Part shown: one piece after another, positions 1 through 36,992 of the stretch | How the letters are laid out: every line of letters begins with the position of its first letter | Position numbering within the stretch: position 1 is the stretch's first letter | UHGV virus genome: UHGV-0136957 | Length of the DNA stretch: 36,992 bases | Source of the DNA: a virus | Strand: one strand, 5' to 3' | Notes under the pieces: generated by a model | What the model saw: the letters and a program-made list of their open reading frames with translations, nothing else | The model's database searches: none | What the model was told of the DNA's origin: nothing | Made by a program: the position numbers and the translations under genes

Positions 1-116
1 TTTTACCATTATCGTTCGGGGTATTTTTACCATTATCGTTCGGGGTATTTTTACCCTTATCGTTCGGGGTATTTTTACCCTTATCGTTCGGGGTATTTTT
101 ACCCTTATCGCAAGCC
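1..116. repeat. 24-bp direct tandem array (about 4.7 units of tatttttacc[a/c]ttatcgttcgggg); the same array closes the window end; candidate iterons lying inside the rep coding region
   Basis: Read directly: units at 1-21 (partial), 22-45, 46-69, 70-93, 94-116 (degenerate). Two unit variants (ccatt / ccctt). Confidence 0.9.
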
Positions 117-469
117 TTATCAAATACCGATTTTTCCACTATTTCGCCTAGTCGCTCATAGTCGATTTTATAGTATTTTTTGTTGTCAAGCCCAACGCCT
201 TTTACCCCATCGTCTAGGATTTTTTCAGCTTTAAGCTCGCGCATAAACTTCTTAACAACCTTATCGCAAAAGCCCGTTTTTTCTTGTAGGGTTTCAAGTG
301 TAGCAAAAAAGCGTTCATTGCCCTGCTTGCGTGAAAAATCGTCTATATCAGCCAAAATGCTAATAAAAACTGCTTTTGAAACGCCAAAAGCCTTAATGCT
401 ATCTTTGCCAACGATGAGAAAGCCCGCGCCTGATTGTGATTTTCCATATTTTGTAAGTAAATTTGACAT
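1..469 (-). CDS. Replication-initiator-like protein, 5' part: N-terminal winged-helix/HTH-like domain followed by octapeptide repeats (KNTPND[K/N]G) encoded by the 24-bp array; runs off the window start
   Basis: AGGAGG at 475-480, 5-nt spacer, ATG at 467-469. My translation reads MSNLLTKYGKSQSGAGFLIVGKDSIKAFGVSKAVFISILADIDDFSRKQGNERFFATLETLQEKTGF..., and stays open to position 1. It is missing from the ORF track because it has no stop within the window. Function is inferred from domain architecture and the adjacent DnaC-like gene. Confidence 0.55.
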   Translation of the reverse strand, partial: MSNLLTKYGKSQSGAGFLIVGKDSIKAFGVSKAVFISILADIDDFSRKQGNERFFATLETLQEKTGFCDKVVKKFMRELKAEKILDDGVKGVGLDNKKYYKIDYERLGEIVEKSVFDKACDKGKNTPNDKGKNTPNDKGKNTPNDNGKNTPNDNGK

Positions 470-473
470 TTAT

Positions 474-666
474 ACCTCCTAGTCAAAGAAAAATACTTAA
501 AAAGGGGCTTGTAGCGACTGACTAGGAGGCTTTGAAAGCCCCTATTTAAGCATTTTTACACAAACGGAGACTCTTATGAACTCTTGCAGGAGGTGAGCCC
601 CCGTTTGTGTAAAAGTAAAAACTCTTTTTCAAAGCACTAAAACCCCCAACCGCAAGGGTTGGGGTA
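474..666 (-). promoter_or_regulatory. Structured rep leader with three elements: a GC hairpin (644-664); a terminator-like hairpin (503-543, followed by a U-tract) whose loop carries an anti-SD; and an 11-nt perfect complement between anti-SD (519-529) and SD (475-485)
   Basis: Read directly; see the finding on the rep leader. Confidence 0.45.
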
Positions 667-701
667 AAAGGTTAATCAATGAAAAAGGTAAAAACGAACG
701 A

Positions 702-712
702 ATTATAACATA
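702..712 (-). promoter_or_regulatory. Extended -10 promoter (TGtTATAAT) directed toward the rep leader
   Basis: Minus-sense ttatgTTATAATtcgttcg. Confidence 0.45.
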
Positions 713-756
713 AAAACCTTAAAATTTTTCTTAAAGTATGAATTTTTTTTAAATAC

Positions 757-785
757 CATCATAAAAGGGGCGCAAAGCCCCTATT
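757..785 (-). terminator. Intrinsic terminator ending the late operon (stem aggggc/gcccct, loop, then a U-tract)
   Basis: Minus-sense aggggctttgcgcccct followed by tttatgatgg; begins 4 nt after the fibre stop. Confidence 0.55.
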
Positions 786-1769
786 TTACTCTATTTTTTT
801 AAAGTAGATTTTAATGTAAGCCTTTGTATCTGCTTGAAAATCAAAGGGTGTAATCGTGTAAGTGTTATTTTTTAGAGTTTCGTTTGTGCTAAAAGCCATT
901 GTAAATTCCCAACTTGTAGAGCTTTCGCCCGTTTTTTTCGAGCCTGTGTAGGTTACGCTGGGCTTTTCGGTTGTGGGTAAGGCTAAAAACTGCGTATCCT
1001 CAATAGCTAACATATCAAGCGCGTTTGAGCTTTGGTAAATTTCGCCATTTTCACACTTAATTTCAAACACAAACTTATTTTTTACCCCGTCCGCCACTTG
1101 TATGTCCTCTGTGGGTAGGGACACGCTTAAAGAACCGCTAGCCCCGCTTGGTATTGTAAGCCTTTCTACATATTCAAGGCGTGGCGTGTTTTGAAGTATA
1201 AAATTCCGCACCCATTCAGCATTTACAAGTTCCTTGCCGCTCGCGCTAGGCAAAGGCGTGGGAATAAGCATTGTCCCGCTGTCCGTTTGCAAAATAGGCA
1301 TTTCGTTTAAATCCTTATCCCCTATAAGCACGCTTTGGGCTGTGATTGTCCCACCCAAAATTTCGCCCTTGTTAATCGTGGCGTTTTCAGCGTTTAGGTT
1401 AGTAATGCTTAAATCTGTAATTGTGGCTGTGTTTGCTGTGAGATTTTGGGCGCTTGCGGTTGTAATCTCGGCGGTTGTAATCTCGGCGGTTGTAATAATG
1501 GCGTTTTCGGCTTTAAAAAAAGCTGTATAAAGGTAGGTTTTAAAATCTAAAATTTTTTTTGAAATCATATAAAAAATTTGATTGAAAATTTGCCTTGTGA
1601 TATACAAACCGCCTTCTTTTTTGTCTATGTTATAGCGCGCGCCAAAGCCATCCGCCCAATTCACTTCCCCGTCTGTTTGCGAAGTTAAGTGTAAATTAAA
1701 TTTATCGCCGTTATTTGCAAAGGGTGATGAAAAAAGTTCATCAGGGGCTTGCGGTTCTTGTATAGCCAT
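786..1769 (-). CDS. Tail fibre protein (second, paralogous fibre) with a 15-bp tandem repeat (AEITT)x3
   Basis: Paralogous N-terminus and shared GKELVNAEWV motif; 15-bp repeat gcggttgtaatctcg at 1456-1500. Confidence 0.55.
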   Translation of the reverse strand: MAIQEPQAPDELFSSPFANNGDKFNLHLTSQTDGEVNWADGFGARYNIDKKEGGLYITRQIFNQIFYMISKKILDFKTYLYTAFFKAENAIITTAEITTAEITTASAQNLTANTATITDLSITNLNAENATINKGEILGGTITAQSVLIGDKDLNEMPILQTDSGTMLIPTPLPSASGKELVNAEWVRNFILQNTPRLEYVERLTIPSGASGSLSVSLPTEDIQVADGVKNKFVFEIKCENGEIYQSSNALDMLAIEDTQFLALPTTEKPSVTYTGSKKTGESSTSWEFTMAFSTNETLKNNTYTITPFDFQADTKAYIKIYFKKIE

Positions 1770-1823
1770 TTTTAGCTCCTTATTTTTGTAAAATTATAGC
1801 AAATTTTAGCATATTTTTTTGAT

Positions 1824-1865
1824 ATTCAACCACAATCCCCTACGAAAAAATACGCGGGTTGAAGT
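1824..1865. repeat. Inverted repeat L of the tail-fibre invertible segment (42 bp, with a 20-bp perfect core attcaaccacaatcccctac)
   Basis: Its reverse complement occurs at 2527-2568, with 2 mismatches outside the core. Confidence 0.85.
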
Positions 1866-2164
1866 GGATAAAGTTTAAAACATCCTATGATTTTTTTTGC
1901 GAAGACTTTTATTTGGGATGTGAGTGCAGCACTTTTGCTGATTTTGATTTAAATTTTAAAGAAATAGAATTGTCCGCAGGTGGTTCGTGGTTGTATAAAA
2001 ATAGTGGATATTTGGGGAATATGAGTGGCGAATGTTATGATGTGAGTGGTTTGTGTAAATGCTATGTGTCCTATAATTTTATTTTACAATATGATAAACA
2101 AAGCGAAAAATTGACAAGCAATATCAGTTCTACACAAACTTTAATTTTTTCAAATAAAAACTAA
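1866..2164 (+). CDS. Silent alternative tail-fibre C-terminal cassette (Cys-rich, about 100 aa), currently in inverted orientation
   Basis: Read on the plus strand in frame through IR-L it gives STTIPYEKIRGLKW-IKFKTSYDFFCEDFYLGCECSTF..., which matches the constant/variable junction of the expressed fibre. Track ORF 1859..2164 with a TTG pseudo-start. Stops abut at 2164/2165. Confidence 0.6.
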
Positions 2165-3193
2165 CTATTTATTAAAAAATACAACCGTAGGATTTACAAC
2201 ACACATTCCTACTGTATCACACTCACCAGAACAAACAGCACCTTCTATCTCAATTTCTAAGTGAATACCTTTTTCAGTTCTTTCGCTCATTATTAAATAT
2301 TTGCCAAAGAAGCAACCCCAGCAATCGCTACTCATAGAAACGCAATCCACCCTTATTGTTTCACCAGCTTTAAATTCTAAATTTGATCTATTATAATGTG
2401 TAGCCACAGGCAAAAAATCAACGGAACCATATGCTTGATAGCAACTAGATATACCCGCTAATTCGAATAGCCCTGTTTGACAGCTAGGCGAACCAGTATG
2501 AACACAATAGCTCTCAATAGCTAAATACTTCAACCCGCGTATTTTATTGTAGGGGATTGTGGTTGAATTTCCATTAAATGTATGAATATAAGGGCTAGGG
2601 GCTATCCCGTAATTAGCAATCACCCACTCCGCATTTACAAGCTCTTTGCCTGCCGCATCATTCGGGGGCGTATTGTTAAGCACGCTTTGGCTTGTTGTAG
2701 GGCTTAAAATGATATTAACGCTTTTGGCTTTGTCCGCTATGGTTAAAGTATCAATCCCGCTTATAACGCCCGCATTTTGCGTTAAATCCGTGATAATTGT
2801 TTTTTCACTCGGTTTTATAAGCTCTTTTGTAAAATCCACGATTTTAGCTTTTTTTGCGTTTAAATTTTGCATTGTAAGTTGTGGCGTTTCTAAAAAAGAA
2901 ATATCGTTATTTTTGATTTTAGCCTTATCAGCTTTCAAAAAACGAACTCTTAAATCTTTTTCAACTTGCAAAATTTTACCGCTCAAAGGCTGGACTATGC
3001 CCGCGAATGTCTGTCGTATCATATTTAAGCCGTTTTCTTTGACGGGTATGCGTGAAAATCGTTTTGTAAAGCCCCCAAGCCACGAAAGGCTTTCGTCTGA
3101 TTGCAAATCATTAGGCACTTTTTTAACTTCGCCACTTTTGGCAAATTCATCAGTAAAGATTTTTTCAGGCGGTGTTGGCTCTTTTAAAGGCAT
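2165..3193 (-). CDS. Tail fibre protein: a constant N-terminal ~214 aa plus an invertible-cassette-encoded, Cys-rich C-terminal ~128 aa
   Basis: N-terminus is a paralogue of ORF 786..1769 and shares the GKELVNAEWV motif with it. IR-R (2527-2568) lies inside the coding sequence. Confidence 0.6.
   Translation of the reverse strand: MPLKEPTPPEKIFTDEFAKSGEVKKVPNDLQSDESLSWLGGFTKRFSRIPVKENGLNMIRQTFAGIVQPLSGKILQVEKDLRVRFLKADKAKIKNNDISFLETPQLTMQNLNAKKAKIVDFTKELIKPSEKTIITDLTQNAGVISGIDTLTIADKAKSVNIILSPTTSQSVLNNTPPNDAAGKELVNAEWVIANYGIAPSPYIHTFNGNSTTIPYNKIRGLKYLAIESYCVHTGSPSCQTGLFELAGISSCYQAYGSVDFLPVATHYNRSNLEFKAGETIRVDCVSMSSDCWGCFFGKYLIMSERTEKGIHLEIEIEGAVCSGECDTVGMCVVNPTVVFFNK
2527..2568. repeat. Inverted repeat R of the tail-fibre invertible segment
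   Basis: Reverse complement of 1824-1865; it encodes NSTTIPYNKIRGLKY within fibre gene 2165..3193. Confidence 0.85.
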
Positions 3194-3658
3194 TTAAACT
3201 CCCATTTCTTTTTTAACGCGTTGAATTTCTGCATTCATCGCCTCGTTATACTTTGTAACGATTGAATTTAAGGCGTTTTGCCATTCGCTATTTTCGGCTT
3301 GTAAATTTTGCTCTTTCATAACTTTTTCGCGTTGTTTTTCAAAATAAGCCACACATTCGCTTTGATAGGCTTTTAAATTGAAGTTCTCATCTATACCATA
3401 GCCCAAAGCCTCAATTTTGTTTTTAGCGTCATAAACGGCGTTTATAAAGCACTGAAAGCCATTGATTAAAAGCTCCATTTTTTCGGCATCGACTTGGTCG
3501 GTGCTTAACCCTGCTTCTTGCGCCTTTTTTTTGCAGGGTTTGCAGGTTTGCATAATTTGCATAGCGTTTTGGGTATTTTTGTTAAATTCGTAAAAAATGT
3601 TGTAGAGCTCTCTGCGTTGGTATTCATCTTTTTTTGCTTTTTGAATTGAAAAAGACAT
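3194..3658 (-). CDS. Hypothetical protein upstream of the tail fibres
   Basis: Track ORF with a strong RBS. Confidence 0.45.
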   Translation of the reverse strand: MSFSIQKAKKDEYQRRELYNIFYEFNKNTQNAMQIMQTCKPCKKKAQEAGLSTDQVDAEKMELLINGFQCFINAVYDAKNKIEALGYGIDENFNLKAYQSECVAYFEKQREKVMKEQNLQAENSEWQNALNSIVTKYNEAMNAEIQRVKKEMGV

Positions 3659-3684
3659 AAAGCCTCCTTTAAAAATTTTGAAAA

Positions 3685-3695
3685 ATTATAACATA
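3685..3695 (-). promoter_or_regulatory. Late promoter, extended -10 (TGtTATAAT) plus an AGGAGG RBS for the fibre operon
   Basis: Minus-sense ttatgTTATAATttttcaaaatttttaaAGGAGGctttATG. Confidence 0.5.
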
Positions 3696-4183
3696 AAAAT
3701 TTTATAAATGAGAGTAAAAAAAAATATCATTTAAAATAAGAGCAAAACACTTTTATTTTAAATAAGATAAGTTTTATCATATTTTAAACGGACATTTTTT
3801 ATCTTGTTTAAAATAATACTAAATCAGTCCTTTTCAAATAATACTAAAATACTCTTAATTTAATTAAGACTAAATTTATCTTTTTAAAAATACTAATTTT
3901 GTATCATTAAGGTTCGTTTAAGTAAAATAAGAAAATGTTTGTTTTTGCAAATCTTTTAAGAGTATTATTCTAATTTTTAAAAAGTTGAAAAATCACACCT
4001 TGCAAATGCCTATATATCAAGGGGTTTTTCAAATTTAAATTATCCCTAGTGTCTTAATATATTTGTATATAAAAACTTTTTTTTAGATTTAAGGCGTGTT
4101 TCTGCGCTTTTATGAGTTTTTATCAAAAAGTAGTGAATTTTGATAAAAAGGGCTTGTAATTGATAACCCTTTATCAAAAATCC

Positions 4184-4897
4184 TTACTCGCCTTGCTGTT
4201 CGTCTGTGGCAAAAATCGCATTTGTGAAGTTTGTGCGGTTCTCCTCAAAGAATTTTACGCGCTCATTATAAGCGTTCTCATCCGTTGTTTTATCGCTCTC
4301 ATCTGGCGCAAAGCCGATTTTCTTTGCGGTTGTGTCGATTTCCTCTAACTTAACCCCCACGCCTGCGGGTCGGGGTAAAATATCCGTTTGAGCCAAAGTC
4401 CATTTAAGCCAAGTTGGTAATATACCCTGAAACTGATAAATTATATATTCCATATTTTGATTATCTAACACTTTAAGTTCTGCATACTCGCCCAAAATAT
4501 CATAAACAAATTTATTTACTTTTCGCAAACTGCCATTTTGAAACTGCTTTTGCTGAATAATCATTAGCATTTGCCTAAACTGCTTATCCGTAAGAGTATA
4601 ATAAAAAGGTTCATCATCCAACAATTCAATAAAAACATAGCGCGAAAAACCTAAAATCAGCCCCCATAAATCCAAACCCGTTCCGTTTGCCGTGCTGAGA
4701 TTGCAGTTATCTTTTAAGAGGCTTTCAAGCGGTTTTATAGTGTATTTGTATTTGATTTTAGCACACTCTAAAAACAACTTTTGTATATTCGTCCCCTTAT
4801 ATTGTGCCAAAAATCCGCGCTCAAATTCATCCATAGTTTTGGCATAAATGGCGTTCATTTGTTGTATTAAGAGCTCATTTAATTTATTTTCGTCCAT
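4184..4897 (-). CDS. Baseplate/tail protein gpI-like (Mu gp48-like)
   Basis: 237 aa; follows the baseplate J gene. Confidence 0.45.
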   Translation of the reverse strand: MDENKLNELLIQQMNAIYAKTMDEFERGFLAQYKGTNIQKLFLECAKIKYKYTIKPLESLLKDNCNLSTANGTGLDLWGLILGFSRYVFIELLDDEPFYYTLTDKQFRQMLMIIQQKQFQNGSLRKVNKFVYDILGEYAELKVLDNQNMEYIIYQFQGILPTWLKWTLAQTDILPRPAGVGVKLEEIDTTAKKIGFAPDESDKTTDENAYNERVKFFEENRTNFTNAIFATDEQQGE

Positions 4898-4901
4898 TTT
4901 C

Positions 4902-6155
4902 TCACACCACTATCAAAATTTGAATATCAGCGTCCGCGATTGAAGCCTCTTCGTCCAAATTTAGCTGAATAGAATTATAACCTAATTCAACGCCTTTAAG
5001 CCCGATTTTCACATCCACAACATTAACAAGACTAACGCCATCCCTTATTTTTTGCGCTATTTCGGGCTGACTTACAAACGCACCTAAATCTAAAACGCTC
5101 ACATATTCATTGACGATTTTTTTAATGTCGCTCGCGTATTCCGCGTTTATAATGCTACTCTGCTTTATCGAAACGCTTACCGCTAATTCTTTGATTTTTG
5201 GGCGATAAAATGAGTAAGTATATTTTTCATTGTTATAAGCTAAATTCACATTAACATTTCCGTTCATTCCGCAACCTGTGGGGCGAGTTTCTGCGATGGC
5301 GTTTGCTATATCGACATCCGTCCCGCCTTTAACAATAATACTTATTGAATTTTGTTTTAAAGTCAAATTTTTAATCACTTTTGTTGCGCTCGTATAATTT
5401 TCAGCGCCGCCAATTTTGGAAACGCCCTCAACCTGCGCGACATTCGCCATAATGCTTTTAAAAGTGCTTGAATTACCCACTGCGCCATAAGTCAAGCACC
5501 TTTGAAATAATACACTGTCTGTTTCGGTTAAAACGGGTAAAGTTGCCTTGGCTGGGTTATTGACCCTTTCAATACCCGCAACACTCACAGCTATTTGATT
5601 TATTGTATCGGCTGGGGCTTGAAAATCCTCCAATTTTTCAGCCTCAAAAGTCAAATTTATAAAACCGCTTTCAGGTATAATTGTTTCAAATGCATTTAAA
5701 TAGTAATGCGTGCCGTCCGTTACCTTAAAATTTAATGGAATTTGCGTTCCGCTAATACCCTCAACCTTAATGGTAACCTGCGATTTTACGCCACTTTTTC
5801 GCTGAATTCTAAAATTATTCCAAGCCCACAAATCCAAAAAAAAGCCACTCCCGCCAAAGAAAAACGCATTTATAAAGCTCTCGGCGTAGGCTATCGCGTT
5901 TAAATCGCTTTGAACTAGGCTAGTGATGAGCTGTCCTTGCGGTGTTGAAAAATCTAGGTTAATGTTGGGGAATAGATTTTCAAACACTTTTTCATAATCG
6001 GCTTTAATTGTATCCTTATAGCCAAACTCAATGCTTTGCGAATTTTTGTTATAAGTCCATAAATTTGTTTCATTTTCTAATGCTATGTCAATAGGAAACG
6101 CCATTTTAAACCTCCAAAGTGCCGTATTCGCTTTCAATTTGTAGCGAAATCTCAA
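4902..6155 (-). CDS. Baseplate J-like protein
   Basis: 417 aa; lies between the gp25-like and gpI-like genes. Confidence 0.5.
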   Translation of the reverse strand: MRFRYKLKANTALWRFKMAFPIDIALENETNLWTYNKNSQSIEFGYKDTIKADYEKVFENLFPNINLDFSTPQGQLITSLVQSDLNAIAYAESFINAFFFGGSGFFLDLWAWNNFRIQRKSGVKSQVTIKVEGISGTQIPLNFKVTDGTHYYLNAFETIIPESGFINLTFEAEKLEDFQAPADTINQIAVSVAGIERVNNPAKATLPVLTETDSVLFQRCLTYGAVGNSSTFKSIMANVAQVEGVSKIGGAENYTSATKVIKNLTLKQNSISIIVKGGTDVDIANAIAETRPTGCGMNGNVNVNLAYNNEKYTYSFYRPKIKELAVSVSIKQSSIINAEYASDIKKIVNEYVSVLDLGAFVSQPEIAQKIRDGVSLVNVVDVKIGLKGVELGYNSIQLNLDEEASIADADIQILIVV

Positions 6156-6447
6156 AAGTTCCTTTATTTACGACAAATTCTACATTTTTAACGCCTTGCA
6201 CGCGCACATCGCTCATAATCAAGTCGATAATCGCGCTTTGAATGTTTGCGTAATTGTTTTTGCTCGCCAAATCGTAATAATCAATGCCCTTACTACTATC
6301 AAAAACATACTCACCCTTAAAAACTTGTAAAAGATTTTTAATGTCCTGTGTAAGCGCGTCCGCGCCACTCACTAACTTAAAATCCGTGCCAAAAACTATG
6401 TTATTTTTCGTGTCTAGCATAAAACTTATACTCATTTTAACCCACAA
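6106..6447 (-). CDS. Baseplate wedge gpW/gp25-like protein
   Basis: 113 aa; GIDYYDLASKNNYANIQSAIIDLIMSDVRVQGV pattern, as in the GPW_gp25 family. Confidence 0.55.
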   Translation of the reverse strand: MWVKMSISFMLDTKNNIVFGTDFKLVSGADALTQDIKNLLQVFKGEYVFDSSKGIDYYDLASKNNYANIQSAIIDLIMSDVRVQGVKNVEFVVNKGTFEISLQIESEYGTLEV

Positions 6448-7276
6448 TCTGCTTAATAAGGCTTTGCGCCTTTTGTTTTGCTATGTCATAAGCAGGTAAC
6501 CAGCTTAAAGTCGCCTGCCCTGCAACCAACGCACTACTTTTAAGCGCATCCATTGCGCTAAAAATTTCAGTAAAGCAATCGTTTAGCGTTCCCGTGCTTG
6601 TTCCAGCTTTTAAAGGCTTTGCGCTTGTAATACTGACTGCACCCTTACTTTCAAGCATAAAATCGCCCTGCGTGTTAAGGGTATATTTTGCTTTCGCATT
6701 CGCTATTAAATCTTTTTCATAACTCAAATTCACCTGACCCTTTGCGTTGTAGGTCAAATCTTGCTCGTAACCAAAATTTGACTTACCTTTAACGCTAAAA
6801 GTTAAATTTTCGTCCTTATCAAATGTGAATTCACTGCCCTTATCTAAACTTTTTAAAGTGAAATTTGTATTTTCATTTTCTAGCGTTTTAAAAAGGCTTA
6901 AAGGTATAAAAATGCTATCCTGTAAGGCTTTAAAGCGGGTTGTGTTTGCCAAGCACGATTTTCCGTTGCTTTTGTATAAATCCAAGTCCTTGTTATTCAC
7001 AATGCAAAGCCCTATATCCCCGACTTTTAGCTTAAATTGAATTTGCCAAGCCTGCGAATAAGGGAATGCCACAAGTAGTTTATTTACAATGTTTAAAGGC
7101 TCATCATCAGCACTTTTAATCACCTGCTTAACGCTAACAAAGTTTTTTTCAATTTTAGTAATTTCGCCAAGCCAAGCCGTGTTTAAATTCTTTAAATTTT
7201 CAATGATAAGTTTTTGAATAATACTGCCTAAATCTAACTCATCGCTCGGCGTTACAATGCTTTTTATTTCAGCCAC
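6437..7276 (-). CDS. Baseplate spike / gpV-like protein
   Basis: GTG start with an AAGGG RBS; lies upstream of the gp25-like gene. Confidence 0.4.
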   Translation of the reverse strand: MAEIKSIVTPSDELDLGSIIQKLIIENLKNLNTAWLGEITKIEKNFVSVKQVIKSADDEPLNIVNKLLVAFPYSQAWQIQFKLKVGDIGLCIVNNKDLDLYKSNGKSCLANTTRFKALQDSIFIPLSLFKTLENENTNFTLKSLDKGSEFTFDKDENLTFSVKGKSNFGYEQDLTYNAKGQVNLSYEKDLIANAKAKYTLNTQGDFMLESKGAVSITSAKPLKAGTSTGTLNDCFTEIFSAMDALKSSALVAGQATLSWLPAYDIAKQKAQSLIKQIVG

Positions 7277-7299
7277 TTTAAACCCTTAAAATAAGATAA

Positions 7300-7310
7300 A
7301 TTATAACACA
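7300..7310 (-). promoter_or_regulatory. Late promoter, extended -10, within a conserved cassette
   Basis: Minus-sense tgtgTTATAATttatcttattttAAGGGtttaaaGTGGCTGAAA. Confidence 0.5.
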
Positions 7311-7314
7311 TTTT

Positions 7315-8187
7315 TTAAACTTTTTGCAAATTCATTTCAGTAACCCACTCGGCTGATTGATTGCCCCCGCGATGTTTACAATCAATCACCCTATAAACCG
7401 CGTTATATTGTGTAATTTTTTGACTTTTTAAGCGCACAAAGCCCCCAGCCCTTAATGCTGGGTTAAGAAGTGTTGTAACCTTAACTCCGCTTTGTATAAG
7501 CGTGGGTATGCCAACCATTCCGCCATCCTCATCAATTTGTATAATGTTATTTGCGGGCGTATCAATCGGCGTTACATTAAGCGTTTTTTCATCGTTTTCA
7601 ATCCACACATTTAAATCATTTTCAAACATTTGCCTAAAATTGCTTAAAAGTTGTAAGGGTGAGCCTAAAAAACTGAATGCGCTTTGTTTTAGCTCTTTTA
7701 TTTTGCTGTCCCATTGTAAAGTAAGCCCGTTCTCTTTCGCAACTTGCTCGGCGATTTGCTTGTTTGAGACATTATTTTCGAAAGCTATTTGAATTTTATT
7801 GTTTTGCAAATTATTTGAAACCAAACTTTGAACCTTTAAATTCACGCGCCTGTCCGCGCCGTTAAAGTTGCTATCCACCGCGATGATATTGCCCGCTAAA
7901 ATTATACCTAAATCGTTGTTATAACCCACTTCTAGCTGAACGCTGTTTTTTTTCATAACGGGATTATTTTTGTTTGGTAAAATTTGGGCTGAACTCGCTA
8001 AATAATACATATCATCATCGCTTAAATTGTAAATTGTAATGTTACCTTGACAAAAACTTTTAGAATGACACGAATTTATCGCCTCAAACTCGATTTTAAG
8101 CCCACGCGTATTTTCGTCCTCTTTAAAAATCTTTTTTGTGCTCTCAACTTCGATTAAAAGTTTATAACAACGCTTAATAAACGCCAC
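7315..8187 (-). CDS. Baseplate hub / gpD-like tail protein (Mu P-like)
   Basis: Size and position in the P2/Mu baseplate order. Confidence 0.4.
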   Translation of the reverse strand: MAFIKRCYKLLIEVESTKKIFKEDENTRGLKIEFEAINSCHSKSFCQGNITIYNLSDDDMYYLASSAQILPNKNNPVMKKNSVQLEVGYNNDLGIILAGNIIAVDSNFNGADRRVNLKVQSLVSNNLQNNKIQIAFENNVSNKQIAEQVAKENGLTLQWDSKIKELKQSAFSFLGSPLQLLSNFRQMFENDLNVWIENDEKTLNVTPIDTPANNIIQIDEDGGMVGIPTLIQSGVKVTTLLNPALRAGGFVRLKSQKITQYNAVYRVIDCKHRGGNQSAEWVTEMNLQKV

Positions 8188-8512
8188 AATAAAGCCTTAT
8201 TTTCACGCCTAAATCATCAAATGAAACGCTTTCGCCTTGTATATCGCTTTGATTTACAAAAAAAAGGCAAATGTCCTCAATCTTTGAATATAAGAGTAAA
8301 TTAGTATTGTATATTTCAATCGGCGCATTTTGAACTACGCAAAGCTCATTCTCAAACACTGAAATTCGTGTCCTGTCATTAAAAAAAGTTTGAAATTTAA
8401 ACTTAAAATTATGCGTCCCGCAAGTCGCGTTAAATTCATAGTTTGGGTTTGCTTGCAAGGGTATTTCCATAATGCTTTTAAACTCGCTAATTTTTGCTAA
8501 AATTTTTCTCAT
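8174..8512 (-). CDS. Tail/baseplate assembly protein (unassigned)
   Basis: Track ORF. Confidence 0.35.
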   Translation of the reverse strand: MRKILAKISEFKSIMEIPLQANPNYEFNATCGTHNFKFKFQTFFNDRTRISVFENELCVVQNAPIEIYNTNLLLYSKIEDICLFFVNQSDIQGESVSFDDLGVKIRLYCGVY

Positions 8513-9051
8513 TAAAAAAATCCTTTGTGAAACACACTGCGCGGATTTGAAATCGGCGAAGTCGCCTTATTACCTAGCGATTTAGCAGCACCATACGCGC
8601 CCTTACTCGCGCCCGCGCCCGCAGAGAACGAATTTACTAAAATAACCTCTTGCAACGACACATTATAGTGCGTTGCGCCTACCATTTGCGAATTTGTATC
8701 TCTCGCCCAGCTTACAACCTTTAAGTTTTCGTAAGTTTTTGAGCCTAAACTCGATAAACTTACAAAGTTGTTTTTGTTATTAACAAGCTCGTTTAAAGCG
8801 TATTCAAAGCTCACATAATCGCCACCCTCCACAAAACACCTTAAATTCACTTTTAAAGGCATTTTGTAGATTGTATCGCCCTTATAAGAACCGCTCTCTA
8901 CGGGGTATTGTGGAGCATTGAAATCTTGCGTTTCGCTAATTTCGCTTACAATGCAGGGGAGTTTACCCCAATCAGTAACCTTAATTTCAATGCGATTAAA
9001 CCAGCTTAAAAGATTACCCGCTAAATTTCCTACATTTGAAAGGCTTATCAT
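8512..9051 (-). CDS. Tail/baseplate assembly protein (unassigned)
   Basis: Track ORF; position after the tape measure gene. Confidence 0.35.
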   Translation of the reverse strand: MISLSNVGNLAGNLLSWFNRIEIKVTDWGKLPCIVSEISETQDFNAPQYPVESGSYKGDTIYKMPLKVNLRCFVEGGDYVSFEYALNELVNNKNNFVSLSSLGSKTYENLKVVSWARDTNSQMVGATHYNVSLQEVILVNSFSAGAGASKGAYGAAKSLGNKATSPISNPRSVFHKGFF

Positions 9052-9053
9052 TT

Positions 9054-10724
9054 TTAATTATTCCCCACTTGCTGAATTTGCGCTGAAACGCTTTGGATTG
9101 CGCTTGTTGTAGCTGTTGCAACCTGCATAGGCGTTGCGCTTGTGATATTTTGATTAACATTATTGTTAATTGTTGTTGTCCGTCCCCCGTAGTTGTTTGT
9201 AACTGCGCTACTCATAGGCACTTGTAAGGCTTGCGGTTGCGCTTGTGGCGTTTCATTTTCGCTAAATCCAAAAAATGAACTTATGGAATTTCCAAAGCTC
9301 TTAATTTTTTCAGTAATACCGCTAAACGCGTTTGTAATTTTTTCAATCATACGCGTGAAAAAATCGCCTATTGCGCTAAAAACGCGCAAGGCATCATCTT
9401 TAAACTTATCCCAAGTCAAGCTCTCAATGTATGCTTTAACTTTTTTAATGCCGTTTATTAAAAATTCAAGTCCTTTACCAAAAGCCCTAAAAACCGCGCC
9501 CGCCACGCCGTCCATTTGTCCTAAACTATCAAACCAGCTTTTTAAGCCCTCCGCCAAAGTTTGCAAGGCGTCCATAGGTAAAGTAAAAATGCTTTTGAGT
9601 GTATCGCCAAAGGCTCGCCAGCTAGGATTTTTAATTAAAGCCCAAATTTTGCTAAAAACATTCATAATTCCCATTATAACGGGCTTTAAAGGGTCAATCA
9701 CCTTTTTTAAGTGCGGGAATTTCTTAACAAGCTCACCCGTTGCACTGTCCCAACCCATAAAATAATAATATAAATCCTCAAAAATCCCCGCAACGACCGC
9801 AACCGCCACGCCTATCGCTATAAAAGGCGCAAAGGCTGTGAGTGTTGCTATCGCCATTTTTGCTAAAATCGCTAAAATCGGCATTAAAGCGATTGTAATG
9901 CCTATGAAAAAGCCCTTTACAAAAATTTCGTTTTTGCGTAAAATATCCACAAAGAAAATCATTTTATCTACAAGCCCGCGCAAAAAGGGCATAATCCCCC
10001 GTATCATCTCACGCGCAAGGGCTGAAAAAATGTCCTTTAAATCTAACATAGCCTCGTTAAAATCTTTGGTGAGCTTAATATCCTCATCCGTTTCAACGCC
10101 TAACGCTTTTTGTTTTTGAATTTGCCTTTCAAGCTCTGCGCCCCCGTCTATTAAGGCTCTTTGCATAGCCTCATCTAGCCCAAGTTGCGACATTATAGCG
10201 GTTTTTGTTTCAAGTGAAAACCCTTTCATTTGCTTTGCTAAGCTTAAAAGGGCTTTATCGGCTTTTTGATAAGCTGAAATTTGAATTCCGTATTTTCTTG
10301 CTATATCTACAAGCGCGCCCCCGTTAAATTTCGCTTCTTGCAAGTGCGAATTCATAGATTTTAACGCCCCGATTGTGCTTTCAAGGTTGCCCCCAAAGCG
10401 TGTCATCGCTCGCCCCATTTCTGCAAGGCTTTGAGTTTCAAGCCCTAAAAGCTGATTAGCATTTATAAGCTGTGTATTAAAAGCCGTATAGTTTTCTAGC
10501 GTGGCTTTAAAAGCTGACATTGTAACATAAGCAAGGGCAAGGCGTTTAAGTGTGTTTGCTAGCCCTTGCATTGAAATATCAGCGCGTTTTATGTTTTTTT
10601 CGGTATTATCTGCTATTTCTTTTGTGCTTTTTTGGGCTTGTCGCGCTGTGTTTTTTAGCTCTTTTTGCGCGTCTTTGGCGTTTATGCTTATATCAATTGA
10701 AAGCTCGGTAAGTTTTTCAGCCAC
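9054..10724 (-). CDS. Tail tape measure protein
   Basis: 556 aa, alpha-helical, with a central hydrophobic segment FFIGITIALMPILAILAKMAIATLTAF...; lies downstream of the frameshifted chaperone. Confidence 0.7.
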   Translation of the reverse strand: MAEKLTELSIDISINAKDAQKELKNTARQAQKSTKEIADNTEKNIKRADISMQGLANTLKRLALAYVTMSAFKATLENYTAFNTQLINANQLLGLETQSLAEMGRAMTRFGGNLESTIGALKSMNSHLQEAKFNGGALVDIARKYGIQISAYQKADKALLSLAKQMKGFSLETKTAIMSQLGLDEAMQRALIDGGAELERQIQKQKALGVETDEDIKLTKDFNEAMLDLKDIFSALAREMIRGIMPFLRGLVDKMIFFVDILRKNEIFVKGFFIGITIALMPILAILAKMAIATLTAFAPFIAIGVAVAVVAGIFEDLYYYFMGWDSATGELVKKFPHLKKVIDPLKPVIMGIMNVFSKIWALIKNPSWRAFGDTLKSIFTLPMDALQTLAEGLKSWFDSLGQMDGVAGAVFRAFGKGLEFLINGIKKVKAYIESLTWDKFKDDALRVFSAIGDFFTRMIEKITNAFSGITEKIKSFGNSISSFFGFSENETPQAQPQALQVPMSSAVTNNYGGRTTTINNNVNQNITSATPMQVATATTSAIQSVSAQIQQVGNN

Positions 10725-10748
10725 TTTTAGCCCTTAAAATGATAAAAA

Positions 10749-10759
10749 ATTATAACACA
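10749..10759 (-). promoter_or_regulatory. Late promoter, extended -10 (TGtTATAAT) within a conserved cassette upstream of the tape measure gene
   Basis: Minus-sense tgtgTTATAATtttttatcattttAAGGGctaaaaGTGGCTGAAA. Confidence 0.5.
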
Positions 10760-10795
10760 AAAAAAAGAAAAATGAGTATGTTTTTTTTTACACAC

Positions 10796-11328
10796 TCATT
10801 TAAAAGGCGTTGTATTTTTGCCTTGATTTTTAGCGTTTTCTATCGCTTCGTTTTCGTTAAGCCTGTTTATGTAGTGAATTTCAAAGGTTTTAATAGCGTT
10901 TTCTATATCCAACTCCATACACTCTCGCCAAGTCCCAACCCCAAAAAGCACAAGCCCCACAATTAAAGGCTCTGCGCTTTGTTGGTATAAAGGTTTTAAT
11001 GATTTTCCGTTGAAAATCGTTGAAAGCTCGGCGATTTGGCTAAAAAACCCTGAACCTTTTGCATAAAGGCAAATGAAATTTCAATCAAAGAGCTTTCATC
11101 TTTAAAATAAAGCGAAATTGTATCTTTGTCTAGTTTTTCAACCCATTTGCCATCGTCTTTTTTCACTTTAACATATTTTAAAGCCAGCTCATCAAGGATT
11201 GAATTAGCCTCTATGCTTTCATTTACAGACTTTGCAAGGCTCATCGCTATCATAGCGTTTTTAGCTTTAAAAACATCTGCGGTCGTCATCATTGAGAAAT
11301 CGAATTCTCTATTTTCAACTTTTAGCAT
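10796..11328 (-). CDS. Tail assembly chaperone -1 frameshift fusion product (gpGT/gpE+E'-like)
   Basis: The -1 frame stays open for about 88 codons beyond the slippery heptamer T_TTT_TTA (11041-11047), to a TGA at 10796-10798. Confidence 0.5.
10996..11328 (-). CDS. Tail assembly chaperone (gpG/gpE-like), zero-frame product
   Basis: Its position between the tube and tape-measure genes, plus the slippery site near its 3' end. Confidence 0.55.
   Translation of the reverse strand: MLKVENREFDFSMMTTADVFKAKNAMIAMSLAKSVNESIEANSILDELALKYVKVKKDDGKWVEKLDKDTISLYFKDESSLIEISFAFMQKVQGFLAKSPSFQRFSTENH
11041..11050 (-). other. Programmed -1 ribosomal frameshift slippery site (G_GGT_TTT / T_TTT_TTA)
   Basis: Minus-sense cag ggt ttt tta gcc, located 14 codons before the zero-frame stop. 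Confidence 0.5.
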
Positions 11329-11340
11329 AAAAATCCTTTT

Positions 11341-11766
11341 TTACACTTTGCGCGGGAACAAGAAAACCCAAGCGGTCGGGTTAATTTTGGGATAACCCAA
11401 AGAACGCCCAGCCTTGCCTTGTTTCAAAATTCCGCCGACATAAGTTTCAGTTTCGCCGTTTAGCGTTACAACCACGCTTACCTCAGGCACATAGCTTAAA
11501 CTTTGCCCTACTCTTTGCTGATTGTTTAGCAAAAATTCAAGTTTCTTGCTTGTTTTGCTACCTCCGCTCAAATTCAGCGTGCATTGTATCGCTCCGTTTA
11601 TAGCCCAGTGATTAAACTGCCCGTCAGGCGTAACCTCGCCGTCTGCTGTCTGCAAGTCCTCAACGCTCCACATATCGCTGTTTGGGTCGAAATTTTCAAC
11701 TTCAATGGGCAAAGCGTTTGCAACTAAAATGGTTAATGTTGCGTTGTTTGTTGATAAAACCGCCAT
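11341..11766 (-). CDS. Tail tube protein
   Basis: Size 141 aa; lies between the sheath and the chaperone. Confidence 0.5.
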   Translation of the reverse strand: MAVLSTNNATLTILVANALPIEVENFDPNSDMWSVEDLQTADGEVTPDGQFNHWAINGAIQCTLNLSGGSKTSKKLEFLLNNQQRVGQSLSYVPEVSVVVTLNGETETYVGGILKQGKAGRSLGYPKINPTAWVFLFPRKV

Positions 11767-11767
11767 T

Positions 11768-13342
11768 TTAAGCTCCTAGAATGTAGTTATTTATGACAAA
11801 ACCGCGCCCGGGCGCGTTTGTCATATATGCCTGCGAAATCGTTATTTGCTTGTTGATTGTATCAATATCAGTGATTTTGAAAAAATAGCCATAATTTTGA
11901 ATTTGACTATATATATTTTCTATATCATCAACCGAATCACCAAACGCTTGCGAAATCGCACTTTTTTCGCTTGTTGTAAGCTCTGCGCCCACGCTTATAA
12001 TGTTTGCGCTCACAAATTTTTCAAAAGCCTCCGTTATATAGCCGTTTGCTGTGTTTTGTGTTTGAATGTCGCGTATGCCTAGCATTTTTTCGCTTGAAAG
12101 CATATTGTAAAGGGCTACTTGTTCGCTGATTTTAATGTAGATATTTGCAAAATAGACATTTGCGCTACTTGTAATCGAACCCCAAACATCACCATTCATA
12201 TAGCGGGTATCGTTTTGCCCTAGAATGCCGAATTTGCAAGGCGCATTGACACGCTTATTTTTTAGCGTTTCAAAATCGCTCTCATCTACAATCGCAACGC
12301 TTGAAAATTCGCTCATATCGTTAAAAGCGACATTGACATTTGAATTTGCTTTGCTAAAATCGATTGAGCTAAAAAACGCACAAACTAGCCCGTTTTGAGC
12401 CTCGCCGACTTTATAGTCAGCCACAAGCCCATCATAGCCCGCGAAATCGCTTAAATCCTCGTCTTTTAGATTGCTACCGCTATAAACGCCTAAATACCTA
12501 CAATTTGTATTTTTCAAAAACGCGCCAAAGGTTGCAAGGTCGCTTTTTAGCGTGTCAAATTCAAAATCAAAAGTTATCACGGCGTATTTTCCGTTTCTTT
12601 TGTCAATCAAATTTAACGCGCTTTCAAGTGTTAAGGCATTTAAGCCGTTTAGAATTGTTGCGCCTTCACTTTCGCTTAACCCTAGTTTCTCGCTTAAATC
12701 AGTGTTTCCATTCATAAGCTCTTCCGTTGGCTTTGTAAAAAAGCCGACTGAGCTACTTTCGCCAGTCGTCCCGCTTTTTATCACAAAGCCATTAGTATAA
12801 GCGTTAAATTCACAAGTAGCTTTTTTAAAGCCGTCCGCCGCGCCGTCTACTGCTTGTAAAGCCGTTTGAATGATTGTCGCGCACGCGCTTAAACTATCAT
12901 TTGAGCTTGTGAAGTCGAGCGTTAAGTTTTTCGCCACGCCATCTATGCTTATGCTTGCCTTACCTTTCATTGATTGCAAGGCTGTCAAGCTTGGTGCTTT
13001 TGCGCCTTTTAGCGTTGCGGGTTTGGCTGCCTCGTTAAACTGAAAAACGCTTAAACTATCGCATTTAGTGGCGTTTTTGCTTGTAAAGCCAAAGTATTTA
13101 TCCGCAAACGCGCCTATACTAGCCTTTTTAAACGCTTGCTTAACTGCACTCGCGTTTGAAAACTCGCTAAATTGAGGATTAGGCATTGTGTCATCTGCCT
13201 TTGTTATCAAAAGCGTGGGTAGTTTGCTTATGGTAAAGGTAGCTCCCCCCACACTTTGAGAATTGACTTGCACTAACAAGTCTAATGGTAAAGCACTTGC
13301 TATACTCATTTTAATTCCTTTCGTTGATATTTTCGCCCACAA
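11768..13342 (-). CDS. Contractile tail sheath protein
   Basis: Size 524 aa; immediately upstream of the tube gene. Confidence 0.55.
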   Translation of the reverse strand: MWAKISTKGIKMSIASALPLDLLVQVNSQSVGGATFTISKLPTLLITKADDTMPNPQFSEFSNASAVKQAFKKASIGAFADKYFGFTSKNATKCDSLSVFQFNEAAKPATLKGAKAPSLTALQSMKGKASISIDGVAKNLTLDFTSSNDSLSACATIIQTALQAVDGAADGFKKATCEFNAYTNGFVIKSGTTGESSSVGFFTKPTEELMNGNTDLSEKLGLSESEGATILNGLNALTLESALNLIDKRNGKYAVITFDFEFDTLKSDLATFGAFLKNTNCRYLGVYSGSNLKDEDLSDFAGYDGLVADYKVGEAQNGLVCAFFSSIDFSKANSNVNVAFNDMSEFSSVAIVDESDFETLKNKRVNAPCKFGILGQNDTRYMNGDVWGSITSSANVYFANIYIKISEQVALYNMLSSEKMLGIRDIQTQNTANGYITEAFEKFVSANIISVGAELTTSEKSAISQAFGDSVDDIENIYSQIQNYGYFFKITDIDTINKQITISQAYMTNAPGRGFVINNYILGA

Positions 13343-13844
13343 GGACGATATTTTTTAAGCTCTTATCATTTTCTATAATTTCAACTTTTGAAACTATCGC
13401 AAAATCAAAGAACGCCCTATTTATGAGCTTATTTTCTATAAGCTCGCTCGTTGTTTGTATTATACTAAAATTTTGCAAAATTTCAGCGCTTTTTTTGCTG
13501 AGGTAATCCTCGACATAGTAGCTATGTAGCCACTCCCTTAAACGCAAAGCCTCGCTAAACGCTTCAATCTCTAACGAATTTTTGCCATTTTGCTTGTAAA
13601 TGTCAAGCTGTAAGGTATAACGAACATAGCTCGCTTCTTTGATTTGCAAATTTTCGTCATCGATTTTATGCAAAGTTTTAGTATTACTTGTTTCCACTTC
13701 GCTACTCACAACGCTACAAAGCACAACGCCCTTAACAAAGTTAGGCGCGTATTGTGTCCCGCCCATCACAAAATCAAGGCTTGTGATTTGATTTTCGTTG
13801 TTTTCAGGCTTAAAAAGGTGATAAAGGTGTGATAATTCAAACAT
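13311..13844 (-). CDS. Hypothetical neck/tail protein
   Basis: Track ORF. Confidence 0.35.
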   Translation of the reverse strand: MFELSHLYHLFKPENNENQITSLDFVMGGTQYAPNFVKGVVLCSVVSSEVETSNTKTLHKIDDENLQIKEASYVRYTLQLDIYKQNGKNSLEIEAFSEALRLREWLHSYYVEDYLSKKSAEILQNFSIIQTTSELIENKLINRAFFDFAIVSKVEIIENDKSLKNIVLVGENINERN

Positions 13845-14226
13845 TTTCGCCCTTTAATGTCGCTAAAACTTTAACCCAGCCGTTTTGCGACCAGTCCTCT
13901 TTACTATAAACGCTATATTCACGCCCTTTCCAAACAATTGAGGTTTCTTTGTTATCTAAAATCCCCAAAATGTCGGGCAAGTCGTTTGTAAAATAGAATT
14001 TATAGCTTTTTTCGCCCAAGAGTAATCCCGTATTTGCTAGTGCTTGCGTATTTGAATTGCCTACGGGCTGAATGTGCGCGAATGTTTCAAACTCGCTTAT
14101 TTCGCTTTGTACGAAACCCTTAACCAGTTTTTTAACTTCGCTTTTAATGACAACGGGCGAATTTGGTATTAAGGCTTGAATGCTAGGCAGGGCATCAGTT
14201 AAAAGCGACATTAGGCAAGCTCCCAA
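13837..14226 (-). CDS. Hypothetical neck/tail protein
   Basis: Track ORF. Confidence 0.35.
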   Translation of the reverse strand: MGACLMSLLTDALPSIQALIPNSPVVIKSEVKKLVKGFVQSEISEFETFAHIQPVGNSNTQALANTGLLLGEKSYKFYFTNDLPDILGILDNKETSIVWKGREYSVYSKEDWSQNGWVKVLATLKGENV

Positions 14227-14630
14227 GATATAGAATTTCTTAAAAGCCCTGTATCAATTAGTGGGTTTGATGAGCCTTTTTGCTTGATTGTGCTGGGCGC
14301 GTTTGGCGGTGTGTTAAGGTTTGTGAGGCTTAAAACAATGTCCCCGCGCATAATTTCGCCTAGCATTTTCAAGGCTTTTTCGCTATCATTTGTGCCTATA
14401 AGGGCTGTATTTACGCTGTCGCCCCATTTTCGCGTATTTTTAGCTATTGCGTTACGAAAAAAAGGGCGCATAGGAATTTTAGCTGTGCCAAATTCTTGCC
14501 AAAAAGCAACCTGCGCCACAGGCGTGCCATCGTCATATTTTGCACTTTCAAAAATACCGACTTTTAGCTTTTTATTAGTGAAAATGCTACTTTTAAAGGC
14601 TTTTTCTTTTTTGCGAATTTTAATTGACAT
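14211..14630 (-). CDS. Virion morphogenesis / tail completion protein (Mu G / P2 gpS-like)
   Basis: C-terminal LIDTGLLRNSISWE motif, as in the Phage_tail_S family. Confidence 0.45.
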   Translation of the reverse strand: MSIKIRKKEKAFKSSIFTNKKLKVGIFESAKYDDGTPVAQVAFWQEFGTAKIPMRPFFRNAIAKNTRKWGDSVNTALIGTNDSEKALKMLGEIMRGDIVLSLTNLNTPPNAPSTIKQKGSSNPLIDTGLLRNSISWELA

Positions 14631-15024
14631 ATCTCAACCCTGATTGCCTTGCAAGCCAAGCTAAATACTCTTGCCCGTATCGCGTTGTGGCTAGAAAATA
14701 GGTAAATTCATCGCCTTTTGTAGCATAAGGTGAGCTTTGATAACTTACGCTTATATCTCCAACGGACGAACTTGCTAAAACGCCCTGCTGTGCGCTTGTA
14801 ATACCTATTTCCGCGCTAAATCCACCAGCCACAAAATAATGCGCTAAAAGGGCTAAAAAGGGTAAAGAGCAACCGCAAGCGTTTAAGTCCTTAAATTCTG
14901 GGTATAAACACTTAACTTTTTCAATTTGTGCGTAAAAATTTTCTTTTTGCTCGTCCATTTTCAAAACGGGCTTAAATTCAGGGTAAATCCTTAAAAAATT
15001 TTCACAAATTCGCTCTTTATCCAT
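14620..15024 (-). CDS. Hypothetical head-completion-region protein
   Basis: Track ORF. Confidence 0.4.
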   Translation of the reverse strand: MDKERICENFLRIYPEFKPVLKMDEQKENFYAQIEKVKCLYPEFKDLNACGCSLPFLALLAHYFVAGGFSAEIGITSAQQGVLASSSVGDISVSYQSSPYATKGDEFTYFLATTRYGQEYLAWLARQSGLRYVN

Positions 15025-15026
15025 TT

Positions 15027-15350
15027 TTAGCCCTTATTTTTGCCTTGTTTCGTTATTTTTGTGTTTGTTTTAGCTTCGTTTTCGGTTTGCGCCTCTTCTT
15101 GCTTGTCGGCAACTTCGCTTTTAACCTCATCAACAGCCTTTTGACTTTGCTTTTTAGCAGTGTCCTCATTGCCATTGACAACATAAAAACCGCCATCGAT
15201 AGCGTCCTGCACGCTAGGATACTCTTCTATAAGCAAGTCTAAATCCGCCTTTGAAATTTGATTTAAAGCGCAACCGCCACGCAGTGAGATTGTTTTGCCA
15301 TTTGATAGATTGTAATCAAAGCCGTTAAAGCCTTTTATAACTAAAAACAC
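15027..15350 (-). CDS. Hypothetical head-associated protein with an acidic/Lys-rich tail
   Basis: Track ORF. Confidence 0.4.
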   Translation of the reverse strand: MFLVIKGFNGFDYNLSNGKTISLRGGCALNQISKADLDLLIEEYPSVQDAIDGGFYVVNGNEDTAKKQSQKAVDEVKSEVADKQEEAQTENEAKTNTKITKQGKNKG

Positions 15351-15398
15351 TTTTTATCCTTTGTATGTGTGTAGGGGGCTTTTGCGCCCCCTTGTGCG

Positions 15399-16406
15399 TT
15401 AAACGCCTGAAAAACGAACCACGAAAGCGGGTTTATAAACAAGCGCACCGCAAGTGCCAGCACTAACAACTTGTGAATAGCCGTTATGTTCTTGCACGAC
15501 ATTACCCATAAGGGCAAGCTCGCTATATCCTAGCTTTGTGGTTTTGTCAATACCGCCAACATTCGCTTCGCCTATGAAGTAGATAGCGTTTTTATTGTTT
15601 TCCGCATTTTCCAACTCAATCGCAGGCACAAAAGTCATACCTGTGTAAAGGTCGGTAAGTTGCTTATATACGCTAATACCTAGTGCTGTGTATTTGCTTT
15701 GTAGTTGTGCGAAAACGCTAGCTGGTAGCACGCAACGGATATTTGATTTTCCGTTTATATGATTTCCACTTGATTTCACAAGCGCAACAATAGCTTTGGC
15801 AAAAAACGCCATCACTTCTTCCCAAGTCATAGCCTCGATTTTTTTGCTTTCAACTTGATAATTAGGCAAACTAGGGTTGTTAAGTAAGCCATAAACAAGC
15901 ATAGCGTTTGCACTTTTGTCAAGGTAGCCGTTAAACGCTGTGCGGTTCATTTCGATTGCTATGGCTTCGGTTGCAGAGCGTAAAAGCACATCGGCATAGT
16001 TAATTCTAGCCTTTGAAAATTGCTCGGCTTGCAAAGAGCCATACACAAAAGAGCTTGAAAAGCGATAGTGTCCTGTTTCGCTGAAATTAGCATTCAAACT
16101 AGCTGCCAAAGGCGTGCTATTGTCTGCGTAAGGGGTTGTAGTCCCTGCTTTTTCAACGAAAGGCACAAAATACTTCTCATCAGCCCAATCCAAGAGTTTC
16201 TCTTGTCCACCAAGAGCCTCGCCACCAGCTCGCAACGCAACGATATTTTCAATCACTTGTGTTGAAAGCTGCCCCAAAACTGCGCTAGGCATATTAAGAT
16301 TAACGCCGTTAATGGTTGGCATAGCATCGCCAAACTTAACTTTGTCAAGTCCGTTCAATATACCCTCTGCGTTTAGTTTTTGTAGTGTTTGTAATGAAAT
16401 CCCCAT
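15399..16406 (-). CDS. Major capsid protein (Mu gpT-like)
   Basis: Size 335 aa and position; followed by a GC hairpin at 15374-15391. Confidence 0.55.
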   Translation of the reverse strand: MGISLQTLQKLNAEGILNGLDKVKFGDAMPTINGVNLNMPSAVLGQLSTQVIENIVALRAGGEALGGQEKLLDWADEKYFVPFVEKAGTTTPYADNSTPLAASLNANFSETGHYRFSSSFVYGSLQAEQFSKARINYADVLLRSATEAIAIEMNRTAFNGYLDKSANAMLVYGLLNNPSLPNYQVESKKIEAMTWEEVMAFFAKAIVALVKSSGNHINGKSNIRCVLPASVFAQLQSKYTALGISVYKQLTDLYTGMTFVPAIELENAENNKNAIYFIGEANVGGIDKTTKLGYSELALMGNVVQEHNGYSQVVSAGTCGALVYKPAFVVRFSGV

Positions 16407-16420
16407 AACAAATCCTTTCT

Positions 16421-16897
16421 TTATCGTGCGCCAGCAGTGCTTATTTCAATCACGCCACGCTTTGCCTCGCCGTTGCCTTTAACAACGATAAAGCCTGTTG
16501 GTGTGTGGTCTGCTTTTGTATTAGCATCGTCAAATACCAAGCTACCATCAGTTGTTTTCACAAATACAAATTGCCCCGCTTTTGCAACTACTTGCGCTTC
16601 AATGAAAACACTACCCTCGTTAAGAATGGTAACATTTGCACCTTTCGCCTTAACGGCAGAGTCGCCATTTGCGCTTTGAAAATTGTCAAAAATAGCTACG
16701 CCTGCCACTTTTGTAACGGCGACACCTCTAACGCCTTTAAATTCGCCCTCTTTATCGCCTCTTTGAACGAAATATCCTACCTCTACTTTATCATCAGCGC
16801 AAATACCGCTGATAGTGTTAAAGTAAGAGCCTCGCCCTTGTGCTATATGTCCTGCAACGCCCAACGCTTGGGCTGTTTCTACTTGTTTTTGAAACAT
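16421..16897 (-). CDS. Putative head structural or decoration protein (Gly/Val/Ala-rich)
   Basis: Position between the scaffold and major capsid genes. Confidence 0.35.
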   Translation of the reverse strand: MFQKQVETAQALGVAGHIAQGRGSYFNTISGICADDKVEVGYFVQRGDKEGEFKGVRGVAVTKVAGVAIFDNFQSANGDSAVKAKGANVTILNEGSVFIEAQVVAKAGQFVFVKTTDGSLVFDDANTKADHTPTGFIVVKGNGEAKRGVIEISTAGAR

Positions 16898-16901
16898 ACG
16901 C

Positions 16902-18119
16902 TTATCCTTTCATCTTTAACAAAAGCTCATCAATTTTTGAGCTGTCGTCTGTAATTTTTTGATTTGCGCTATCAGCGAATTTTGGGGCTCTCAATAAAAG
17001 AGCTGTCTTAAATGCGCTTTTAGCATCAACACCGCTTGAAAGCTCGCTATTTGTAAGCGTTTCAAAACCTATTTTATAAATTTCGCTTTCGCTTTTTCCA
17101 GCGTAATCAAAGCCTTGCCCTAGTGCTTTTGAAACTTCGGCATAGCTGTCTTGTATGCGTTTGTTTTCGCCAAGCATAGTGTCCTTAAAGGCTTTAAATT
17201 TGCTTTCCATAATTTTGTCAAGTCCATCTACGAATTCAGCGACTTTTTTGCCCTCATCATCGTCATCGCAAGTTTTGTTTTCGCCATCATCTTGCGTTTT
17301 AGGCTCATTTCCGCCGTTTTCGTCTGTAACTTTTGGCTCATTTTCGCTGTCATCATCTTGCGTTTTAGGCTCTTCGTCTTTAACGCCCAAAAGCTCAATG
17401 ATTTTAGCAAGTTTTTCACCATCGTCAGCCTCACCCTTTGCGATTTCCAAAAGTGCTTTTGCCTTGTTTTCAAGGCTATCCTCAACTTTTGGCTCTACGG
17501 GTTCGGCACCATCGCTATCTTTGAATTTTTTGATAAGCTCGACCAAGCTATCGTAAAATTTAGATTTAGCCATTTCTTGTCCTTTCGTTAAAATTGGTTT
17601 TTCGTCTAAAATTCGCAAGTCTCTACCGCTACGCCCTTTTTCAACAACTGCTAGATGATTAACACAGCTAACTTCTTGTATAGCGCTATAATCTTCGCCG
17701 TTAAACCTACCTTTGCTTTCGCTAATGTCGCCTGTGTATCCAGGAGACAACTCGACAAGTCCATTTTCAATAGCATTGATAAGCTCGGGGTTATAAATGA
17801 TTAAATCCGCTTTAAGCATTAAACTATCCGCATCAGCCGTAACATTACTACCTATCGCCCCATCAGCTTGCGGAACGCCATCTTTACCCACCCACTCGTG
17901 TTTCCACTTAATAGGTTTATTCGCAAAGCTATCTTTATTTTTTAGCAAGGTTTCAAATGGGCGATAAACCCTTACAATTTCATCGCTTTGCGAAGTGCCG
18001 TCAATTTCGCTTTTTAGATACTCAAACACGCCAGCCTTTGCAATAGGGTTGTCCTTGACTATAAGATAACCATTTTCATCTTTGCTTCTGTGAGATGAGA
18101 AATCTATAAATTTAATCAT
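16902..18119 (-). CDS. Head maturation protease / scaffold fusion (Mu gpI/Z-like) with an acidic low-complexity repeat region
   Basis: Track ORF trimmed to the ATG (MIKFIDF) with an AAAGG RBS; acidic repeats EPKTQDD...; lies between the F-like gene and the capsid gene. Confidence 0.5.
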   Translation of the reverse strand: MIKFIDFSSHRSKDENGYLIVKDNPIAKAGVFEYLKSEIDGTSQSDEIVRVYRPFETLLKNKDSFANKPIKWKHEWVGKDGVPQADGAIGSNVTADADSLMLKADLIIYNPELINAIENGLVELSPGYTGDISESKGRFNGEDYSAIQEVSCVNHLAVVEKGRSGRDLRILDEKPILTKGQEMAKSKFYDSLVELIKKFKDSDGAEPVEPKVEDSLENKAKALLEIAKGEADDGEKLAKIIELLGVKDEEPKTQDDDSENEPKVTDENGGNEPKTQDDGENKTCDDDDEGKKVAEFVDGLDKIMESKFKAFKDTMLGENKRIQDSYAEVSKALGQGFDYAGKSESEIYKIGFETLTNSELSSGVDAKSAFKTALLLRAPKFADSANQKITDDSSKIDELLLKMKG

Positions 18120-18154
18120 AGCGTAACGCCTTTCGATTTGTAATTTCAAATCAT

Positions 18155-18165
18155 ATTATAACATA
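18155..18165 (-). promoter_or_regulatory. Late promoter, extended -10 (TGtTATAAT) upstream of the protease/scaffold gene
   Basis: Minus-sense tatgTTATAATatgatttgaaattacaaatcgAAAGGcgttacgctATG. Confidence 0.5.
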
Positions 18166-18216
18166 TAAAATCATTTTTTGATACTCTTTAAAAAACAAAG
18201 AAATTTTTAAGTTTTT

Positions 18217-18227
18217 TATGTTATAAT
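18217..18227 (+). promoter_or_regulatory. Plus-strand extended -10 promoter motif (tatgTTATAAT); a second one (tgaTATAAT) lies at 18385-18393
   Basis: Same motif as the minus-strand late promoters, but on the opposite strand and inside an intergenic region. Confidence 0.4.
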
Positions 18228-18426
18228 TACCTTGTTTTTACCTTCTATAATCTCTTTTTTAGCCCCCGCTCGGGGGCGACTTTTAAGAAGTTTTATAAAG
18301 GGGCGTTAAAACTTTTTTTTAGAAAAAGGTAAAGGATGGTTCAAAAAACGCCCCTTTATAAGATTTTACAAATTTACAAATTTATGATATAATTGCTTGT
18401 TTTCATTATATTTCCTTTTTATGTTT

Positions 18427-18459
18427 CCCCTTGCGCTTTGCGTAAGGGGTTTATTTTTT
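18427..18459 (+). terminator. Plus-strand intrinsic terminator (10-bp stem ccccttgcgc/gcgtaagggg, loop ttt, then tttatttttt)
   Basis: Read directly. On the minus strand the hairpin is followed by A-rich sequence, so it works only in the plus (antisense) direction. Confidence 0.6.
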
Positions 18460-19344
18460 CTCAACTAATACGAAATAATCACCCGCGAGCGCGTCCTTTA
18501 CCTTTTTAAGCTCTTGGGTAGGTAAAACAAAAAGGGCTTTTTGTGAACATCTACAATTCACGCGGTCGCCACAATGTCCCCTATTTCCGTAGCTGTCAAT
18601 AATTGCGGTCGGTTCGCTATATTTATAAATTCGCCCGTCAAGGTGTATGTGTCCGCCCGCGCCCGTTGAAACTCGCTCGTCCTTACTTGTAAGCCACACA
18701 TAATACTCAAAACCCAACTGCTCGGCTCTCGCTTGCTGATAGTCGTTTGCAGCCTTTGCGGTTTGGTCTCTTGCGATTAAACGCGCTCTTTTTTCACTTA
18801 TGCCCTGATATTGTCTAGTTAGTTTAAAAATCGCCTCTTCGTCAAAATTTAAAATGCCGTTTAAAAACCCCTGTCGGTATCGCTCCATAATATCGCTAGG
18901 GATTGATTGTATAAGGGCTAAATTTCGTTCGTAAATCGCTGACATACTCTTTTTAACGCTCATTGTTTTAATTGCAAGAGCTGAAACACTCGCGTCTTTT
19001 AAAGGCGTGTTTTTTAGCTGATTTGCTAAATTTATATCAATATACCCAGCGGTTTGATTAACGAGCTTTCTACTCAAAACTTTTGCACGCTCGTTGATTT
19101 TCTTTTGCCAATCTCTTAAAAGGGCGTTTAGCTCAAAAGCAAGCTGTTTGGGCGTGTTTTTATCCAAATTTTGCTTAATTTTCGCAAGTCCCCAAAAAGT
19201 AACGCTCTTATTTATAGCTTTTGAAATTTCACCCAACTGCTTTTTAAGGCTGTTTTCAATAGCTTTGCTTGCCAAAATGGCTTTAAGCGTTATCGGTTTG
19301 GCTTGTGATTTGCGTTTGCTCGTTTTCTTGTCCGTTTTTGCCAT
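18451..19344 (-). CDS. Mu F-like head morphogenesis protein
   Basis: Size 297 aa; follows the portal, overlapping it by 62 nt; C-terminal Cys/His cluster HCGDRVNCRC. Confidence 0.5.
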   Translation of the reverse strand: MAKTDKKTSKRKSQAKPITLKAILASKAIENSLKKQLGEISKAINKSVTFWGLAKIKQNLDKNTPKQLAFELNALLRDWQKKINERAKVLSRKLVNQTAGYIDINLANQLKNTPLKDASVSALAIKTMSVKKSMSAIYERNLALIQSIPSDIMERYRQGFLNGILNFDEEAIFKLTRQYQGISEKRARLIARDQTAKAANDYQQARAEQLGFEYYVWLTSKDERVSTGAGGHIHLDGRIYKYSEPTAIIDSYGNRGHCGDRVNCRCSQKALFVLPTQELKKVKDALAGDYFVLVEKK

Positions 19345-20767
19345 AGTTTAAATCGCTTTCTAGCCCAAAATCATCCACGCTCTCATCGAACTCTTCGCCT
19401 TTGTCAATGATTTTCTTACCTTGCAAGTAGTTAAATCCTTGCTCTTGCGTAATAACGCCACTTTGGATTAAATTATTAACCACTTGGCTTTCGGTAGCGT
19501 TAATTTGCGACTGATTTAACGCGTTTTCAGTGTTAAGGTTCTCAAACTCATATTTTGGGTATAAATCAAATCCTAATTCAAGTGAAAAAATGTGTAAAAA
19601 ATTCTCTATAATCGGTTTAACAATGCTATTTTGATAAGACATAACCTCATCATAGTAGCTTTTTAAGTCAAAATCGCCCGTTGCATTAAAACCGCTAGGC
19701 GTTAAACCTAGCAATTTGACAGCGGGCATTCTTGCAGAAACGGCGATATTTTCTTGCATTTGCGCTAATAGTTTGTCTAGGTTTGTTAAATTTGTGATAC
19801 TTTCTACATATTCTTCATCGCTCGTAAGTAAAAGCGTGCCTAAATTGTTGCGTAGTTTGTTAATCGCGCCCACTCTATCCATTGCCTCCTGCGCCGATAT
19901 TTTACTCAAATCGGTTTTAAGGATTGTAGTGCGAAATCTTGTGAAAATGTCGCCTAGTGCTTGCCTTGCGCCGTCCGCTATCTTTACAAAATCTTTCATA
20001 AACTGAGGCAGTGAAATGCCGAAGTAGTTGTAAAGCGGTTTAAGCATATCGGGCGCATTAAAGAAGCTCAAACTCACAAGCCTTGTTTTATCTACAACGC
20101 CCGCACCGCTAATATACCATTTGCTAGGTTGCATAAAATCGGCATTCAGCGGATTTGATGAATTCACATCGACAGCCCCACACAAATAAGGCTCAATCAC
20201 CCTTAAATTTGTGATTGTTTCGCTTGTGATGAAATCTTTTTTAAAGTAAATAGGGTCAGCAAGCGTGCTGTTTTGCCCTATATTCGTGTCAATGTAAATC
20301 AAAGCACCGCCATAAGTAAGAGTTGTCATCACAGCTTTATGTAGAGTATCAAAAAACTTCAATTTATCAATGCGTTTTTCAAGTTTTTTGATGAATTCGG
20401 TTTCAAAGTCTGGATTTTGGTTTTCAAGCACGATTTTTCCGCCCTTTCTAAAAATCTCATTTGCGATTTTAGAAATGGCATTGTTTATAATGCTGTCATT
20501 TGCCAAAAAAGCGCATTCAGCGTAAGAAATACGCTTGTTAATCCACATTGTATATTGTGTGATGGAGTTGCCTACGCCGATGTTAGCGATAGGATTAACC
20601 CACTCGTCCATGAAACGCTTTTGCCATTTATCAAAGCACGCATTCACTGCGCTATCGCTAAATTTGATAGGTGAGCTAATGTCTAGCGAAATCTCGCCTT
20701 TTGCTTTGTCGCTTATGCCTTTCCAATCGGTTGTTTGTTTTGGCTTACTAGGGTAAAATTTACTCAT
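19283..20767 (-). CDS. Portal protein (Mu gp29 / DUF935-like)
   Basis: Size 494 aa; lies between terL and the F-like head gene, in Mu-like head gene order. Confidence 0.6.
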   Translation of the reverse strand: MSKFYPSKPKQTTDWKGISDKAKGEISLDISSPIKFSDSAVNACFDKWQKRFMDEWVNPIANIGVGNSITQYTMWINKRISYAECAFLANDSIINNAISKIANEIFRKGGKIVLENQNPDFETEFIKKLEKRIDKLKFFDTLHKAVMTTLTYGGALIYIDTNIGQNSTLADPIYFKKDFITSETITNLRVIEPYLCGAVDVNSSNPLNADFMQPSKWYISGAGVVDKTRLVSLSFFNAPDMLKPLYNYFGISLPQFMKDFVKIADGARQALGDIFTRFRTTILKTDLSKISAQEAMDRVGAINKLRNNLGTLLLTSDEEYVESITNLTNLDKLLAQMQENIAVSARMPAVKLLGLTPSGFNATGDFDLKSYYDEVMSYQNSIVKPIIENFLHIFSLELGFDLYPKYEFENLNTENALNQSQINATESQVVNNLIQSGVITQEQGFNYLQGKKIIDKGEEFDESVDDFGLESDLNYGKNGQENEQTQITSQTDNA

Positions 20768-21138
20768 TCTTTATCCTTGTAGTGATTTTTTGCAAAAAGG
20801 CGCACGCACGCCCACATAATGTTTGCCGTAAAGCGATTTACAAAGCTATCAATCATAGCTCTATAAAAGATTTTATCCGCCTCTTTGCGCGAAATTCCCA
20901 TTTTGTAGCCCTCAGTATAAAGAAAATCGTGCAACACGGCGGGCAAAGTGTGCTTACCCAAAGGCGCAATAATCGCCCAAAAAATGCGGGGGATACTTGC
21001 AAAATCGGTTTTAAAGCCTTTCGGCACTACAAAAATGCGGTTTTCGTTCATTTCATACACTAAATTTTCAGTAAGCTCGGGCGTTTCGCCATAGCGATAA
21101 ATTTTCACGCACACAAAATTTGTTAAAAATCTACTCAT
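20764..21138 (-). CDS. DUF1353-like phage protein
   Basis: The PKGFKTDFASIPR pattern is typical of DUF1353. Confidence 0.45.
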   Translation of the reverse strand: MSRFLTNFVCVKIYRYGETPELTENLVYEMNENRIFVVPKGFKTDFASIPRIFWAIIAPLGKHTLPAVLHDFLYTEGYKMGISRKEADKIFYRAMIDSFVNRFTANIMWACVRLFAKNHYKDKE

Positions 21139-21478
21139 TTTTCAACCTCTCAAATTCAGTAATGTTTAAGCAAGGCACATTCTTAATTTTTTCTCTTATT
21201 TCTAGCCCATCATAGCTTAAATTCGTAATCGTGTCTAATTTGCGTTGCAGTGTGCTTGTGTCGATTATAACGGGCTTTGAAATGTTTAAATCGCACTTTT
21301 GAGGCACAGCTTTAAATACTTCTTTATACTCAACTACGATTTTTTCTTTGGCGCAACCTACAAAGGTAAGCGCAAGGGTTGCAAGCAAAAAAAGCAATAC
21401 AAAATAGCACAAAAATCTAGCAAAGTGCCTTTTATTCGCATCTAACCTTTTTTGCTTTTTTATGATAGCTTTTTTCAT
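21131..21478 (-). CDS. o-spanin-like lipoprotein
   Basis: Signal sequence plus lipobox LTFVGC; overlaps the i-spanin. Confidence 0.5.
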   Translation of the reverse strand: MKKAIIKKQKRLDANKRHFARFLCYFVLLFLLATLALTFVGCAKEKIVVEYKEVFKAVPQKCDLNISKPVIIDTSTLQRKLDTITNLSYDGLEIREKIKNVPCLNITEFERLKNE

Positions 21479-21798
21479 TTTACCCCCTTTAACATATCGT
21501 CTAGGTAAGTCATAGCGTCCTCACAAGTTTTAACCTTGTTAATTTTAGCTTTCAAGTCCTTGCGGGCGTTTTGATATTTTGTTTCTATGATAGACATTTT
21601 TAACTCATAGCCCCGCAGTTTCTCATTTGCTAGCTTTATGCTTAAATTTTGTTTGTCGATTTGAATATGCGCCACAGTATTTGACAAAGTTAAAAGATTG
21701 ATTTCATCCATAAAATTAGCGTTTTCTTTTTTTAAAACTGAAATATACGCACTCAAACCAATAATCACAGATAAAAGCGCACCACACACATAATTCAT
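21475..21798 (-). CDS. i-spanin-like protein (N-terminal TM plus coiled coil)
   Basis: N-terminal TM ALLSVIIGLSAYISVL, then a coiled-coil; it overlaps the next gene, as Rz and Rz1 do. Confidence 0.5.
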   Translation of the reverse strand: MNYVCGALLSVIIGLSAYISVLKKENANFMDEINLLTLSNTVAHIQIDKQNLSIKLANEKLRGYELKMSIIETKYQNARKDLKAKINKVKTCEDAMTYLDDMLKGVK

Positions 21799-21953
21799 TT
21801 TTTACTCCTTAAATCGATAATTTCTTGCAAAAATCCATCAAAATTTTGCTCATACGCTGCTATTGTAGCATTTTGATATATATTATAACCCAAGCTCAAA
21901 ACAAAAAGATAAATCACTAAAATTCTAATGAAATAATAAGTATGCTTACACAT
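21795..21953 (-). CDS. Small single-TM protein (52 aa), holin/antiholin-like, not in the track
   Basis: My translation MCKHTYYFIRILVIYLFVLSLGYNIYQNATIAAYEQNFDGFLQEIIDLRSKK; its stop overlaps the i-spanin ATG. Confidence 0.3.
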   Translation of the reverse strand: MCKHTYYFIRILVIYLFVLSLGYNIYQNATIAAYEQNFDGFLQEIIDLRSKK

Positions 21954-22295
21954 TTAAGAGCTTCCCCCTTTACGCAAATTTAAAAGTCTCTCTACCAAAT
22001 TTAAGGCTTTATCAATGCCTAAAAACGCCACAGCACAGGATATAGCTAATTTTGTCATAAAGGTTAAGTCTGTGCTGTCTAAAATCGCAAAAATGATAAA
22101 CGAAAGCACAGACGAGCTTAATATACTGGCAAGCATCCTATGCCACGAACCTTTAAAATCGTGGTTTTCTAAAAAGGGCTTAAAATAGTTAGCCGAACCG
22201 ACCAAAAGCCCAAGCACAAGGCAGGGTATAATGGCGATATACTCATCAAAACCGATTAAAGTGCCTGCTGTCGCATTTAAATCTACCATCAGCAA
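21954..22295 (-). CDS. Holin-like membrane protein (3-4 transmembrane segments)
   Basis: Hydrophobic segments IAIIPCLVLGLLVGS, LASILSSSVLSFIIFAIL, LAISCAVAFLGI. Confidence 0.45.
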   Translation of the reverse strand: MLMVDLNATAGTLIGFDEYIAIIPCLVLGLLVGSANYFKPFLENHDFKGSWHRMLASILSSSVLSFIIFAILDSTDLTFMTKLAISCAVAFLGIDKALNLVERLLNLRKGGSS

Positions 22296-22471
22296 AGTCC
22301 CAAAAAATTAGAAATAGTGTAAAGTATTGAAAATGATATCAAAATCCATAAAGCCTTATTGGCTATATAGACAACCCACCATTTTTTAGACCATTTGGGT
22401 AAATTGCAAAAATTTCGCCCTATGAGCCACCAGCGAAATAAGAAAAAGCAGTATTTGAGTTTAAATTTCAT
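22289..22471 (-). CDS. Small membrane protein
   Basis: Track ORF; hydrophobic. Confidence 0.3.
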   Translation of the reverse strand: MKFKLKYCFFLFRWWLIGRNFCNLPKWSKKWWVVYIANKALWILISFSILYTISNFLGLC

Positions 22472-22724
22472 AAAAAATCACCAACCCAAACAACACTAAA
22501 AACAAAAACGCAAACAAAAAATAAAGCCACGATGGCGTCTTATCTAACTCATCAGCAGCCTTAATCATTTCAACTTTACGCGCCTGTGCGCTATCATCTA
22601 AAACCAAAACGGGCTTATTTTTTGCTGATACAAACCTGCCGTTTGCTTGTCTAGGGCGACTTTTAATAGCCTTTGACATAGACTTGCGCTCGCTTTTTGA
22701 TAAAAACACCTTACTTTTTGGCAT
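22461..22724 (-). CDS. Small basic protein with a C-terminal transmembrane segment
   Basis: AAGGAG RBS; C-terminus WLYFLFAFLFLVLFGLVIFYEI. Confidence 0.45.
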   Translation of the reverse strand: MPKSKVFLSKSERKSMSKAIKSRPRQANGRFVSAKNKPVLVLDDSAQARKVEMIKAADELDKTPSWLYFLFAFLFLVLFGLVIFYEI

Positions 22725-22776
22725 TTTAGCTCCTTACTTTTTTATTATAGTGCCTGCGGGCGTGCCTTTGGGGCAT

Positions 22777-22920
22777 TTAACCCAATAGCCATTTTTTTAA
22801 GCACATATTAGCCTCTCTCGGCTGTATGCTACAACCTGAAAAACTCAAAACAAAAGCTAAAAGTAAAACAAACAAAACGCCCGTAATAACGCCCGAGAGT
22901 GTAAAAATATAATCATTCAT
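22777..22920 (-). CDS. Small membrane or lipoprotein-like ORF (47 aa), not in the track
   Basis: My translation MNDYIFTLSGVITGVLFVLLLAFVLSFSGCSIQPREANMCLKKWLLG; the start overlaps the upstream stop (TGATG). Confidence 0.3.
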   Translation of the reverse strand: MNDYIFTLSGVITGVLFVLLLAFVLSFSGCSIQPREANMCLKKWLLG

Positions 22921-23255
22921 CAAATAGCCCCGCAAAGCGTTTTAATCAAAGGCAAAATACTTTTAGAATACTCATTTAAGTATTCTAGCTCTCGCTCTTT
23001 ATTTTCTGCTCGCTCGCTTATTTGCTTTTGGCATTCTCTTTGTAAATGGGCGTAAGCTAGGACTTTCTCTTTAAGCGTAAAGTCGTCCTTTAAATCACCC
23101 TTTGCGCTTTTTGTCAATTCTCTTTCAACAAAAACGCAAAACGCACCACGCTGGACGAAGTTTTGAAAATAGCTCACTTTTGAAAGCTCGCTAAATTTGA
23201 CTAACTCGTTTTTGAGTTTGCCTTTTGCGTCCTTATAAATGAAGTGTAGAGGCAT
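22920..23255 (-). CDS. Hypothetical protein
   Basis: Track ORF. Confidence 0.4.
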   Translation of the reverse strand: MPLHFIYKDAKGKLKNELVKFSELSKVSYFQNFVQRGAFCVFVERELTKSAKGDLKDDFTLKEKVLAYAHLQRECQKQISERAENKERELEYLNEYSKSILPLIKTLCGAI

Positions 23256-23299
23256 TTTAGCTCCTTTTGTTTTTTTATATTTGCCATTATATCACAATT

Positions 23300-24613
23300 T
23301 TACAAAAAATCAGCCCACGAAACTGAACGCTTTAATAAAAAATCCAAAGCGTAGTAAGTGCAATCTACCATATCATCGTGTAAATGCTGTTCGTCTGCCC
23401 TAAATGCTTTTAATTCACTCAAATACCCACTTACCCAAGAGTTAAGCGGATTTTTAGACATAGGCAGTTTAAGCCTTTGAAACTCGCTTAAAACTGATGA
23501 AACCCTTGTAAATTTATCTTTTTTGGGCGTAACTTCCCTTAAAGGCAAATGCGTTAAGCGTTTTAGCTCTTGCAGTAGTGAAATACCGCTTGCCTTTTTT
23601 TCTATGATAAAATCCGTAGGGCTTAAATGGTAGGTATCCACAGCCCATTCATAAGCGTTAATAGCTTGCGTTTGTAACTCATTAAAATCCCAACGCCCAC
23701 GAAAAATACGCGTTAAGTGAATATCGTTGCCCTTTACACAAAAAACGCCTATCACTGAAAAATCAGCGTTTTCGTTTTTGCTAAAAGCCGTGTCAGCCGT
23801 GATTATAATACGCTCATACCCTTGCGGTTCATTGTCGTTAAAATATCCTATCACGGCGGTATTTATAACATTTCCGTCCTCCACGCCCAAAGGCTCGCCT
23901 AAATGCACCCAGCCAAACATTTGCGGGGTCATAGTTTGAAAATCGCTATTTATGTCTGCCAAAATTGTTTCATTTAAAAAAGGATTGTCGCCACAAACCC
24001 AGCGTTTAAGCTCTTTATTATACTTGCTAGCTACAATTTTCTTAACAAAGCAACGCTCATCTTTATTGTTTATCGCCTTTTGATATAAAAAATCATCGTC
24101 TTTTTCGGGGTTAAAGCTAAAAATCAGCTTTGAGTTTAAAGCCCGTATCGTCGGTTTTAGCTTATTATAGCTAAATTCAGTTAAAAAGTTCGCTTCGTCA
24201 ATCCAGCAAAAATTTATATCTTTAAGCCCTTTTAAGCTATCTACTACATTATCATTTATGCCCGCAAAGATGAATTCACTTTTATTAAATTCTAAAACTA
24301 TCCTTTGCGCCTTAAATTTGATGAGTTTTTCATTTTGATAATATTTTTTAATTTCCAAGTCCATTTCGCCTAATTGATACTCAATTTCGTTATTTTCGAA
24401 AAAGTCCTGTATGTCTTTATAAACCGAACTGCGCCCGCTCGTTTGAAACTCTCTTAATACTAAAATCCGTGTTTTCTTTTTAAGTGCTTGATTACCTAGA
24501 AAATCAGCGATTGCGTGATTTTTACCGCCATAGCGTGAGCCATAGTAGATATACTCTCTATAATTTGTTTGCCATAAATCTTTAAAGGCAGGCGCGACTT
24601 GTGTTTTAACCAT
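23300..24613 (-). CDS. Terminase large subunit
   Basis: P-loop-like YYGSRYGGKNHAIADFL, an acidic nuclease region at the C-terminus, and size and position consistent with terL. Confidence 0.7.
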   Translation of the reverse strand: MVKTQVAPAFKDLWQTNYREYIYYGSRYGGKNHAIADFLGNQALKKKTRILVLREFQTSGRSSVYKDIQDFFENNEIEYQLGEMDLEIKKYYQNEKLIKFKAQRIVLEFNKSEFIFAGINDNVVDSLKGLKDINFCWIDEANFLTEFSYNKLKPTIRALNSKLIFSFNPEKDDDFLYQKAINNKDERCFVKKIVASKYNKELKRWVCGDNPFLNETILADINSDFQTMTPQMFGWVHLGEPLGVEDGNVINTAVIGYFNDNEPQGYERIIITADTAFSKNENADFSVIGVFCVKGNDIHLTRIFRGRWDFNELQTQAINAYEWAVDTYHLSPTDFIIEKKASGISLLQELKRLTHLPLREVTPKKDKFTRVSSVLSEFQRLKLPMSKNPLNSWVSGYLSELKAFRADEQHLHDDMVDCTYYALDFLLKRSVSWADFL

Positions 24614-25208
24614 TTAAAAGCTCAGCATCGATAGTTTTGTCATCTTTCTTTGAAATATCGCCCAAAAACTCGACTTGCACTTCAAGTTTAGCGGGCTTTT
24701 TGTCGGTTGTGCCACTCTTTGCGCCGTATTGATTATTTTGCATATTATTTTGTATAGCGATTTGCGGTGCTTTTGGAAAAATGCCGACAGCTTCATTTAA
24801 GGCTTTTAGCGCATTAGCGTATTCTTTAATCATAGCTAAATCATCAGGGTTGTTATAGTCAATATCGCTTAACGCTTTATCAAGGGCAGAGACACACTTA
24901 TTAGCGACTGACAGCATATCACCCTTTAATTTATCTACTTTATCCGCGAAATCAGTGAAAATAGCTGTTGTGGCTTTTGGCAGAGTTGCTGTTTCTACTT
25001 TTTCAATCGCTTGCACGGCGTTTTGGATTTTAGCTTTTTTTGAATTTAAATGTTCGGGCTTTATAGCATTTGTTTTTTTAAGGTATAAACGGAAGTTTTC
25101 ACTTTTAAGCCCGTTTAGCTCTGCCACTTCTTTTATTGACAGCGAATTTGCGATATACTCGCCACGCGCTTTTTCTAATGCTAATTTCTCCTTGCTTACA
25201 TAAGCCAT
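24606..25208 (-). CDS. Putative terminase small subunit (N-terminal HTH)
   Basis: HTH-like SIKEVAELNGLKSENFRLYL; immediately upstream of terL and overlapping it by 8 nt. Confidence 0.5.
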   Translation of the reverse strand: MAYVSKEKLALEKARGEYIANSLSIKEVAELNGLKSENFRLYLKKTNAIKPEHLNSKKAKIQNAVQAIEKVETATLPKATTAIFTDFADKVDKLKGDMLSVANKCVSALDKALSDIDYNNPDDLAMIKEYANALKALNEAVGIFPKAPQIAIQNNMQNNQYGAKSGTTDKKPAKLEVQVEFLGDISKKDDKTIDAELLNG

Positions 25209-25213
25209 AATTT

Positions 25214-25293
25214 CAAACCTTAACTAAAACCCTATTATACCATAAATTAACCTTAATCAAACCTTAAACAAAACTTAATTTTATTTAAGGTTT
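25214..25293. promoter_or_regulatory. Upstream region of terS: extended -10 promoter (TGgTATAAT, 25234-25242, minus strand) plus four AACCTTAA motifs (3 direct, 1 inverted); candidate late-activator or pac-related site
   Basis: AACCTTAA at 25216-25223, 25249-25256 and 25260-25267; inverted copy at 25285-25292. Confidence 0.4.
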
Positions 25294-25303
25294 GTATTAA
25301 AAA

Positions 25304-26059
25304 TCAAAAAAGCGTATTTTCTCGGTTGGCTTTATAAAAATCTAAACTTTTTTTATAAAAATTTCTATCGATTTCAAAGCCATAACCTTTTCTTTTTAAA
25401 TTATCGGCAACTAAAACGCTCACACCAGAACCACAACAAGGGTCAATCACAACATCATTCTCATCAGTAAAAATGTAAATCAAACGCTCAATTAGGTTAT
25501 AGGGCTTTTGCGTGGGGTGTATTTTTGAAATGTTTGCGTTACGCCCATTATCAAATTCAAAATGGTTTAAAATCATCTTGCCGTCATTTCTAAACTTTGG
25601 CAGTTTGTTTCTATAAAACAAGACTGCAAATTCAACAGCACCCACGATTTTCATATTTGCCTTTAACACCTGCGGACTCGTTTTTTTGATGAAAAATAAA
25701 GGCAGATTGTTTTTAAACCCGTATTTTTTAGCCGTTTCTATCAAAAAGTGCATTTGTTGAAAAGCACAAAAAACAATCATACAGCCTGCATCGCCTGCTG
25801 ATTTCGGCTCAGGTTTAACCAATTTGCTACAAAAATGGAAAAACTCAACAGAATTAAAATTTAAATCGCTGTTGAAAAACTGCTTATTTGCAAGCTTGCT
25901 TTCGCCTTTTTTATTATCGCCCCCAACATACCATTCGGGCGAACTCGCATAAGCGTTATTACCCAAATTATAGGGTATATCAGCTATGACTAACTGCGCT
26001 TTCGGTATATTGTAACGCTTATAGTTTTGGAAATTGTCGTTAAAGATGTTGATTTTCAT
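25304..26059 (-). CDS. DNA methyltransferase, N4/N6 amino-MTase family (beta architecture: DIPY motif N-terminal, FxGxG-like DPCCGSG C-terminal)
   Basis: LVIADIPYNLG ... VVIDPCCGSGVSV. Confidence 0.8.
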   Translation of the reverse strand: MKINIFNDNFQNYKRYNIPKAQLVIADIPYNLGNNAYASSPEWYVGGDNKKGESKLANKQFFNSDLNFNSVEFFHFCSKLVKPEPKSAGDAGCMIVFCAFQQMHFLIETAKKYGFKNNLPLFFIKKTSPQVLKANMKIVGAVEFAVLFYRNKLPKFRNDGKMILNHFEFDNGRNANISKIHPTQKPYNLIERLIYIFTDENDVVIDPCCGSGVSVLVADNLKRKGYGFEIDRNFYKKSLDFYKANRENTLF

Positions 26060-26228
26060 TGTTTATCCTTTTTGTATTTTTCTAACTTGTCGTTTTGCGC
26101 GAACTTTTGAGCTACACGCAAATAAATTTCAATCAAAGTTTTATCATCACTTTTGATTTTCTTTTTCATTTTGCCCCTTTCAAACTTTAAATAAAAATTC
26201 ATTCATCACGGCATAATCGTCCGCGCTT

Positions 26229-27620
26229 TTATCTTTTTTTTGTGCGCGAATTACCCTTATTCTTTGTTTTATGCCAAATCGGCGTTAAACCGCTAAATTC
26301 AGCAAAACCATCGCTTTCGCTTATAAAAACATTAAACCCTTGCTCTTTTAGCTTTTTAGCCCACTCTACAAAGGCTTTGTGGTCAAAACCGCTCTTATGA
26401 TAGCCAAAAGCGATATTTTGTTTTTGAGTTCGCAAGTATGGCGGGTCGGCATAAATGATAATTTCGCTTTTATCGCACCCTAGATTTTCGCAAATTTGCG
26501 TAAAATCAAAATCAGCGTAACTCTTGTTTGAAATTTCCAAATTTAAAAAAGCGGGTTGCTGTTCGAGCTGTTGGAGCTGTTCGAGCCGTTGGAGCTGTTC
26601 GAGCCGTTGGAGCTGTTCGAGCCGTTGGAGCTGTTCGAGCTGTTGGGTTTGCGAAAATGCTCTTAAATTGTTAAAAGCCATTATAGTCTCACCGCCACGC
26701 TTTTGTTTATATTTTTTAGCTGTGGCGACCAAATCAGGGCGTTTAAGGCTTATAATTTTGCATAATTTGCTATTTGAAAACTCTTTTAAAGCCCTTGCGC
26801 TAGTCTCTTGCTTAAATTCATATTTCCAATTTTTCTGCAAGCGAGCTATACACAAGGCTTCAAGTGTTATTACAAAAGAGCTAAAAAACGCTCTGCGCTC
26901 AATCCAAGAGCCAAAGTCCCCAAACATAAAATTAGTTAAAACAAATGCGCTAAATTCTCTTTCTTCGCTGTCTAAATTGTCATAATGCTTTGTAAATTCC
27001 TTATTAAAAATCTCAACACACCATTTTAAACCCTCGCCCCTTTTTTCGAATTCATCTTTTAAAAAAGGGTAAAAAATCATATTATGTCCTGCGTGTTTCC
27101 ATTGCCTAGCCCCAAAGGCGTATGATGCGTTTATGCCTTTCGCCCCAAAGCTATAAATAAAAGATTTTATGATTTCAGCGCCTTTTAAATGTTCTTTATT
27201 TTCATATTTTTCTTTTATGTTAAAAAATTCGTTTTTATCAACCCAAAAATACATTTCTTTATCAAAAATTCCCCATTCATTGCGCGGGTGAGCTATGCAG
27301 TCCTTTATATACTCAAACATTAAGCATAAATCAGTTTTAAGCTCATTGTAATACACTTTTAAGCCACTTGCCAACGCCTGAACGCTCATCGCACCGCCAC
27401 CGCCAAATAAATCAAAAAAATACTTTGCGTTTGGACTATGCTTATGTATCTCTTTTAAGAGTGCACCCGCTATTATTTCTTTGCTACCCGTATAAATCAA
27501 GCAGGTTTTAAGCCGTTTTTCGCACGGCGTCCAGCTTGAAATTTTAGCTTTTTTGCCAGAATCAAACTCACTTTTAAAAATAGGCTCATTTATAAGCATA
27601 TCATCACTAAAAAGGCTCAT
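26229..27620 (-). CDS. DNA adenine methyltransferase, Dam/D12 class (alpha architecture), with an internal LEQLQR hexapeptide repeat array
   Basis: FDLFGGGGAMS (motif I) is N-terminal and YADPPYL (motif IV) is C-terminal. WAGGK-like YTGSKEIIAG. Confidence 0.85.
   Translation of the reverse strand: MSLFSDDMLINEPIFKSEFDSGKKAKISSWTPCEKRLKTCLIYTGSKEIIAGALLKEIHKHSPNAKYFFDLFGGGGAMSVQALASGLKVYYNELKTDLCLMFEYIKDCIAHPRNEWGIFDKEMYFWVDKNEFFNIKEKYENKEHLKGAEIIKSFIYSFGAKGINASYAFGARQWKHAGHNMIFYPFLKDEFEKRGEGLKWCVEIFNKEFTKHYDNLDSEEREFSAFVLTNFMFGDFGSWIERRAFFSSFVITLEALCIARLQKNWKYEFKQETSARALKEFSNSKLCKIISLKRPDLVATAKKYKQKRGGETIMAFNNLRAFSQTQQLEQLQRLEQLQRLEQLQRLEQLQQLEQQPAFLNLEISNKSYADFDFTQICENLGCDKSEIIIYADPPYLRTQKQNIAFGYHKSGFDHKAFVEWAKKLKEQGFNVFISESDGFAEFSGLTPIWHKTKNKGNSRTKKR
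26558..26647. repeat. 18-bp in-frame tandem repeat x5 (gctgttcgagc[c/t]gttgga) inside the Dam-like methylase gene
   Basis: Read directly; encodes (LEQLQR)n on the minus strand. Confidence 0.9.
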
Positions 27621-28015
27621 AGTTTAAAATCCTTTGCGTTTTCATTAAAAGGCTCATAAATTTTAAGCTCGCGTTTAAATGAAACCTTGAAAATAAAGCC
27701 CTTGTAAGTATCCAAAAGCCACTTTAATTTTAGCTTAAATTCGGGCGTTTCGAAGCCCTTTGTATCGTGTATCACCCACACGCCTTTTTCATTATCAAAA
27801 TAGACAAAATCAGCAATATAATGCACTTTACATTTTTCGCTTTGCCCCAACTTTATGCGGACTTGCCTTTGCAAATTTGAAATTTTACCCACTTTTTCAA
27901 GCAAATTTAAATCTAAAAATTGCTGATATTCCAAACGGCTATCAAAAACACCGCTCGGCGTGTTAAGTTTAACATTTCCAAACTTGCTATAAGCCCTATT
28001 TCGCCACATTTTCAA
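27617..28015 (-). CDS. DUF1064-like PD-(D/E)XK nuclease (putative Holliday-junction resolvase)
   Basis: YIADFVYFD...VIHDTKG motif arrangement; ATGA overlap with the methylase gene. Confidence 0.45.
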   Translation of the reverse strand: MKMWRNRAYSKFGNVKLNTPSGVFDSRLEYQQFLDLNLLEKVGKISNLQRQVRIKLGQSEKCKVHYIADFVYFDNEKGVWVIHDTKGFETPEFKLKLKWLLDTYKGFIFKVSFKRELKIYEPFNENAKDFKL

Positions 28016-28029
28016 GCCTTTTTGTTTTT

Positions 28030-28710
28030 TTAAAAAACTTTTTTTCTCAAAACTGCCTTTTGCTCGGCATCAAATAAGGCTTTAATAGCCCTTAAAAATT
28101 CTTGTATTTCAAAATAACTATCAAAAATTAAAGGCAGTTTTCTAATCTCATACGCCGAACTCATACAAGCAAAATGAAAGGTGTTATCAATGTCGGTGTT
28201 ATCGTCCCATTTCACTAGTTTATCAAAATCACCCGCCATAAACCCATGCTTTAAATGAAAAAATGCGTTTTTAAATACGCCGTTTTTGCTGAACTCTTTT
28301 TGCCAAAAAACATCTGCTAGCGCGATCATGATATTGTCTCTCATAATATCTAAAAGCAAACTCGTGGCTTTTTGAAAGTCTCTCTCGCTTGAATGCACGA
28401 TTAGCGTTACTTCCAAGTCAAAGTTTAGACCGTATTCATCATTTTTGAAGCTATAAAAGCGTTTTTCTTTTGGGCTGTCGGTTGTTGAGCGCAAATTGAA
28501 AATAATGTCATCATTATCTAGCTTTAAAATCGAAAGGGCGCAGTTTTTAATTGCGCCGTCTTTGCGTCTAAATTTTGTAGTGCAAAGCTCGCAAAGTCTC
28601 TCTGCAAGGCATTTATTCCAACTAACAATTTTCACTTTCAGCCTCTCTTTTAAGCATTTCAACCTCACGGCGTATTTCGGCGTGATAATCTTTCTCATCT
28701 TGCCAATCAT
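28030..28710 (-). CDS. Hypothetical Cys-rich protein
   Basis: Track ORF. Confidence 0.4.
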   Translation of the reverse strand: MIGKMRKIITPKYAVRLKCLKERLKVKIVSWNKCLAERLCELCTTKFRRKDGAIKNCALSILKLDNDDIIFNLRSTTDSPKEKRFYSFKNDEYGLNFDLEVTLIVHSSERDFQKATSLLLDIMRDNIMIALADVFWQKEFSKNGVFKNAFFHLKHGFMAGDFDKLVKWDDNTDIDNTFHFACMSSAYEIRKLPLIFDSYFEIQEFLRAIKALFDAEQKAVLRKKVF

Positions 28711-28915
28711 CGCTAAAATAGCGAATGTAATCCTCGTTCAGCGTGCCATCACTATTATATTTTTGCGGAACATAGCTCATCTTAAACCCTTAAACGCAGA
28801 TAAAAAGCGTTAAGGCTATCGCCACAACGCTTAAAATCACTATTTTAATGTATCGTTTTCTACGCTTTTTTTGCAAAACGCTCTCATAGCTAATTATTTG
28901 CATTTCTCACCTCTT

Positions 28916-29392
28916 TTAAAACGGCGCTTCTTCGTTTTCTGTGTCATAGTTATTCAAATTATAATCCCCTTTTTGAGAATTTTTGTCACAACCATACGGA
29001 TTTCCGCTTTGCTTTGAATTTTGCACCGCTTGCGCCTTTGGCTTTTGATAAGTATTCGTAGGCTCTCCGTCCTTTTTGGGCGTTAAAATCAAAAGTTTTT
29101 CGACCGAAATTTGAGTGAAATTAACCCAAGTTCCGTCCTGTTTTTGATAGCTATCCACGCCTAACTGCCCGCGAATACTCACCATAACGCCTTTTTCTAG
29201 CCTTTCTAACGCCCTTTCGGCTGTTTTGCCAAAGCAGATGCAATTAACAAAACAACTTTTATAAGTTCCATCGTTTTGCTTTTGCGTGCTTTGATAAGCC
29301 ACACTAAACCCAACCGCAAGGCAACTTTTAATTTTTTCGTTTGTCTCGGCGGGTTTTGAGACCCGCCCAAACAAATTCACATCACAAAACAT
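28916..29392 (-). CDS. ssb: Single-stranded DNA-binding protein
   Basis: OB-fold-like N-terminus, a Gln/Asn-rich linker, and an acidic C-terminal tail ...ENEEAPF (compare the canonical DDDIPF tail). Confidence 0.75.
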   Translation of the reverse strand: MFCDVNLFGRVSKPAETNEKIKSCLAVGFSVAYQSTQKQNDGTYKSCFVNCICFGKTAERALERLEKGVMVSIRGQLGVDSYQKQDGTWVNFTQISVEKLLILTPKKDGEPTNTYQKPKAQAVQNSKQSGNPYGCDKNSQKGDYNLNNYDTENEEAPF

Positions 29393-29421
29393 TTTAAGCC
29401 TCCCTTTTAAATTTCGTACAA

Positions 29422-29450
29422 ATTATAACATAAAAAATTTTTTATGTCAA
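29422..29450 (-). promoter_or_regulatory. Early promoter TTGACA-17-TATAAT upstream of ssb
   Basis: Minus-sense cTTGACAtaaaaaattttttatgtTATAATttgtacg...AAAGGGAGGcttaaaATG. Confidence 0.6.
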
Positions 29451-29494
29451 GTTTTTTTAAGAAAATTTTTAAAAAATTTTCATTTTTTTATAAA

Positions 29495-29851
29495 CTAGCT
29501 TTCTCCTTGACCCAAAGACTTATCTTTGTGAGGTTGCATTATCGTTCTCGCTTTGCGGTTCTCATAGTATCGAGCGTTGTTTGTTTTTTGTGATTTTTTG
29601 CCCCAAAAATCAGTTTTGATTTTCAAAAATTTTTCATTTTGGAAATTCTCATCATTTTGTAAAAAATTCACAATATCATCGCTCAAATTCAAAAACGCTC
29701 TATACAAGAAAACCGAACTAGGGTTGATTTTTTTGTCCTTGCGCTTACGATTTGTTAAGCTAGCGATTGTTTTGGGGCTAAATCCCCCTATTTTACCAGC
29801 TTGGGCGTATGTGCGTGGGTGTTCCCTTAAAAAAAACTTAAAATTTTGCAT
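29495..29851 (-). CDS. Small basic protein with a possible HTH (putative regulator)
   Basis: RTYAQAGKIGGFSPKTIASL is HTH-like. Weak. Confidence 0.3.
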   Translation of the reverse strand: MQNFKFFLREHPRTYAQAGKIGGFSPKTIASLTNRKRKDKKINPSSVFLYRAFLNLSDDIVNFLQNDENFQNEKFLKIKTDFWGKKSQKTNNARYYENRKARTIMQPHKDKSLGQGES

Positions 29852-29867
29852 TTTAACTCCTTAAAAT

Positions 29868-30701
29868 TTACTCATAAAACGCGAAACTAGGCAAAGAAAT
29901 CGTTTGAATAGCATTATTTTCAAACTCTTTGTCAAGCCACACATTTTTTTGATATTTTTCTTTGTGAGAAATAATCTCAAAAGCCTCATCGATTTTCTTT
30001 CGCGCAAAGTCCAAAGCTACCATATCCAGCTGATACAATCCAACCATATACGGATATTTTTTTTCAACAGCTACAAAAGTAAAGCTGCGAGCGTTTATCA
30101 AATCAGTGTAAAAGGCGGCTTGAATGTGATACCCAAAATTAGCCACAGCCTTGATAAAATCAGCTTTTTTTGAGCTTTGCACGAATTTTAAATCCACAAT
30201 GTTTAGCTCATCATCTAAAAAATCAAAGCGAGCCTTACAAAAATGGCTATTTTCGCCACTTTGTAAATCGCCGAGCCACACAGCTTCCTTGTAGCCGTTA
30301 TCAAAAAACGCCTTAAAGACATCGCCGTTAATTTCTAAAATCGCTTGCGTTTCAGCCCAAAGTGTGCCATCAATTAGCGTTTTTCCGTCCTTGTCGGCTT
30401 GTTCTTTAAGAGCCTTATGCTCTTTATTTCGCAAGTCGATTTTATCAATATCCTTTAAAATTTGATATTTCTTATCGATTTCATCGGGTGAAAGTATAAA
30501 ATCATGCATTAAAGAGCCAAAGTCCAACGCCTTGCTTTCTGCGCGGGGTTTTTCAACCCCAGCACAATAGAAAAACGGATTTTCTAAAATTTCTTTGATG
30601 GTGCTTTGATTTAAAGCATCGATTTGTCGATATTCATCAAAGCTCATATCAGTTATGATTTGATTTTTGGGGTATTTGTTAAACACTTTCAACCTCCCCA
30701 T
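29868..30701 (-). CDS. YqaJ/lambda-Exo-like PD-(D/E)XK recombination exonuclease
   Basis: Motifs ...DGTLWAE..., D...VDLKFV; position next to the annealase. Confidence 0.55.
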   Translation of the reverse strand: MGRLKVFNKYPKNQIITDMSFDEYRQIDALNQSTIKEILENPFFYCAGVEKPRAESKALDFGSLMHDFILSPDEIDKKYQILKDIDKIDLRNKEHKALKEQADKDGKTLIDGTLWAETQAILEINGDVFKAFFDNGYKEAVWLGDLQSGENSHFCKARFDFLDDELNIVDLKFVQSSKKADFIKAVANFGYHIQAAFYTDLINARSFTFVAVEKKYPYMVGLYQLDMVALDFARKKIDEAFEIISHKEKYQKNVWLDKEFENNAIQTISLPSFAFYE

Positions 30702-31353
30702 TTTGTGATAAAAATTCAGCCAACAAATCCATTAAATCAGCTTTTAAAGCTGTTAAGGCTTCCGCGTTGTCCTTATCAACGCCCGACCACTCAATGAAAA
30801 TCGGTATTTGCTCTTTTTGTAACCCTTTTTTAAGCGCGATTTCCGCTATTTCTTTTTTCAAAGCCACTAATTTAAGCGCATCAGCCGACTTTGCAGAGAC
30901 CACCGACAGCTTATTGTTTGGGTTCGCTGGGGCTTGATAACCTATATCGTCTATATCGCGGTTGTCATCAAGCAAAAACAGCCCACAAAGCGCATTTTTG
31001 CGGGCATAAGAGCTAGTAGAGCCGCTCAATTGCGCCCCCTTAATATAGCCCGTTGTATCCTCCAACGCCAAAGCTGTGGCGGTTTGTGTATTGCCGAATT
31101 CATCAAAAAGCGTGGCTGTGGCTTTAATATAGTTTTTAGAGCCAACTTCCACTACATCATCACTCAACGCAAAGCCCAAACCTTGCTCTTTAAGCAAAGG
31201 TTTAAGTTTTTCTAAAATATCCTCTAACGAGCGATATTTGTAATTTAGCTTTTTATCCTTGCCCCCCTTGTCCTTTGGGACTTTAAGAGCCACCTGCACC
31301 GCTGAAAGTCTGTCAATAAAAGACTTTCGATTTTCAAAATTTAATGTTTCCAT
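30679..31353 (-). CDS. ERF-family single-strand annealing protein
   Basis: N-terminal region LSAVQVALKVPKDKGGKDKKLNYKYRSLEDILEKLKPLLKEQGL matches the ERF pattern; it is paired with an exonuclease and an SSB. Confidence 0.6.
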   Translation of the reverse strand: METLNFENRKSFIDRLSAVQVALKVPKDKGGKDKKLNYKYRSLEDILEKLKPLLKEQGLGFALSDDVVEVGSKNYIKATATLFDEFGNTQTATALALEDTTGYIKGAQLSGSTSSYARKNALCGLFLLDDNRDIDDIGYQAPANPNNKLSVVSAKSADALKLVALKKEIAEIALKKGLQKEQIPIFIEWSGVDKDNAEALTALKADLMDLLAEFLSQNGEVESV

Positions 31354-31373
31354 TTTTTCCTCCTGTTTTTTTG

Positions 31374-31402
31374 AATTTTTAAAATTTTACCTTAAAAAAG
31401 TA
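31374..31402 (-). promoter_or_regulatory. Early promoter TTGACA-17-TAAAAT, sharing an upstream block with the promoter at 29422-29450
   Basis: Minus-sense cTTGACAtttttacttttttaaggTAAAATttt, then an AGGAGG RBS and the ATG at 31353. Confidence 0.55.
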
Positions 31403-31408
31403 AAAATG

Positions 31409-31810
31409 TCAAGTTTTTTTAAGAAAAATTGAAAAATCTTTTTCAAATTTTGATTTATGATTTTTCAAAATGTCTAACGCTTTTTGATAAATACTCTCAA
31501 CAAACTGCAAACGAGTAATTTTTGCTTTTTTGTAGTTTTTAGCGAATTTATCTCTTTCGCTTTGGTTTTTCTCACAAAAAACCAAAATTCTTTCGATTTG
31601 AGAAAGACTTATCACTAAAAAATCCTGCGTTTTTTCGCAATTTCTCAACTTTGTGCCTTTTGTAAAAATAAAAGGCTGTTTTAGTCTCTTTTTAGACAAA
31701 ATAATGCCTGTGTCTTGCAAAATTTGATAAAAAAGCGACTTGCGCTCTAAAATCAAATTTGACAATATAAATTCATCATCATTTAGTGCATCTTTCTCAC
31801 ACTTAATCAT
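31409..31810 (-). CDS. Hypothetical protein
   Basis: Track ORF trimmed to MIKCEKD, whose ATG overlaps the upstream stop (ATGATTAA coupling). Confidence 0.4.
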   Translation of the reverse strand: MIKCEKDALNDDEFILSNLILERKSLFYQILQDTGIILSKKRLKQPFIFTKGTKLRNCEKTQDFLVISLSQIERILVFCEKNQSERDKFAKNYKKAKITRLQFVESIYQKALDILKNHKSKFEKDFSIFLKKT

Positions 31811-32657
31811 TTTCGCCCCCTTGTAAAAATTTTTCGATTTTCTCACTTAAATATATCTGCCCTTTGCCCGTGATGAGCGTTTGCGTGTATGTATTTAAGC
31901 CCTTTTGCGTGGCATAAGTCCCCTCTTTCAACTCAAAAAGCCCTAAATTTAGATATTTCTGATAAGGCTGATTAAACGCATTTAAAAAAGAGTTTTCGCG
32001 CAAATAGGCAAATAATTTTTTTTCGCCAAAGTCCTTTATACCCAAAATTTTCGCAAATTCATTAACGCTGATTGAATTCACACTATGCGCTACATTTTCG
32101 GCAAATTCTACCAAAGGCGCATTTTTTTGGGCTTGCGCTAAAAGTCGCTCATTTTCAAGGGCGAGCCGCCCAGCTTCAAGTAAAGCCTCAGCGTAAGTTT
32201 TGGGTATAGCGTGCGTTTGCACTTCATATTTGCCTATTTTTCTTATGCTAGGTAAAACCTCATCGCAAACCCAACGCCTAAAAGGTTTTGCTTTGGGCGA
32301 TTTTGAACGCATTAAAATAAAATACAATTCATTTTCTCTTAACATTGTAAAATTTTTAATACCGAAACCCGTGTCAAAACTGGCGGAATTTAATTCCCCT
32401 AGCTCAAACTCTGCTTTTATAGCGTTTGCTACCTTATTGACACTATCCAAATTTAAAATTTTACAAATATCTGCAAGACAAAAAAGCGGATTTTCGCTAT
32501 CGCCCAGCACTCGCACTTTGCCAAAGTCTGCATTTTCAAAGCACTTTAAAGCACTTTGCGCCGTTTCGCATGTTTCAGTTGGTAAATTTTCCTTGCTAAC
32601 TAAAATTCCCTTACCCATACTATCAAAAAGCGTAGGTTCATTATTGAAATTTTCCAT
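31803..32657 (-). CDS. Phage antirepressor (BRO-N domain plus KilA-C/ANT C-terminal domain)
   Basis: BRO-N-like block FGKVRVLGDSENPLFCLADICKILNL; C-terminal block TYAEALLEAGRLALENERL...EFAKILGI. The start is moved to the internal ATG (MENFNNEP), which has an AAAGGAG RBS. Confidence 0.65.
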   Translation of the reverse strand: MENFNNEPTLFDSMGKGILVSKENLPTETCETAQSALKCFENADFGKVRVLGDSENPLFCLADICKILNLDSVNKVANAIKAEFELGELNSASFDTGFGIKNFTMLRENELYFILMRSKSPKAKPFRRWVCDEVLPSIRKIGKYEVQTHAIPKTYAEALLEAGRLALENERLLAQAQKNAPLVEFAENVAHSVNSISVNEFAKILGIKDFGEKKLFAYLRENSFLNAFNQPYQKYLNLGLFELKEGTYATQKGLNTYTQTLITGKGQIYLSEKIEKFLQGGEND

Positions 32658-32677
32658 TTCGTCTCCTTTTTCATAAA

Positions 32678-33055
32678 TCATTTTAAGCCTTTCAAGCGAG
32701 CCAGCCTATCACATTTTTTTTTAAAATAGCGCAAATTTTGCTCTTTACTTTTTAAAAGCTCTAAAACATAGACTTTTGCTTTGTCTTTGTCTTTGATTTT
32801 GGCTATTTTTCGTGCTGTTTTTTGCATAAAATCACTATAAACGCCTCTTTCGTGCGGGTATTCGTAAATATCACTCATCACTAAAAGCGCAAAGCTCTCT
32901 TCACCCTCGTGTATGTAGCCCAACGCAAGCACCGCTAACAGCTCGTTTTGCGCTTGATGAATTTCATACAAACACTCATTCATCGACTGCTTTGGGTTGA
33001 AACCTACGCCAAACGCAAGAGATACCGCAAAAATCAAAATCAACGCTTTAAACAT
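32678..33055 (-). CDS. Secreted or periplasmic hypothetical protein with an N-terminal signal peptide (moron-like)
   Basis: N-terminus MFKALILIFAVSLAFGVGF is hydrophobic, with an Ala/Gly cleavage-like site. Confidence 0.45.
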   Translation of the reverse strand: MFKALILIFAVSLAFGVGFNPKQSMNECLYEIHQAQNELLAVLALGYIHEGEESFALLVMSDIYEYPHERGVYSDFMQKTARKIAKIKDKDKAKVYVLELLKSKEQNLRYFKKKCDRLARLKGLK

Positions 33056-33389
33056 TTAAGCTCCTTTCGATTTCTGCTATCTCTTTGCGTAGCTCCGCAA
33101 GCCTTTGCAACTTAAATTCCTTGTTTTTAAGCTCGCAAATTTCGTTTTCAAGCCTTGTTAATTCAAGCTCAAAGTCATTTTTCAGCTTTGAAATTTCCAA
33201 GTCCGCGCTTTCGCATTGAGAGCGTATTTGTTGCAAGCACTTTAACGCTTGAAAGCTAGCCTCAGTTTCGATTTTTCCAAAGCGCAAAATCAAACCAAGC
33301 TCGCGCCTTATGCACGAAAGCGTGATTTGAATTTCGCTCATACTACTTAAAAATCGCTCTTTCATTTCACACCTTAACAAAAATTTCAT
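33048..33389 (-). CDS. Hypothetical coiled-coil protein
   Basis: Track ORF; heptad-like KLQRLAELRKEIAEIERSL. Confidence 0.4.
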   Translation of the reverse strand: MKFLLRCEMKERFLSSMSEIQITLSCIRRELGLILRFGKIETEASFQALKCLQQIRSQCESADLEISKLKNDFELELTRLENEICELKNKEFKLQRLAELRKEIAEIERSLNV

Positions 33390-33480
33390 TTGTAGAAAAT
33401 GCGAGAATTATCGCGTTTCCCAAGTCTCAACAAAAGTTTCATTTGTAGAAAATGCGCGAATTATCGCGTTTTCCAAGCTA
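33376..33480. repeat. 52-bp tandem duplication (2 copies, about 90% identical) spanning the 3' end of gene 33408..33701 and the start of gene 33048..33389
   Basis: Copy 1 is 33376-33427 and copy 2 is 33429-33480 (aacaaaa[a/g]tttcatttgtagaaaatgcg[a/c]gaattatcgcgttt[c/t]ccaag...). Confidence 0.85.
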
Positions 33481-33701
33481 TCGCCACTTTCGCTTTTAAT
33501 TTTAATGTTTAAAAATTCGCCATTTTCAAACACAAATTCAACTCTGCCCGAGATTTTATCAAAATTAACGCGCTCAACGCTTTTAAAGACCGTTAAAATC
33601 TCGTTTTTTCGCTTTATGATAAACATTTTGCACATCCTATTTTCAAGGCGTAGCGCGTTTTTTTGTTCGCGCTCGCGCGTAGTGCGGGTAAAAATACCCA
33701 A
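33408..33701 (-). CDS. Hypothetical protein
   Basis: Track ORF; its 3' end lies within a 52-bp tandem duplication. Confidence 0.4.
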   Translation of the reverse strand: MGIFTRTTREREQKNALRLENRMCKMFIIKRKNEILTVFKSVERVNFDKISGRVEFVFENGEFLNIKIKSESGDSLENAIIRAFSTNETFVETWETR

Positions 33702-33807
33702 CTTTGAATTTTGTTAATTTGGATTTTTTTACCAAAAAAACAAAACTCACACACTTTTTGAATTCTCTTTAAGTGGAGTTTAAGCCCTTTGTGCTGTATA
33801 ATCATCG

Positions 33808-34206
33808 CTAAATCCCTTTTGCAAATGTAAGCGTGGGCGCAAAACTTGCGCTAAAAAACTCACTTAAAAAGCTGTCTTTACGCTCATTTTCGGCTCTCGC
33901 AAACTCATCGCAAATTTGCGTGATTTTAAGCGCGTATAAATCCAAAAACGCGCCCAACTCTTGCCAACTCAATCCGCAAGGGCTAAAAATCCCTATTTGA
34001 AACGCTTGCCCTTGTTTTTCAAAAGAAAATAGTTTTTGCGTTTTTCGGCAAGTCAAAAGCCCGTTTTTTTCCAAAGGGCAAAGCATAAAATCAATTTTAA
34101 TCTGACCTTTATACCCAAAGCTCGCGCTTACTTCAAATTCGGCGACTTGCGGGGCTTTGTTGAGTATAGACCCCAATCTATTTTCAAGGTGCGTTAAATT
34201 CATCAT
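33808..34206 (-). CDS. Hypothetical protein
   Basis: Track ORF with consistent strand and spacing. Confidence 0.4.
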   Translation of the reverse strand: MMNLTHLENRLGSILNKAPQVAEFEVSASFGYKGQIKIDFMLCPLEKNGLLTCRKTQKLFSFEKQGQAFQIGIFSPCGLSWQELGAFLDLYALKITQICDEFARAENERKDSFLSEFFSASFAPTLTFAKGI

Positions 34207-34215
34207 ACACCCCCT

Positions 34216-34494
34216 TTAAGCCGCTTTGTAAGCTCTAAAATAGAGCTTCGCGCAGTGTTCGCGTATTAAGCGGTGAGCTATATTAACGCTCTCGCTAGCG
34301 TTTAATTTAAATCTGCTGTCCGCAAATTCGCCAAACGCAAGGTTTAAAAACCCAGCTTTTGAAAACGCACCATTTTTAATAAAGTGCGCAACGCTTTTGA
34401 TATGCTCGAAAAAATCCGAGCATTCTTTAATCTCAGCTTTTGTTAAGCCAGCCTTTGCGATTATTTCGCTTTTAATCGTGTTTTGAGTTTTCAT
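34216..34494 (-). CDS. Small hypothetical protein (92 aa), first gene behind an early promoter
   Basis: Track ORF 34216..34554 trimmed to the internal ATG (MKTQNTIKSE...), which has a perfect GGAGG RBS. Confidence 0.45.
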   Translation of the reverse strand: MKTQNTIKSEIIAKAGLTKAEIKECSDFFEHIKSVAHFIKNGAFSKAGFLNLAFGEFADSRFKLNASESVNIAHRLIREHCAKLYFRAYKAA

Positions 34495-34525
34495 AATTTC
34501 CTCCTTACTCAAAAAACTTGCGAAA

Positions 34526-34554
34526 ATTATAACAAAAAAAAGTTTTTTTGTCAA
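34526..34554 (-). promoter_or_regulatory. Consensus sigma70-type early promoter TTGACA-17-TATAAT
   Basis: Minus-sense cTTGACAaaaaaacttttttttgtTATAATtttcgcaag...AAGGAGgaaattATG. Confidence 0.6.
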
Positions 34555-34622
34555 GTGTTTTTTAGATAAATTTTTGAATTTTTTTGCAAATTTTTTAAAA
34601 ATGCCTTAAAAATAGGGCTTTG

Positions 34623-35165
34623 TTAGCATTCTAAAATTCGCAAATAGCAGTTTTTTATATCGATTTTTTCCAAAAGTTCGTAAAATTCGCGCACGCACTC
34701 GACTGAATTGCTTATCCACCCTTGTTTTTCGTTGCACGATTTTCCCAAAAGTATGCACCCCGCGGTATCCTGTGGGTAGTTTCCTATATGTATGAGTATT
34801 CTGCGGGTGCGAAATGCGGGCATAATCCAATCACAATTAAGCCAAATCGCTGTATTTCGTGCGCCACGCTTAAATTTAGGGTATTTTTTAGTCAAATTTC
34901 CATTTCGTGCGCTATGCGTCCATTCCAAAGCATAATCACGGCTCACTATGCGCTTGTCCTGCCCTGATATATCAGTGCTTGCGCCCCCGTTTTCAAGTGT
35001 AAAGCACTTAAAAAGCACTTTGTCCTTGTCTTTCGTATCTAAAACGCTTAATTTGCCAAGCGTTGCGTTTTCTGCTTTTGCTGTGCTGTTGGGTTTTGCG
35101 ACATTTGCTACTTCTTTAAAGCGTTGTAGAATGATTTTGTAGCGTTTTTCGTCTATTTTTGACAT
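34623..35165 (-). CDS. Hypothetical protein, possibly L,D-transpeptidase-like (YkuD-type H...G...T.GC motif); could be a cell-wall enzyme
   Basis: Track ORF; AAGGA RBS plus ATG; motif ILIHIGNYPQDTAGCILLG resembles the YkuD catalytic His/Cys region. Weak. Confidence 0.3.
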   Translation of the reverse strand: MSKIDEKRYKIILQRFKEVANVAKPNSTAKAENATLGKLSVLDTKDKDKVLFKCFTLENGGASTDISGQDKRIVSRDYALEWTHSARNGNLTKKYPKFKRGARNTAIWLNCDWIMPAFRTRRILIHIGNYPQDTAGCILLGKSCNEKQGWISNSVECVREFYELLEKIDIKNCYLRILEC

Positions 35166-35171
35166 TTTAAA

Positions 35172-35199
35172 TCCTTAAAAAATGGGGGCTTGCGCCCCC
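35172..35199 (-). terminator. Intrinsic terminator (stem gggggc/gccccc, loop ttgc, then a U-tract on the minus strand)
   Basis: Read directly: minus-sense gggggcgcaagccccc followed by attttttaagg. Confidence 0.6.
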
Positions 35200-35242
35200 A
35201 CAAATTTTTCACAAAGGAGACCAGCTGAACGCCAGCACCAAA

Positions 35243-35251
35243 ATTATAGCA
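35243..35251 (-). promoter_or_regulatory. Extended -10 promoter (TGcTATAAT) upstream of the terminator hairpin and gene 34623..35165
   Basis: Minus-sense tttgcTATAATtttgg. Confidence 0.35.
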
Positions 35252-35265
35252 AATTTTTTAAAAAT

Positions 35266-35778
35266 TTACTCAACAAATTTTATAACCTCAACGCGTGGCG
35301 CGTAAGAGTTGGGTAGTTCGCCCGTCTCGCGACAATGTCGCATTAAAATCGCGGCTCGGCTTGTGTAGCGGTAGTAACTATCGCTAGGGTTGTCAAGGCT
35401 CTGCACGCGTTTTTTCCAACAAAGCGCATCAAAGGCTCGGGCGTAGTCGCTCCACTCTCGCGGGCTGTCAAGTCCGCTAATCTCACAAAAGCCCGCAAAT
35501 ACCCAACGCCCAGCGTTATTTTGCTTGTAGCGAAAGGCTTTAAATGAGATATAGCTTGTCTCTTTATCCAAAAAATGCCGTTCAGCACTTAAAAACTCAA
35601 AGGCTGTGCCTTTTTTATTGACAAAATAGCACTTAAAAAGTTCGCACCAGCTTGTAGCTGGCGCGGGCAACTCATTTTTAAGTCCCGCTTCGTCTCTACT
35701 CTCTCGGCTTTTGGCTTTCATTTTCTCAAAATAAGCCGTTAAGCTATCTCCGCTGTCATTTTTTTGTAAAATCATCAC
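35266..35778 (-). CDS. Hypothetical protein, compositionally atypical (GC-rich) ORF co-transcribed with the replication genes
   Basis: Track ORF; ATGA start overlap with the DnaC-like gene; locally about 50% GC versus a 35-40% genome background (judged by eye). Confidence 0.45.
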   Translation of the reverse strand: MMILQKNDSGDSLTAYFEKMKAKSRESRDEAGLKNELPAPATSWCELFKCYFVNKKGTAFEFLSAERHFLDKETSYISFKAFRYKQNNAGRWVFAGFCEISGLDSPREWSDYARAFDALCWKKRVQSLDNPSDSYYRYTSRAAILMRHCRETGELPNSYAPRVEVIKFVE

Positions 35779-36386
35779 TCACCCCTTAAATCCACACCTT
35801 TAATCTGCAAAACCACAACGCCACCGCCTTGTTTTAGGCGACTTACAGCCATCTTGCTTAAAAAATTTAGTAAATTTTTGGGGTTTTCGTTGAAAATTAA
35901 GCACAAAGGCACTAATTTATCATAAGCCGTCATCACTATTTCATTGATAATCTCCCAATCGTCCGCGCTTTGTAGCTGGTGTAGCTCATCGATAATAACG
36001 AATTTGCAGGGCGTGGGCGGTTCATCGTAAAAAATGCTCTCCTTTGCAAAAACGCCCTGCAAGGTTTTGGCGATGTTTTTAAAGTTTCCCTTAAATTCGC
36101 TTACTAACACGCTCGCGCGGTTGTAGTAAATTCGAGCCTCTCCGCCCGTCTGCTCTTTTAAACGCATAGCTAGTTCAAAAGCTAGGTAAGTCTTGCCTCT
36201 GCCCGTTTCACCACACAAAAGCAGATTTTTTTTGCCCTGCATTGCGCTTAAAGCGTTGTTTAAATCCACGAACGCACCCTTATCGTGCATAAGCACGCCA
36301 TTTTCCCTATCGTTTAAAAAACGCTCGCTTATGCCGTCTAAACGCGCAGTTTTTAAAACGCGGTCTTTATAGTTAGTTGTTTCCAT
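35775..36386 (-). CDS. AAA+ ATPase, DnaC/IstB-like helicase loader
   Basis: Walker A LLLCGETGRGKTYLA and Walker B KFVIIDELHQL. It lies immediately downstream of the initiator-like gene and overlaps it by 14 nt. Confidence 0.7.
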   Translation of the reverse strand: METTNYKDRVLKTARLDGISERFLNDRENGVLMHDKGAFVDLNNALSAMQGKKNLLLCGETGRGKTYLAFELAMRLKEQTGGEARIYYNRASVLVSEFKGNFKNIAKTLQGVFAKESIFYDEPPTPCKFVIIDELHQLQSADDWEIINEIVMTAYDKLVPLCLIFNENPKNLLNFLSKMAVSRLKQGGGVVVLQIKGVDLRGE

Positions 36387-36992
36387 CGAAATCCTCCGTA
36401 TTTGATTTTTGAAAATTCAAGGCTTTTAAATCGTCATCGCTGTAATATCTATCGTTCAAATCGGTTGTAACATACTTTTTAGCAAGGTCGCCCCTTGCCT
36501 TATTGCGCTCGCGGGCGTAGGCAGAGTTTTCAAAGTTAATTTTTCGTGGCTCGAATAAGCCCTGCCATCCGTTTGTAATACTATTTTCTATGCTGTCATA
36601 AGCCCCTATGCCTAGCTTAATGAGCTTATTGATGATTTTAACTGCGCCCGTTTCAGTTATCGGCTTTTTAATCTCATCTCTATGTTTTGCGAATTCCAAA
36701 ACATCAGCCAGCGTGAAATGGTGTATTTTGTCTTTGTGAGCGTTAAAAGCGTTTGTAATGTTTAAAGCACTATTAGCTTTTTTAGCTTTTGGCTTTTTAA
36801 CACTTAAATCGCTTTGTGTTTGTGATGAATTCTCAAAAGCAGAATTTTCACACTCAAAAAAAGTGCTTGCGCTTTGTTCTTTTGGTATTGTTTCTTTTGT
36901 TTTTGTATTCTTTTGATTTTGTAATATAGGTAGTTTAGGGGTATTTTTACCCTTATCGTTCGGGGTATTTTTACCATTATCGTTCGGGGTAT
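36373..36992 (-). CDS. Replication-initiator-like protein, 3' part (C-terminal domain), in frame with the 5' part across the window junction
   Basis: Track ORF 36373..36699 begins at an internal TTG. The same frame stays open upstream through 36992 (...KGKNTPKLPILQNQKNTKTKETIPKEQSASTFFECENS...HHFTLADVLEFAKHRDEIKK...). It joins the frame of the ORF at 1..469 exactly. Confidence 0.55.
   Translation of the reverse strand, partial: TPNDNGKNTPNDKGKNTPKLPILQNQKNTKTKETIPKEQSASTFFECENSAFENSSQTQSDLSVKKPKAKKANSALNITNAFNAHKDKIHHFTLADVLEFAKHRDEIKKPITETGAVKIINKLIKLGIGAYDSIENSITNGWQGLFEPRKINFENSAYARERNKARGDLAKKYVTTDLNDRYYSDDDLKALNFQKSNTEDFDGNN
36928..36992. repeat. Same 24-bp tandem array (about 2.5 units) as at positions 1-116; the sequence is seamless if the ends are joined
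   Basis: Read directly: ...ggggtatttttacccttatcgttcggggtatttttaccattatcgttcggggtat, continuing into ttttaccattatcg... at position 1. Confidence 0.9.

Follow-up and report, generated by a model that had tools for sequence, protein, structure and literature searches.

The stretch of DNA analysed here (36,992 nucleotides; the window) represents the entire genome, assembled as a circle, of an uncultured virus resembling Campylobacter phages, and its ends are an ordinary product of assembly with no biological terminus. Both ends lie within a tandem array of 24-bp units, and this array, which is written in the gene for the replication initiator, is probably the replication origin. Taken jointly, a circular DA10-like map presented in truncated form, an iteron origin located within a gene and headful packaging provide the best explanation of the data, and we regard this combination as likely to be correct.

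The window corresponds to nucleotides 1-36,992 of the ENA contig ERZ1749357 NODE_250_length_37023, the ends of which overlap exactly over 55 nt. Twenty-four of these were kept in the window, where the last 24 nt (36969..36992) repeat the first 24 nt exactly and represent a residual assembly overlap that should be counted once upon closure. An exact terminal direct repeat with a minimum length of 20 bp, as used to judge completeness, is therefore present in both the window (24 nt) and its source contig (55 nt). The terminal 24-mer is at the same time a unit of the tandem array and is, when considered alone, no safe proof of closure. Closure was confirmed by a second assembly (ERZ28622153, scaffold_295; 37,023 bp), in which the first 55 nt again equal the last 55 nt. 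This assembly was opened in a different tandem array, consisting of 4.9 copies of an 18-bp unit that lie in-frame in the D12 methyltransferase gene (26558..26646, minus strand), and its 55-nt overlap maps to window positions 26586-26640. Both assemblies reduce to the same circle of 36,968 bp, opened at different sites, and no 55-mer is repeated in this circle. Over the 33 kb that are comparable (13.3 and 19.8 kb), the identity between scaffold_295 and the window is 100.000%. The two assemblies possibly stem from one cohort or even one sample, which makes their independence uncertain. Since scaffold_295 is cut elsewhere and continues across the window junction, circularity of the map is proven. 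The contigs L001 and L011 cross the junction at 99.98-100% identity (99.97-99.99% for L001), and in four more distant relatives (L005, L006, L007 and L008) the tail-fibre genes are followed, unbroken, by the rep and loader genes. The earlier note had taken the whole window for a single replicon whose genes are arranged in a circle, and this view is supported, the replicon being complete. Host DNA is not attached at the window ends, which join each other.

The same note had described one 24-bp array at both ends with a common phase, as well as a minus-strand reading frame that continues across the junction. Both observations hold: the array is found at 1-110 and 36938-36992 and its phase is kept upon joining, and the reading frame runs from 469..1 into 36992..36373, amounting to 1089 nt or 362 aa plus a stop codon. 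The join had also been called seamless, which is correct for the repeat phase and the frame, but one 24-nt unit is duplicated. Specifically, in an independent assembly, L011 aligns to window positions 9418..1 and 36992..26586 in two blocks that overlap by 24 nt, showing that the terminal 24 nt are the same bases and that a plain join of 36992 to 1 therefore counts one unit twice. The closed circle contains six units and encodes a protein of 354 aa, as in L011 (8950-10014), whereas the plain join yields seven units and 362 aa; the proposed length of about 363 aa has to be corrected accordingly. The proposed replicon of about 37 kb is indeed a single replicon; the actual circle measures 36,968 bp and not the 36,992 bp of the window.

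The closest comparison is provided by phage DA10, for which a circularly permuted assembly of 35,379 bp, the lack of an integrase and a modular RepO-like protein were described (PMC7291426). The large terminase (TerL) of the window is 51% identical to that of DA10 (MN530981) over 99% of its length. With the DA10-like (CJIE4-related) phages, the window shares the structural and terminase genes, a colinear genome of 33-38 kb with one coding strand, and the absence of an integrase. The order of the modules is also common to both, namely early genes with an antirepressor, Rep, recombination, methylase, terminase, head, contractile tail and tail fibres, and both the window and DA10 have a RepO-like initiator of modular build, the N-domain of which is swappable, and yield a circular or permuted assembly. 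The two differ in GC content, which is 33-42% along the window (0.33-0.42) and thus outside the 26-28% of the DA10-like phages, in the recombinase, which is of the ERF type in the window and RecT in DA10, and in the N-domains of their initiators, which are unrelated. At the nucleotide level, a megablast search with the whole window gave no match to GenBank phages, DA10 included. DA10-like phages have C. jejuni or C. coli as hosts, whereas the window derives from a metagenome assembly, probably of the human gut as judged by the sample names; two scans of genome contigs for a host revealed no relative.

The terminase and head genes do not support the Mu-like character that had been ascribed to them. 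TerL (23300..24613, minus strand) matches Terminase_3 and Terminase_6C and is PBSX-like, its match to the PBSX family being sub-threshold, while the nearest solved structure is Sf6 gp2. Phage Sf6 is a headful packager. The portal gene (PF06381) and a MuF-like head-morphogenesis gene (PF04233) are located at 18451..20767 on the minus strand, and the MuF domain, which occurs in SPP1-type phages too, is the only Mu-like element found. Other ORFs of the tail module had only tail-type precomputed Pfam matches, in relatives. As stated previously, there is no transposase among the ORFs scanned against Pfam, PHROGs and NCBIfam, which is to be expected in view of these terminase and portal families. 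With the transposase lacking and the terminase and portal families being different, a Mu-like phage was rejected.

Most likely, the virion DNA is linear, terminally redundant and circularly permuted, as proposed for DA10; the assignment of the window's terminase to the headful type reflects a weak similarity only. A circular assembly looks alike for a closed circle, a permuted headful genome, and a genome with cos or short direct terminal repeats (DTRs) at ends elsewhere. Conceivably, then, the DNA could have fixed cos or short-DTR ends at another place and not be permuted, the circular assembly reflecting joined ends or concatemers. Any such type of end yields a circular de Bruijn graph, and the authors of the DA10 study remarked that tagmentation could mask termini; however, DA10 showed no accumulation of reads (PMC7291426). 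The placement of TerL in the Terminase_3/PBSX group, with Sf6 as its nearest solved relative, also speaks for headful packaging, and we consider fixed ends elsewhere unlikely.

Another possibility concerns the lifestyle of the virus, as the element could be kept as a closed circular prophage of the phage-plasmid type that replicates from its iteron origin. Consistent with this idea, an integrase, transposase or recombinase was not found in any of the scanned ORFs, a Bro-N/KilAC antirepressor is present, and the putative origin is of the iteron type, as in theta plasmids. The DA10-like phages also lack an integrase, but a relative of DA10 was reported to be integrated in C. jejuni CJ677CC520 (PMC7291426). 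Moreover, genes for partition, a repressor or toxin-antitoxin systems were not detected, and all genes lie on one strand, like in many virulent phages. Among 72,556 plasmid records there was neither a relative of the initiator nor a close relative of TerL, the only plasmid matches of the latter being distant (24-28% identity). Altogether, a phage-plasmid state appears rather improbable; such a state is compatible with headful virions.

The gene that spans the junction was identified as an initiator gene by a PHROG match and an AlphaFold2 (AF2) model. Its 5′ part starts with the ATG at 469 (1..469, minus strand), and its 3′ part (36373..36992, minus strand) encodes the end of a disordered linker and the C-terminal domain. 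The single match of the joined protein, covering aa 45-333, was to PHROG 678 'replication initiation O-like' (E 7e-21). The N-terminal domain (aa 21-118; window 116-409, minus strand) forms a winged helix in a confident AF2 model (pLDDT 72-91), with a predicted recognition helix at aa 69-81 (DKVVKKFMRELKA; 227..265, minus strand), whereas the linker at aa 119-189 is disordered. Fold matches of the N-domain were winged-helix domains, including the N-domains of plasmid RepA and DnaD, and these were weak (E 0.04-0.3). Searches against Pfam, NCBIfam and PDB sequences revealed no match to lambda O or another initiator family, tblastn detected no counterpart in phages or plasmids, and single-protein as well as alignment-based scans of IMG/VR and GTDB genomes detected no relatives of the initiator. 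[quoted passage not shown] The initiator gene is followed by a gene for an AAA+ DnaC/IstB-like helicase loader (35775..36386, minus strand; Pfam AAA_22 and IstB_IS21, PHROG 50 and 3277 'DnaC-like helicase loader'), which overlaps the initiator stop codon. On its other side, an intergenic gap (470..785, minus strand) forms the boundary between late and early genes; this gap contains hairpins that resemble terminators, along with a patch of very high AT content, and it is conserved in L001, L005, L006 and L008. Upstream of the gap lies the last late gene, a tail-fibre gene of 327 aa (786..1769, minus strand), which directly precedes the initiator gene in L001, L004, L005, L008 and L011 as well, while a different gene of the tail-fibre region takes this place in L006, L007, L012 and L015.

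The array within the initiator gene is built from the 24-bp unit GGGGTATTTTTACC[A/C]TTATCGTTC, of which 4.6 copies are present at window positions 1-110 and 2.3 copies at 36938-36992. The former, together with a last partial unit that ends at about 116 (1..116, minus strand), constitutes the promoter-proximal part of the putative iterons as defined by repeat and dyad analysis, and the latter (minus strand) is the distal part with the last putative iteron. The core 14-mer occurs seven times with at most two mismatches, against 0.28 occurrences expected, and none of 100 shuffled sequences reached seven, which excludes chance as the source of the array. On the coding strand, the unit reads GAT AA[G/T] GGT AAA AAT ACC CCG AAC and thus contains the dyad GGGTA-AAAA-TACCC. 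The arms of this dyad match at 5/5 positions in four of the six units and at 4/5 in the remaining two. In the 354-aa protein, the six units correspond to aa 121-168, between the modelled N-domain and the C-domain. Directly 3′ of the last putative iteron, an AT-rich stretch with about three copies of a 16-bp unit (36868..36937, minus strand) represents a candidate DNA-unwinding element and coincides with the GC minimum of the initiator gene (0.17-0.25). No exact match to the repeat was detected in IMG/VR, and neither Rfam families nor tRNA genes were found when looked for. The copy of the iteron core at 33686-33699 stands alone, is also kept in phages with a different initiator type, and is unexplained by the origin model; it was dropped as a part of the origin, as it does not co-vary with the initiator class.

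Comparison of the relatives revealed three classes of dyads, GGGTA/TACCC, GTATA/TATAC and GGCTA/TAGCC, in which complementarity of the arms at 5/5 positions is retained through changes in both arms; with only three classes, the probability of this outcome under independent changes is about 1 in 64. Each class is paired with its own start of the recognition helix, being [CS]DK[VT], [SN]HLT and AEMT, respectively, and the third dyad class was predicted from the protein sequence before its DNA was viewed. This co-variation of the helix start (DKV, HLT or EMT) with the dyad class points, indirectly, to recognition of the iterons by the N-domain. Furthermore, initiators with an unrelated N-domain carry other repeats at the same place, while their C-terminal domain is the same (about 90% identical). 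The covariation of the dyad arms would fit an RNA or single-stranded DNA hairpin equally well. With predicted energies of -5.8, -1.6 and -9.6 kcal/mol for classes 1, 2 and 3, an RNA hairpin is energetically possible for classes 1 and 3 and weak for class 2.

It could be argued that the array is nothing but a slippage-prone, low-complexity linker without a function at the DNA level, since the linker is predicted to be disordered and the number of copies ranges from two to six, or seven by plain join (two in L001, five in L002 and L005, six in L011). This is difficult to reconcile with the two-arm changes by which complementarity is kept in three classes, the more so because they employ codons that are uncommon in this genome, namely ACC (11% of Thr), AAG (24% of Lys), AGG (18% of Arg) and GGT (23% of Gly). 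It is equally at odds with the co-variation of the dyad classes and the recognition helix, with the unrelated repeats that unrelated N-domains carry at the same site, and with the AT-rich stretch that comes next in each case examined. We therefore regard a mere linker as improbable and infer that the units of the array are origin iterons.

[quoted passage not shown] In lambdoid gene O and in the window alike, dyad-symmetric iterons with a central A-tract lie mid-ORF between an N-terminal DNA-binding and a C-terminal domain, an AT-rich tract comes next, the number of iterons varies and adds residues, and the gene for a helicase loader follows. The unit differs, having 24 bp with a 5-4-5 dyad in the window versus about 19 bp in lambdoid phages, and so does the loader, which is AAA+ DnaC/IstB-like versus lambda P. 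Thus, the features of an O-type origin are present, including iterons in the ORF between the domains, internal dyads and a flanking AT-rich region, but no homology to lambda O was detected at the sequence level (Pfam Phage_rep_O or an equivalent family). The origin may accordingly work like an O-type origin, the only match of its initiator being to PHROG 678, which is annotated as O-like. In DA10, the RepO-like gene has two TAGGTAAAAATTTACCTA dyads and then an AT-rich run, compared with the six 24-bp units of the window. RepA_N plasmid initiators (RepA of pSK41 and pTZ2162; 4pql, 5kbj, 4pt7) and the N-domain of DnaD (2v79) were among the best fold matches of the N-domain, these being weak (E 0.06-0.3, TM 0.43-0.47 on the target) and without a sequence match. 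RepA_N plasmids likewise carry iterons inside the rep coding region, but they are plasmids whereas the present element is a phage. By analogy with lambda ori, a dimer of the N-terminal winged-helix domain would bind each 5-4-5 dyad, GGGTA-AAAA-TACCC, the bound array would melt the adjoining AT-rich stretch, and the C-terminal domain would recruit the DnaC-like loader, the product of the gene that follows. The protein repeat NTPND[K/N]GK might then be mostly a by-product of the DNA sites.

The tandem array also accounts for the window ends, which fall there since short-read assembly breaks in the array. Other breaks were observed at the same place: the contigs L014 and L017 start inside the same 24-bp array, L016 starts in an array of 15-bp repeats that occupies this linker position in a different rep allele, and L004 has a gap of 100 N in the homologous array. 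Both ends thus carry the array and share 24 nt because the assembler opened the circle inside it. A linear genome with real physical ends and short direct terminal repeats in the array would explain the exact sequence shared by the ends (24 nt for the window and 55 nt for its source contig), but this is extremely improbable, as it is already contradicted by L011 and L001. Fixed ends would split an initiator gene that is intact mid-contig in relatives with a DNA identity of 64-100%. Furthermore, an overlap of 55 nt is the k-mer signature of a circular SPAdes path, and in the sibling assembly such an overlap is found elsewhere while this array is read through.

For practical use, the window can be taken for a genome that is complete at 36,968 bp instead of 36,992 bp, in which the junction gene should be annotated as a single replication initiator of 354 aa. 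A tandem array in a viral contig can give rise to terminal repeats as well as obscure them, and in the present case a plain join adds a false unit. The window adds a metagenome relative of higher GC content to the small group of DA10-like phages. The initiator residues of the recognition helix and the putative origin dyads that change together represent a compact natural data set, which could guide experiments on binding specificity, although lambdoid phages have made the principle familiar for decades. At least three dyad classes and further, unrelated types of interchangeable N-domain/iteron pairs exist. It is a speculative and rather doubtful idea that the lineage persists as a phage-plasmid, probably in a Campylobacterales host, and that these pairs represent incompatibility or replication-specificity groups. 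If true, however, the phage-plasmid state would explain how the DA10-like phages, which were reported to be temperate, manage without an integrase.

The window begins and ends in tandem copies of a 24-bp unit, which reads GGGGTATTTTTACC[A/C]TTATCGTTC on the plus strand; TRF detected 4.6 copies (98% matches) at 1-110 and 2.3 copies at 36938-36992. Joining position 36992 to 1 preserved the repeat register, in agreement with the claim of the earlier note that the ends share one in-phase repeat, and it also preserved a minus-strand frame (469..1 plus 36992..36373, 1089 nt) encoding 362 aa and a stop. The window ends with the same 24 nt with which it starts, and the plain join, which carries this duplicate, gives seven array units, one of them surplus, and a 362-aa initiator. 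By comparison, a public assembly running across the junction, ERZ28622153 scaffold_295, has six units and a 354-aa initiator gene. The single reading frame proposed across the junction thus stood as to its frame, but not in the length obtained from the plain join.

Public assemblies of the same phage were found via exact-protein look-ups with the window terminase and loader. Record L013 (ERZ1749357 NODE_250_length_37023_cov_29.5) has the same coordinates as the window and was 100% identical over the 11.2 kb read. It continues for 31 bases past 36992 that repeat window 1-31, so that its two ends share exactly 55 nt, as is typical of a circular path in a SPAdes graph built at k=55. The window corresponds to the first 36,992 nt of this record (289 x 128) and retains 24 of the 55 overlap bases. 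Scaffold_295 (37,023 bp; 100.000% identical over the readable 13.3 kb and 19.8 kb, L010 and L011) also has a 55-nt terminal overlap, at window 26586-26640. This cut lies exactly within a second tandem array (26558-26646; 18 bp, 4.9 copies, unit GCTGTTCGAGCCGTTGGA), which encodes in-frame SNGSNS repeats in the D12 methyltransferase gene (26229-27620, minus strand). The scaffold spans the window junction uninterrupted, its two alignment blocks overlapping by 24 nt on the window. Given the overlaps and this read-through, both records reduce to one 36,968-bp circle, which has no repeated 55-mer. Since they may share a cohort, or even a sample, they were not counted as fully independent samples; they are nevertheless independent linearisations. 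The circular map that had been proposed from the sequence was thereby verified, and the circular gene order is secure. In four more distant relatives (L005, L006, L007 and L008; initiators 46-85% identical in alignment), the gene order is unbroken: the tail-fibre genes and a gap of ~200-500 bp precede the initiator, which is followed by the loader, by a 169/170-aa gene in those that have it, and by DUF5675.

Two contigs (L014 and L017) start within the 24-bp array, a third (L016) carries another rep allele and begins in the 15-bp repeats that this allele has at the matching linker position, and in L004, a 36,096-bp scaffold from a related phage, the homologous array contains a gap of 100 Ns. 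The array is therefore a break point of short-read assemblies, and we rejected it as a biological terminus. Its copy number is uncertain, with six units in the k=55 circle and only two in a low-coverage contig that crosses the junction (L001; 10.7 kb, 2.2x, 99.97-99.99% identity).

The joined initiator gave one alignment with PHROG 678 ("replication initiation O-like") over aa 45-333. An AlphaFold model from 25 homologues, the first of which (P0001) equals the window protein save for repeat number, predicted with confidence (pLDDT 72-91) a winged-helix domain at the N-terminus (aa 21-118) with a helix at 58-65, a predicted recognition helix at 69-81 and a wing. This domain is followed by a linker modelled as disordered (aa 119-189), in which the repeats lie, and by a weaker, helical C-domain. 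The fold of the initiator had no significant match, the best being generic winged-helix domains, including those of plasmid RepA (N-domain) and DnaD-N. Six initiators of relatives (P0007-P0010, P0012 and P0013) combine a nearly identical C-domain with an unrelated N-domain, in which a faint HTH_36 match was seen for L006 and L012. The loci for such initiators are L012 9094-10014, L015 1398-2375, L016 1-665 and L006 10001-10900; at the array position they have either other repeats, with a 15-bp unit in L006 and L016, or none that is evident. The loader of L012, L015 and L016 is identical to that of the window, and the loader-side region of L006 is ~90% identical in DNA. The exchange point is in the linker, which makes this module swapping of the lambdoid style.

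On the coding strand, the array unit reads GAT AA[G/T] GGT AAA AAT ACC CCG AAC and contains the dyad GGGTA-AAAA-TACCC. Homologous arrays of relatives fall into three dyad classes, all with 5/5 complementary arm positions. Class 1 (GGGTA-AAAA-TACCC; window phage, L001, L002, L005, L009) goes with a recognition helix starting [CS]DK[VT], class 2 (GTATA-AAAA-TATAC; L007, L008) with [SN]HLT, and class 3 (GGCTA-AAAA-TAGCC; L020) with AEMT. The arms change on both sides, altering Gly-Lys-Asn-Thr to Tyr-Lys-Asn-Ile or Ala-Lys-Asn-Ser, and the class 3 dyad was predicted from the protein repeat RAKNSP before its DNA was fetched. The outer G of the dyad is the third position of AAG or AGG, and GGT and ACC are also required; all four are minority codons in this genome (24%, 18%, 23% and 11% for AAG, AGG, GGT and ACC, respectively). 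A hairpin is a possible explanation for the dyads, but a weak one for class 2.

The GC content of the initiator gene is lowest (0.17-0.25) immediately 3′ of the array, in a stretch with a 16-bp repeat. An array and an AT-rich stretch inside the initiator gene match the lambdoid origin, where iterons and an AT-rich tract lie in the middle of gene O and iteron number changes protein length (PMC7466680). In the RepO-like gene of Campylobacter phage DA10 (L019 30835-31710, minus strand), two TAGGTAAAAATTTACCTA dyads are spaced 45 bp apart and precede a very AT-rich run, together probably the DA10 origin; where the DA10 paper treats this gene, it notes only poly-A tracts (PMC7291426). From the dyad classes, the minority codons, the N-domain-linked repeats, the AT-rich flank, the DA10 dyads and the lambdoid architecture, we infer that the array represents putative origin iterons. 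The initiator would bind them through its own N-domain, and the peptide repeat in the linker would be a by-product of the DNA sites.

The iteron core, GGGTAAAAATACCC, also occurs as a single exact copy at 33686-33699 on the plus strand, opposite in orientation to the array, in a 182-bp intergenic gap ~3.25 kb downstream. This copy is kept in relatives, also in those with a different N-domain and repeats, and thus does not track initiator class. Nearby, a 52/53-bp direct repeat (33373-33477; two copies, 92% identical) straddles the 3′ end of a small ORF (33408-33626), its proximal copy ending in a short gap before the next gene.

Nearly all window genes are on the minus strand. Scans against Pfam, PHROGs and NCBIfam assigned replication (O-like initiator, DnaC-like AAA+ loader, SSB, DUF1064), recombination (ERF recombinase, PD-(D/E)XK exonuclease), regulation and modification (Bro-N/KilAC antirepressor, two DNA methyltransferases), lysis (holin), packaging and head (TerL with Terminase_3 and Terminase_6C, portal PF06381, MuF-like protein PF04233, DUF2213) and tail functions (DUF3383 sheath-like protein, baseplate J, tail fibres). 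In relatives, the precomputed Pfam annotation also names a cement protein, and it suggests a contractile tail of the E217/Pam3 type. Between two tail-fibre genes, a ~395-bp gap has only a doubtful plus-strand ORF (1859-2164); scaffold L004 ends, at its position 1, near the corresponding region, ~820 nt upstream of the gene for its 327-aa tail fibre. Beside its tail-fibre genes, L007 encodes an RVT_1 reverse transcriptase and a DUF4376 protein (7647-8702, minus strand, and 8982-9512), a pair that looks like a diversity-generating retroelement and has no counterpart in the window.

The window showed no nucleotide similarity to GenBank phages, and genome scans for relatives as a host search returned nothing. 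Its capsid protein equals DAL49494.1 from a Caudoviricetes MAG, and, going by the sample names, the metagenomes may come from the Obregon-Tito 2015 human gut cohort. Among cultured phages, the TerL is closest to those of Campylobacter phages DA10 (51% identical across 99% of the protein), PC22 and PC11, with a Helicobacter prophage (41%) next. The DA10 record has the same module order, all on one strand; the window has a higher GC (0.33-0.42) than DA10-like genomes and, unlike the cultured DA10, is known from metagenome assemblies.

The earlier note had described the terminase and head genes as Mu-like. Only the MuF domain fits Mu, while TerL is PBSX-like at a sub-threshold level, with Sf6 gp2 as the nearest solved structure (E 3e-16). 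With the likeness reduced to this domain, and given the TerL type, a transposase is no longer expected, and none of the window ORFs was recognised as an integrase, transposase or repressor, as the note had stated for the transposase. A closed circle, a permuted headful genome and a genome with fixed ends at another place would each agree with the circular assembly. Sf6 packages its DNA by the headful mechanism, and the TerL likeness would mildly favour this mode. DA10 is described, in the account of its assembly, as circularly permuted (35,379 bp) with no read pile-up and no integrase, and DA10-like genomes as 33-38 kb with a modular RepO-like protein (PMC7291426). Based on DA10 and the terminase type, headful packaging is most likely. 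A plasmid-like prophage, with which the missing integrase would agree, is possible, but partition genes and plasmid relatives were not found. The element is a DA10-like phage whose initiator gene contains a putative origin of the lambda type, both kinds being already known, and a specialist might want to pursue only the way in which dyad class and recognition helix vary together.

Follow-up and report, generated by a model that had tools for sequence, protein, structure and literature searches.

A leader hairpin complementary to the ribosome-binding site of the replication initiator gene covaries with its target among DA10-like Campylobacter phages

The predicted leader RNA of the replication initiator gene rep in a DA10-like Campylobacter phage carries a hairpin whose loop is the exact complement of the rep Shine-Dalgarno (SD) region, and comparison with related phages showed that this predicted loop-SD pairing and the stem that presents the loop are under selection. 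We infer that the pairing represses rep translation and, more weakly, that it acts in trans. To our knowledge, control of an initiator by RNA from its own leader is represented by a few classic cases (P1 c4, P4 CI, and the IncI/IncB plasmids). The five orthogonal loop/ribosome-site pairs described here form a natural series that is visible in the sequences themselves, in a phage group that has relatives in culture. If the pairing is intermolecular, it would explain how these one-strand genomes restrain replication and sense copy number, as well as the exclusion of, or competition with, relatives, and the pairs would be ready-made orthogonal translational regulators.

Anti-SD hairpin in the rep leader

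The DNA analyzed here, referred to as the window, is a stretch of 36,992 nucleotides (UHGV virus genome UHGV-0136957). It is the genome of a Campylobacter-type phage of the group called DA10-like Campylobacter phages, whose cultured relatives are DA10, PC11, and PC22. An integrase has not been found for the DA10/PC11/PC22 phage group (PMC7291426), and no repressor gene was recognised in the window. The leader of DA10 itself is structured; its high AT content and the close similarity (94%) of its relatives make it unsuitable for a covariation test.

Judged from its predicted product and repeats, rep is a gene for a lambda-O-type initiator: Rep matched PHROG 678, 'replication initiation O-like' (E = 2e-21), and 24-nt in-frame iterons lie inside the gene at 1-110 and 36938-36992. 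These iterons are likely the origin. The window ends share 24 identical nucleotides in phase with them. The rep start codon is supported by homologues and by an in-frame TAA directly 5' of the ATG, and a DnaC-like loader gene lies downstream of rep. The features of the leader and its surroundings are as follows.

1..469, minus strand: 5' part of rep, lambda-O-like replication initiator; ATG at 469-467
36373..36992, minus strand: 3' part of rep, which runs across the window ends (contig circularly permuted)
475..485, minus strand: loop partner UGACUAGGAGG, including the rep Shine-Dalgarno AGGAGG (480-475)
489..557, minus strand: proximal hairpin, 21-bp stem, 25-nt apical region 535-511
519..529, minus strand: anti-SD CCUCCUAGUCA in the proximal loop, exact complement of 485-475
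554..614, minus strand: distal hairpin, 19-20 bp stem with two G-U pairs, 21-nt loop 594-574
638..664, minus strand: T1, terminator-like hairpin CCCCAACC/GGTTGGGG (664-644), then GUUUUAG
665..700, minus strand: 5' leader segment beginning GUUCGUUUUUACCUUUUUCAUUGAU, nearly invariant in L001-L005
702..710, minus strand: putative extended -10 promoter TGTTATAAT of the rep (early) transcript, a sequence motif
757..785, minus strand: terminator of the late (tail-fibre) operon, GC stem-loop 782-766 with A and T runs on either side

The initial annotation had placed the elements of this leader on the minus strand, and each was found at or near its assigned position. Its upstream promoter and GC hairpin at 664-644 proved to be not only present but conserved among the related loci (numbered L001 to L017): the promoter was invariant across L001-L005, and T1 was kept in L001-L005 and L016 with A-U to G-U changes. 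TGnTAnAAT motifs also precede the leaders of L006, L008, L014, L016, and L017. The window contains 13 copies of the sequence TGNTATAAT (2.0 expected), 11 of them on the coding strand and 5' of genes, and the rep transcript is expected to start near 695. The late terminator, which is terminator-like on both strands and conserved in L004, L005, and L016, lies directly 3' of the tail-fibre ORF 786-1769 (stop codon at 786).

T1 has an 8-bp stem with 6 GC pairs and a 5-nt loop, and was terminator-like by scan; only T1 and the stem-loop 782-766 have the features of intrinsic terminators (a GC-rich stem, a loop of 3-8 nt, and an adjoining U-run), the loops of the proximal and distal hairpins being 21-25 nt long. 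In the nested minimum-free-energy fold, the 5' segment 665..700 pairs weakly with the SD region. The fold of the rep leader had a z-score of -7.7 against dinucleotide shuffles. No promoter motif was found on the minus strand between the promoter at 710-702, the hairpin 557-489, and the SD at 485-475, and the leader contains no ORF with an SD, just frames of 2-3 codons such as ATG-CTT-AAA-TAG.

The arms of the proximal hairpin (557-536 / 510-489) are 22 nt each and 91% complementary, and its stem consists of a GC core AGGGGCTT/AAGCCCCT (543-536/510-503) and an A/U-rich lower part. The 11-nt complement of the rep SD that had been reported in the loop was exact (529-519 vs 485-475), and it extends to 13 bp with G-U pairs (partner side 486-474). 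When the 322-nt region was shuffled 2000 times, a perfect inverted repeat of at least 11 nt within 120 nt appeared in 25 cases, and the shuffled window loop attained 11 bp with the SD region in 1 of 5000 trials. The 11-mer TGACTAGGAGG is unique in the 37-kb genome, and rep was the top match when the proximal loop was compared with all translation starts of the genome. An energy-based target search of the whole genome with the loops was unspecific. Among the translation starts, the next best match (10 nt) was at the gene starting at 3658; it is lost in L004 despite the same loop and was regarded as a coincidence.

Loop, target, and stem variation in related phages

The relatives are metagenomic contigs of uncultured phages, the useful ones of which were retrieved by exact-protein look-ups; L005 is a short contig from JGI metagenomes. 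No match was obtained by blastn of the leader region against GenBank phages or by tblastn of Rep against plasmids, and tblastn of Rep against phages returned remote Lactobacillus O-like proteins only. Scanning IMG/VR and the GTDB genomes by protein pattern, built from one sequence or from an alignment, yielded no relatives. Matches of the loop 14-mers in IMG/VR were discarded as chance matches, being outside any hairpin or SD context.

In 10 related loci bearing the leader, the hairpin loop next to rep was perfectly complementary (10-13 bp) to its own SD region. Five versions were distinguished, given here as loop / SD; types ii, iv, and v are represented by one locus each.

Type i: CCTCCTAGTCA / TGACTAGGAGG (window, L001, L002, L004, L005, L006)
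Type ii: ACCTCCTGCAA / TTGCAGGAGGT (L003)
Type iii: TTGCCTCCCAG / CTGGGAGGCAA (L009, L010, L014, L015)
Type iv: GTTACCCCTT / AAGGGGTAAC (L008)
Type v: AACCTCCGCAAAA / TTTTGCGGAGGTT (L016, whose Rep N-terminal domain is unrelated)

Cognate loop/SD combinations paired over 10-13 bp and non-cognate ones over 3-7 bp, and shuffled loops attained the observed pairing length in 0-1 of 5000 trials for the five versions. The predicted loop-SD pairing can be said to be under selection because loop and SD covary in these five versions, which also bear out the initial assignment of the proximal loop as an anti-SD for the rep ribosome site.

The stem covaries as well. Across 8 hairpins, 96.9% of cells were paired and 11 of the 16 pairs were altered on both sides; this level was attained in 0 of 500 shuffles, and slid registers fell to 32-67% paired. 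The G-U pairs of the stem are compatible with minus-sense RNA only. Between the window and L006, the 25-nt loop block and the 15-nt SD block were 100% identical, and the stems between them about half identical. All seven proximal hairpins have a stem of 19-21 bp and an apical region of 17-29 nt, and the anti-SD to SD spacing is 27-35 nt. Thus, loop matches are kept in five versions and the stem is compensated around a fixed loop, which argues for a selected RNA element.

In the more distant L007 and L017, the partner of the loop is a G-rich segment 40-65 nt 5' of the start codon, and the SD lies inside a separate local hairpin; the leader is absent from L011-L013. The leader type is uncoupled from the Rep N-terminus: L003 has an N-terminus nearly identical to that of the window and another leader type, and L016 has another N-terminus and the same leader architecture.

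The inverted repeat annotated upstream of the proximal hairpin is present, although its extent had been given as 14 bp and it is in fact a hairpin with 20-nt arms (614-595 / 573-554) that are 90% complementary. Nucleotides 1-11 of its loop, ACCUCCUGCAA (594-584), equal the anti-SD of another phage type (type ii), and the window distal loop and the L003 proximal loop were identical at 14 of 14 positions. The distal loop forms 11 perfect bp with the rep SD of L003 and only 7 with its own SD, and no perfect target of at least 9 nt for it was found anywhere in the complete genome of the window. Similarly, the distal loop of L010 matches type i (11 bp), and one hairpin of L008 matches type v (8 bp, -21.6 kcal/mol). 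A further loop, type vi (GAAACYGCCUUUCAU; distal in L001, L002, and L006), had no target in any fetched locus. The distal hairpin is absent in L003, L004, L005, and L016, so the heterotypic loops are not constant, and they could be leftovers of recombination.

Energetics of loop-SD pairing

In the window, the complete hairpin is out of reach of its own SD because the SD partner starts only 3 nt past the stem base. The corresponding distance in the relatives is 2-7 nt, and with the SD adjoining the long stem so closely, the full hairpin and a cis pseudoknot are mutually exclusive. The pseudoknot topology of the two interleaved helices, as originally described, was borne out. Opening the lower stem costs 16-21 kcal/mol, and the loop-SD helix alone yields -15 to -20.5 kcal/mol; intermolecular loop-SD pairing with the hairpin intact yields about -11 to -16 kcal/mol. 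The cis pseudoknot was roughly estimated to be 3.5-16 kcal/mol less stable than the full hairpin, with a crude penalty for pseudoknots and a lower stem taken as either closed or fully open, and a partly opened stem could permit it. By these model energies, pairing between molecules is easier than pairing in cis. A nested fold with only the anti-SD:SD helix was 8-15 kcal/mol worse than the hairpin fold, which speaks against the alternative folds ('terminate or sequester') first envisaged for this leader.

Possible function of the leader RNA

We propose that the loop of the rep leader hairpin pairs with the SD and represses rep translation, probably intermolecularly or once the stem has been opened or cut; on the sequences at hand, we rate the chances of this explanation as about even. 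The leader would be transcribed from the TGTTATAAT promoter, and its 21-bp hairpin would display in the apical loop the anti-SD, which fits the sequences on either side of the rep SD. The loop-SD helix (11 Watson-Crick bp, 13 with G-U) would block 30S binding, less initiator would be made, and the lost translation of rep may also restrict the early genes downstream. Either the hairpin within one transcript or a free hairpin RNA, produced by termination or processing, would cover the SD on a second rep mRNA of the same type; neither a promoter of its own nor a conserved terminator bounding such a free RNA was found. Repression would grow with the dose of leader RNA, in other words with the copy number of the phage genome, and would also hit an incoming phage of the same type. 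This working mode may be likened to that of the leader-encoded antisense RNAs c4 (P1/P7) and CI (P4).

The same covariation evidence would be expected of a leader acting in cis only, which is the simplest explanation and essentially the 'switch' of the initial annotation. Here the A/U-rich lower stem would breathe, with an H-type pseudoknot as the OFF state and the zipped hairpin as the ON state, and the balance between them would set a low level of Rep synthesis, perhaps dependent on temperature or a factor, with no action in trans. Hairpin and target are always neighbours on one transcript, their spacing is limited to the 27-35 nt given above, and the A/U-rich lower stem has a conserved 1x1 mismatch in three variants, as if meant to open. 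However, cis action leaves the five orthogonal versions and the well-kept hairpin loops of other types without a reason, the hairpin would be finished before the SD is transcribed, and both the pseudoknot (by 3.5-16 kcal/mol) and the nested alternative (by 8-15 kcal/mol) are less stable than the full hairpin. We therefore consider cis-only action possible but rather doubtful. It is far less probable, to the point of being unlikely, that the SD-proximal hairpin serves transcription attenuation as an intrinsic terminator whose use depends, as in pT181 and pIP501, on alternative pairings or a countertranscript. The GC core of the window is followed by UUUUU, a run of 4-5 U stands at this place in types i and iv, and the canonical terminator-like T1 (664-644) is present upstream in the same leader; nevertheless, the annotation of the proximal hairpin as a terminator could not be upheld, since its apical region measures 17-29 nt across all the relatives against the 3-8 nt loops of intrinsic terminators, and three types of the five (ii, iii, and v) have a weak U-run or none. 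The sequence at this position is UUUCUAUG in L003 and L016 and UAUUUAAG in L010; the conserved feature of the stretch 3' of the core is its complementarity to the 5' arm, and the U-rich stretch is kept as the 3' arm of the stem. A mutually exclusive antiterminator fold was not found. Nor was an antisense promoter, which the initial annotation had advised looking for, found on the plus strand: no promoter of the TAnAAT type lies within 331-640, and counts of plus-strand promoter-like sites were not above those of shuffles. TGCTATCTT at 397-405 was rejected as a candidate, being weak (9/12 match) and not kept in L006 despite the loop type that L006 shares with the window.

The arms of the hairpins are long (20-22 nt) and adjoin a replication gene whose iterons are the likely origin, as might be expected if the inverted repeats were operators for a protein or cruciforms associated with the origin, with the 11-nt complement as a by-product. 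Such a DNA-level element is highly improbable, however: the arms diverge with compensation around a fixed loop, whereas a protein operator should behave in the opposite way, and the stem pairing is retained via G-U pairs, which are possible in minus-sense RNA only. Moreover, in five versions the loop is complementary to the SD of the gene, and the leader type is uncoupled from the DNA-binding domain of Rep (L003, L016).

Returning to repression by loop-SD pairing, one might go further and speculate that the orthogonal anti-SD hairpins of DA10-like phages constitute an RNA 'immunity code', with dose-dependent shut-off of rep within a type and extra hairpins directed against competitors; we put this forward tentatively, with still less confidence than cis-only action deserves. 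On this reading, the distal hairpin of the window would target type-ii phages (L003) and that of L010 type-i phages. If true, it would be a case of RNA-based inter-phage exclusion in a group lacking a recognisable repressor or integrase.

Similarity to known regulatory RNAs

In the IncI-alpha/IncB plasmids (ColIb-P9 repZ, pMU720 repA), the loop of a hairpin in the rep leader pairs at the rep ribosome site with a pseudoknot topology. That pseudoknot, formed beside the SD, activates translation and needs translation of a leader peptide, and a true countertranscript blocks it. The rep leader of the window resembles these systems in that the loop of an initiator-gene leader hairpin is predicted to pair at the ribosome site, whereas the helix here covers AGGAGG, and neither a leader ORF nor an antisense promoter was found. 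With pT181 and pIP501, it would share RNA-level control in the rep leader; those plasmids, however, need an antisense promoter and a choice between terminator and antiterminator, neither of which was found in the window leader. The likeness to their countertranscripts initially suggested was abandoned, as the regulator lies on the same strand, upstream of its target. By analogy, this is the arrangement of P1 c4 and P4 CI, not that of a plasmid countertranscript.

Between the related phages P1 and P7, loop and target differ together, which makes the control type-specific. The five cognate versions found here (10-13 bp) represent a loop/target covariation of the same kind. The c4 antisense RNA belongs to the immI operon of P1 and P7 (Citron & Schuster 1990, as presented in PMC8201110). 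As in the predicted transcript of the window, where the order runs along the minus strand, the c4 regulator precedes its target on one strand and one transcript, and through short sequences in its loops it pairs with the first downstream gene at the ribosome-binding region, as the rep leader loop would. They differ in that c4 controls icd/ant and the window leader precedes a replication initiator, and in that c4 uses two short loop segments of an RNA that RNase P matures to a stable small form, which acts in trans and confers immunity, whereas processing and trans action are proposals in our case. The Rfam C4 model (RF01695) had no match in 400-850 up to E = 10, no Rfam family reached its gathering score in the whole window, and preQ1-II, SAM-II, and similar SD-sequestering pseudoknot riboswitches gave no Rfam model match.

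The CI RNA of the satellite phage-plasmid P4 derives from the untranslated leader of the replication operon, pairs with complementary stretches of the same leader, and keeps the replication genes off; its pairing with seqA and seqC leads to premature transcription termination (PMC4825925, refs 45-47 therein). P4 CI and the window leader would thus have in common a control of replication genes by RNA rather than protein. In contrast to CI, the target here is the SD itself, without a conserved terminator, and there is no similarity in sequence or by Rfam. Finally, one promoter of the Gifsy-1 prophage gives both the short IsrK RNA and a read-through mRNA; the latter is structured and translationally inactive, and the short RNA acts on it in trans (PMC4825925). 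IsrK activates by remodelling the structure, without an anti-SD loop or a family of specificity types, which sets it apart from the window leader, but it sets a precedent for regulation of an mRNA by RNA from its own leader.

Genome organization around the rep leader

At ~37 kb (GC 37.7%), the window represents a phage genome in circularly permuted form; 24 nt are identical at its two ends and keep the phase of a 24-nt tandem repeat. All long ORFs were found on the minus strand, in the following order.

Gene order and repeats in the window
469-1, then 36992-36373, minus: rep, wrapping across the window ends; its product, matched to PHROG 678 (E = 2e-21), is a lambda-O-like replication initiator
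1-110 and 36938-36992: 24-nt iterons, in frame inside rep and encoding NDKGKNTP repeats; ~6-7 copies, uncertain by one because the window ends fall within the array
minus, after rep: DnaC-like loader
minus, after the loader: Ant/KilA-type protein, Erf, exonuclease, SSB, junction resolvase and methyltransferases
minus: terminase, then structural genes, the last being two tail-fibre genes

This order places the rep leader after the late operon and ahead of the first early gene. Lambda O likewise carries iterons inside the initiator gene. Among homologues, the rep iterons differ in copy number and repeat sequence, in step with changes of the N-terminal domain (alignment A1). A scan of 20 early and middle proteins revealed neither an integrase nor a repressor. 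Campylobacter phage DA10 (L174) has a large terminase with 51% identity to the one encoded here; DA10 is temperate, its RepO-like proteins are modular, and no integrase has been identified in it (PMC7291426). DA10 resembles the window in combining a one-strand genome with a structured leader (32511-32880, minus), but that leader precedes an antirepressor gene, which comes before RepO, instead of rep. The DA10 leader (520 nt) is highly structured and lies behind a TAATATAAT promoter; only a 6-nt CUAGCA/UGCUAG pairing was seen near its weak SD. In the window, the only TGNTATAAT motifs on the non-coding strand (plus, 18219-18227 and 18385-18393) lie in a gene-free 300-nt gap (18149-18451), and are the sole hint of possible plus-strand transcription, the genes being all on one strand.

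Structure of the rep leader

All elements that the initial annotation had listed were found, and the leader RNA folded far better than shuffles (z = -7.7).

Elements of the rep leader (minus strand)
710-702: promoter, well supported
664-644: T1, a conserved, canonical terminator-like hairpin; putative termination activity
614-595 / 573-554: 20-nt arms of the distal hairpin, described initially as a 14-bp repeat, which understated its size
557-536 / 510-489: 22-nt arms of the rep-proximal hairpin, of which the AGGGGCTT hairpin noted initially is only the GC core

The leader begins with ~35 nt (665-700, minus; UUUUUACCUUUUUCAUUGAU) that are nearly invariant among five related loci (L001-L005) and are followed by T1. 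To judge by sequence, this is the layout of a ~55-nt short RNA with a C/U-rich single-stranded stretch. Among the window translation starts, no convincing target of this segment was found, the best match being 7 nt.

Covariation of the loop and the SD region

Homologues of Rep were found in metagenome assemblies only. We compared 17 related loci (L001-L017), three of which (L011-L013) lack the leader. Wherever the leader is of the window's kind, the loop of the rep-proximal hairpin was a perfect complement of the SD region in the same locus; five sequence versions of this match occur.

Loop / SD partner by type
Type i: CCTCCTAGTCA / TGACTAGGAGG; window, L001, L002, L004, L005, L006
Type ii: ACCTCCTGCAA / TTGCAGGAGGT; L003
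Type iii: TTGCCTCCCAG / CTGGGAGGCAA; L009, L010, L014, L015
Type iv: GTTACCCCTT / AAGGGGTAAC; L008
Type v: AACCTCCGCAAAA / TTTTGCGGAGGTT; L016

The flank that distinguishes the types is on the 5' side of the SD core in types i and ii and on the 3' side in types iii and iv; type v has specific flanks on both sides. When each loop was matched with each SD, cognate pairs gave 10-13 perfect bp and non-cognate pairs 3-7 bp; loop shuffles reached the observed pairing length in 0-1 of 5000 cases. The Rep N-terminal domain of L016 is unrelated to that of the window, and that of L003 is almost the same as the window's but is combined with a different leader type, indicating that leader type is independent of Rep DNA-binding specificity. 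L006, whose Rep N-terminus is 68% identical to that of the window, shares with it a 25-nt loop block and the 15-nt SD block at 100% identity, and the stems between these blocks are about half identical.

The stem was analyzed at 16 positions in 8 hairpins, anchored at the loop-closing pair. These positions were 96.9% paired, a value biased towards structure by choosing arms from each sequence's own fold, and both sides had changed in 11 pairs (8 hairpins). None of 500 shuffles equalled the observed pairing, and slid registers dropped to 32-67%. A fixed loop, compensated stem variation and G-U pairs in the minus sense only are what is expected of an RNA whose loop recognises the target, and not of a protein operator. 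From these comparisons, selection on both the loop-SD pairing and the stem can be regarded as established.

Two side observations concern these loci. A 154-aa gene starting at 3658 (minus) has a ribosome site to which the 5' part of the proximal loop (AAAGCCUCCU) is perfectly complementary over 10 nt, probably by coincidence, as the match is lost in L004, which shares the loop. Upstream of its rep leader, L006 carries a reverse transcriptase gene (RVT_1) adjoining a DUF4376 gene (147-2012), an arrangement suggestive of a diversity-generating retroelement that targets a tail-fibre-type gene.

Distal hairpins

The first 14 loop nt of the window distal hairpin (614-554) are identical to the proximal loop of L003. 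With the L003 SD this loop forms 11 perfect bp; with the rep SD of the window the count is only 7 bp, and a search of the whole window gave no perfect target of at least 9 nt. The lower part of its stem is unrelated in sequence to that of L003, yet intact, with two G-U pairs. The distal hairpin of L010 (type iii) bears a type i loop, and one distal hairpin of L008 matches type v (8 bp, -21.6 kcal/mol). L001, L002 and L006 carry an additional loop type, GAAACYGCCUUUCAU, for which no target was found in the related loci compared. Such heterotypic loops could be relics of module exchange; the intact stem and unchanged loop argue that the distal hairpins are functional.

Mechanism of the leader

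A helix over AGGAGG, whose distance to the start codon is 5 nt, would be expected to block 30S binding. The element would thus be a translational brake on the replication initiator. We favour, with about even confidence, pairing between molecules, or after opening or processing of the stem; repression would then be dose-dependent and type-specific. Geometry, the orthogonal types and the heterotypic distal loops are the three grounds for this preference. All 7 SD-targeting proximal hairpins have a stem of 19-21 bp and an apical region of 17-29 nt, and the SD-side partner begins just 2-7 nt past the stem base. By A-form geometry, this gap is predicted to be too short to reach a loop ~55-60 Å away, so that a molecule could form either the full hairpin or its own loop-SD helix, but not both at once. 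By rough estimates, two-molecule pairing with the hairpin intact yields about -11 to -16 kcal/mol. RNase III substrates have stems of this length too, which is offered as an idea only.

The main alternative, a bistable pseudoknot acting only in cis, is less likely. It would use the same conserved pairing, and the stem may be partly opened. Roughly, opening down to the top 8 bp costs 16-21 kcal/mol, and the loop-SD helix returns -15 to -20.5 kcal/mol with no pseudoknot penalty yet applied. A nested fold with the loop-SD helix alone is less stable than the hairpin fold by 8-15 kcal/mol (rough estimate). Attenuation with a countertranscript, which the initial annotation had likened to pIP501 and pT181, is improbable and fits poorly: T1 is terminator-like, but the SD-proximal hairpin was unconvincing as a terminator, and no usable plus-strand promoter was found within 331-640. 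A DNA-level role also fits poorly and is very improbable.

Known systems and distant relatives

Closest in mode of action to the preferred brake are two antisense RNAs encoded in leaders, c4 of P1/P7 and CI of P4 (PMC8201110 and PMC4825925); P4 CI RNA controls the phage's own replication genes, as the brake would here. The rep-leader pseudoknot of IncI-alpha/IncB is similar in topology but opposite in the sign of its effect. No Rfam model matched the window leader; since defining features also fail, membership of the c4, CI or IncI-alpha/IncB families was rejected.

In two more distant loci, L007 (2390-2530) and L017 (60-200), the rep SD lies within a local nested anti-SD hairpin. An upstream hairpin pairs through its loop with a G-rich segment located 40-65 nt ahead of the start codon (CCCGCGC/GCGCGGG in L007; TTCCAGCCCTGC/GCGGGGCTGGAA, with one G-U, in L017). 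The G-rich segment could in turn pair with the anti-SD, and these leaders may form a three-step (anti-anti-SD) cascade. Pairing of a hairpin loop with a downstream leader segment is thus a wider theme than direct SD occlusion.

A second promoter-hairpin-gene unit

The second such unit proposed initially is present, and is conserved in L001, L003, L004 and L016.

Parts of the unit at 35166-35251 (minus), in order
TGCTATAAT promoter
small covarying hairpin
pyrimidine stretch UCUCCUUUGUG
GC terminator hairpin GGGGGC-GCAA-GCCCCC with U-run
AAGGA SD of a DUF5675-like gene

The nested fold (z = -2.8) has the SD paired to the pyrimidine stretch, at the base of the terminator stem.

Follow-up and report, generated by a model that had tools for sequence, protein, structure and literature searches.

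The window, by which we mean the whole stretch of 36,992 nucleotides analyzed here (virus genome UHGV-0136957), is a complete circular genome: a rep ORF continues in frame across its ends, and both ends lie within one 24-nt repeat array. Its fiber genes would form a late operon in the order promoter, 154-aa ORF, fiber gene 1, silent cassette, fiber gene 2 and terminator (Table 1). Against an expectation of 1.5, we counted 12 copies of the putative promoter motif in the window, chiefly within intergenic gaps and on the minus strand. No Pfam or PHROG match was obtained for the 154-aa ORF. Fiber gene 2 is related to fiber gene 1 over residues 1 to 191 only (35% identity). A DUF2612 gene is also present in the window (4184-4897).

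Table 1. Features of the fiber locus and of the putative recombination module
Feature	Position	Strand	Remarks
Intrinsic-terminator-like hairpin closing the fiber operon	766..782	-	
Tail-fiber gene 2, constant paralogue outside the invertible segment	786..1769	-	Weak PHROG tail-fiber matches
IR-L, left arm	1813..1865 (42-nt core 1824-1865)	.	
Cassette B, silent alternative C terminus (...TLIFSNKN*)	1866..2164	+	Homologues fused to the fiber N terminus in P0005-P0009, L001
Cassette A, expressed Cys-rich C terminus (...VVFFNK)	2165..2526	-	Stop at 2165-2167
IR-R, right arm	2527..2579 (42-nt core 2527-2568)	.	Encodes NSTTIPYNKIRGLK at the constant/variable junction
Constant N-terminal part of tail-fiber gene 1, residues 1 to ~205	2580..3193	-	Highly conserved in 20 homologues
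Conserved 154-aa ORF, first gene of the fiber operon	3194..3658	-	Same position and length in every relative
Promoter-like extended -10 motif TATGTTATAAT	3685..3695	-	27 nt upstream of the 154-aa ORF; putative function
DUF1064/Holliday-junction-resolvase-like protein	27617..28015	-	Pfam PF06356; PHROG 190 'Holliday junction resolvase', E = 1.3e-15
Single-strand DNA-binding protein (SSB)	28916..29392	-	Pfam PF00436, E = 1.4e-11
PDDEXK-type exonuclease (DUF3799), ERF partner	29868..30701	-	Pfam PF12684, E = 5.4e-19
ERF-family single-strand annealing protein	30679..31353	-	Pfam PF04404, E = 3.7e-25; candidate inversion catalyst, putative role

The product of fiber gene 1 (2165..3193, minus strand) reads ...NSTTIPYNKIRGLKY at residues 209 to 223. 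On the plus strand, the frame of cassette B is open from 1823, reads YSTTIPYEKIRGLKW...FSNKN* and ends at 2164. The two alternative C termini converge, as an earlier, sequence-only reading of this DNA had described, with stop codons that abut at 2164/2165, and the 661 nt between the repeat arms consist of the two cassettes only. That reading had also singled out 1859..2164 as the sole sizeable plus-strand ORF. Other plus-strand ORFs of at least 90 aa exist, but they all overlap minus-strand genes, and 1859..2164 is the only one located in a gap. An independent gene at this position, such as one for a chaperone, was rejected, because the silent frame lacks an ATG and is preceded by neither a Shine-Dalgarno sequence nor a promoter-like site, and because its homologues are the C termini of fibers in relatives.

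The limits of the constant region had to be revised. It had been taken to comprise 214 aa, with the right arm exactly at the end of the N terminus shared by the paralogues. The orthologues set the constant/variable boundary at residue ~222, whereas the similarity to the paralogue stops at residue ~191. An AlphaFold2 model of the full fiber, built from a 20-sequence alignment, had a mean pLDDT of 41, and only residues ~190 to 225, around the junction, were predicted confidently.

The two cassettes are bracketed by a pair of inverted repeats, found where they had been reported. The 42-nt core of IR-L on the plus strand matches that of IR-R on the minus strand with 2 mismatches; it is made up of 20 perfect bp, the 2 mismatches within 3 nt, which distinguish an AAT from a GAA codon, and 19 further perfect bp. 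The likeness extends to 53 nt at 89% identity. This is the top-scoring inverted repeat of the entire window, and no match of its grade was obtained in 100 dinucleotide-preserving shuffles, so that none is expected by chance.

Comparison with related genomes revealed both orientations. In L001, identity to the window is 98.6% in the upstream flank and 95.6% in the downstream flank, the constant part 2580..3193 itself being 98.6% identical, whereas positions 1821-2571 of the window align at 92% on the opposite strand. The L001 fiber (P0005, 321 aa) is composed of the constant N terminus and cassette B, and cassette A is silent. Thus, the cassettes are reversed between near-identical flanks, as expected of an invertible segment that swaps the fiber C terminus, and the fusion of the constant N terminus to the other C terminus that the earlier reading had predicted from inversion exists in nature. 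The homologue of cassette A is likewise the silent, inverted cassette in L004 and in L019, where cassette B is expressed. A second pair of cassettes also occurs both ways round, as B/C' in L006 and L017 and as C'/B in L015. Apart from the 0.7-kb segment, no stretch of the window is inverted with respect to any of the related genomes. The locus combines the generic features of gene-altering programmed inversions, namely, a full gene next to a start-less inverted partial paralogue, coding inverted repeats, and both orientations among genomes. As judged from these alignments, the comparison shows that the segment is a real, minimal invertible cassette that has been flipped repeatedly in nature.

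One IMG/VR contig, from the L001 strain, stops 5 nt past the silent-side arm, and those nucleotides (CTGTA) are those of the strain's own N-terminal flank, i.e., the junction of the opposite orientation. This tail suggests that both orientations were present in one sample, on the within-sample basis of these 5 nt only. The L007 and L017 contigs, which also end near the cassette, yielded no alternative junction, as both terminate inside the silent cassette. Five predicted flipped fiber proteins (both crossover variants for the window and L001, one for L006) had no exact match in a collection of 15 billion proteins, an absence that is uninformative because assemblies give the majority orientation. 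A homology search with the silent cassette alone returned only the ORF of the window itself, the word index being limiting.

The state of the silent cassettes bears on whether switching is still under way. A full-length open silent cassette is kept in 5 of the 8 two-cassette lineages (6 of 9 genomes), despite 13 to 26% DNA divergence between lineages. In the three others it is damaged: the L019 copy is interrupted by an in-frame stop codon, the L014 copy has a stop codon that comes too early, and L012 retains no more than 37 codons. Two lineages (P0016 and P0014) have no silent cassette. Switching is thus too infrequent to hold every silent copy under selection. The orientation differences might then be fossils of rare illegitimate or homologous events, combined with the exchange of fiber modules between co-infecting phages, in a system that is decaying and no longer switches at the population level. 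Such a history would also fit the cassette pairings, which have been reshuffled between lineages (A+B, B+C', B+E, D+C'), the cassette dN/dS ratios at or above 1 (2.8 and 1.6, from small counts), which show no purifying selection on the silent copy, and the missing flipped proteins. We nevertheless consider it improbable. At least one flip separates genomes whose flanks differ by ~1.4% only, the majority of two-cassette lineages retain an intact silent copy, the contig tail suggests coexistence of the two orientations, and the likeness of the two arms within each genome (p = 0.003; see below) requires ongoing arm-to-arm exchange.

We searched for an enzyme that could catalyze the inversion. The absence of a serine or tyrosine recombinase from the genome, asserted by the sequence-only reading, was borne out on the complete circle. 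Pfam searches of all minus-strand ORFs of at least 90 aa detected neither type (no PF00239-type and no Phage_integrase match), PHROG searches of the ORFans identified no recombinase, and tblastn searches of the window with Hin, Gin and XerD gave nothing below E = 5. There was no recombinase in the 21-kb neighborhoods of two relatives either. The distantly related DA10-like Campylobacter phages also lack an integrase (PMC7291426). A diversity-generating retroelement was rejected, since no ORF contains a reverse-transcriptase domain and the repeats are inverted junction copies rather than template and variable repeats, and a transposase was rejected because the ORFs contain no such domain.

About a dozen ORFs of the early region have no family assignment, and one of them could in principle be an unrecognized phage recombinase. 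The 226-aa product of 28030..28710 was considered because its ORF lies between the SSB and DUF1064 resolvase-like genes, downstream of the ERF and exonuclease genes. However, 1.8 billion representative proteins contained only 2 relatives of this product and the PDB none, which gives no support to a cryptic recombinase, and a recombinase motif was found in no ORFan. Furthermore, comparison over 21 kb of L006, which has a cassette, with L008, which has none, revealed no recombinase-like gene difference. A phage recombinase hidden among the ORFans is thus very improbable.

A recombinase might also be supplied in trans by the host. Relatives of the fiber and terminase were not found in 185,579 reference genomes, and no close phage or plasmid record was found. 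The only named relatives are the DA10-like phages of Campylobacter jejuni, with a terminase ~50% identical, and a Helicobacter prophage (41%), from which the host is probably Campylobacter-like. The main rival to the explanation we prefer is that a serine invertase or tyrosine recombinase encoded by this host acts on a ~34-nt site within the repeat. A stretch of this length, CCACAATCCCCTAYAAYAAAATACGYGGGTTRAA, is indeed common to all arms compared among genomes and has the size of classical inversion sites. The single mappable crossover (window versus L001, plus the L004 contig tail) is confined to one sub-region, the outer 20 to 23 nt of the arm, which is also compatible with a fixed crossover site. 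The phage genome itself has no recombinase, and bacterial invertible regions with distant recombinases are known (PMC9881135).

The evolution of the arms argues against such a site. If the ~34-nt stretch were maintained for binding of a protein, it should be conserved between genomes beyond what the encoded junction peptide imposes. We found no such over-conservation: nucleotide diversity of the core was 0.15 compared with ~0.09 for the rest of the gene, synonymous changes were seen in 3 of the 6 codon columns of the core and in 67 of the 147 others, and codon choice in the core was not unusual for the genome. The core thus shows no sign of a conserved protein-binding site, and the conserved peptide accounts for the common stretch. 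Gix/hix-type crossover sites are 26-bp dyads with the core AAACC-NN-GGTTT. Allowing at most one mismatch to this core, we found 2 matches in the window, a count no higher than chance, and none in the arms. The shufflon sfx site (7-bp core GTGCCAA plus right arm TCCGGTACGTGG; PMC4176322) was matched by the arms at 9 of 19 positions only.

In contrast, the two arms co-vary within genomes, synonymous sites included, with a mean of 2.0 mismatches within versus 4.4 between genomes over a 39-nt core (permutation p = 0.003). The length of arm identity varies from 36 to ~55 nt depending on the genome and tracks how far the two cassettes resemble each other. This concerted evolution spans the whole 40 to 55 nt, which would not be expected of serine or tyrosine enzymes, as they exchange strands within 2 to 8 bp. 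In addition, the phage has no lysogeny module, and its brief stay in the cell would make reliance on a host enzyme fragile; the lack of any relative among the reference genomes also counts against this explanation. Altogether, we regard a host recombinase as a serious but rather unlikely alternative.

Concerted arm-to-arm evolution, an arm extent that varies and the lack of a specific site conserved between genomes are the properties expected of inversion driven by homology. The sequence-only reading had offered a host recombinase or a recent relic as the sole options; this third one is rather favored by the data. The phage encodes a full general-recombination set, composed of ERF, PDDEXK exonuclease, SSB and Holliday-junction resolvase. 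We give about an even chance to the view that inversion is homology driven, by way of this module and/or host recombination. The ~222-aa constant N terminus ends in a conserved junction peptide, STTIPYxKIRGLK(W/Y), encoded by the right arm, and the second C-terminal cassette, directly downstream, inverted, start-less and promoter-less, opens with the same peptide, for which the left arm codes. In the mechanism we propose, the 40- to 55-nt arms would undergo homology-dependent recombination or gene conversion during replication. This would flip the ~0.7-kb segment and place the alternative Cys-rich tip in frame behind the N terminus (a 342-aa versus a 321-aa fiber), leaving the flanks and fiber 2 unaffected. 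The agents would be the annealing protein, exonuclease, SSB and resolvase of the phage and/or the general recombination of the host. More tentatively, and with somewhat less than even probability, we propose that the phage's own module both flips the coding repeats and keeps them alike during replication, and that this host-range switch without a dedicated recombinase represents a distinct minimal class of programmed inversion.

Several considerations temper the homology-driven explanation. The arms are short: the 20 and 19 perfect bp of the window lie close to, or under, the minimum that RecA- or Red-type recombination usually needs to be efficient, so that flips driven by homology would be rare. 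Annealing proteins favor deletions between direct repeats, whereas inversion requires strand invasion or template switching, and every classical fiber switch relies on a site-specific enzyme whose sites have about the size of the arms. Flipping is probably an infrequent event and not a fast enzymatic switch.

Known systems resemble the locus in part. As in the Mu G/Gin, P1 C/Cin, e14 P/Pin and p15B Min systems, inverted repeats are located at the constant/variable junction of a fiber, and inversion joins one constant N terminus to alternative C termini, with presumed receptor or host-range switching. The match to the Mu, P1 and e14 switches drawn by the sequence-only reading thus holds at the level of function only. 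In contrast to these systems, the complete phage genome has no invertase gene and its arms no gix/hix-type site; the segment is only ~0.7 kb, with two abutting C-terminal cassettes and no co-inverted fiber-assembly (U/U') or chaperone genes, and a second, constant fiber gene lies downstream. In R64-type shufflons, the C termini of an adhesin-like protein, PilV, are similarly swapped by inversion at short coding repeats with no need for an enhancer. Those are driven by the tyrosine recombinase Rci at 31-bp sfx sites, whereas the phage has no rci and a single segment with two arms instead of clustered multiple inversions.

The flip of the fiber tip may also be compared with the sap inversion of Campylobacter fetus, which is RecA dependent and involves repeats of about 600 nt of conserved 5' sequence. 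Precedents for inversion without a dedicated recombinase include the genome isomers of Anabaena cyanophages, in which orientation is scattered among close relatives, as here, and inversion has been ascribed to general recombination (bioRxiv 10.64898/2026.02.14.705889). However, the repeats of these cyanophages and of sap measure 400 to 700 nt and their segments 6 to 30 kb, compared with 40 to 55 nt and 0.7 kb in the phage, whose scale is much closer to that of site-specific systems. A second precedent is pneumococcal spnIII: SpnIII/ivr hsdS inversions persist without CreX/PsrA or other known recombinases (PMC6620402). The two loci share a full gene facing start-less partial copies, short coding inverted repeats and the absence of every known site-specific recombinase, but SpnIII/ivr is a bacterial restriction-specificity gene that normally has a dedicated recombinase in its locus. 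Finally, a survey of gene-altering programmed inversions across bacteria found tail-fiber and DUF2612 baseplate genes to be enriched around such loci (Milman et al. 2023, PMC9881135). The general architecture and the presence of DUF2612 are shared with the window; however, the survey dealt with bacterial genomes and prophages, where a recombinase was usually close by, and its authors named viruses as a future target.

To our knowledge, inversion of phage fiber tips, a textbook means of host alternation, has invariably been linked to a Gin-type invertase whose gene lies beside the segment. Here, a complete 37-kb genome combines the architecture of the switch and natural flips, yet no recognizable invertase. 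If inversion is homology driven, short coding repeats together with the annealing-protein system of a phage would suffice for bet-hedging on receptors, searches anchored on recombinases would miss such switches in viromes, and the 0.75-kb element would provide a compact test bed for recombinase-independent inversion. Should the phage module drive the flip, it would offer a natural model for unexplained recombinase-independent inversions in bacteria, such as that of pneumococcal spnIII. If a host enzyme is responsible instead, the locus would point to an invertase, as yet undescribed, of the host, which is probably Campylobacter-like. Under either mechanism, the cassette repertoire, with no fewer than 7 types of tip on a single conserved shaft, can help to predict and engineer the host range of this group of phages.

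The 42-nt inverted repeat that the sequence-only reading had placed at the tail-fibre locus was recovered with its 2 mismatches, 1824-1865 on the plus strand pairing with 2527-2568 on the minus strand, and a comparable 42-mer inverted match occurred in none of 100 dinucleotide-preserving shuffles. With more divergence allowed, the repeat extends to 53 nt at 89% identity (1813-1865 / 2527-2579), with a spacing of 661 nt between the two arms, and this pair ranks first among the inverted repeats of the entire window. The arms comprise 20 perfect bp, 2 mismatches in one codon (AAT vs GAA) and a further 19 bp without mismatch. The first tail-fibre gene (fibre 1) is the 342-aa ORF 2165..3193, whose residues 209-222 (NSTTIPYNKIRGLK) are encoded by the right arm, read on the minus strand. 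On the plus strand of the left arm, a frame open from 1823 reads YSTTIPYEKIRGLKW...TLIFSNKN* up to its stop at 2164, and the stop codons of the two convergent frames adjoin at 2164/2165. The plus-strand frame is preceded by neither an ATG nor a Shine-Dalgarno sequence, and by no site resembling a promoter.

Homologues of the fibre in public metagenomes formed 20 clusters, in all of which the N-terminus is highly conserved up to IPYxKIRGLK(W/Y); beyond this motif there are at least seven unrelated-looking C-terminal types, mostly Cys-rich. In the homologue P0005 (321 aa), an N-terminus with 95% identity to that of the window is joined to a homologue of the cassette that is silent in the window. 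The contig carrying P0005, L001, shares 98.6% identity with the window on the upstream side and 95.6% on the downstream side, but matches window 1821-2571 at 92% on the opposite strand, and the silent cassette of L001 is a homologue of the tip expressed in the window. Thus, the window and L001 carry the same pair of cassettes in opposite orientations, with the same flanks on either side. In all loci compared, no stretch other than the cassette segment was inverted with respect to the window.

Naming the expressed tip type before the silent one, the window is A/B and L001 is B/A, as is L019, with a single in-frame stop in its A-type silent cassette (~3960-4400). L006 and L017 are B/C', L015 is C'/B, and L013 is B/E. 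L014 and L007 are both D/C'; the silent cassette of L014 (~3952-4240) has a premature stop, TGG-to-TGA, 15 codons before the C' end, a codon intact in L007, whose contig stops within the cassette. L012 expresses A and has a silent remnant of 37 codons only. The P0014 and P0016 lineages are without a silent cassette; the latter comprises at least 10 contigs, and P0016 has an arm relic of 27 nt at 81%. At least two independent inversions are required to produce these states, and the cassettes have been reassorted between lineages as well. The locus is almost certainly a genuine invertible fibre-tip cassette that has flipped in nature.

The L001 strain is also represented by an IMG/VR contig, which starts where L001 does and differs from it at 9 positions in 5,378 nt. 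It extends 5 nt beyond the silent-side arm, reading CTGTA where L001 has AAAAA. In this strain the reverse complement of the N-terminal flank reads CTGTA, whereas CATTA would be expected from a window-type strain; the tail therefore corresponds to the opposite-orientation junction expected for the same strain. The probability of a chance match is about 1 in 1,000, thin but specific; this 5-nt contig tail, on which within-population switching rests, hints that both orientations coexist in one sample.

The genome is circular and the window covers it completely, cut within a 24-nt repeat array, as shown by the repeats at both ends of the window; a lambda-O-like replication ORF runs in frame from 470 across the joined ends (1/36992) to 36373. 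The same phage measures 37,023-37,026 nt in other assemblies. The 24-nt repeats encode (K/N)GKNTPND repeats and probably serve as iterons of an origin that, as in lambda, lies within the initiator gene. Genes lie on the minus strand throughout. The structural module belongs to the E217/Pam3 myovirus type. Products of the early region are a DnaC-like loader, Bro/ANT proteins, two methyltransferases and, for recombination, an ERF annealing protein, a PDDEXK exonuclease (DUF3799), an SSB and a DUF1064 Holliday-junction resolvase. The fibre region appears to form an operon of its own. The motif TATGTTATAAT, of the extended -10 type, occurs 12 times in the window vs 1.5 expected, mostly in intergenic positions upstream of gene blocks (minus-strand sites include 702, 3685, 7300, 10749, 18155, 25234 and 29422), and these sites probably represent the phage's promoter set. 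Two such promoter-like regions form a 44-nt inverted repeat (685-728 / 18201-18244). The intergenic gap 18150-18460 holds two plus-strand units, which may encode small RNAs of about 50-70 nt and have no Rfam match. In the cassette-less P0014 lineage, fibre 2 (L020, 4025-5233) has 402 aa, begins 10 nt downstream of fibre 1 and carries a 75-aa proline-/lysine-rich C-terminal extension that is not in the window's 327-aa fibre 2.

Features of the fibre operon and other elements of the window
Feature	Position	Strand	Remarks
Promoter-like TATGTTATAAT	3685-3695	minus	first element of the fibre operon
Conserved 154-aa ORF		minus	between promoter-like motif and fibre 1
Fibre 1	2165..3193	minus	after the 154-aa ORF; followed by the silent cassette
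Cassette A	2165..2526	minus	expressed tip
Cassette B	1866..2164	plus	silent tip
Fibre 2	786..1769	minus	35% identity to fibre 1, first ~190 residues only
15-nt tandem repeat	1456-1496		in fibre 2; encodes AEITT 2.7 times
Terminator	782-766	minus	end of the fibre operon
~7 tandem 24-nt repeats	1-110 and 36938-36992		TTTTACC(A/C)TTATCGTTCGGGGTAT; within the lambda-O-like replication gene
Promoter-like TATGTTATAAT of first plus-strand unit	18217-18227	plus	followed by hairpin GCCCCCGCTCGGGGGC and T-run
TATGATATAAT of second plus-strand unit	18383-18393	plus	followed by hairpin CCCCTTGCGCTTTGCGTAAGGGG and TTTATTTTTT
Unlisted basic frame, ~85-90 aa	22464-22733	minus	in a 624-nt gap between holin-like gene and ORF 22920..23255; probably a small gene overlooked through the 90-aa cut-off
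18-nt tandem repeat, 4.9 copies	26558-26646		in D12-class adenine methyltransferase gene; encodes (LEQLQR)n, which may be a length-variable linker
53-nt tandem duplication	33376-33477		1.9 copies, 93% matches; where two small early ORFs meet

The genome had been said to lack a serine or tyrosine recombinase, and our searches bear this out. Pfam gave no resolvase or integrase domain in any minus-strand ORF of at least 90 aa, the wrap-around ORF or the plus-strand cassette, PHROGs revealed no recombinase among the ORFans, and tblastn of Hin, Gin and XerD against six frames of the circularised genome returned nothing below E = 5. Except for the cassette, each plus-strand open frame overlaps minus-strand genes, and these frames look like antisense noise. 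The 21-kb neighbourhoods of one cassette-bearing and one cassette-less relative contained no recombinase either. A collection of 1.8 billion representative proteins contained 2 relatives of the sole ORFan above 200 aa, 28030..28710, and the PDB contained none. The nearest cultured relatives, DA10-like Campylobacter phages with ~50% terminase identity, are reported to be without any integrase (PMC7291426). That a cryptic recombinase of the phage performs the inversion is highly improbable.

Concerted evolution links the two arms. Substitutions particular to one genome, in many cases synonymous, occur in both of its arms (for example CGT + AAA in L006, TTA in L013, AAT in L014 and CCA in L015). 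Mean mismatches in a 39-nt core were 2.0 within a genome vs 4.4 against the opposite arm of another genome (permutation p = 0.003, n = 6 genomes). The repeat itself is under no special conservation between genomes: nucleotide diversity was 0.15 in its core vs about 0.09 over the N-terminus, and synonymous variation affected 3/6 invariant-residue codons inside the core vs 67/147 outside, statistics that, like the dN/dS values below, come from few sites in 6-10 genomes. The length of arm identity ranges from 36 to about 55 nt, tracking the resemblance of the two resident cassettes.

Concerted arms that are not conserved between genomes are the pattern predicted by homology-dependent exchange, and not that predicted by a fixed recognition site of a host invertase. 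We give homology-driven inversion about an even chance. Exchange with heteroduplex repair between the arms would make their match to each other count, rather than a match to a consensus, and the phage supplies a full general-recombination set. Campylobacterota are not known to have MutHLS mismatch repair, and its absence should ease the use of short, imperfect homologies. However, the stretches of homology are very short, with 20 + 19 perfect bp in the window, and inversion of DNA is not an obvious activity of annealing proteins. In addition, only one event can be mapped (from the window vs L001, and from the L004 tail), with the exchange in the outer 20-23 nt, GA(A/T)ATTCAACCACAATCCCCTAC, because the AAT/GAA mismatch goes along with the cassette. 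Such a crossover would be compatible with a fixed site too. A site-specific enzyme of the host is the main rival as the agent of inversion, but a less likely one, given that the arms are homogenised over 40-55 nt and the core is not conserved between genomes. Strand exchange by serine and tyrosine recombinases falls within 2-8 bp, so these enzymes would not homogenise such lengths. A gix/hix-type core was absent from the arms.

The proposed likeness to the Mu G, P1 C and e14 P switches holds for host-range switch function but not for the invertase gene, the gix-type site and the co-inverted assembly genes, which define that family and are all missing here. A shufflon was rejected, the sfx match in the arms being unconvincing (9/19 positions) and XerD giving no match by tblastn, as was a DGR. 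The searchable literature yielded no account of this group of phages, nor of a fibre switch that lacks an invertase. The cassette belongs to the generic gene-altering programmed inversions (PMC9881135). Among the closest cases are pneumococcal spnIII, in which inversions persist without a known recombinase (PMC6620402), and the genome isomers attributed to general recombination in Anabaena cyanophages (bioRxiv 2026.02.14.705889), whose repeats are, however, longer than those of the window by an order of magnitude.

Between the window and L001, non-synonymous to synonymous differences were 21 : 2 in cassette A (dN/dS 2.8), 30.5 : 4.5 in cassette B (1.6) and 5.5 : 2.5 in the constant N-terminal part (0.6). 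The counts are small, and neither cassette ratio exceeds 1 significantly. Diversifying or relaxed evolution of the receptor-binding tips would fit these figures, which are no proof of selection on the silent copy. The silent cassette is full-length and open in 5/8 two-cassette lineages (6/9 genomes), even though the DNA of the lineages differs by 13-26% from one to another, and it is unlikely that the locus is a fossil in which switching has ended. The nonsense mutations, truncation and loss in other lineages show that the system is dispensable and that switching is probably slow.

Follow-up and report, generated by a model that had tools for sequence, protein, structure and literature searches.

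The window, a stretch of 36,992 nt of viral DNA, carries all of its protein genes on the minus strand. Two of the head genes are separated by a 331-bp gap; upstream of it lies an F-like gene in which the Phage_Mu_F domain is present, and downstream lies the gene for a head maturation protease of the DUF2213/Pa193_gp24 family. The gap stands apart in composition (26-32% GC vs 40-46% in its flanks), and its predicted transcription runs along the plus strand, opposite to the genes. The phage is Campylobacter-type. The Mu F domain had first suggested a Mu-like phage, and with it an analogy to the Mu late promoter; this was dropped because the large transposase ORF is absent, the genome encodes a DnaC-like loader and an initiator of the lambda-O type with iterons, and the phages closest to it are DA10, PC11, and PC22. 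No tRNA or tmRNA was found in the window, and no repressor gene among the proteins scanned.

The protease gene is preceded by an extended -10 element, TGTTATAAT (18163-18155, minus strand), which is predicted to drive the head maturation protease, cement, and capsid genes. It lies 35 nt upstream of the protease ATG (18119-18117), with a Shine-Dalgarno sequence, AAAGG, at 18133-18129 in the 5' untranslated region. Its identity among sequence variants of this region is 0.90, and an equivalent is present in most relatives in which the gap is short. The original prediction had missed this promoter and had placed the gap inside the late operon; because a conserved sense promoter sits directly before the protease gene, both here and in relatives that lack the cassette, this is a boundary between operons and not an operon interior. 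The interval from F to the protease gene gave no terminator call on the sense strand.

Promoters and hairpins of the gap

Exact matches to TGnTATAAT occur three times in the gap, at 18219-18227 and 18385-18393 on the plus strand and at 18163-18155 on the minus strand, with A/T-rich upstream regions. This element with A/T-rich upstream DNA and no strict -35 box is the sigma-70 consensus at ~89% of the transcription start sites of C. jejuni (PMC3656092), from which we take it. The window contains 13 copies of TGNTATAAT vs 2.0 +/- 1.4 expected, a count reached by none of 100 shuffles. The gene strand has 11, which provide a practical promoter map for the phage; in nine cases a Shine-Dalgarno sequence and start codon follow ~20-35 nt downstream, which gives indirect support to activity of the motif in vivo. 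The two plus-strand copies are both inside the gap, with none elsewhere on that strand. When the AT-rich gap was shuffled by dinucleotides 20,000 times, at least two plus-strand matches had a probability of 2e-4, and the three matches on both strands together were never reached. The two plus-strand motifs, which had been marked in the original prediction, are accordingly in place and beyond chance. They are also paralogous, a relationship that had escaped notice: both lie in a 23-nt direct repeat (18215-18237 and 18381-18403).

The first motif, P1 (TGTTATAAT, 18219-18227, plus strand), is an extended -10 element that diverges from the protease promoter and has a predicted start near G18234. 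The sequence around it (18205-18244, 40 nt) matches the promoter and leader of the replication operon (724-685, minus strand; E = 1e-5) with 87.5% identity. The putative transcript would begin with a U/C-rich region that is predicted to be unstructured (GUUUUUACCUUCUAUAAUCUCUUUUUUA, 18234-18261) and that contains an anti-Shine-Dalgarno core, ACCUUCU. A GC hairpin noted earlier, GCCCCC/GGGGGC, is found at 18262-18277 and, with the GACUUUU that follows, forms a weak terminator in the window (T1, 18262-18284).

Downstream of T1 lies a longer hairpin of ~79 nt (18288-18366, plus strand), whose arms (18288-18307 and 18347-18366) enclose a loop at 18308-18346. Its core is the 15-bp perfect inverted repeat that had been described at 18293-18307 and 18347-18361 with a 39-nt spacer, which we recover and which extends to 20-nt arms. 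The plus-strand RNA folds more stably than the minus-strand RNA (-33.3 vs -21.6 kcal/mol), and the hairpin is probably a second, read-through terminator. Candidate sRNA-A would thus start at ~18234 and end either at the weak T1 (~18285, ~52 nt) or past the long hairpin (~18371, ~138 nt).

The second motif, P2 (TGATATAAT, 18385-18393, plus strand), has a -35 element, TTTACA, at 18365-18370 and a 17-nt spacer, giving an 11/12 match plus TG and a predicted start near 18399. The predicted unstructured 5' region of candidate sRNA-B (GUUUUCAUUAUAUUUCCUUUUUAUGUUU, 18399-18426) is the exact complement of AAAAAGGAAAUAUAAUGAAAAC, that is, of a Shine-Dalgarno sequence, spacer, AUG, and AAA. It runs into T2 (18427-18459), an intrinsic terminator with a 10-bp stem (hairpin 18427-18449) followed by UUUAUUUUUU. 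With seven G-C among its 10 pairs and then TTTATTTTTT, this hairpin is the strongest terminator in the 10 kb scanned. It was called on the plus strand alone, in keeping with the plus-only terminator proposed originally; one G.U pair in the stem becomes an A.C mismatch on the minus strand, and the plus-strand fold is the more stable (-17.5 vs -13.2 kcal/mol; plus z = -6.1). Candidate sRNA-B would accordingly span ~18399 to 18459, ~61 nt. The final codons of F (K-K-stop) supply its U tract on the complementary strand, and the overlap with F is confined to the last 9 nt of the gene, the stop codon and two lysine codons (18451-18459). The prediction of a single plus-strand transcript of 60-230 nt therefore survives in that short plus-strand RNAs are the best reading, but the units are two in tandem, and three in one related sequence (L026).

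Variation among related phages

The architecture of the cassette is kept in eight distinct metagenome sequence variants. Among the contigs, L005, L017, and L020 derive from gut samples (Hadza and MERR22/OBRE15). The closely related ones have proteases of 87-94% identity; in L026, whose protease is 73% identical, the three promoter-hairpin-U units have been renewed in sequence, and their bodies are different but likewise U/C-rich. A single variant of the cassette was found in IMG/VR. One further contig, L013, has an unrelated upstream part and is probably chimeric. No annotated homologue of the gap was found in phage or plasmid collections, which gave only 56-nt promoter-like matches with E of 8e-3 or weaker, and no prophage copy was found in 185,579 representative genomes searched by protein patterns and a 30-nt sRNA-B motif. 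Rfam returned no match at the gathering score in the whole window; the best sub-threshold hit, rseX, scored 31.9 bits vs a gathering score of 50 and is at chance level.

Conservation within the gap is uneven. The most conserved segment is the sRNA-B 5' region (mean pairwise identity 0.95), and the sRNA-A 5' region reaches 0.87 vs 0.72 for the whole gap. The plus-strand -10 boxes range from 0.86 to 0.94, with P2 at 0.94; the T1 and T2 stems have 0.63-0.72, the long-hairpin loop 0.36, and spacers and loops generally 36-68%. At P1 the TATAAT hexamer is present in all eight variants and the full TGNTATAAT in six, L024 and L025 reading TAATATAAT; at P2, TGNTAT(A/G)AT is present in eight of eight. 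Both 5' regions are unpaired in minimum free energy and centroid folds. The conservation peak in these single-stranded regions points to sequence-specific, trans-type pairing.

The hairpins retain their plus-strand character. Fifteen of 21 hairpin-variant combinations fold equally well or better as plus-strand RNA, the G.U pairs of that strand being A.C mismatches on the other. The T-rich composition of the plus strand by itself favors G.U pairs and U tracts. Stem changes in T1 are pairing-neutral (C-G to U-A or U.G), with a true U5-6 tract following it in L017 and L025 and decay of T1 in L002. Structure conservation and covariance in related phages had been suggested as a check on the original prediction: the architecture is kept in all eight variants, but the close kinship of the variants leaves little covariation, double changes being limited to two T1 pairs and one T2 pair, and the stems also keep pairing via U.G.

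Not all relatives carry the cassette. The gap measures 283-440 bp with it vs 52-90 bp without it, and other relatives carry different cargo in the same slot; more distant relatives have a short gap with a sense promoter and no antisense promoter. As judged by these sequence comparisons, the gap is an accessory, moron-like cassette, variably present at one slot. One and the same cassette and protease module adjoins three F alleles (52-55% amino acid identity), which indicates recombination at the F/protease junction. In all eight cassette carriers, across these three divergent alleles, F ends in KK*, which encodes the U6 tract of T2 on the opposite strand, whereas the cassette-less relatives checked have KS* or NS* at this position.

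These observations bear on the proposal that the cassette is functionless debris, in which a recombination hotspot captured reversed promoter-leader-terminator modules that have not yet decayed. The duplication in P1 and its first 17 transcribed nucleotides of the promoter and leader at 724-685, the joining of three unrelated F alleles (52-55%) to one module, the varied slot cargo of other phages, and the close kinship of the variants (protease identity 87-94%) would all be expected of it. Decaying debris, however, should not show conservation that ranges from 0.36 to 0.95 in step with the predicted functional parts, nor promoter hexamers intact in eight of eight variants, a KK* F terminus in all carriers, and an architecture that persists with renewed sequences and three units in L026 (protease 73%). 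We therefore consider debris distinctly unlikely. The comparisons support instead the view that the promoters and terminators of the plus strand have the character of genuine features under selection.

Small ORFs and the inverted repeat

A plus-strand protein gene was considered and rejected: an 18-aa ORF in the loop (MVQKTPLYKILQIYKFMI) and TTG-initiated ORFs of 23-38 aa are conserved in no other variant. L022 alone has an extra 23-aa hydrophobic ORF on the strand of the candidate sRNAs.

On the gene strand, just after F, a mini-ORF (MKTSNYIINL*, 18374-18406, minus strand) has a strong Shine-Dalgarno sequence. It is conceivable that this ORF is the selected element and that sRNA-B is its dedicated antisense repressor, in the manner of a type I toxin-antitoxin system or a translational-coupling device. 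The ribosome-binding site (AAAAAGGAAAU), the ATG, and the first two to three codons are kept in seven of eight variants, the ORF has 16 aa in L002, L022, L024, and L027, and its ribosome-binding site and start codon are exactly those covered by sRNA-B; the conservation of the sRNA-B 5' region is equally explicable by this site and start. The remainder of the ORF behaves differently. Its length is 10, 16, 16, 16, 16, 33, or 44 aa, the stop is unconserved, and most changes are non-synonymous, the window copy diverging past codon 6. Codons 5-8 merely complement the P2 -10 box, and L026 has no such ORF yet retains the unit. The peptide is too little hydrophobic for a membrane toxin, so that no conserved small hydrophobic toxin ORF lies under the antisense RNA as a type I system would have it. 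Moreover, every anti-RBS sequence reads as a ribosome-binding site and AUG on the opposite strand. We find a selected mini-ORF very unlikely and take the ORF to be no gene but a 'shadow' that the anti-RBS region of sRNA-B casts on the complementary strand.

The loop of the long hairpin occurs in both orientations: that of the window and L022 is opposite to that of L017, L024, L027, and L002, the arms measuring 15-20 bp and the inner segment 39-45 bp. The hairpin is missing from L025. One could imagine a programmed invertible switch in which orientation sets the loop shown by the plus-strand RNA, either a purine-rich, Shine-Dalgarno-like loop that sequesters the U/C-rich 5' regions of the sRNAs, or a pyrimidine-rich one. 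Besides the presence of both orientations among close relatives, the purine-rich loop strand shows modest pairing with the 5' regions (-5.6 to -9.9 vs -1.6 to -4.0 kcal/mol), and a 37.6-kb contig of the L022 type, L023, breaks exactly at the edge of a repeat arm, as expected of a mixed-orientation assembly bubble. Nevertheless, a spacer of 39-45 bp would be very small for inversion by a recombinase, the 28 proteins scanned (a subset of the ORFs) include no invertase, all five independent contigs of the L017 type share one orientation, and L025 does without the element altogether. A single rare event, or two, would account for the data. Loops closed by short inverted repeats are known to flip spontaneously and passively, for example in plastid non-coding DNA. 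Such small plastid inversions and the invertons of bacteria share with the present element the inverted-repeat arms and a loop in both orientations among relatives; bacterial invertons, however, typically comprise a far longer segment, and here the two orientations come from comparison between variants. A programmed switch is thus extremely improbable.

Possible functions and known systems

Short non-coding plus-strand RNAs are the best reading of the gap because the promoters match the consensus, the motifs and terminators are exclusive to the plus strand, all eight variants retain them amid drifting spacers, and no ORF is conserved. We give an even chance to the full proposal, in which the gap is an accessory cassette whose two small non-coding RNA genes lie in tandem, are oriented against every protein gene of the genome, and act by pairing. 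Each gene would consist of a host-type sigma-70 extended -10 promoter, a U/C-rich stretch of ~27 nt that stays unstructured in the RNA and contains an anti-Shine-Dalgarno core, and an intrinsic terminator; both RNAs would be made, and their conserved 5' regions would do the pairing. The two genes most likely encode regulatory small RNAs that belong to a known general class but are undescribed for this phage group.

Two modes of pairing can be envisaged. As the gap has no sense-strand terminator, the RNAs could pair in cis with sense RNA that reads through from terminase-portal-F, and the resulting double-stranded RNA would separate or destabilize the message. In trans, they might pair with ribosome-binding sites. 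Pairing in cis on the read-through head mRNA is probable, and pairing in trans on ribosome-binding sites possible. The suggestion that the transcript is antisense to the late message is borne out to the extent that 9 nt of F and untranslated sequence are overlapped; with so small an overlap, a purely antisense role depends on sense read-through. Conversely, the suggestion that the region is a barrier against antisense readthrough finds no support, since the promoters that would make antisense RNA lie within the region itself.

A related possibility is that the function resides in the act of transcription: two strong promoters would face the terminase-portal-F polymerase head-on and insulate the boundary by interference or collision, with the RNAs as by-products and the plus-strand terminators keeping antisense transcripts out of F. 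The lack of a called sense-strand terminator between F and the protease gene, the separate sense promoter (18163-18155) that would restart transcription, and the plus-only terminators placed right at the F stop codon all accord with this, and the promoter at this position in cassette-less relatives likewise marks an operon boundary. Those relatives, however, handle the boundary with 52-90 bp and no antisense promoter. Insulation would also need promoters and terminators alone, leaving unexplained the conservation of the transcribed 5' regions (0.87 and 0.95) and the three L026 units with different yet U/C-rich bodies. We regard it as rather unlikely.

For the proposed pairing by the two RNAs, no specific trans target was found within the phage. 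The best phage sites of sRNA-B are generic translation-initiation regions (-15 to -21 kcal/mol vs -31.5 for the cis site), and no sRNA-A site within the phage was better than in shuffles. The P1-like sequence of the replication operon belongs to a paralogous unit (632-724, minus strand) with the same promoter context, a 'GUUUUUACCUU' start, and a hairpin (664-644) followed by GUUUUAG; it heads the ~230-nt leader of the replication-initiator gene. A covariance model scored 74-87 bits in seven of seven close variants and 35 bits in L026 (unit 3). Its top match outside the gap cassettes was the 632-687 unit (21 bits, E = 0.07); this and L026 unit 1 are weak (~21 bits, E ~0.07-0.08) and no better than a chance match in a coding region. 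It would be a long shot to propose that the phage group carries a dispersed family of tiny RNA genes with generic anti-RBS 5' regions that re-programs host or phage translation, a flip-flop hairpin toggling a purine-rich 'sponge' loop. In that reading the members are the two to three units of the head-gene gap, one in the replication-operon leader, and one in the early region.

If the RNAs of the cassette are made, they would be a compact, testable case of RNA cargo in a phage accessory slot, and the variants, with two to three tandem units and conserved seeds, a natural series for target finding in an Hfq-less host. They could also account for a separation of head from packaging gene expression that needs no sense terminator. 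Should they not be made, the region would still be a clear case of promoter and terminator modules accumulating at a recombination hotspot. A search of the literature turned up no sRNA reported from temperate Campylobacter phages, and to our knowledge phage small RNAs outside the enterobacterial lambdoid group are almost unknown.

Among known systems, OOP of phage lambda and Sar of P22 are RNAs of ~60-80 nt, each transcribed from a constitutive sigma-70 promoter of its own, ended by an intrinsic terminator, and convergent with a phage gene. OOP overlaps the 3' end of cII and Sar the ribosome-binding site of ant, and both lie in immunity or regulatory regions. The units predicted here would likewise give a discrete short RNA with its own promoter and terminator, convergent with a phage gene. 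In contrast to OOP and Sar, whose overlap reaches true coding sequence or the ribosome-binding site of an actual gene, they cover 9 nt of F and otherwise untranslated sequence; they also come as two or three tandem units, lie between head genes, are optional among relatives, and have no sequence similarity to either RNA.

STnc6030, from the Salmonella prophage BTP1, is an antisense RNA in the late structural genes that is expressed from its own promoter and is linked to superinfection exclusion; its proposed pairing partner is the polycistronic late message (PMC7067206, where OOP is mentioned as well). It shares with the RNAs predicted here the position of a non-coding RNA opposite late structural genes. 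STnc6030, however, is ~500-786 nt long and covers the coding sequence of two genes, whereas the candidates are ~50-140 nt, intergenic, and have conserved single-stranded 5' regions.

A precedent for the trans mode comes from the same host group. In Campylobacter, a C/U-rich loop of CJnc190 pairs with the ribosome-binding site of ptmG, leading to repression (PMC8687705). Like CJnc190, the predicted RNAs are short and have a C/U-rich region able to pair with a ribosome-binding site and start codon. CJnc190 is chromosomal, uses a loop, and is processed by RNase III, whereas the candidates are phage-borne, present a U/C-rich 5' single strand, and have no Rfam match.

Small RNAs as prophage cargo are among the subjects reviewed in PMC12197685. 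The cassette resembles morons and prophage sRNAs such as DicF, AgvB/AsxR, and StxS in being a promoter-terminator unit between conserved phage genes, with deviant composition and variable presence. Classic morons are protein-coding and usually in late-gene orientation, and the known prophage sRNA examples come from enterobacterial lambdoid phages; the cassette described here, in contrast, is reversed, tandem, and carried by a Campylobacter DA10-like phage.

Gene context and promoters of the F/protease gap

The minus strand carries all long ORFs of the window, and among deposited phages the closest are DA10, PC22, and PC11, which are temperate phages of Campylobacter (~67% nucleotide identity, in coding parts only). 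A lambda-O-like replication initiator gene containing 24-nt iterons spans the window ends; the tandem 24-nt repeats, GATAAGGGTAAAAATACCCCGAAC (1-140 and 36940-36992; at least four copies can be seen at the left end), probably serve as origin iterons, and their location within a gene that crosses the ends marks the window as a complete genome in circularly permuted form. Among 28 window proteins scanned there was no integrase or repressor; the window does encode an Ant-like anti-repressor (31803-32681), Erf, an exonuclease, SSB, and two DNA methyltransferases. A Mu-like phage was considered and dropped, as the window is without a transposase-sized ORF and has a replication module of the O plus DnaC type. 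The 331-bp gap lies between the F gene, which encodes a Phage_Mu_F head-morphogenesis domain (18451-19344, minus strand), and the gene for the head maturation protease (DUF2213/Pa193_gp24; 16902-18119, minus strand, ATG at 18119), after which come cement and capsid genes.

In Campylobacter jejuni, experiments have defined the sigma-70 consensus as TGxTATAAT after A/T-rich sequence (PMC3656092). Exact matches number 13 in the window (2.0 expected), 11 of them on the gene strand, where nine precede a Shine-Dalgarno sequence and start codon by ~20-35 nt, indicating that the motif marks the real promoters of the phage. All 11 gene-strand TGNTATAAT sites are in or at intergenic gaps and provide a ready promoter map. 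Two minus-strand promoters, at 34526-34554 and 29422-29450, are perfect 12/12 matches (TTGACA, 17 nt, TATAAT, with TG); behind them are small genes without assigned function and the SSB gene. The plus strand has only two matches in 37 kb, both within the gap (P = 2e-4 in shuffles of this AT-rich sequence). The third gap match, overlooked in the original prediction, is the protease-gene promoter on the gene strand (18163-18155), and the total of three was reached in 0 of 20,000 shuffles. Because of this promoter, the gap is a boundary between operons, with two divergent promoters, and not, as had been proposed, the interior of the late operon.

Plus-strand modules and their conservation

Every element originally listed for the gap was found in its place. 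Read on the plus strand, the promoter P1 (18219-18227) leads into a U/C-rich, unstructured stretch of 28 nt, then a 6-bp GC hairpin with a weak U tract (T1; 18262-18277) and a long hairpin (18288-18366), the core of which is the 15-bp inverted repeat noted originally. Downstream of this hairpin, a second promoter, P2 (TTTACA, 17 nt, TGATATAAT; an 11/12 match), precedes 27 nt of similarly U/C-rich, unstructured sequence, and the layout ends with the terminator T2 (18427-18449, then UUUAUUUUUU). The promoter/start regions of P1 and P2 constitute a 23-nt direct repeat. Only on the plus strand does T2 score as a terminator, and no sense-strand terminator was found in the gap. The hairpins are at least as stable in plus-strand as in minus-strand RNA (T2, -17.5 vs -13.2 kcal/mol; long hairpin, -33.3 vs -21.6 kcal/mol), because plus-strand G.U pairs turn into A.C mismatches on the minus strand. 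The P1 module would yield an RNA of ~52 nt (sRNA-A), or ~138 nt if T1 is read through, and the P2 module one of ~61 nt (sRNA-B).

Searches with the F and protease proteins, and then look-ups of genomic context, gave eight distinct versions of the gap: that of the window (= L004) and those of L002, L017, L022, and L024-L027. All eight retain the sense promoter, P1, P2, both U/C-rich 5' regions, and a T2-type terminator; L025 is without the long hairpin, and in L026, with a protease only 73% identical, the plus strand carries three promoter-hairpin-U units. Mean pairwise identity across the gap variants is strongly uneven, reaching 0.86 and 0.94 in the -10 boxes of P1 and P2 and 0.87 and 0.95 in the 5' regions of sRNA-A and sRNA-B, with 0.63 and 0.72 in the T1 and T2 stems, 0.70 and 0.68 in the long-hairpin arms, 0.68 in the spacer separating the divergent promoters, and 0.36 in the long-hairpin loop. 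Stem pairing is preserved via U.G intermediates and, in a few cases, double changes (one long-hairpin pair passes from U-A through U.G to C-G), which may be taken as supportive of RNA structure, though not as proof among relatives this close. The variants have no plus-strand ORF in common. All eight F proteins end in Lys-Lys-stop, which places a U6 tract on the plus strand, despite belonging to three alleles of 52-55% mutual protein identity; in the cassette-less relatives checked, F ends in Lys-Ser-stop or Asn-Ser-stop. The gap, then, contains promoter and terminator modules that run against the gene direction, are under selection, and are non-coding; to this extent the reading as an antisense or small RNA is supported, its operon-interior placement aside. 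A rival view, that the gap is inert recombination debris, has to be weighed against this conservation.

Inversion, cargo, and recombination at the slot

The long-hairpin loop has one orientation in the window and L022 and the opposite one in L017, L024, L027, and L002; in L022 the entire element is flipped, arms included. One or two inversion events explain both orientations, most likely through passive flipping of the hairpin loop; an inversion switch, in which the element is flipped in a programmed manner, is possible but unsupported. Inversion leaves the stem intact, and thus a terminator role for sRNA-A read-through also survives. The near-genome-length contig of L023 (37,590 bp; ERZ15610116 NODE_1301) breaks at position 1 exactly at the outer edge of an inverted-repeat arm, fitting an assembly break from mixed orientations or from the hairpin itself; the L003 and L005 contigs likewise terminate at T2.

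Relatives with proteases at most 56% identical have a gap of 52-90 bp, mostly with the sense promoter alone. Other cargo occupies the same slot elsewhere: small sense-strand genes in DA10 (four) and L032, another gene in L033, and, in the more distant relative L036 (~1170-1440), a reverse-oriented 64-aa ORF, showing that the slot takes cargo in either orientation. GC content is 26-32% in the gap vs 40-46% in its flanks, and the gap fits the definition of a moron slot, with predicted RNA genes as the contents. The three F alleles (window; L017/L022/L026; L024/L025/L027/L002) sit beside a near-identical cassette and protease module (87-94% identical), identifying the F/protease junction as a mosaic recombination boundary. 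L022 additionally has a ~100-bp insert between the long hairpin and P2 (~1690-1760), with a 23-aa hydrophobic ORF, MSIYDYYLCMAIIAFIIFTMIWL, on the strand opposite to the genes and preceded by a Shine-Dalgarno sequence; it may encode a small membrane peptide as additional cargo.

Related units and predicted mode of action

Over P1 and the first 17 nt transcribed from it, identity to a promoter/leader at 724-685 (minus strand) is 87.5% (E = 1e-5); the latter promoter opens a hairpin-rich leader of ~230 nt belonging to the replication operon. This unit (632-724, leader to 470) has the promoter TGTTATAAT at 710-702, a U/C-rich start, and hairpins at 664-644 (with GUUUUAG), ~600-560, and 545-500, upstream of the initiator ATG at 469. 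Its arrangement resembles that of a promoter-proximal terminator or attenuator, and the unit is a paralogue of P1. A DUF5675 gene (ATG at 35165) is directly preceded by another minus-strand unit (35251-35176), made up of the promoter TGCTATAAT, ~65 nt, and a strong terminator, GTGGGGGCGCAAGCCCCCAT plus U5. A 12-mer in this unit, GTCTCCTTTGTG, recurs in unit 2 of the L026 gap, and GTCTCCGTTTGTGT occurs at window 575-562. With an sRNA-B covariance model, the 632-687 unit and L026 unit 1 score best among hits away from the sRNA-B position in the cassettes, at only ~21 bits. A dispersed family of such units across the phage is plausible, the P1 duplication being its only solid part.

An RNA that acts only in cis as an antisense has perfect complementarity to its target at all times and does not depend on conservation of its own sequence. 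It is the single-stranded 5' regions that are conserved here, favoring base pairing through them, and the candidate RNAs may act in this way; a rival is transcriptional interference. The 5' region of sRNA-B is exactly complementary to a strong ribosome-binding site with AUG and AAA, and its top pairing partners within the phage are all translation-initiation regions. A minus-strand mini-ORF, with its ribosome-binding site, ATG, and first 2-3 codons conserved and a length varying from 10 to 44 aa, is most simply the mirror image of this anti-RBS sequence; the alternative is a genuine mini-ORF controlled by antisense. Such pairing by sRNA-B would have a precedent in Campylobacter CJnc190, which pairs to a ribosome-binding site through a C/U-rich loop (PMC8687705).

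The feature represents undescribed candidate genes for small or antisense RNAs, carried by a phage in an accessory slot, unusual in its tandem layout and flipped hairpin, and its value is as a clean, testable prediction, of a kind already known. Pairing in cis with sense read-through RNA would also be expected and could separate packaging from head messages, for which OOP, Sar, and STnc6030 are comparators (PMC7067206).

Follow-up and report, generated by a model that had tools for sequence, protein, structure and literature searches.

The stretch of viral DNA analysed here (36,992 bp, 37.7% GC; referred to as the window) carries its open reading frames (ORFs) almost exclusively on the minus strand, and both of its ends lie within a tandem array of 24-bp units. 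Read across the joined ends, the array is part of a 362-aa ORF on the minus strand, which starts with an ATG at position 469, has its last codon at 36376 and resembles replication initiators of the O type. In the direction of the gene, this ORF encodes a predicted DNA-binding domain, the array, an A-rich tract and a C-terminal domain, and is followed directly by the gene of a DnaC/IstB-like helicase loader (Table 1).

Table 1. Features of the initiator region and of the isolated repeat core (window coordinates)
Feature	Position	Strand	Details
Isolated iteron core, exact 14-bp copy	33686–33699	+	Inverted with respect to the array; 3e-4 expected by chance
DnaC/IstB-like AAA+ helicase-loader gene	35775–36386	−	203 aa; overlaps the rep stop by 14 nt
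Initiator gene, 3′ part	36373–36992	−	Rest of the array, A-rich tract, C-terminal domain, stop 36375–36373
C-terminal domain of the initiator	36373–36762	−	Helical bundle (residues ~234–305) and disordered tail
A-rich tract, putative DNA-unwinding element	36870–36938	−	Composition, repeats, position
Iteron array, right-hand part	36935–36992	−	Cores 36963–36976 and 36939–36952 (the latter adjoins the A-rich tract)
Iteron array, left-hand part	1–110	−	Cores 91–104, 67–80, 43–56 and 19–32, and the straddling core 36987–36992 + 1–8
Initiator (rep, O-like) gene, 5′ part	1–469	−	ATG 469–467; residues 1–156; continues at 36992
N-terminal winged-helix DNA-binding domain (predicted)	119–469	−	Residues 1–117; HTH_36/DnaD_N matches, AlphaFold, Foldseek
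Predicted recognition helix	227–265	−	Residues 69–81 (AlphaFold model); D69-K70 at its N-terminus
Upstream intergenic region	470–785	−	RBS AGGAGG 475–480; terminator-like hairpins 644–664 and 766–782, after the preceding 327-aa gene

Circular join and phage lineage

TRF reports the 24-bp period separately at the two ends of the window, with 4.6 copies at 1–110 (98% match, score 206) and 2.3 copies at 36938–36992 (score 103). Read in register over the ends, the array comprises six full units, starting at 36945, 36969, 1, 25, 49 and 73, and partial units at 36935–36944 and 97–110, which amounts to 7.0 units with seven dyad cores. The original prediction of about 7.5 units at 36928–36992 and 1–116 was thus right about the direct 24-bp array and overestimated its count and extent.

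Repeats at both ends of a window may point to an assembly artefact, in which a contig was broken or mis-circularised within a repeat, and contig L003 from another sample (ERZ1749034) could be read in the same way: two segments, of 3110 nt (window 3172 to 63) and 4610 nt (36982 to 32373), agree with the window at 99.97% identity, and the one further difference is in the iteron cores, of which L003, at 2.2-fold coverage, has two and the window seven. In L003, however, the array is internal (L003 3063–3110), and the contig therefore spans the window join. The join is moreover in register and preserves the ORF across the ends, and nine more assemblies contain the same gene with an internal array, so that ten independent assemblies with comparable arrays and the same flanking genes are available. 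The circular join of the window is genuine, and we reject an artefact, the most improbable of the explanations considered here; doubt attaches solely to the copy number, and the array itself is secure. The figure of seven is uncertain, as both contig ends lie within the repeats, where the assembler probably broke the contig. The difference between two and seven cores reflects either real copy-number variation or assembly collapse at 2.2-fold coverage.

The large terminase shares 50–51% identity with its counterparts in the Campylobacter phages DA10, PC11 and PC22, and 41% with the terminase of a Helicobacter prophage, which makes a member of the Campylobacterota the likely host. Searches with the rep region returned no match in GenBank phages, by DNA or by protein, and IMG/VR and GTDB genomes scanned with the N-domain or the N-domain alignment gave no matches either; the scan of JGI metagenomes yielded just two partial loci. 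No tRNAs were found in the search for them.

Initiator and helicase loader

The initiator, for which we collected 29 homologues, matches the profile phrog_678 (“replication initiation O-like”) with E = 7.4e-21, residues 45–333 aligning to profile positions 66–301. The O protein of phage lambda (NC_001416) matches this profile too, through its N-terminal 172 residues (E = 1.7e-35). The full initiator had no Pfam match at E ≤ 1, including Phage_rep_O, and alignment of the N-domain with lambda O by hhalign was not significant (probability 0.1). The protein is accordingly placed outside the lambda O family proper (Pfam Phage_rep_O/PHROG 277), the shared match to PHROG 678 being the sole, indirect link. 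Membership in Rep_3 was not found either: the initiator and its relatives have no such Pfam match, and the array lies inside the gene.

Two lines of evidence suggest that the N-domain is a winged helix. At the level of profiles, members of the N-domain family match HTH_36 (seven of nine, best E = 2.3e-6) and DnaD_N (four of nine). The AlphaFold model likewise shows a winged helix, with a pLDDT of 88–93 over residues 30–110, and all its Foldseek matches are winged-helix proteins, albeit at weak E-values, including DnaD-N (2v79), a staphylococcal Rep–DNA complex (5kbj/4pql), RepA_N and TFE. The C-domain is modelled with a pLDDT of 80–91 for its first 70 residues. It had no Pfam, PDB-sequence or Foldseek match, and a DnaD-like C-domain is therefore not supportable.

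Directly after the initiator gene, a DnaC-like loader gene had been predicted and was confirmed by profile matches to phrog_50 (E = 1.5e-15), phrog_3277 (E = 7e-12) and PF01695 (IstB_IS21, 24.9 bits versus a cut-off of 24.1); PF13401 also scored above its cut-off, and a Walker A motif (GETGRGKT) is present. On the other side of the initiator gene, the intergenic region is presumed to be a transcription-unit boundary. Scanning the region upstream of the initiator gene for promoters gave nothing above shuffled sequences.

Dyad symmetry of the 24-bp unit

As written on the window strand, the array unit reads TTTTACC[C/A]TTATCGTTCGGGGTAT, and the 24-mer of the array is GATAAGGGTAAAAATACCCCGAAC. 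In gene orientation, the unit is GATAA-GGGTA-AAAA-TACCC-CGAAC and contains the dyad GGGTA-AAAA-TACCC. The 5-bp arms are perfect in four of the seven cores and match at four of five positions in the remaining three (TGGTA, the K-to-N variant). Allowing for up to two mismatches, the core GGGTAAAAATACCC occurs seven times in the linear window, compared to 0.28 expected occurrences, and none of 100 shuffles reached seven. Six of these matches belong to the array, and one is isolated; the linear scan misses the array's seventh core because it straddles the window join. Translated in the frame of the initiator, the array encodes the octapeptides KGKNTPND and NGKNTPND between the N- and C-terminal domains, as originally proposed.

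The isolated core is a candidate secondary initiator-binding site. It is located within a small ORF (33614–33805, minus strand), beside an AT-rich stretch and a CGCGCGAGCGCG palindrome. The core is kept in L003 and L004, and differs at 4 of 14 positions in L013, whose initiator has a different N-domain; taken alone, this loss is not significant (binomial P = 0.065).

The A-rich tract

The 60 nt past the last dyad have 22% GC and 63% A on the coding strand and form the lowest-GC 60-nt window of the gene. The description of this stretch as strongly AT-rich thus holds within the gene, but not genome-wide, where it ranks within the bottom 3.6% of windows by GC content and is matched in AT content by about 40 regions. 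The tract contains three imperfect 16-nt repeats, TACAAAAnCAAAAGAA (TRF period 16, three copies, 36877–36923), and a conserved junction motif, AAAC(C/T)TACCTATA, and an A-rich tract recurs after the last dyad in relatives with other iteron types. Its weight is in the position and in the recurrence in relatives, and not in the composition alone.

Within the A-rich tract, TTACAA(A/G) is found one to three times, about 14–17 nt apart, in nine of ten family loci, whereas 0.13 occurrences are expected per 80 nt. These loci include the window (36870–36938), L008, L010, L012, L015 and L019, and the motif is also present once in the AT tract of lambda (L018 620–700). A role as a repeated element within the unwinding region is conceivable.

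GC skew, proposed as a check in the original prediction, is negative in every 1-kb window because nearly all genes are on one strand; it has no turning point and is thus uninformative about the origin. A search of the window for DnaA boxes yielded no exact match and nothing close to the array.

DNA element versus peptide linker

An in-frame array might be conserved for its DNA or for the peptide that it encodes, and we compared the two in the window and 12 related loci. Among 15 distinct units of the GGGTA type from six genomes, core positions 6–19 are nearly invariant, and the four-fold degenerate third positions inside the 14-bp core (GGT and ACC) are each unchanged in 15 of 15 units. Just outside the core, the four-fold site of the adjoining CCN codon is A in four, G in five and T in six units, and the unit flanks vary even between units of one genome. 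Since the core is frozen while the flanks differ between the units of a single genome, homogenisation of whole units cannot explain the pattern. The repeat peptide, in turn, varies non-conservatively (KNTP, KNTL, KITP, KFTP, KNIP and KNSP), with substitutions of P to L, N to F or I, and T to I or S.

Relatives with other arms extend this picture. The arm variants are symmetric, with GTATA/TATAC in L008 and L019 and GGCTA/TAGCC in L012. In L010, the dyads are ATGACA-AAA-TGTCAT and recur with a period of 23 bp, which is out of frame, and the protein is for this reason devoid of a peptide repeat. The rep gene of L015 has no array at all; three units (GGGTAAAATTACCC; GATAAGGGTAAAATTACCCCTAT) with 24-bp spacing are instead located in the 389-bp intergenic region upstream of rep, where an A-rich tract containing three copies of TTTACAAAAACAAA comes next, and the frame differs from the KGKNTP reading. 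In this locus, the cassette (L015 2253–2642) is preceded by three “flipped” palindromes, TTACC-ATA-GGGTAA, at a spacing of about 21 bp, and a free-standing 120-aa protein resembling the N-domain of P0012/P0013 is encoded directly before the rep gene.

A low-complexity peptide linker between two domains, expanded by slippage and devoid of any DNA function, would have several of the properties of the array, whose units keep the reading frame, differ in number and specify a hydrophilic octapeptide rich in Pro, Gly and Asn, as is typical of linkers. As the comparison of related phages suggested in the original prediction revealed, close relatives have from two to seven iterons, each unit corresponding to 8 aa, and the P0017 cluster (at least 90% identity) has three to five. 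We nevertheless regard a pure peptide linker as very improbable because it is contradicted by the frozen core, the out-of-frame array of L010 and the intergenic array of L015. Synonymous sites are frozen solely within the dyad-symmetric core while the peptide changes non-conservatively, the arms change symmetrically, and the type of repeat follows the N-domain. Rather than a peptide that is kept while its DNA changes freely at synonymous positions, the outcome weighed in the original prediction, we thus observe the opposite. On sequence alone, the comparison shows the peptide repeat as a passenger of a DNA element, and selection acts on the DNA of the array and not on the peptide. Very probably, it is the initiator of the phage itself that binds the 24-bp repeats.

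Exchangeable modules and recognition-helix covariation

In L013 and L014, the stretch without homology to the window coincides exactly with the N-domain and the iterons; in L006, L007 and L019, homology is missing over the C-domain and the loader. When the same C-domain is combined with an unrelated N-domain, other palindromic repeats are found, such as seven units of 15 bp containing TGAAATTTCA in L013. The loader type follows the C-domain type in all 11 loci with a loader gene directly after rep. Read from these alignments, the recombination boundaries define two modules, N-domain plus iterons and C-domain plus loader, which is the two-module logic of lambdoid phages. Judged by its covariation with the loader, the sole basis for this assignment, the C-domain would be the loader-recruiting module.

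Within the N-domain, residues 69–70 track the dyad arms without exception in about 30 proteins. DK is found with GGGTA/TACCC, HL with GTATA/TATAC, EM with GGCTA/TAGCC and QR with ATGACA/TGTCAT. The combination of HL and GTATA is present in two backgrounds, in L019, whose N-domain is close to that of the window, and in L008, which is 68% identical. A large part of this covariation could stem from recombination or from the inheritance of whole modules and not from repeated independent co-evolution. With somewhat less than even confidence, we propose that the iterons and the A-rich tract form a self-contained DNA cassette and that a two-residue switch (DK, HL, EM, QR) re-targets the initiator to new arms. 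If so, this group of phages would be a natural series of orthogonal initiator/origin pairs with a readable winged-helix recognition code, and the isolated core at 33686–33699 would serve looping or handcuffing as a second initiator site with a regulatory role. Four arm types with four residue pairs, together with cassettes in frame, out of frame and between genes, provide ready predictions for binding-specificity experiments.

Comparison with known origins

In lambda, the origin inside gene O is made up of iterons, each with an A-tract flanked by inverted arms, and of an A-rich tract after them (PMC7466680; PMC3349717). The annotated lambda iterons, ATCCCTCAAAACGAGGGA, are present in four copies with a spacing of 20, 24 and 23 bp (O nucleotides 349–433), and the A-rich tract comes next. 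The locus described here has the same layout: the putative origin lies midway along the initiator gene, separating the DNA-binding N-terminal part from a C-terminal part, and consists of several inverted-repeat iterons with a central A-tract, spaced within the range of 20–24 bp, and an A-rich tract immediately downstream in the direction of the gene, with an overlapping loader gene next. Unlike lambda, with four units of 18 bp and irregular spacers, it has seven units with an exact in-frame period of 24 bp, and the core is GGGTA-AAAA-TACCC instead of TCCCTC-AAAAC-GAGGGA. The proteins differ as well: neither pairwise nor profile comparison relates the initiator significantly to lambda O, Pfam Phage_rep_O gave no match, the loader is a DnaC/IstB-type AAA+ protein (phrog_50) and not a homologue of lambda P (phrog_109), and the likely host belongs to the Campylobacterota.

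The variable iteron number has a precedent in the lambdoid Stx phages 933W and P27, which have six iterons compared to four in lambda, the two extra iterons accounting for 13 aa of the initiator linker (PMC7466680). As in these phages, iteron number differs between close relatives and lengthens the linker of the initiator; the protein family (at the sequence level) and the iteron sequence are different, and in the Stx phages binding has been characterised experimentally. A further parallel is oriL of the Bacillus phage SPP1, where direct repeats together with an unwinding element rich in AT are located within gene 38 (G38P) and which is complemented by a second origin, oriR (PMC6316719). Both systems have repeats and an AT-rich element inside the gene of the origin-binding protein, a loader gene next and a second binding region elsewhere in the genome, to which the candidate isolated core is comparable. 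The second site of SPP1 is, however, a full origin and here a single dyad, and SPP1 provides both a DnaB-type helicase of its own (G40P) and a loader that is not an AAA+ protein (G39P).

Iteron plasmids of the Rep_3 (pPS10 RepA, R6K pi, RK2 TrfA) and RepA_N types share winged-helix initiators and repeats of 17–24 bp beside an AT-rich unwinding element. In RepA_N plasmids, the rep gene likewise contains the origin repeats. The iterons of classical Rep_3 plasmids are found outside rep and are direct repeats bound by monomers, whereas each unit of the present array is itself a dyad, and the initiator has no sequence match to either family.

A probable replication origin within the initiator gene

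Taken together, we consider it probable that the origin of theta-type replication of this phage is within the linker-coding part of its initiator gene. A two-domain initiator, at least three dyad iterons in mid-gene, an AT-rich tract after the last iteron and two exchangeable modules, the sequence-level features of this functional class, are all found. Each testable sequence-level prediction of the originally proposed lambda O/ori-like arrangement was borne out, from the phrog_678 match, the winged helix and the dyads with their A-tract to the A-rich tract, the loader and the covariation, so that both analogy and covariation speak for the reading.

On the model of lambda and SPP1, dimers of the winged-helix N-domain would bind the seven dyads spaced at 24 bp, with a specificity that may be due in part to D69-K70, with which the predicted recognition helix begins. 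The multimeric initiator–DNA complex formed in this way would destabilise the adjoining A-rich tract at 36870–36938, and the C-domain would recruit the DnaC-like loader encoded by the next gene, which in turn would deliver the replicative helicase of the host, leading to origin firing. The KGKNTPND repeat would be a tolerated by-product, a flexible linker whose length follows the iteron copy number.

Initiator binding might alternatively serve mainly for control, through autorepression, as a roadblock to rep transcription, by titration or by handcuffing, with strand opening elsewhere, for instance near the isolated core at 33686–33699 or in one of the more AT-rich intergenic regions. In favour of this, the exact and conserved isolated core is found 2.7 kb downstream, adjoining an AT-rich stretch, the A-rich tract is equalled or exceeded in AT content by about 40 regions, plasmid-borne lambda iterons can titrate O and thereby silence replication (PMC3349717), and the second origin of SPP1 lies away from the initiator gene (PMC6316719). 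Against this stands the order of iterons followed by an A-rich tract, which is found in every relative, including the intergenic cassette of L015 and the loci with other iteron types. In addition, the isolated site is a single dyad, whereas the minimal unwinding unit of lambda is composed of two iterons and the AT tract (PMC7466680). We therefore regard control as the main role of the dyads as unlikely, though less so than the linker or artefact explanations.

An origin in the linker-coding region remains the preferred interpretation, and the analysis thus locates a probable replication origin and its initiator–loader module for an uncultured phage lineage without a relative in GenBank phage records. 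The concept repeats the paradigm of lambda, the Stx phages and SPP1 and adds no new one; the added value is a clean covariation series and the presence of in-frame, out-of-frame and intergenic versions of one cassette. The lineage could supply compatible or incompatible origin modules for the construction of Campylobacterota vectors.

Other features of the window and its relatives

Three further repeats were found in the window. An 18-bp tandem repeat at 26558–26646 (4.9 copies, 97% match, sub-period of 9 bp) is located in a 463-aa ORF (26229–27620, minus strand), the C-terminal part of which matches DNA methyltransferase PHROGs. At 33376–33477, a 53-bp direct repeat (1.9 copies, 93% match) spans the end and start of the neighbouring small ORFs 33408–33701 and 33048–33389 on the minus strand. 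A perfect 15-bp tandem repeat at 1456–1496 (2.7 copies) encodes TTAEI repeats in the 327-aa ORF at 786–1769 (minus strand), a conserved, unannotated and tail-fibre-like protein whose gene is invariably found ahead of the rep module in relatives. Two genes downstream of the loader, at 34623–35165 (minus strand), the window and all close relatives encode a DUF5675 (PF18925) protein of 180 aa. In L008, a reverse-transcriptase gene (RVT_1; L008 647–1702, minus strand) lies between tail-fibre-like genes and the rep module and may be part of a diversity-generating retroelement.
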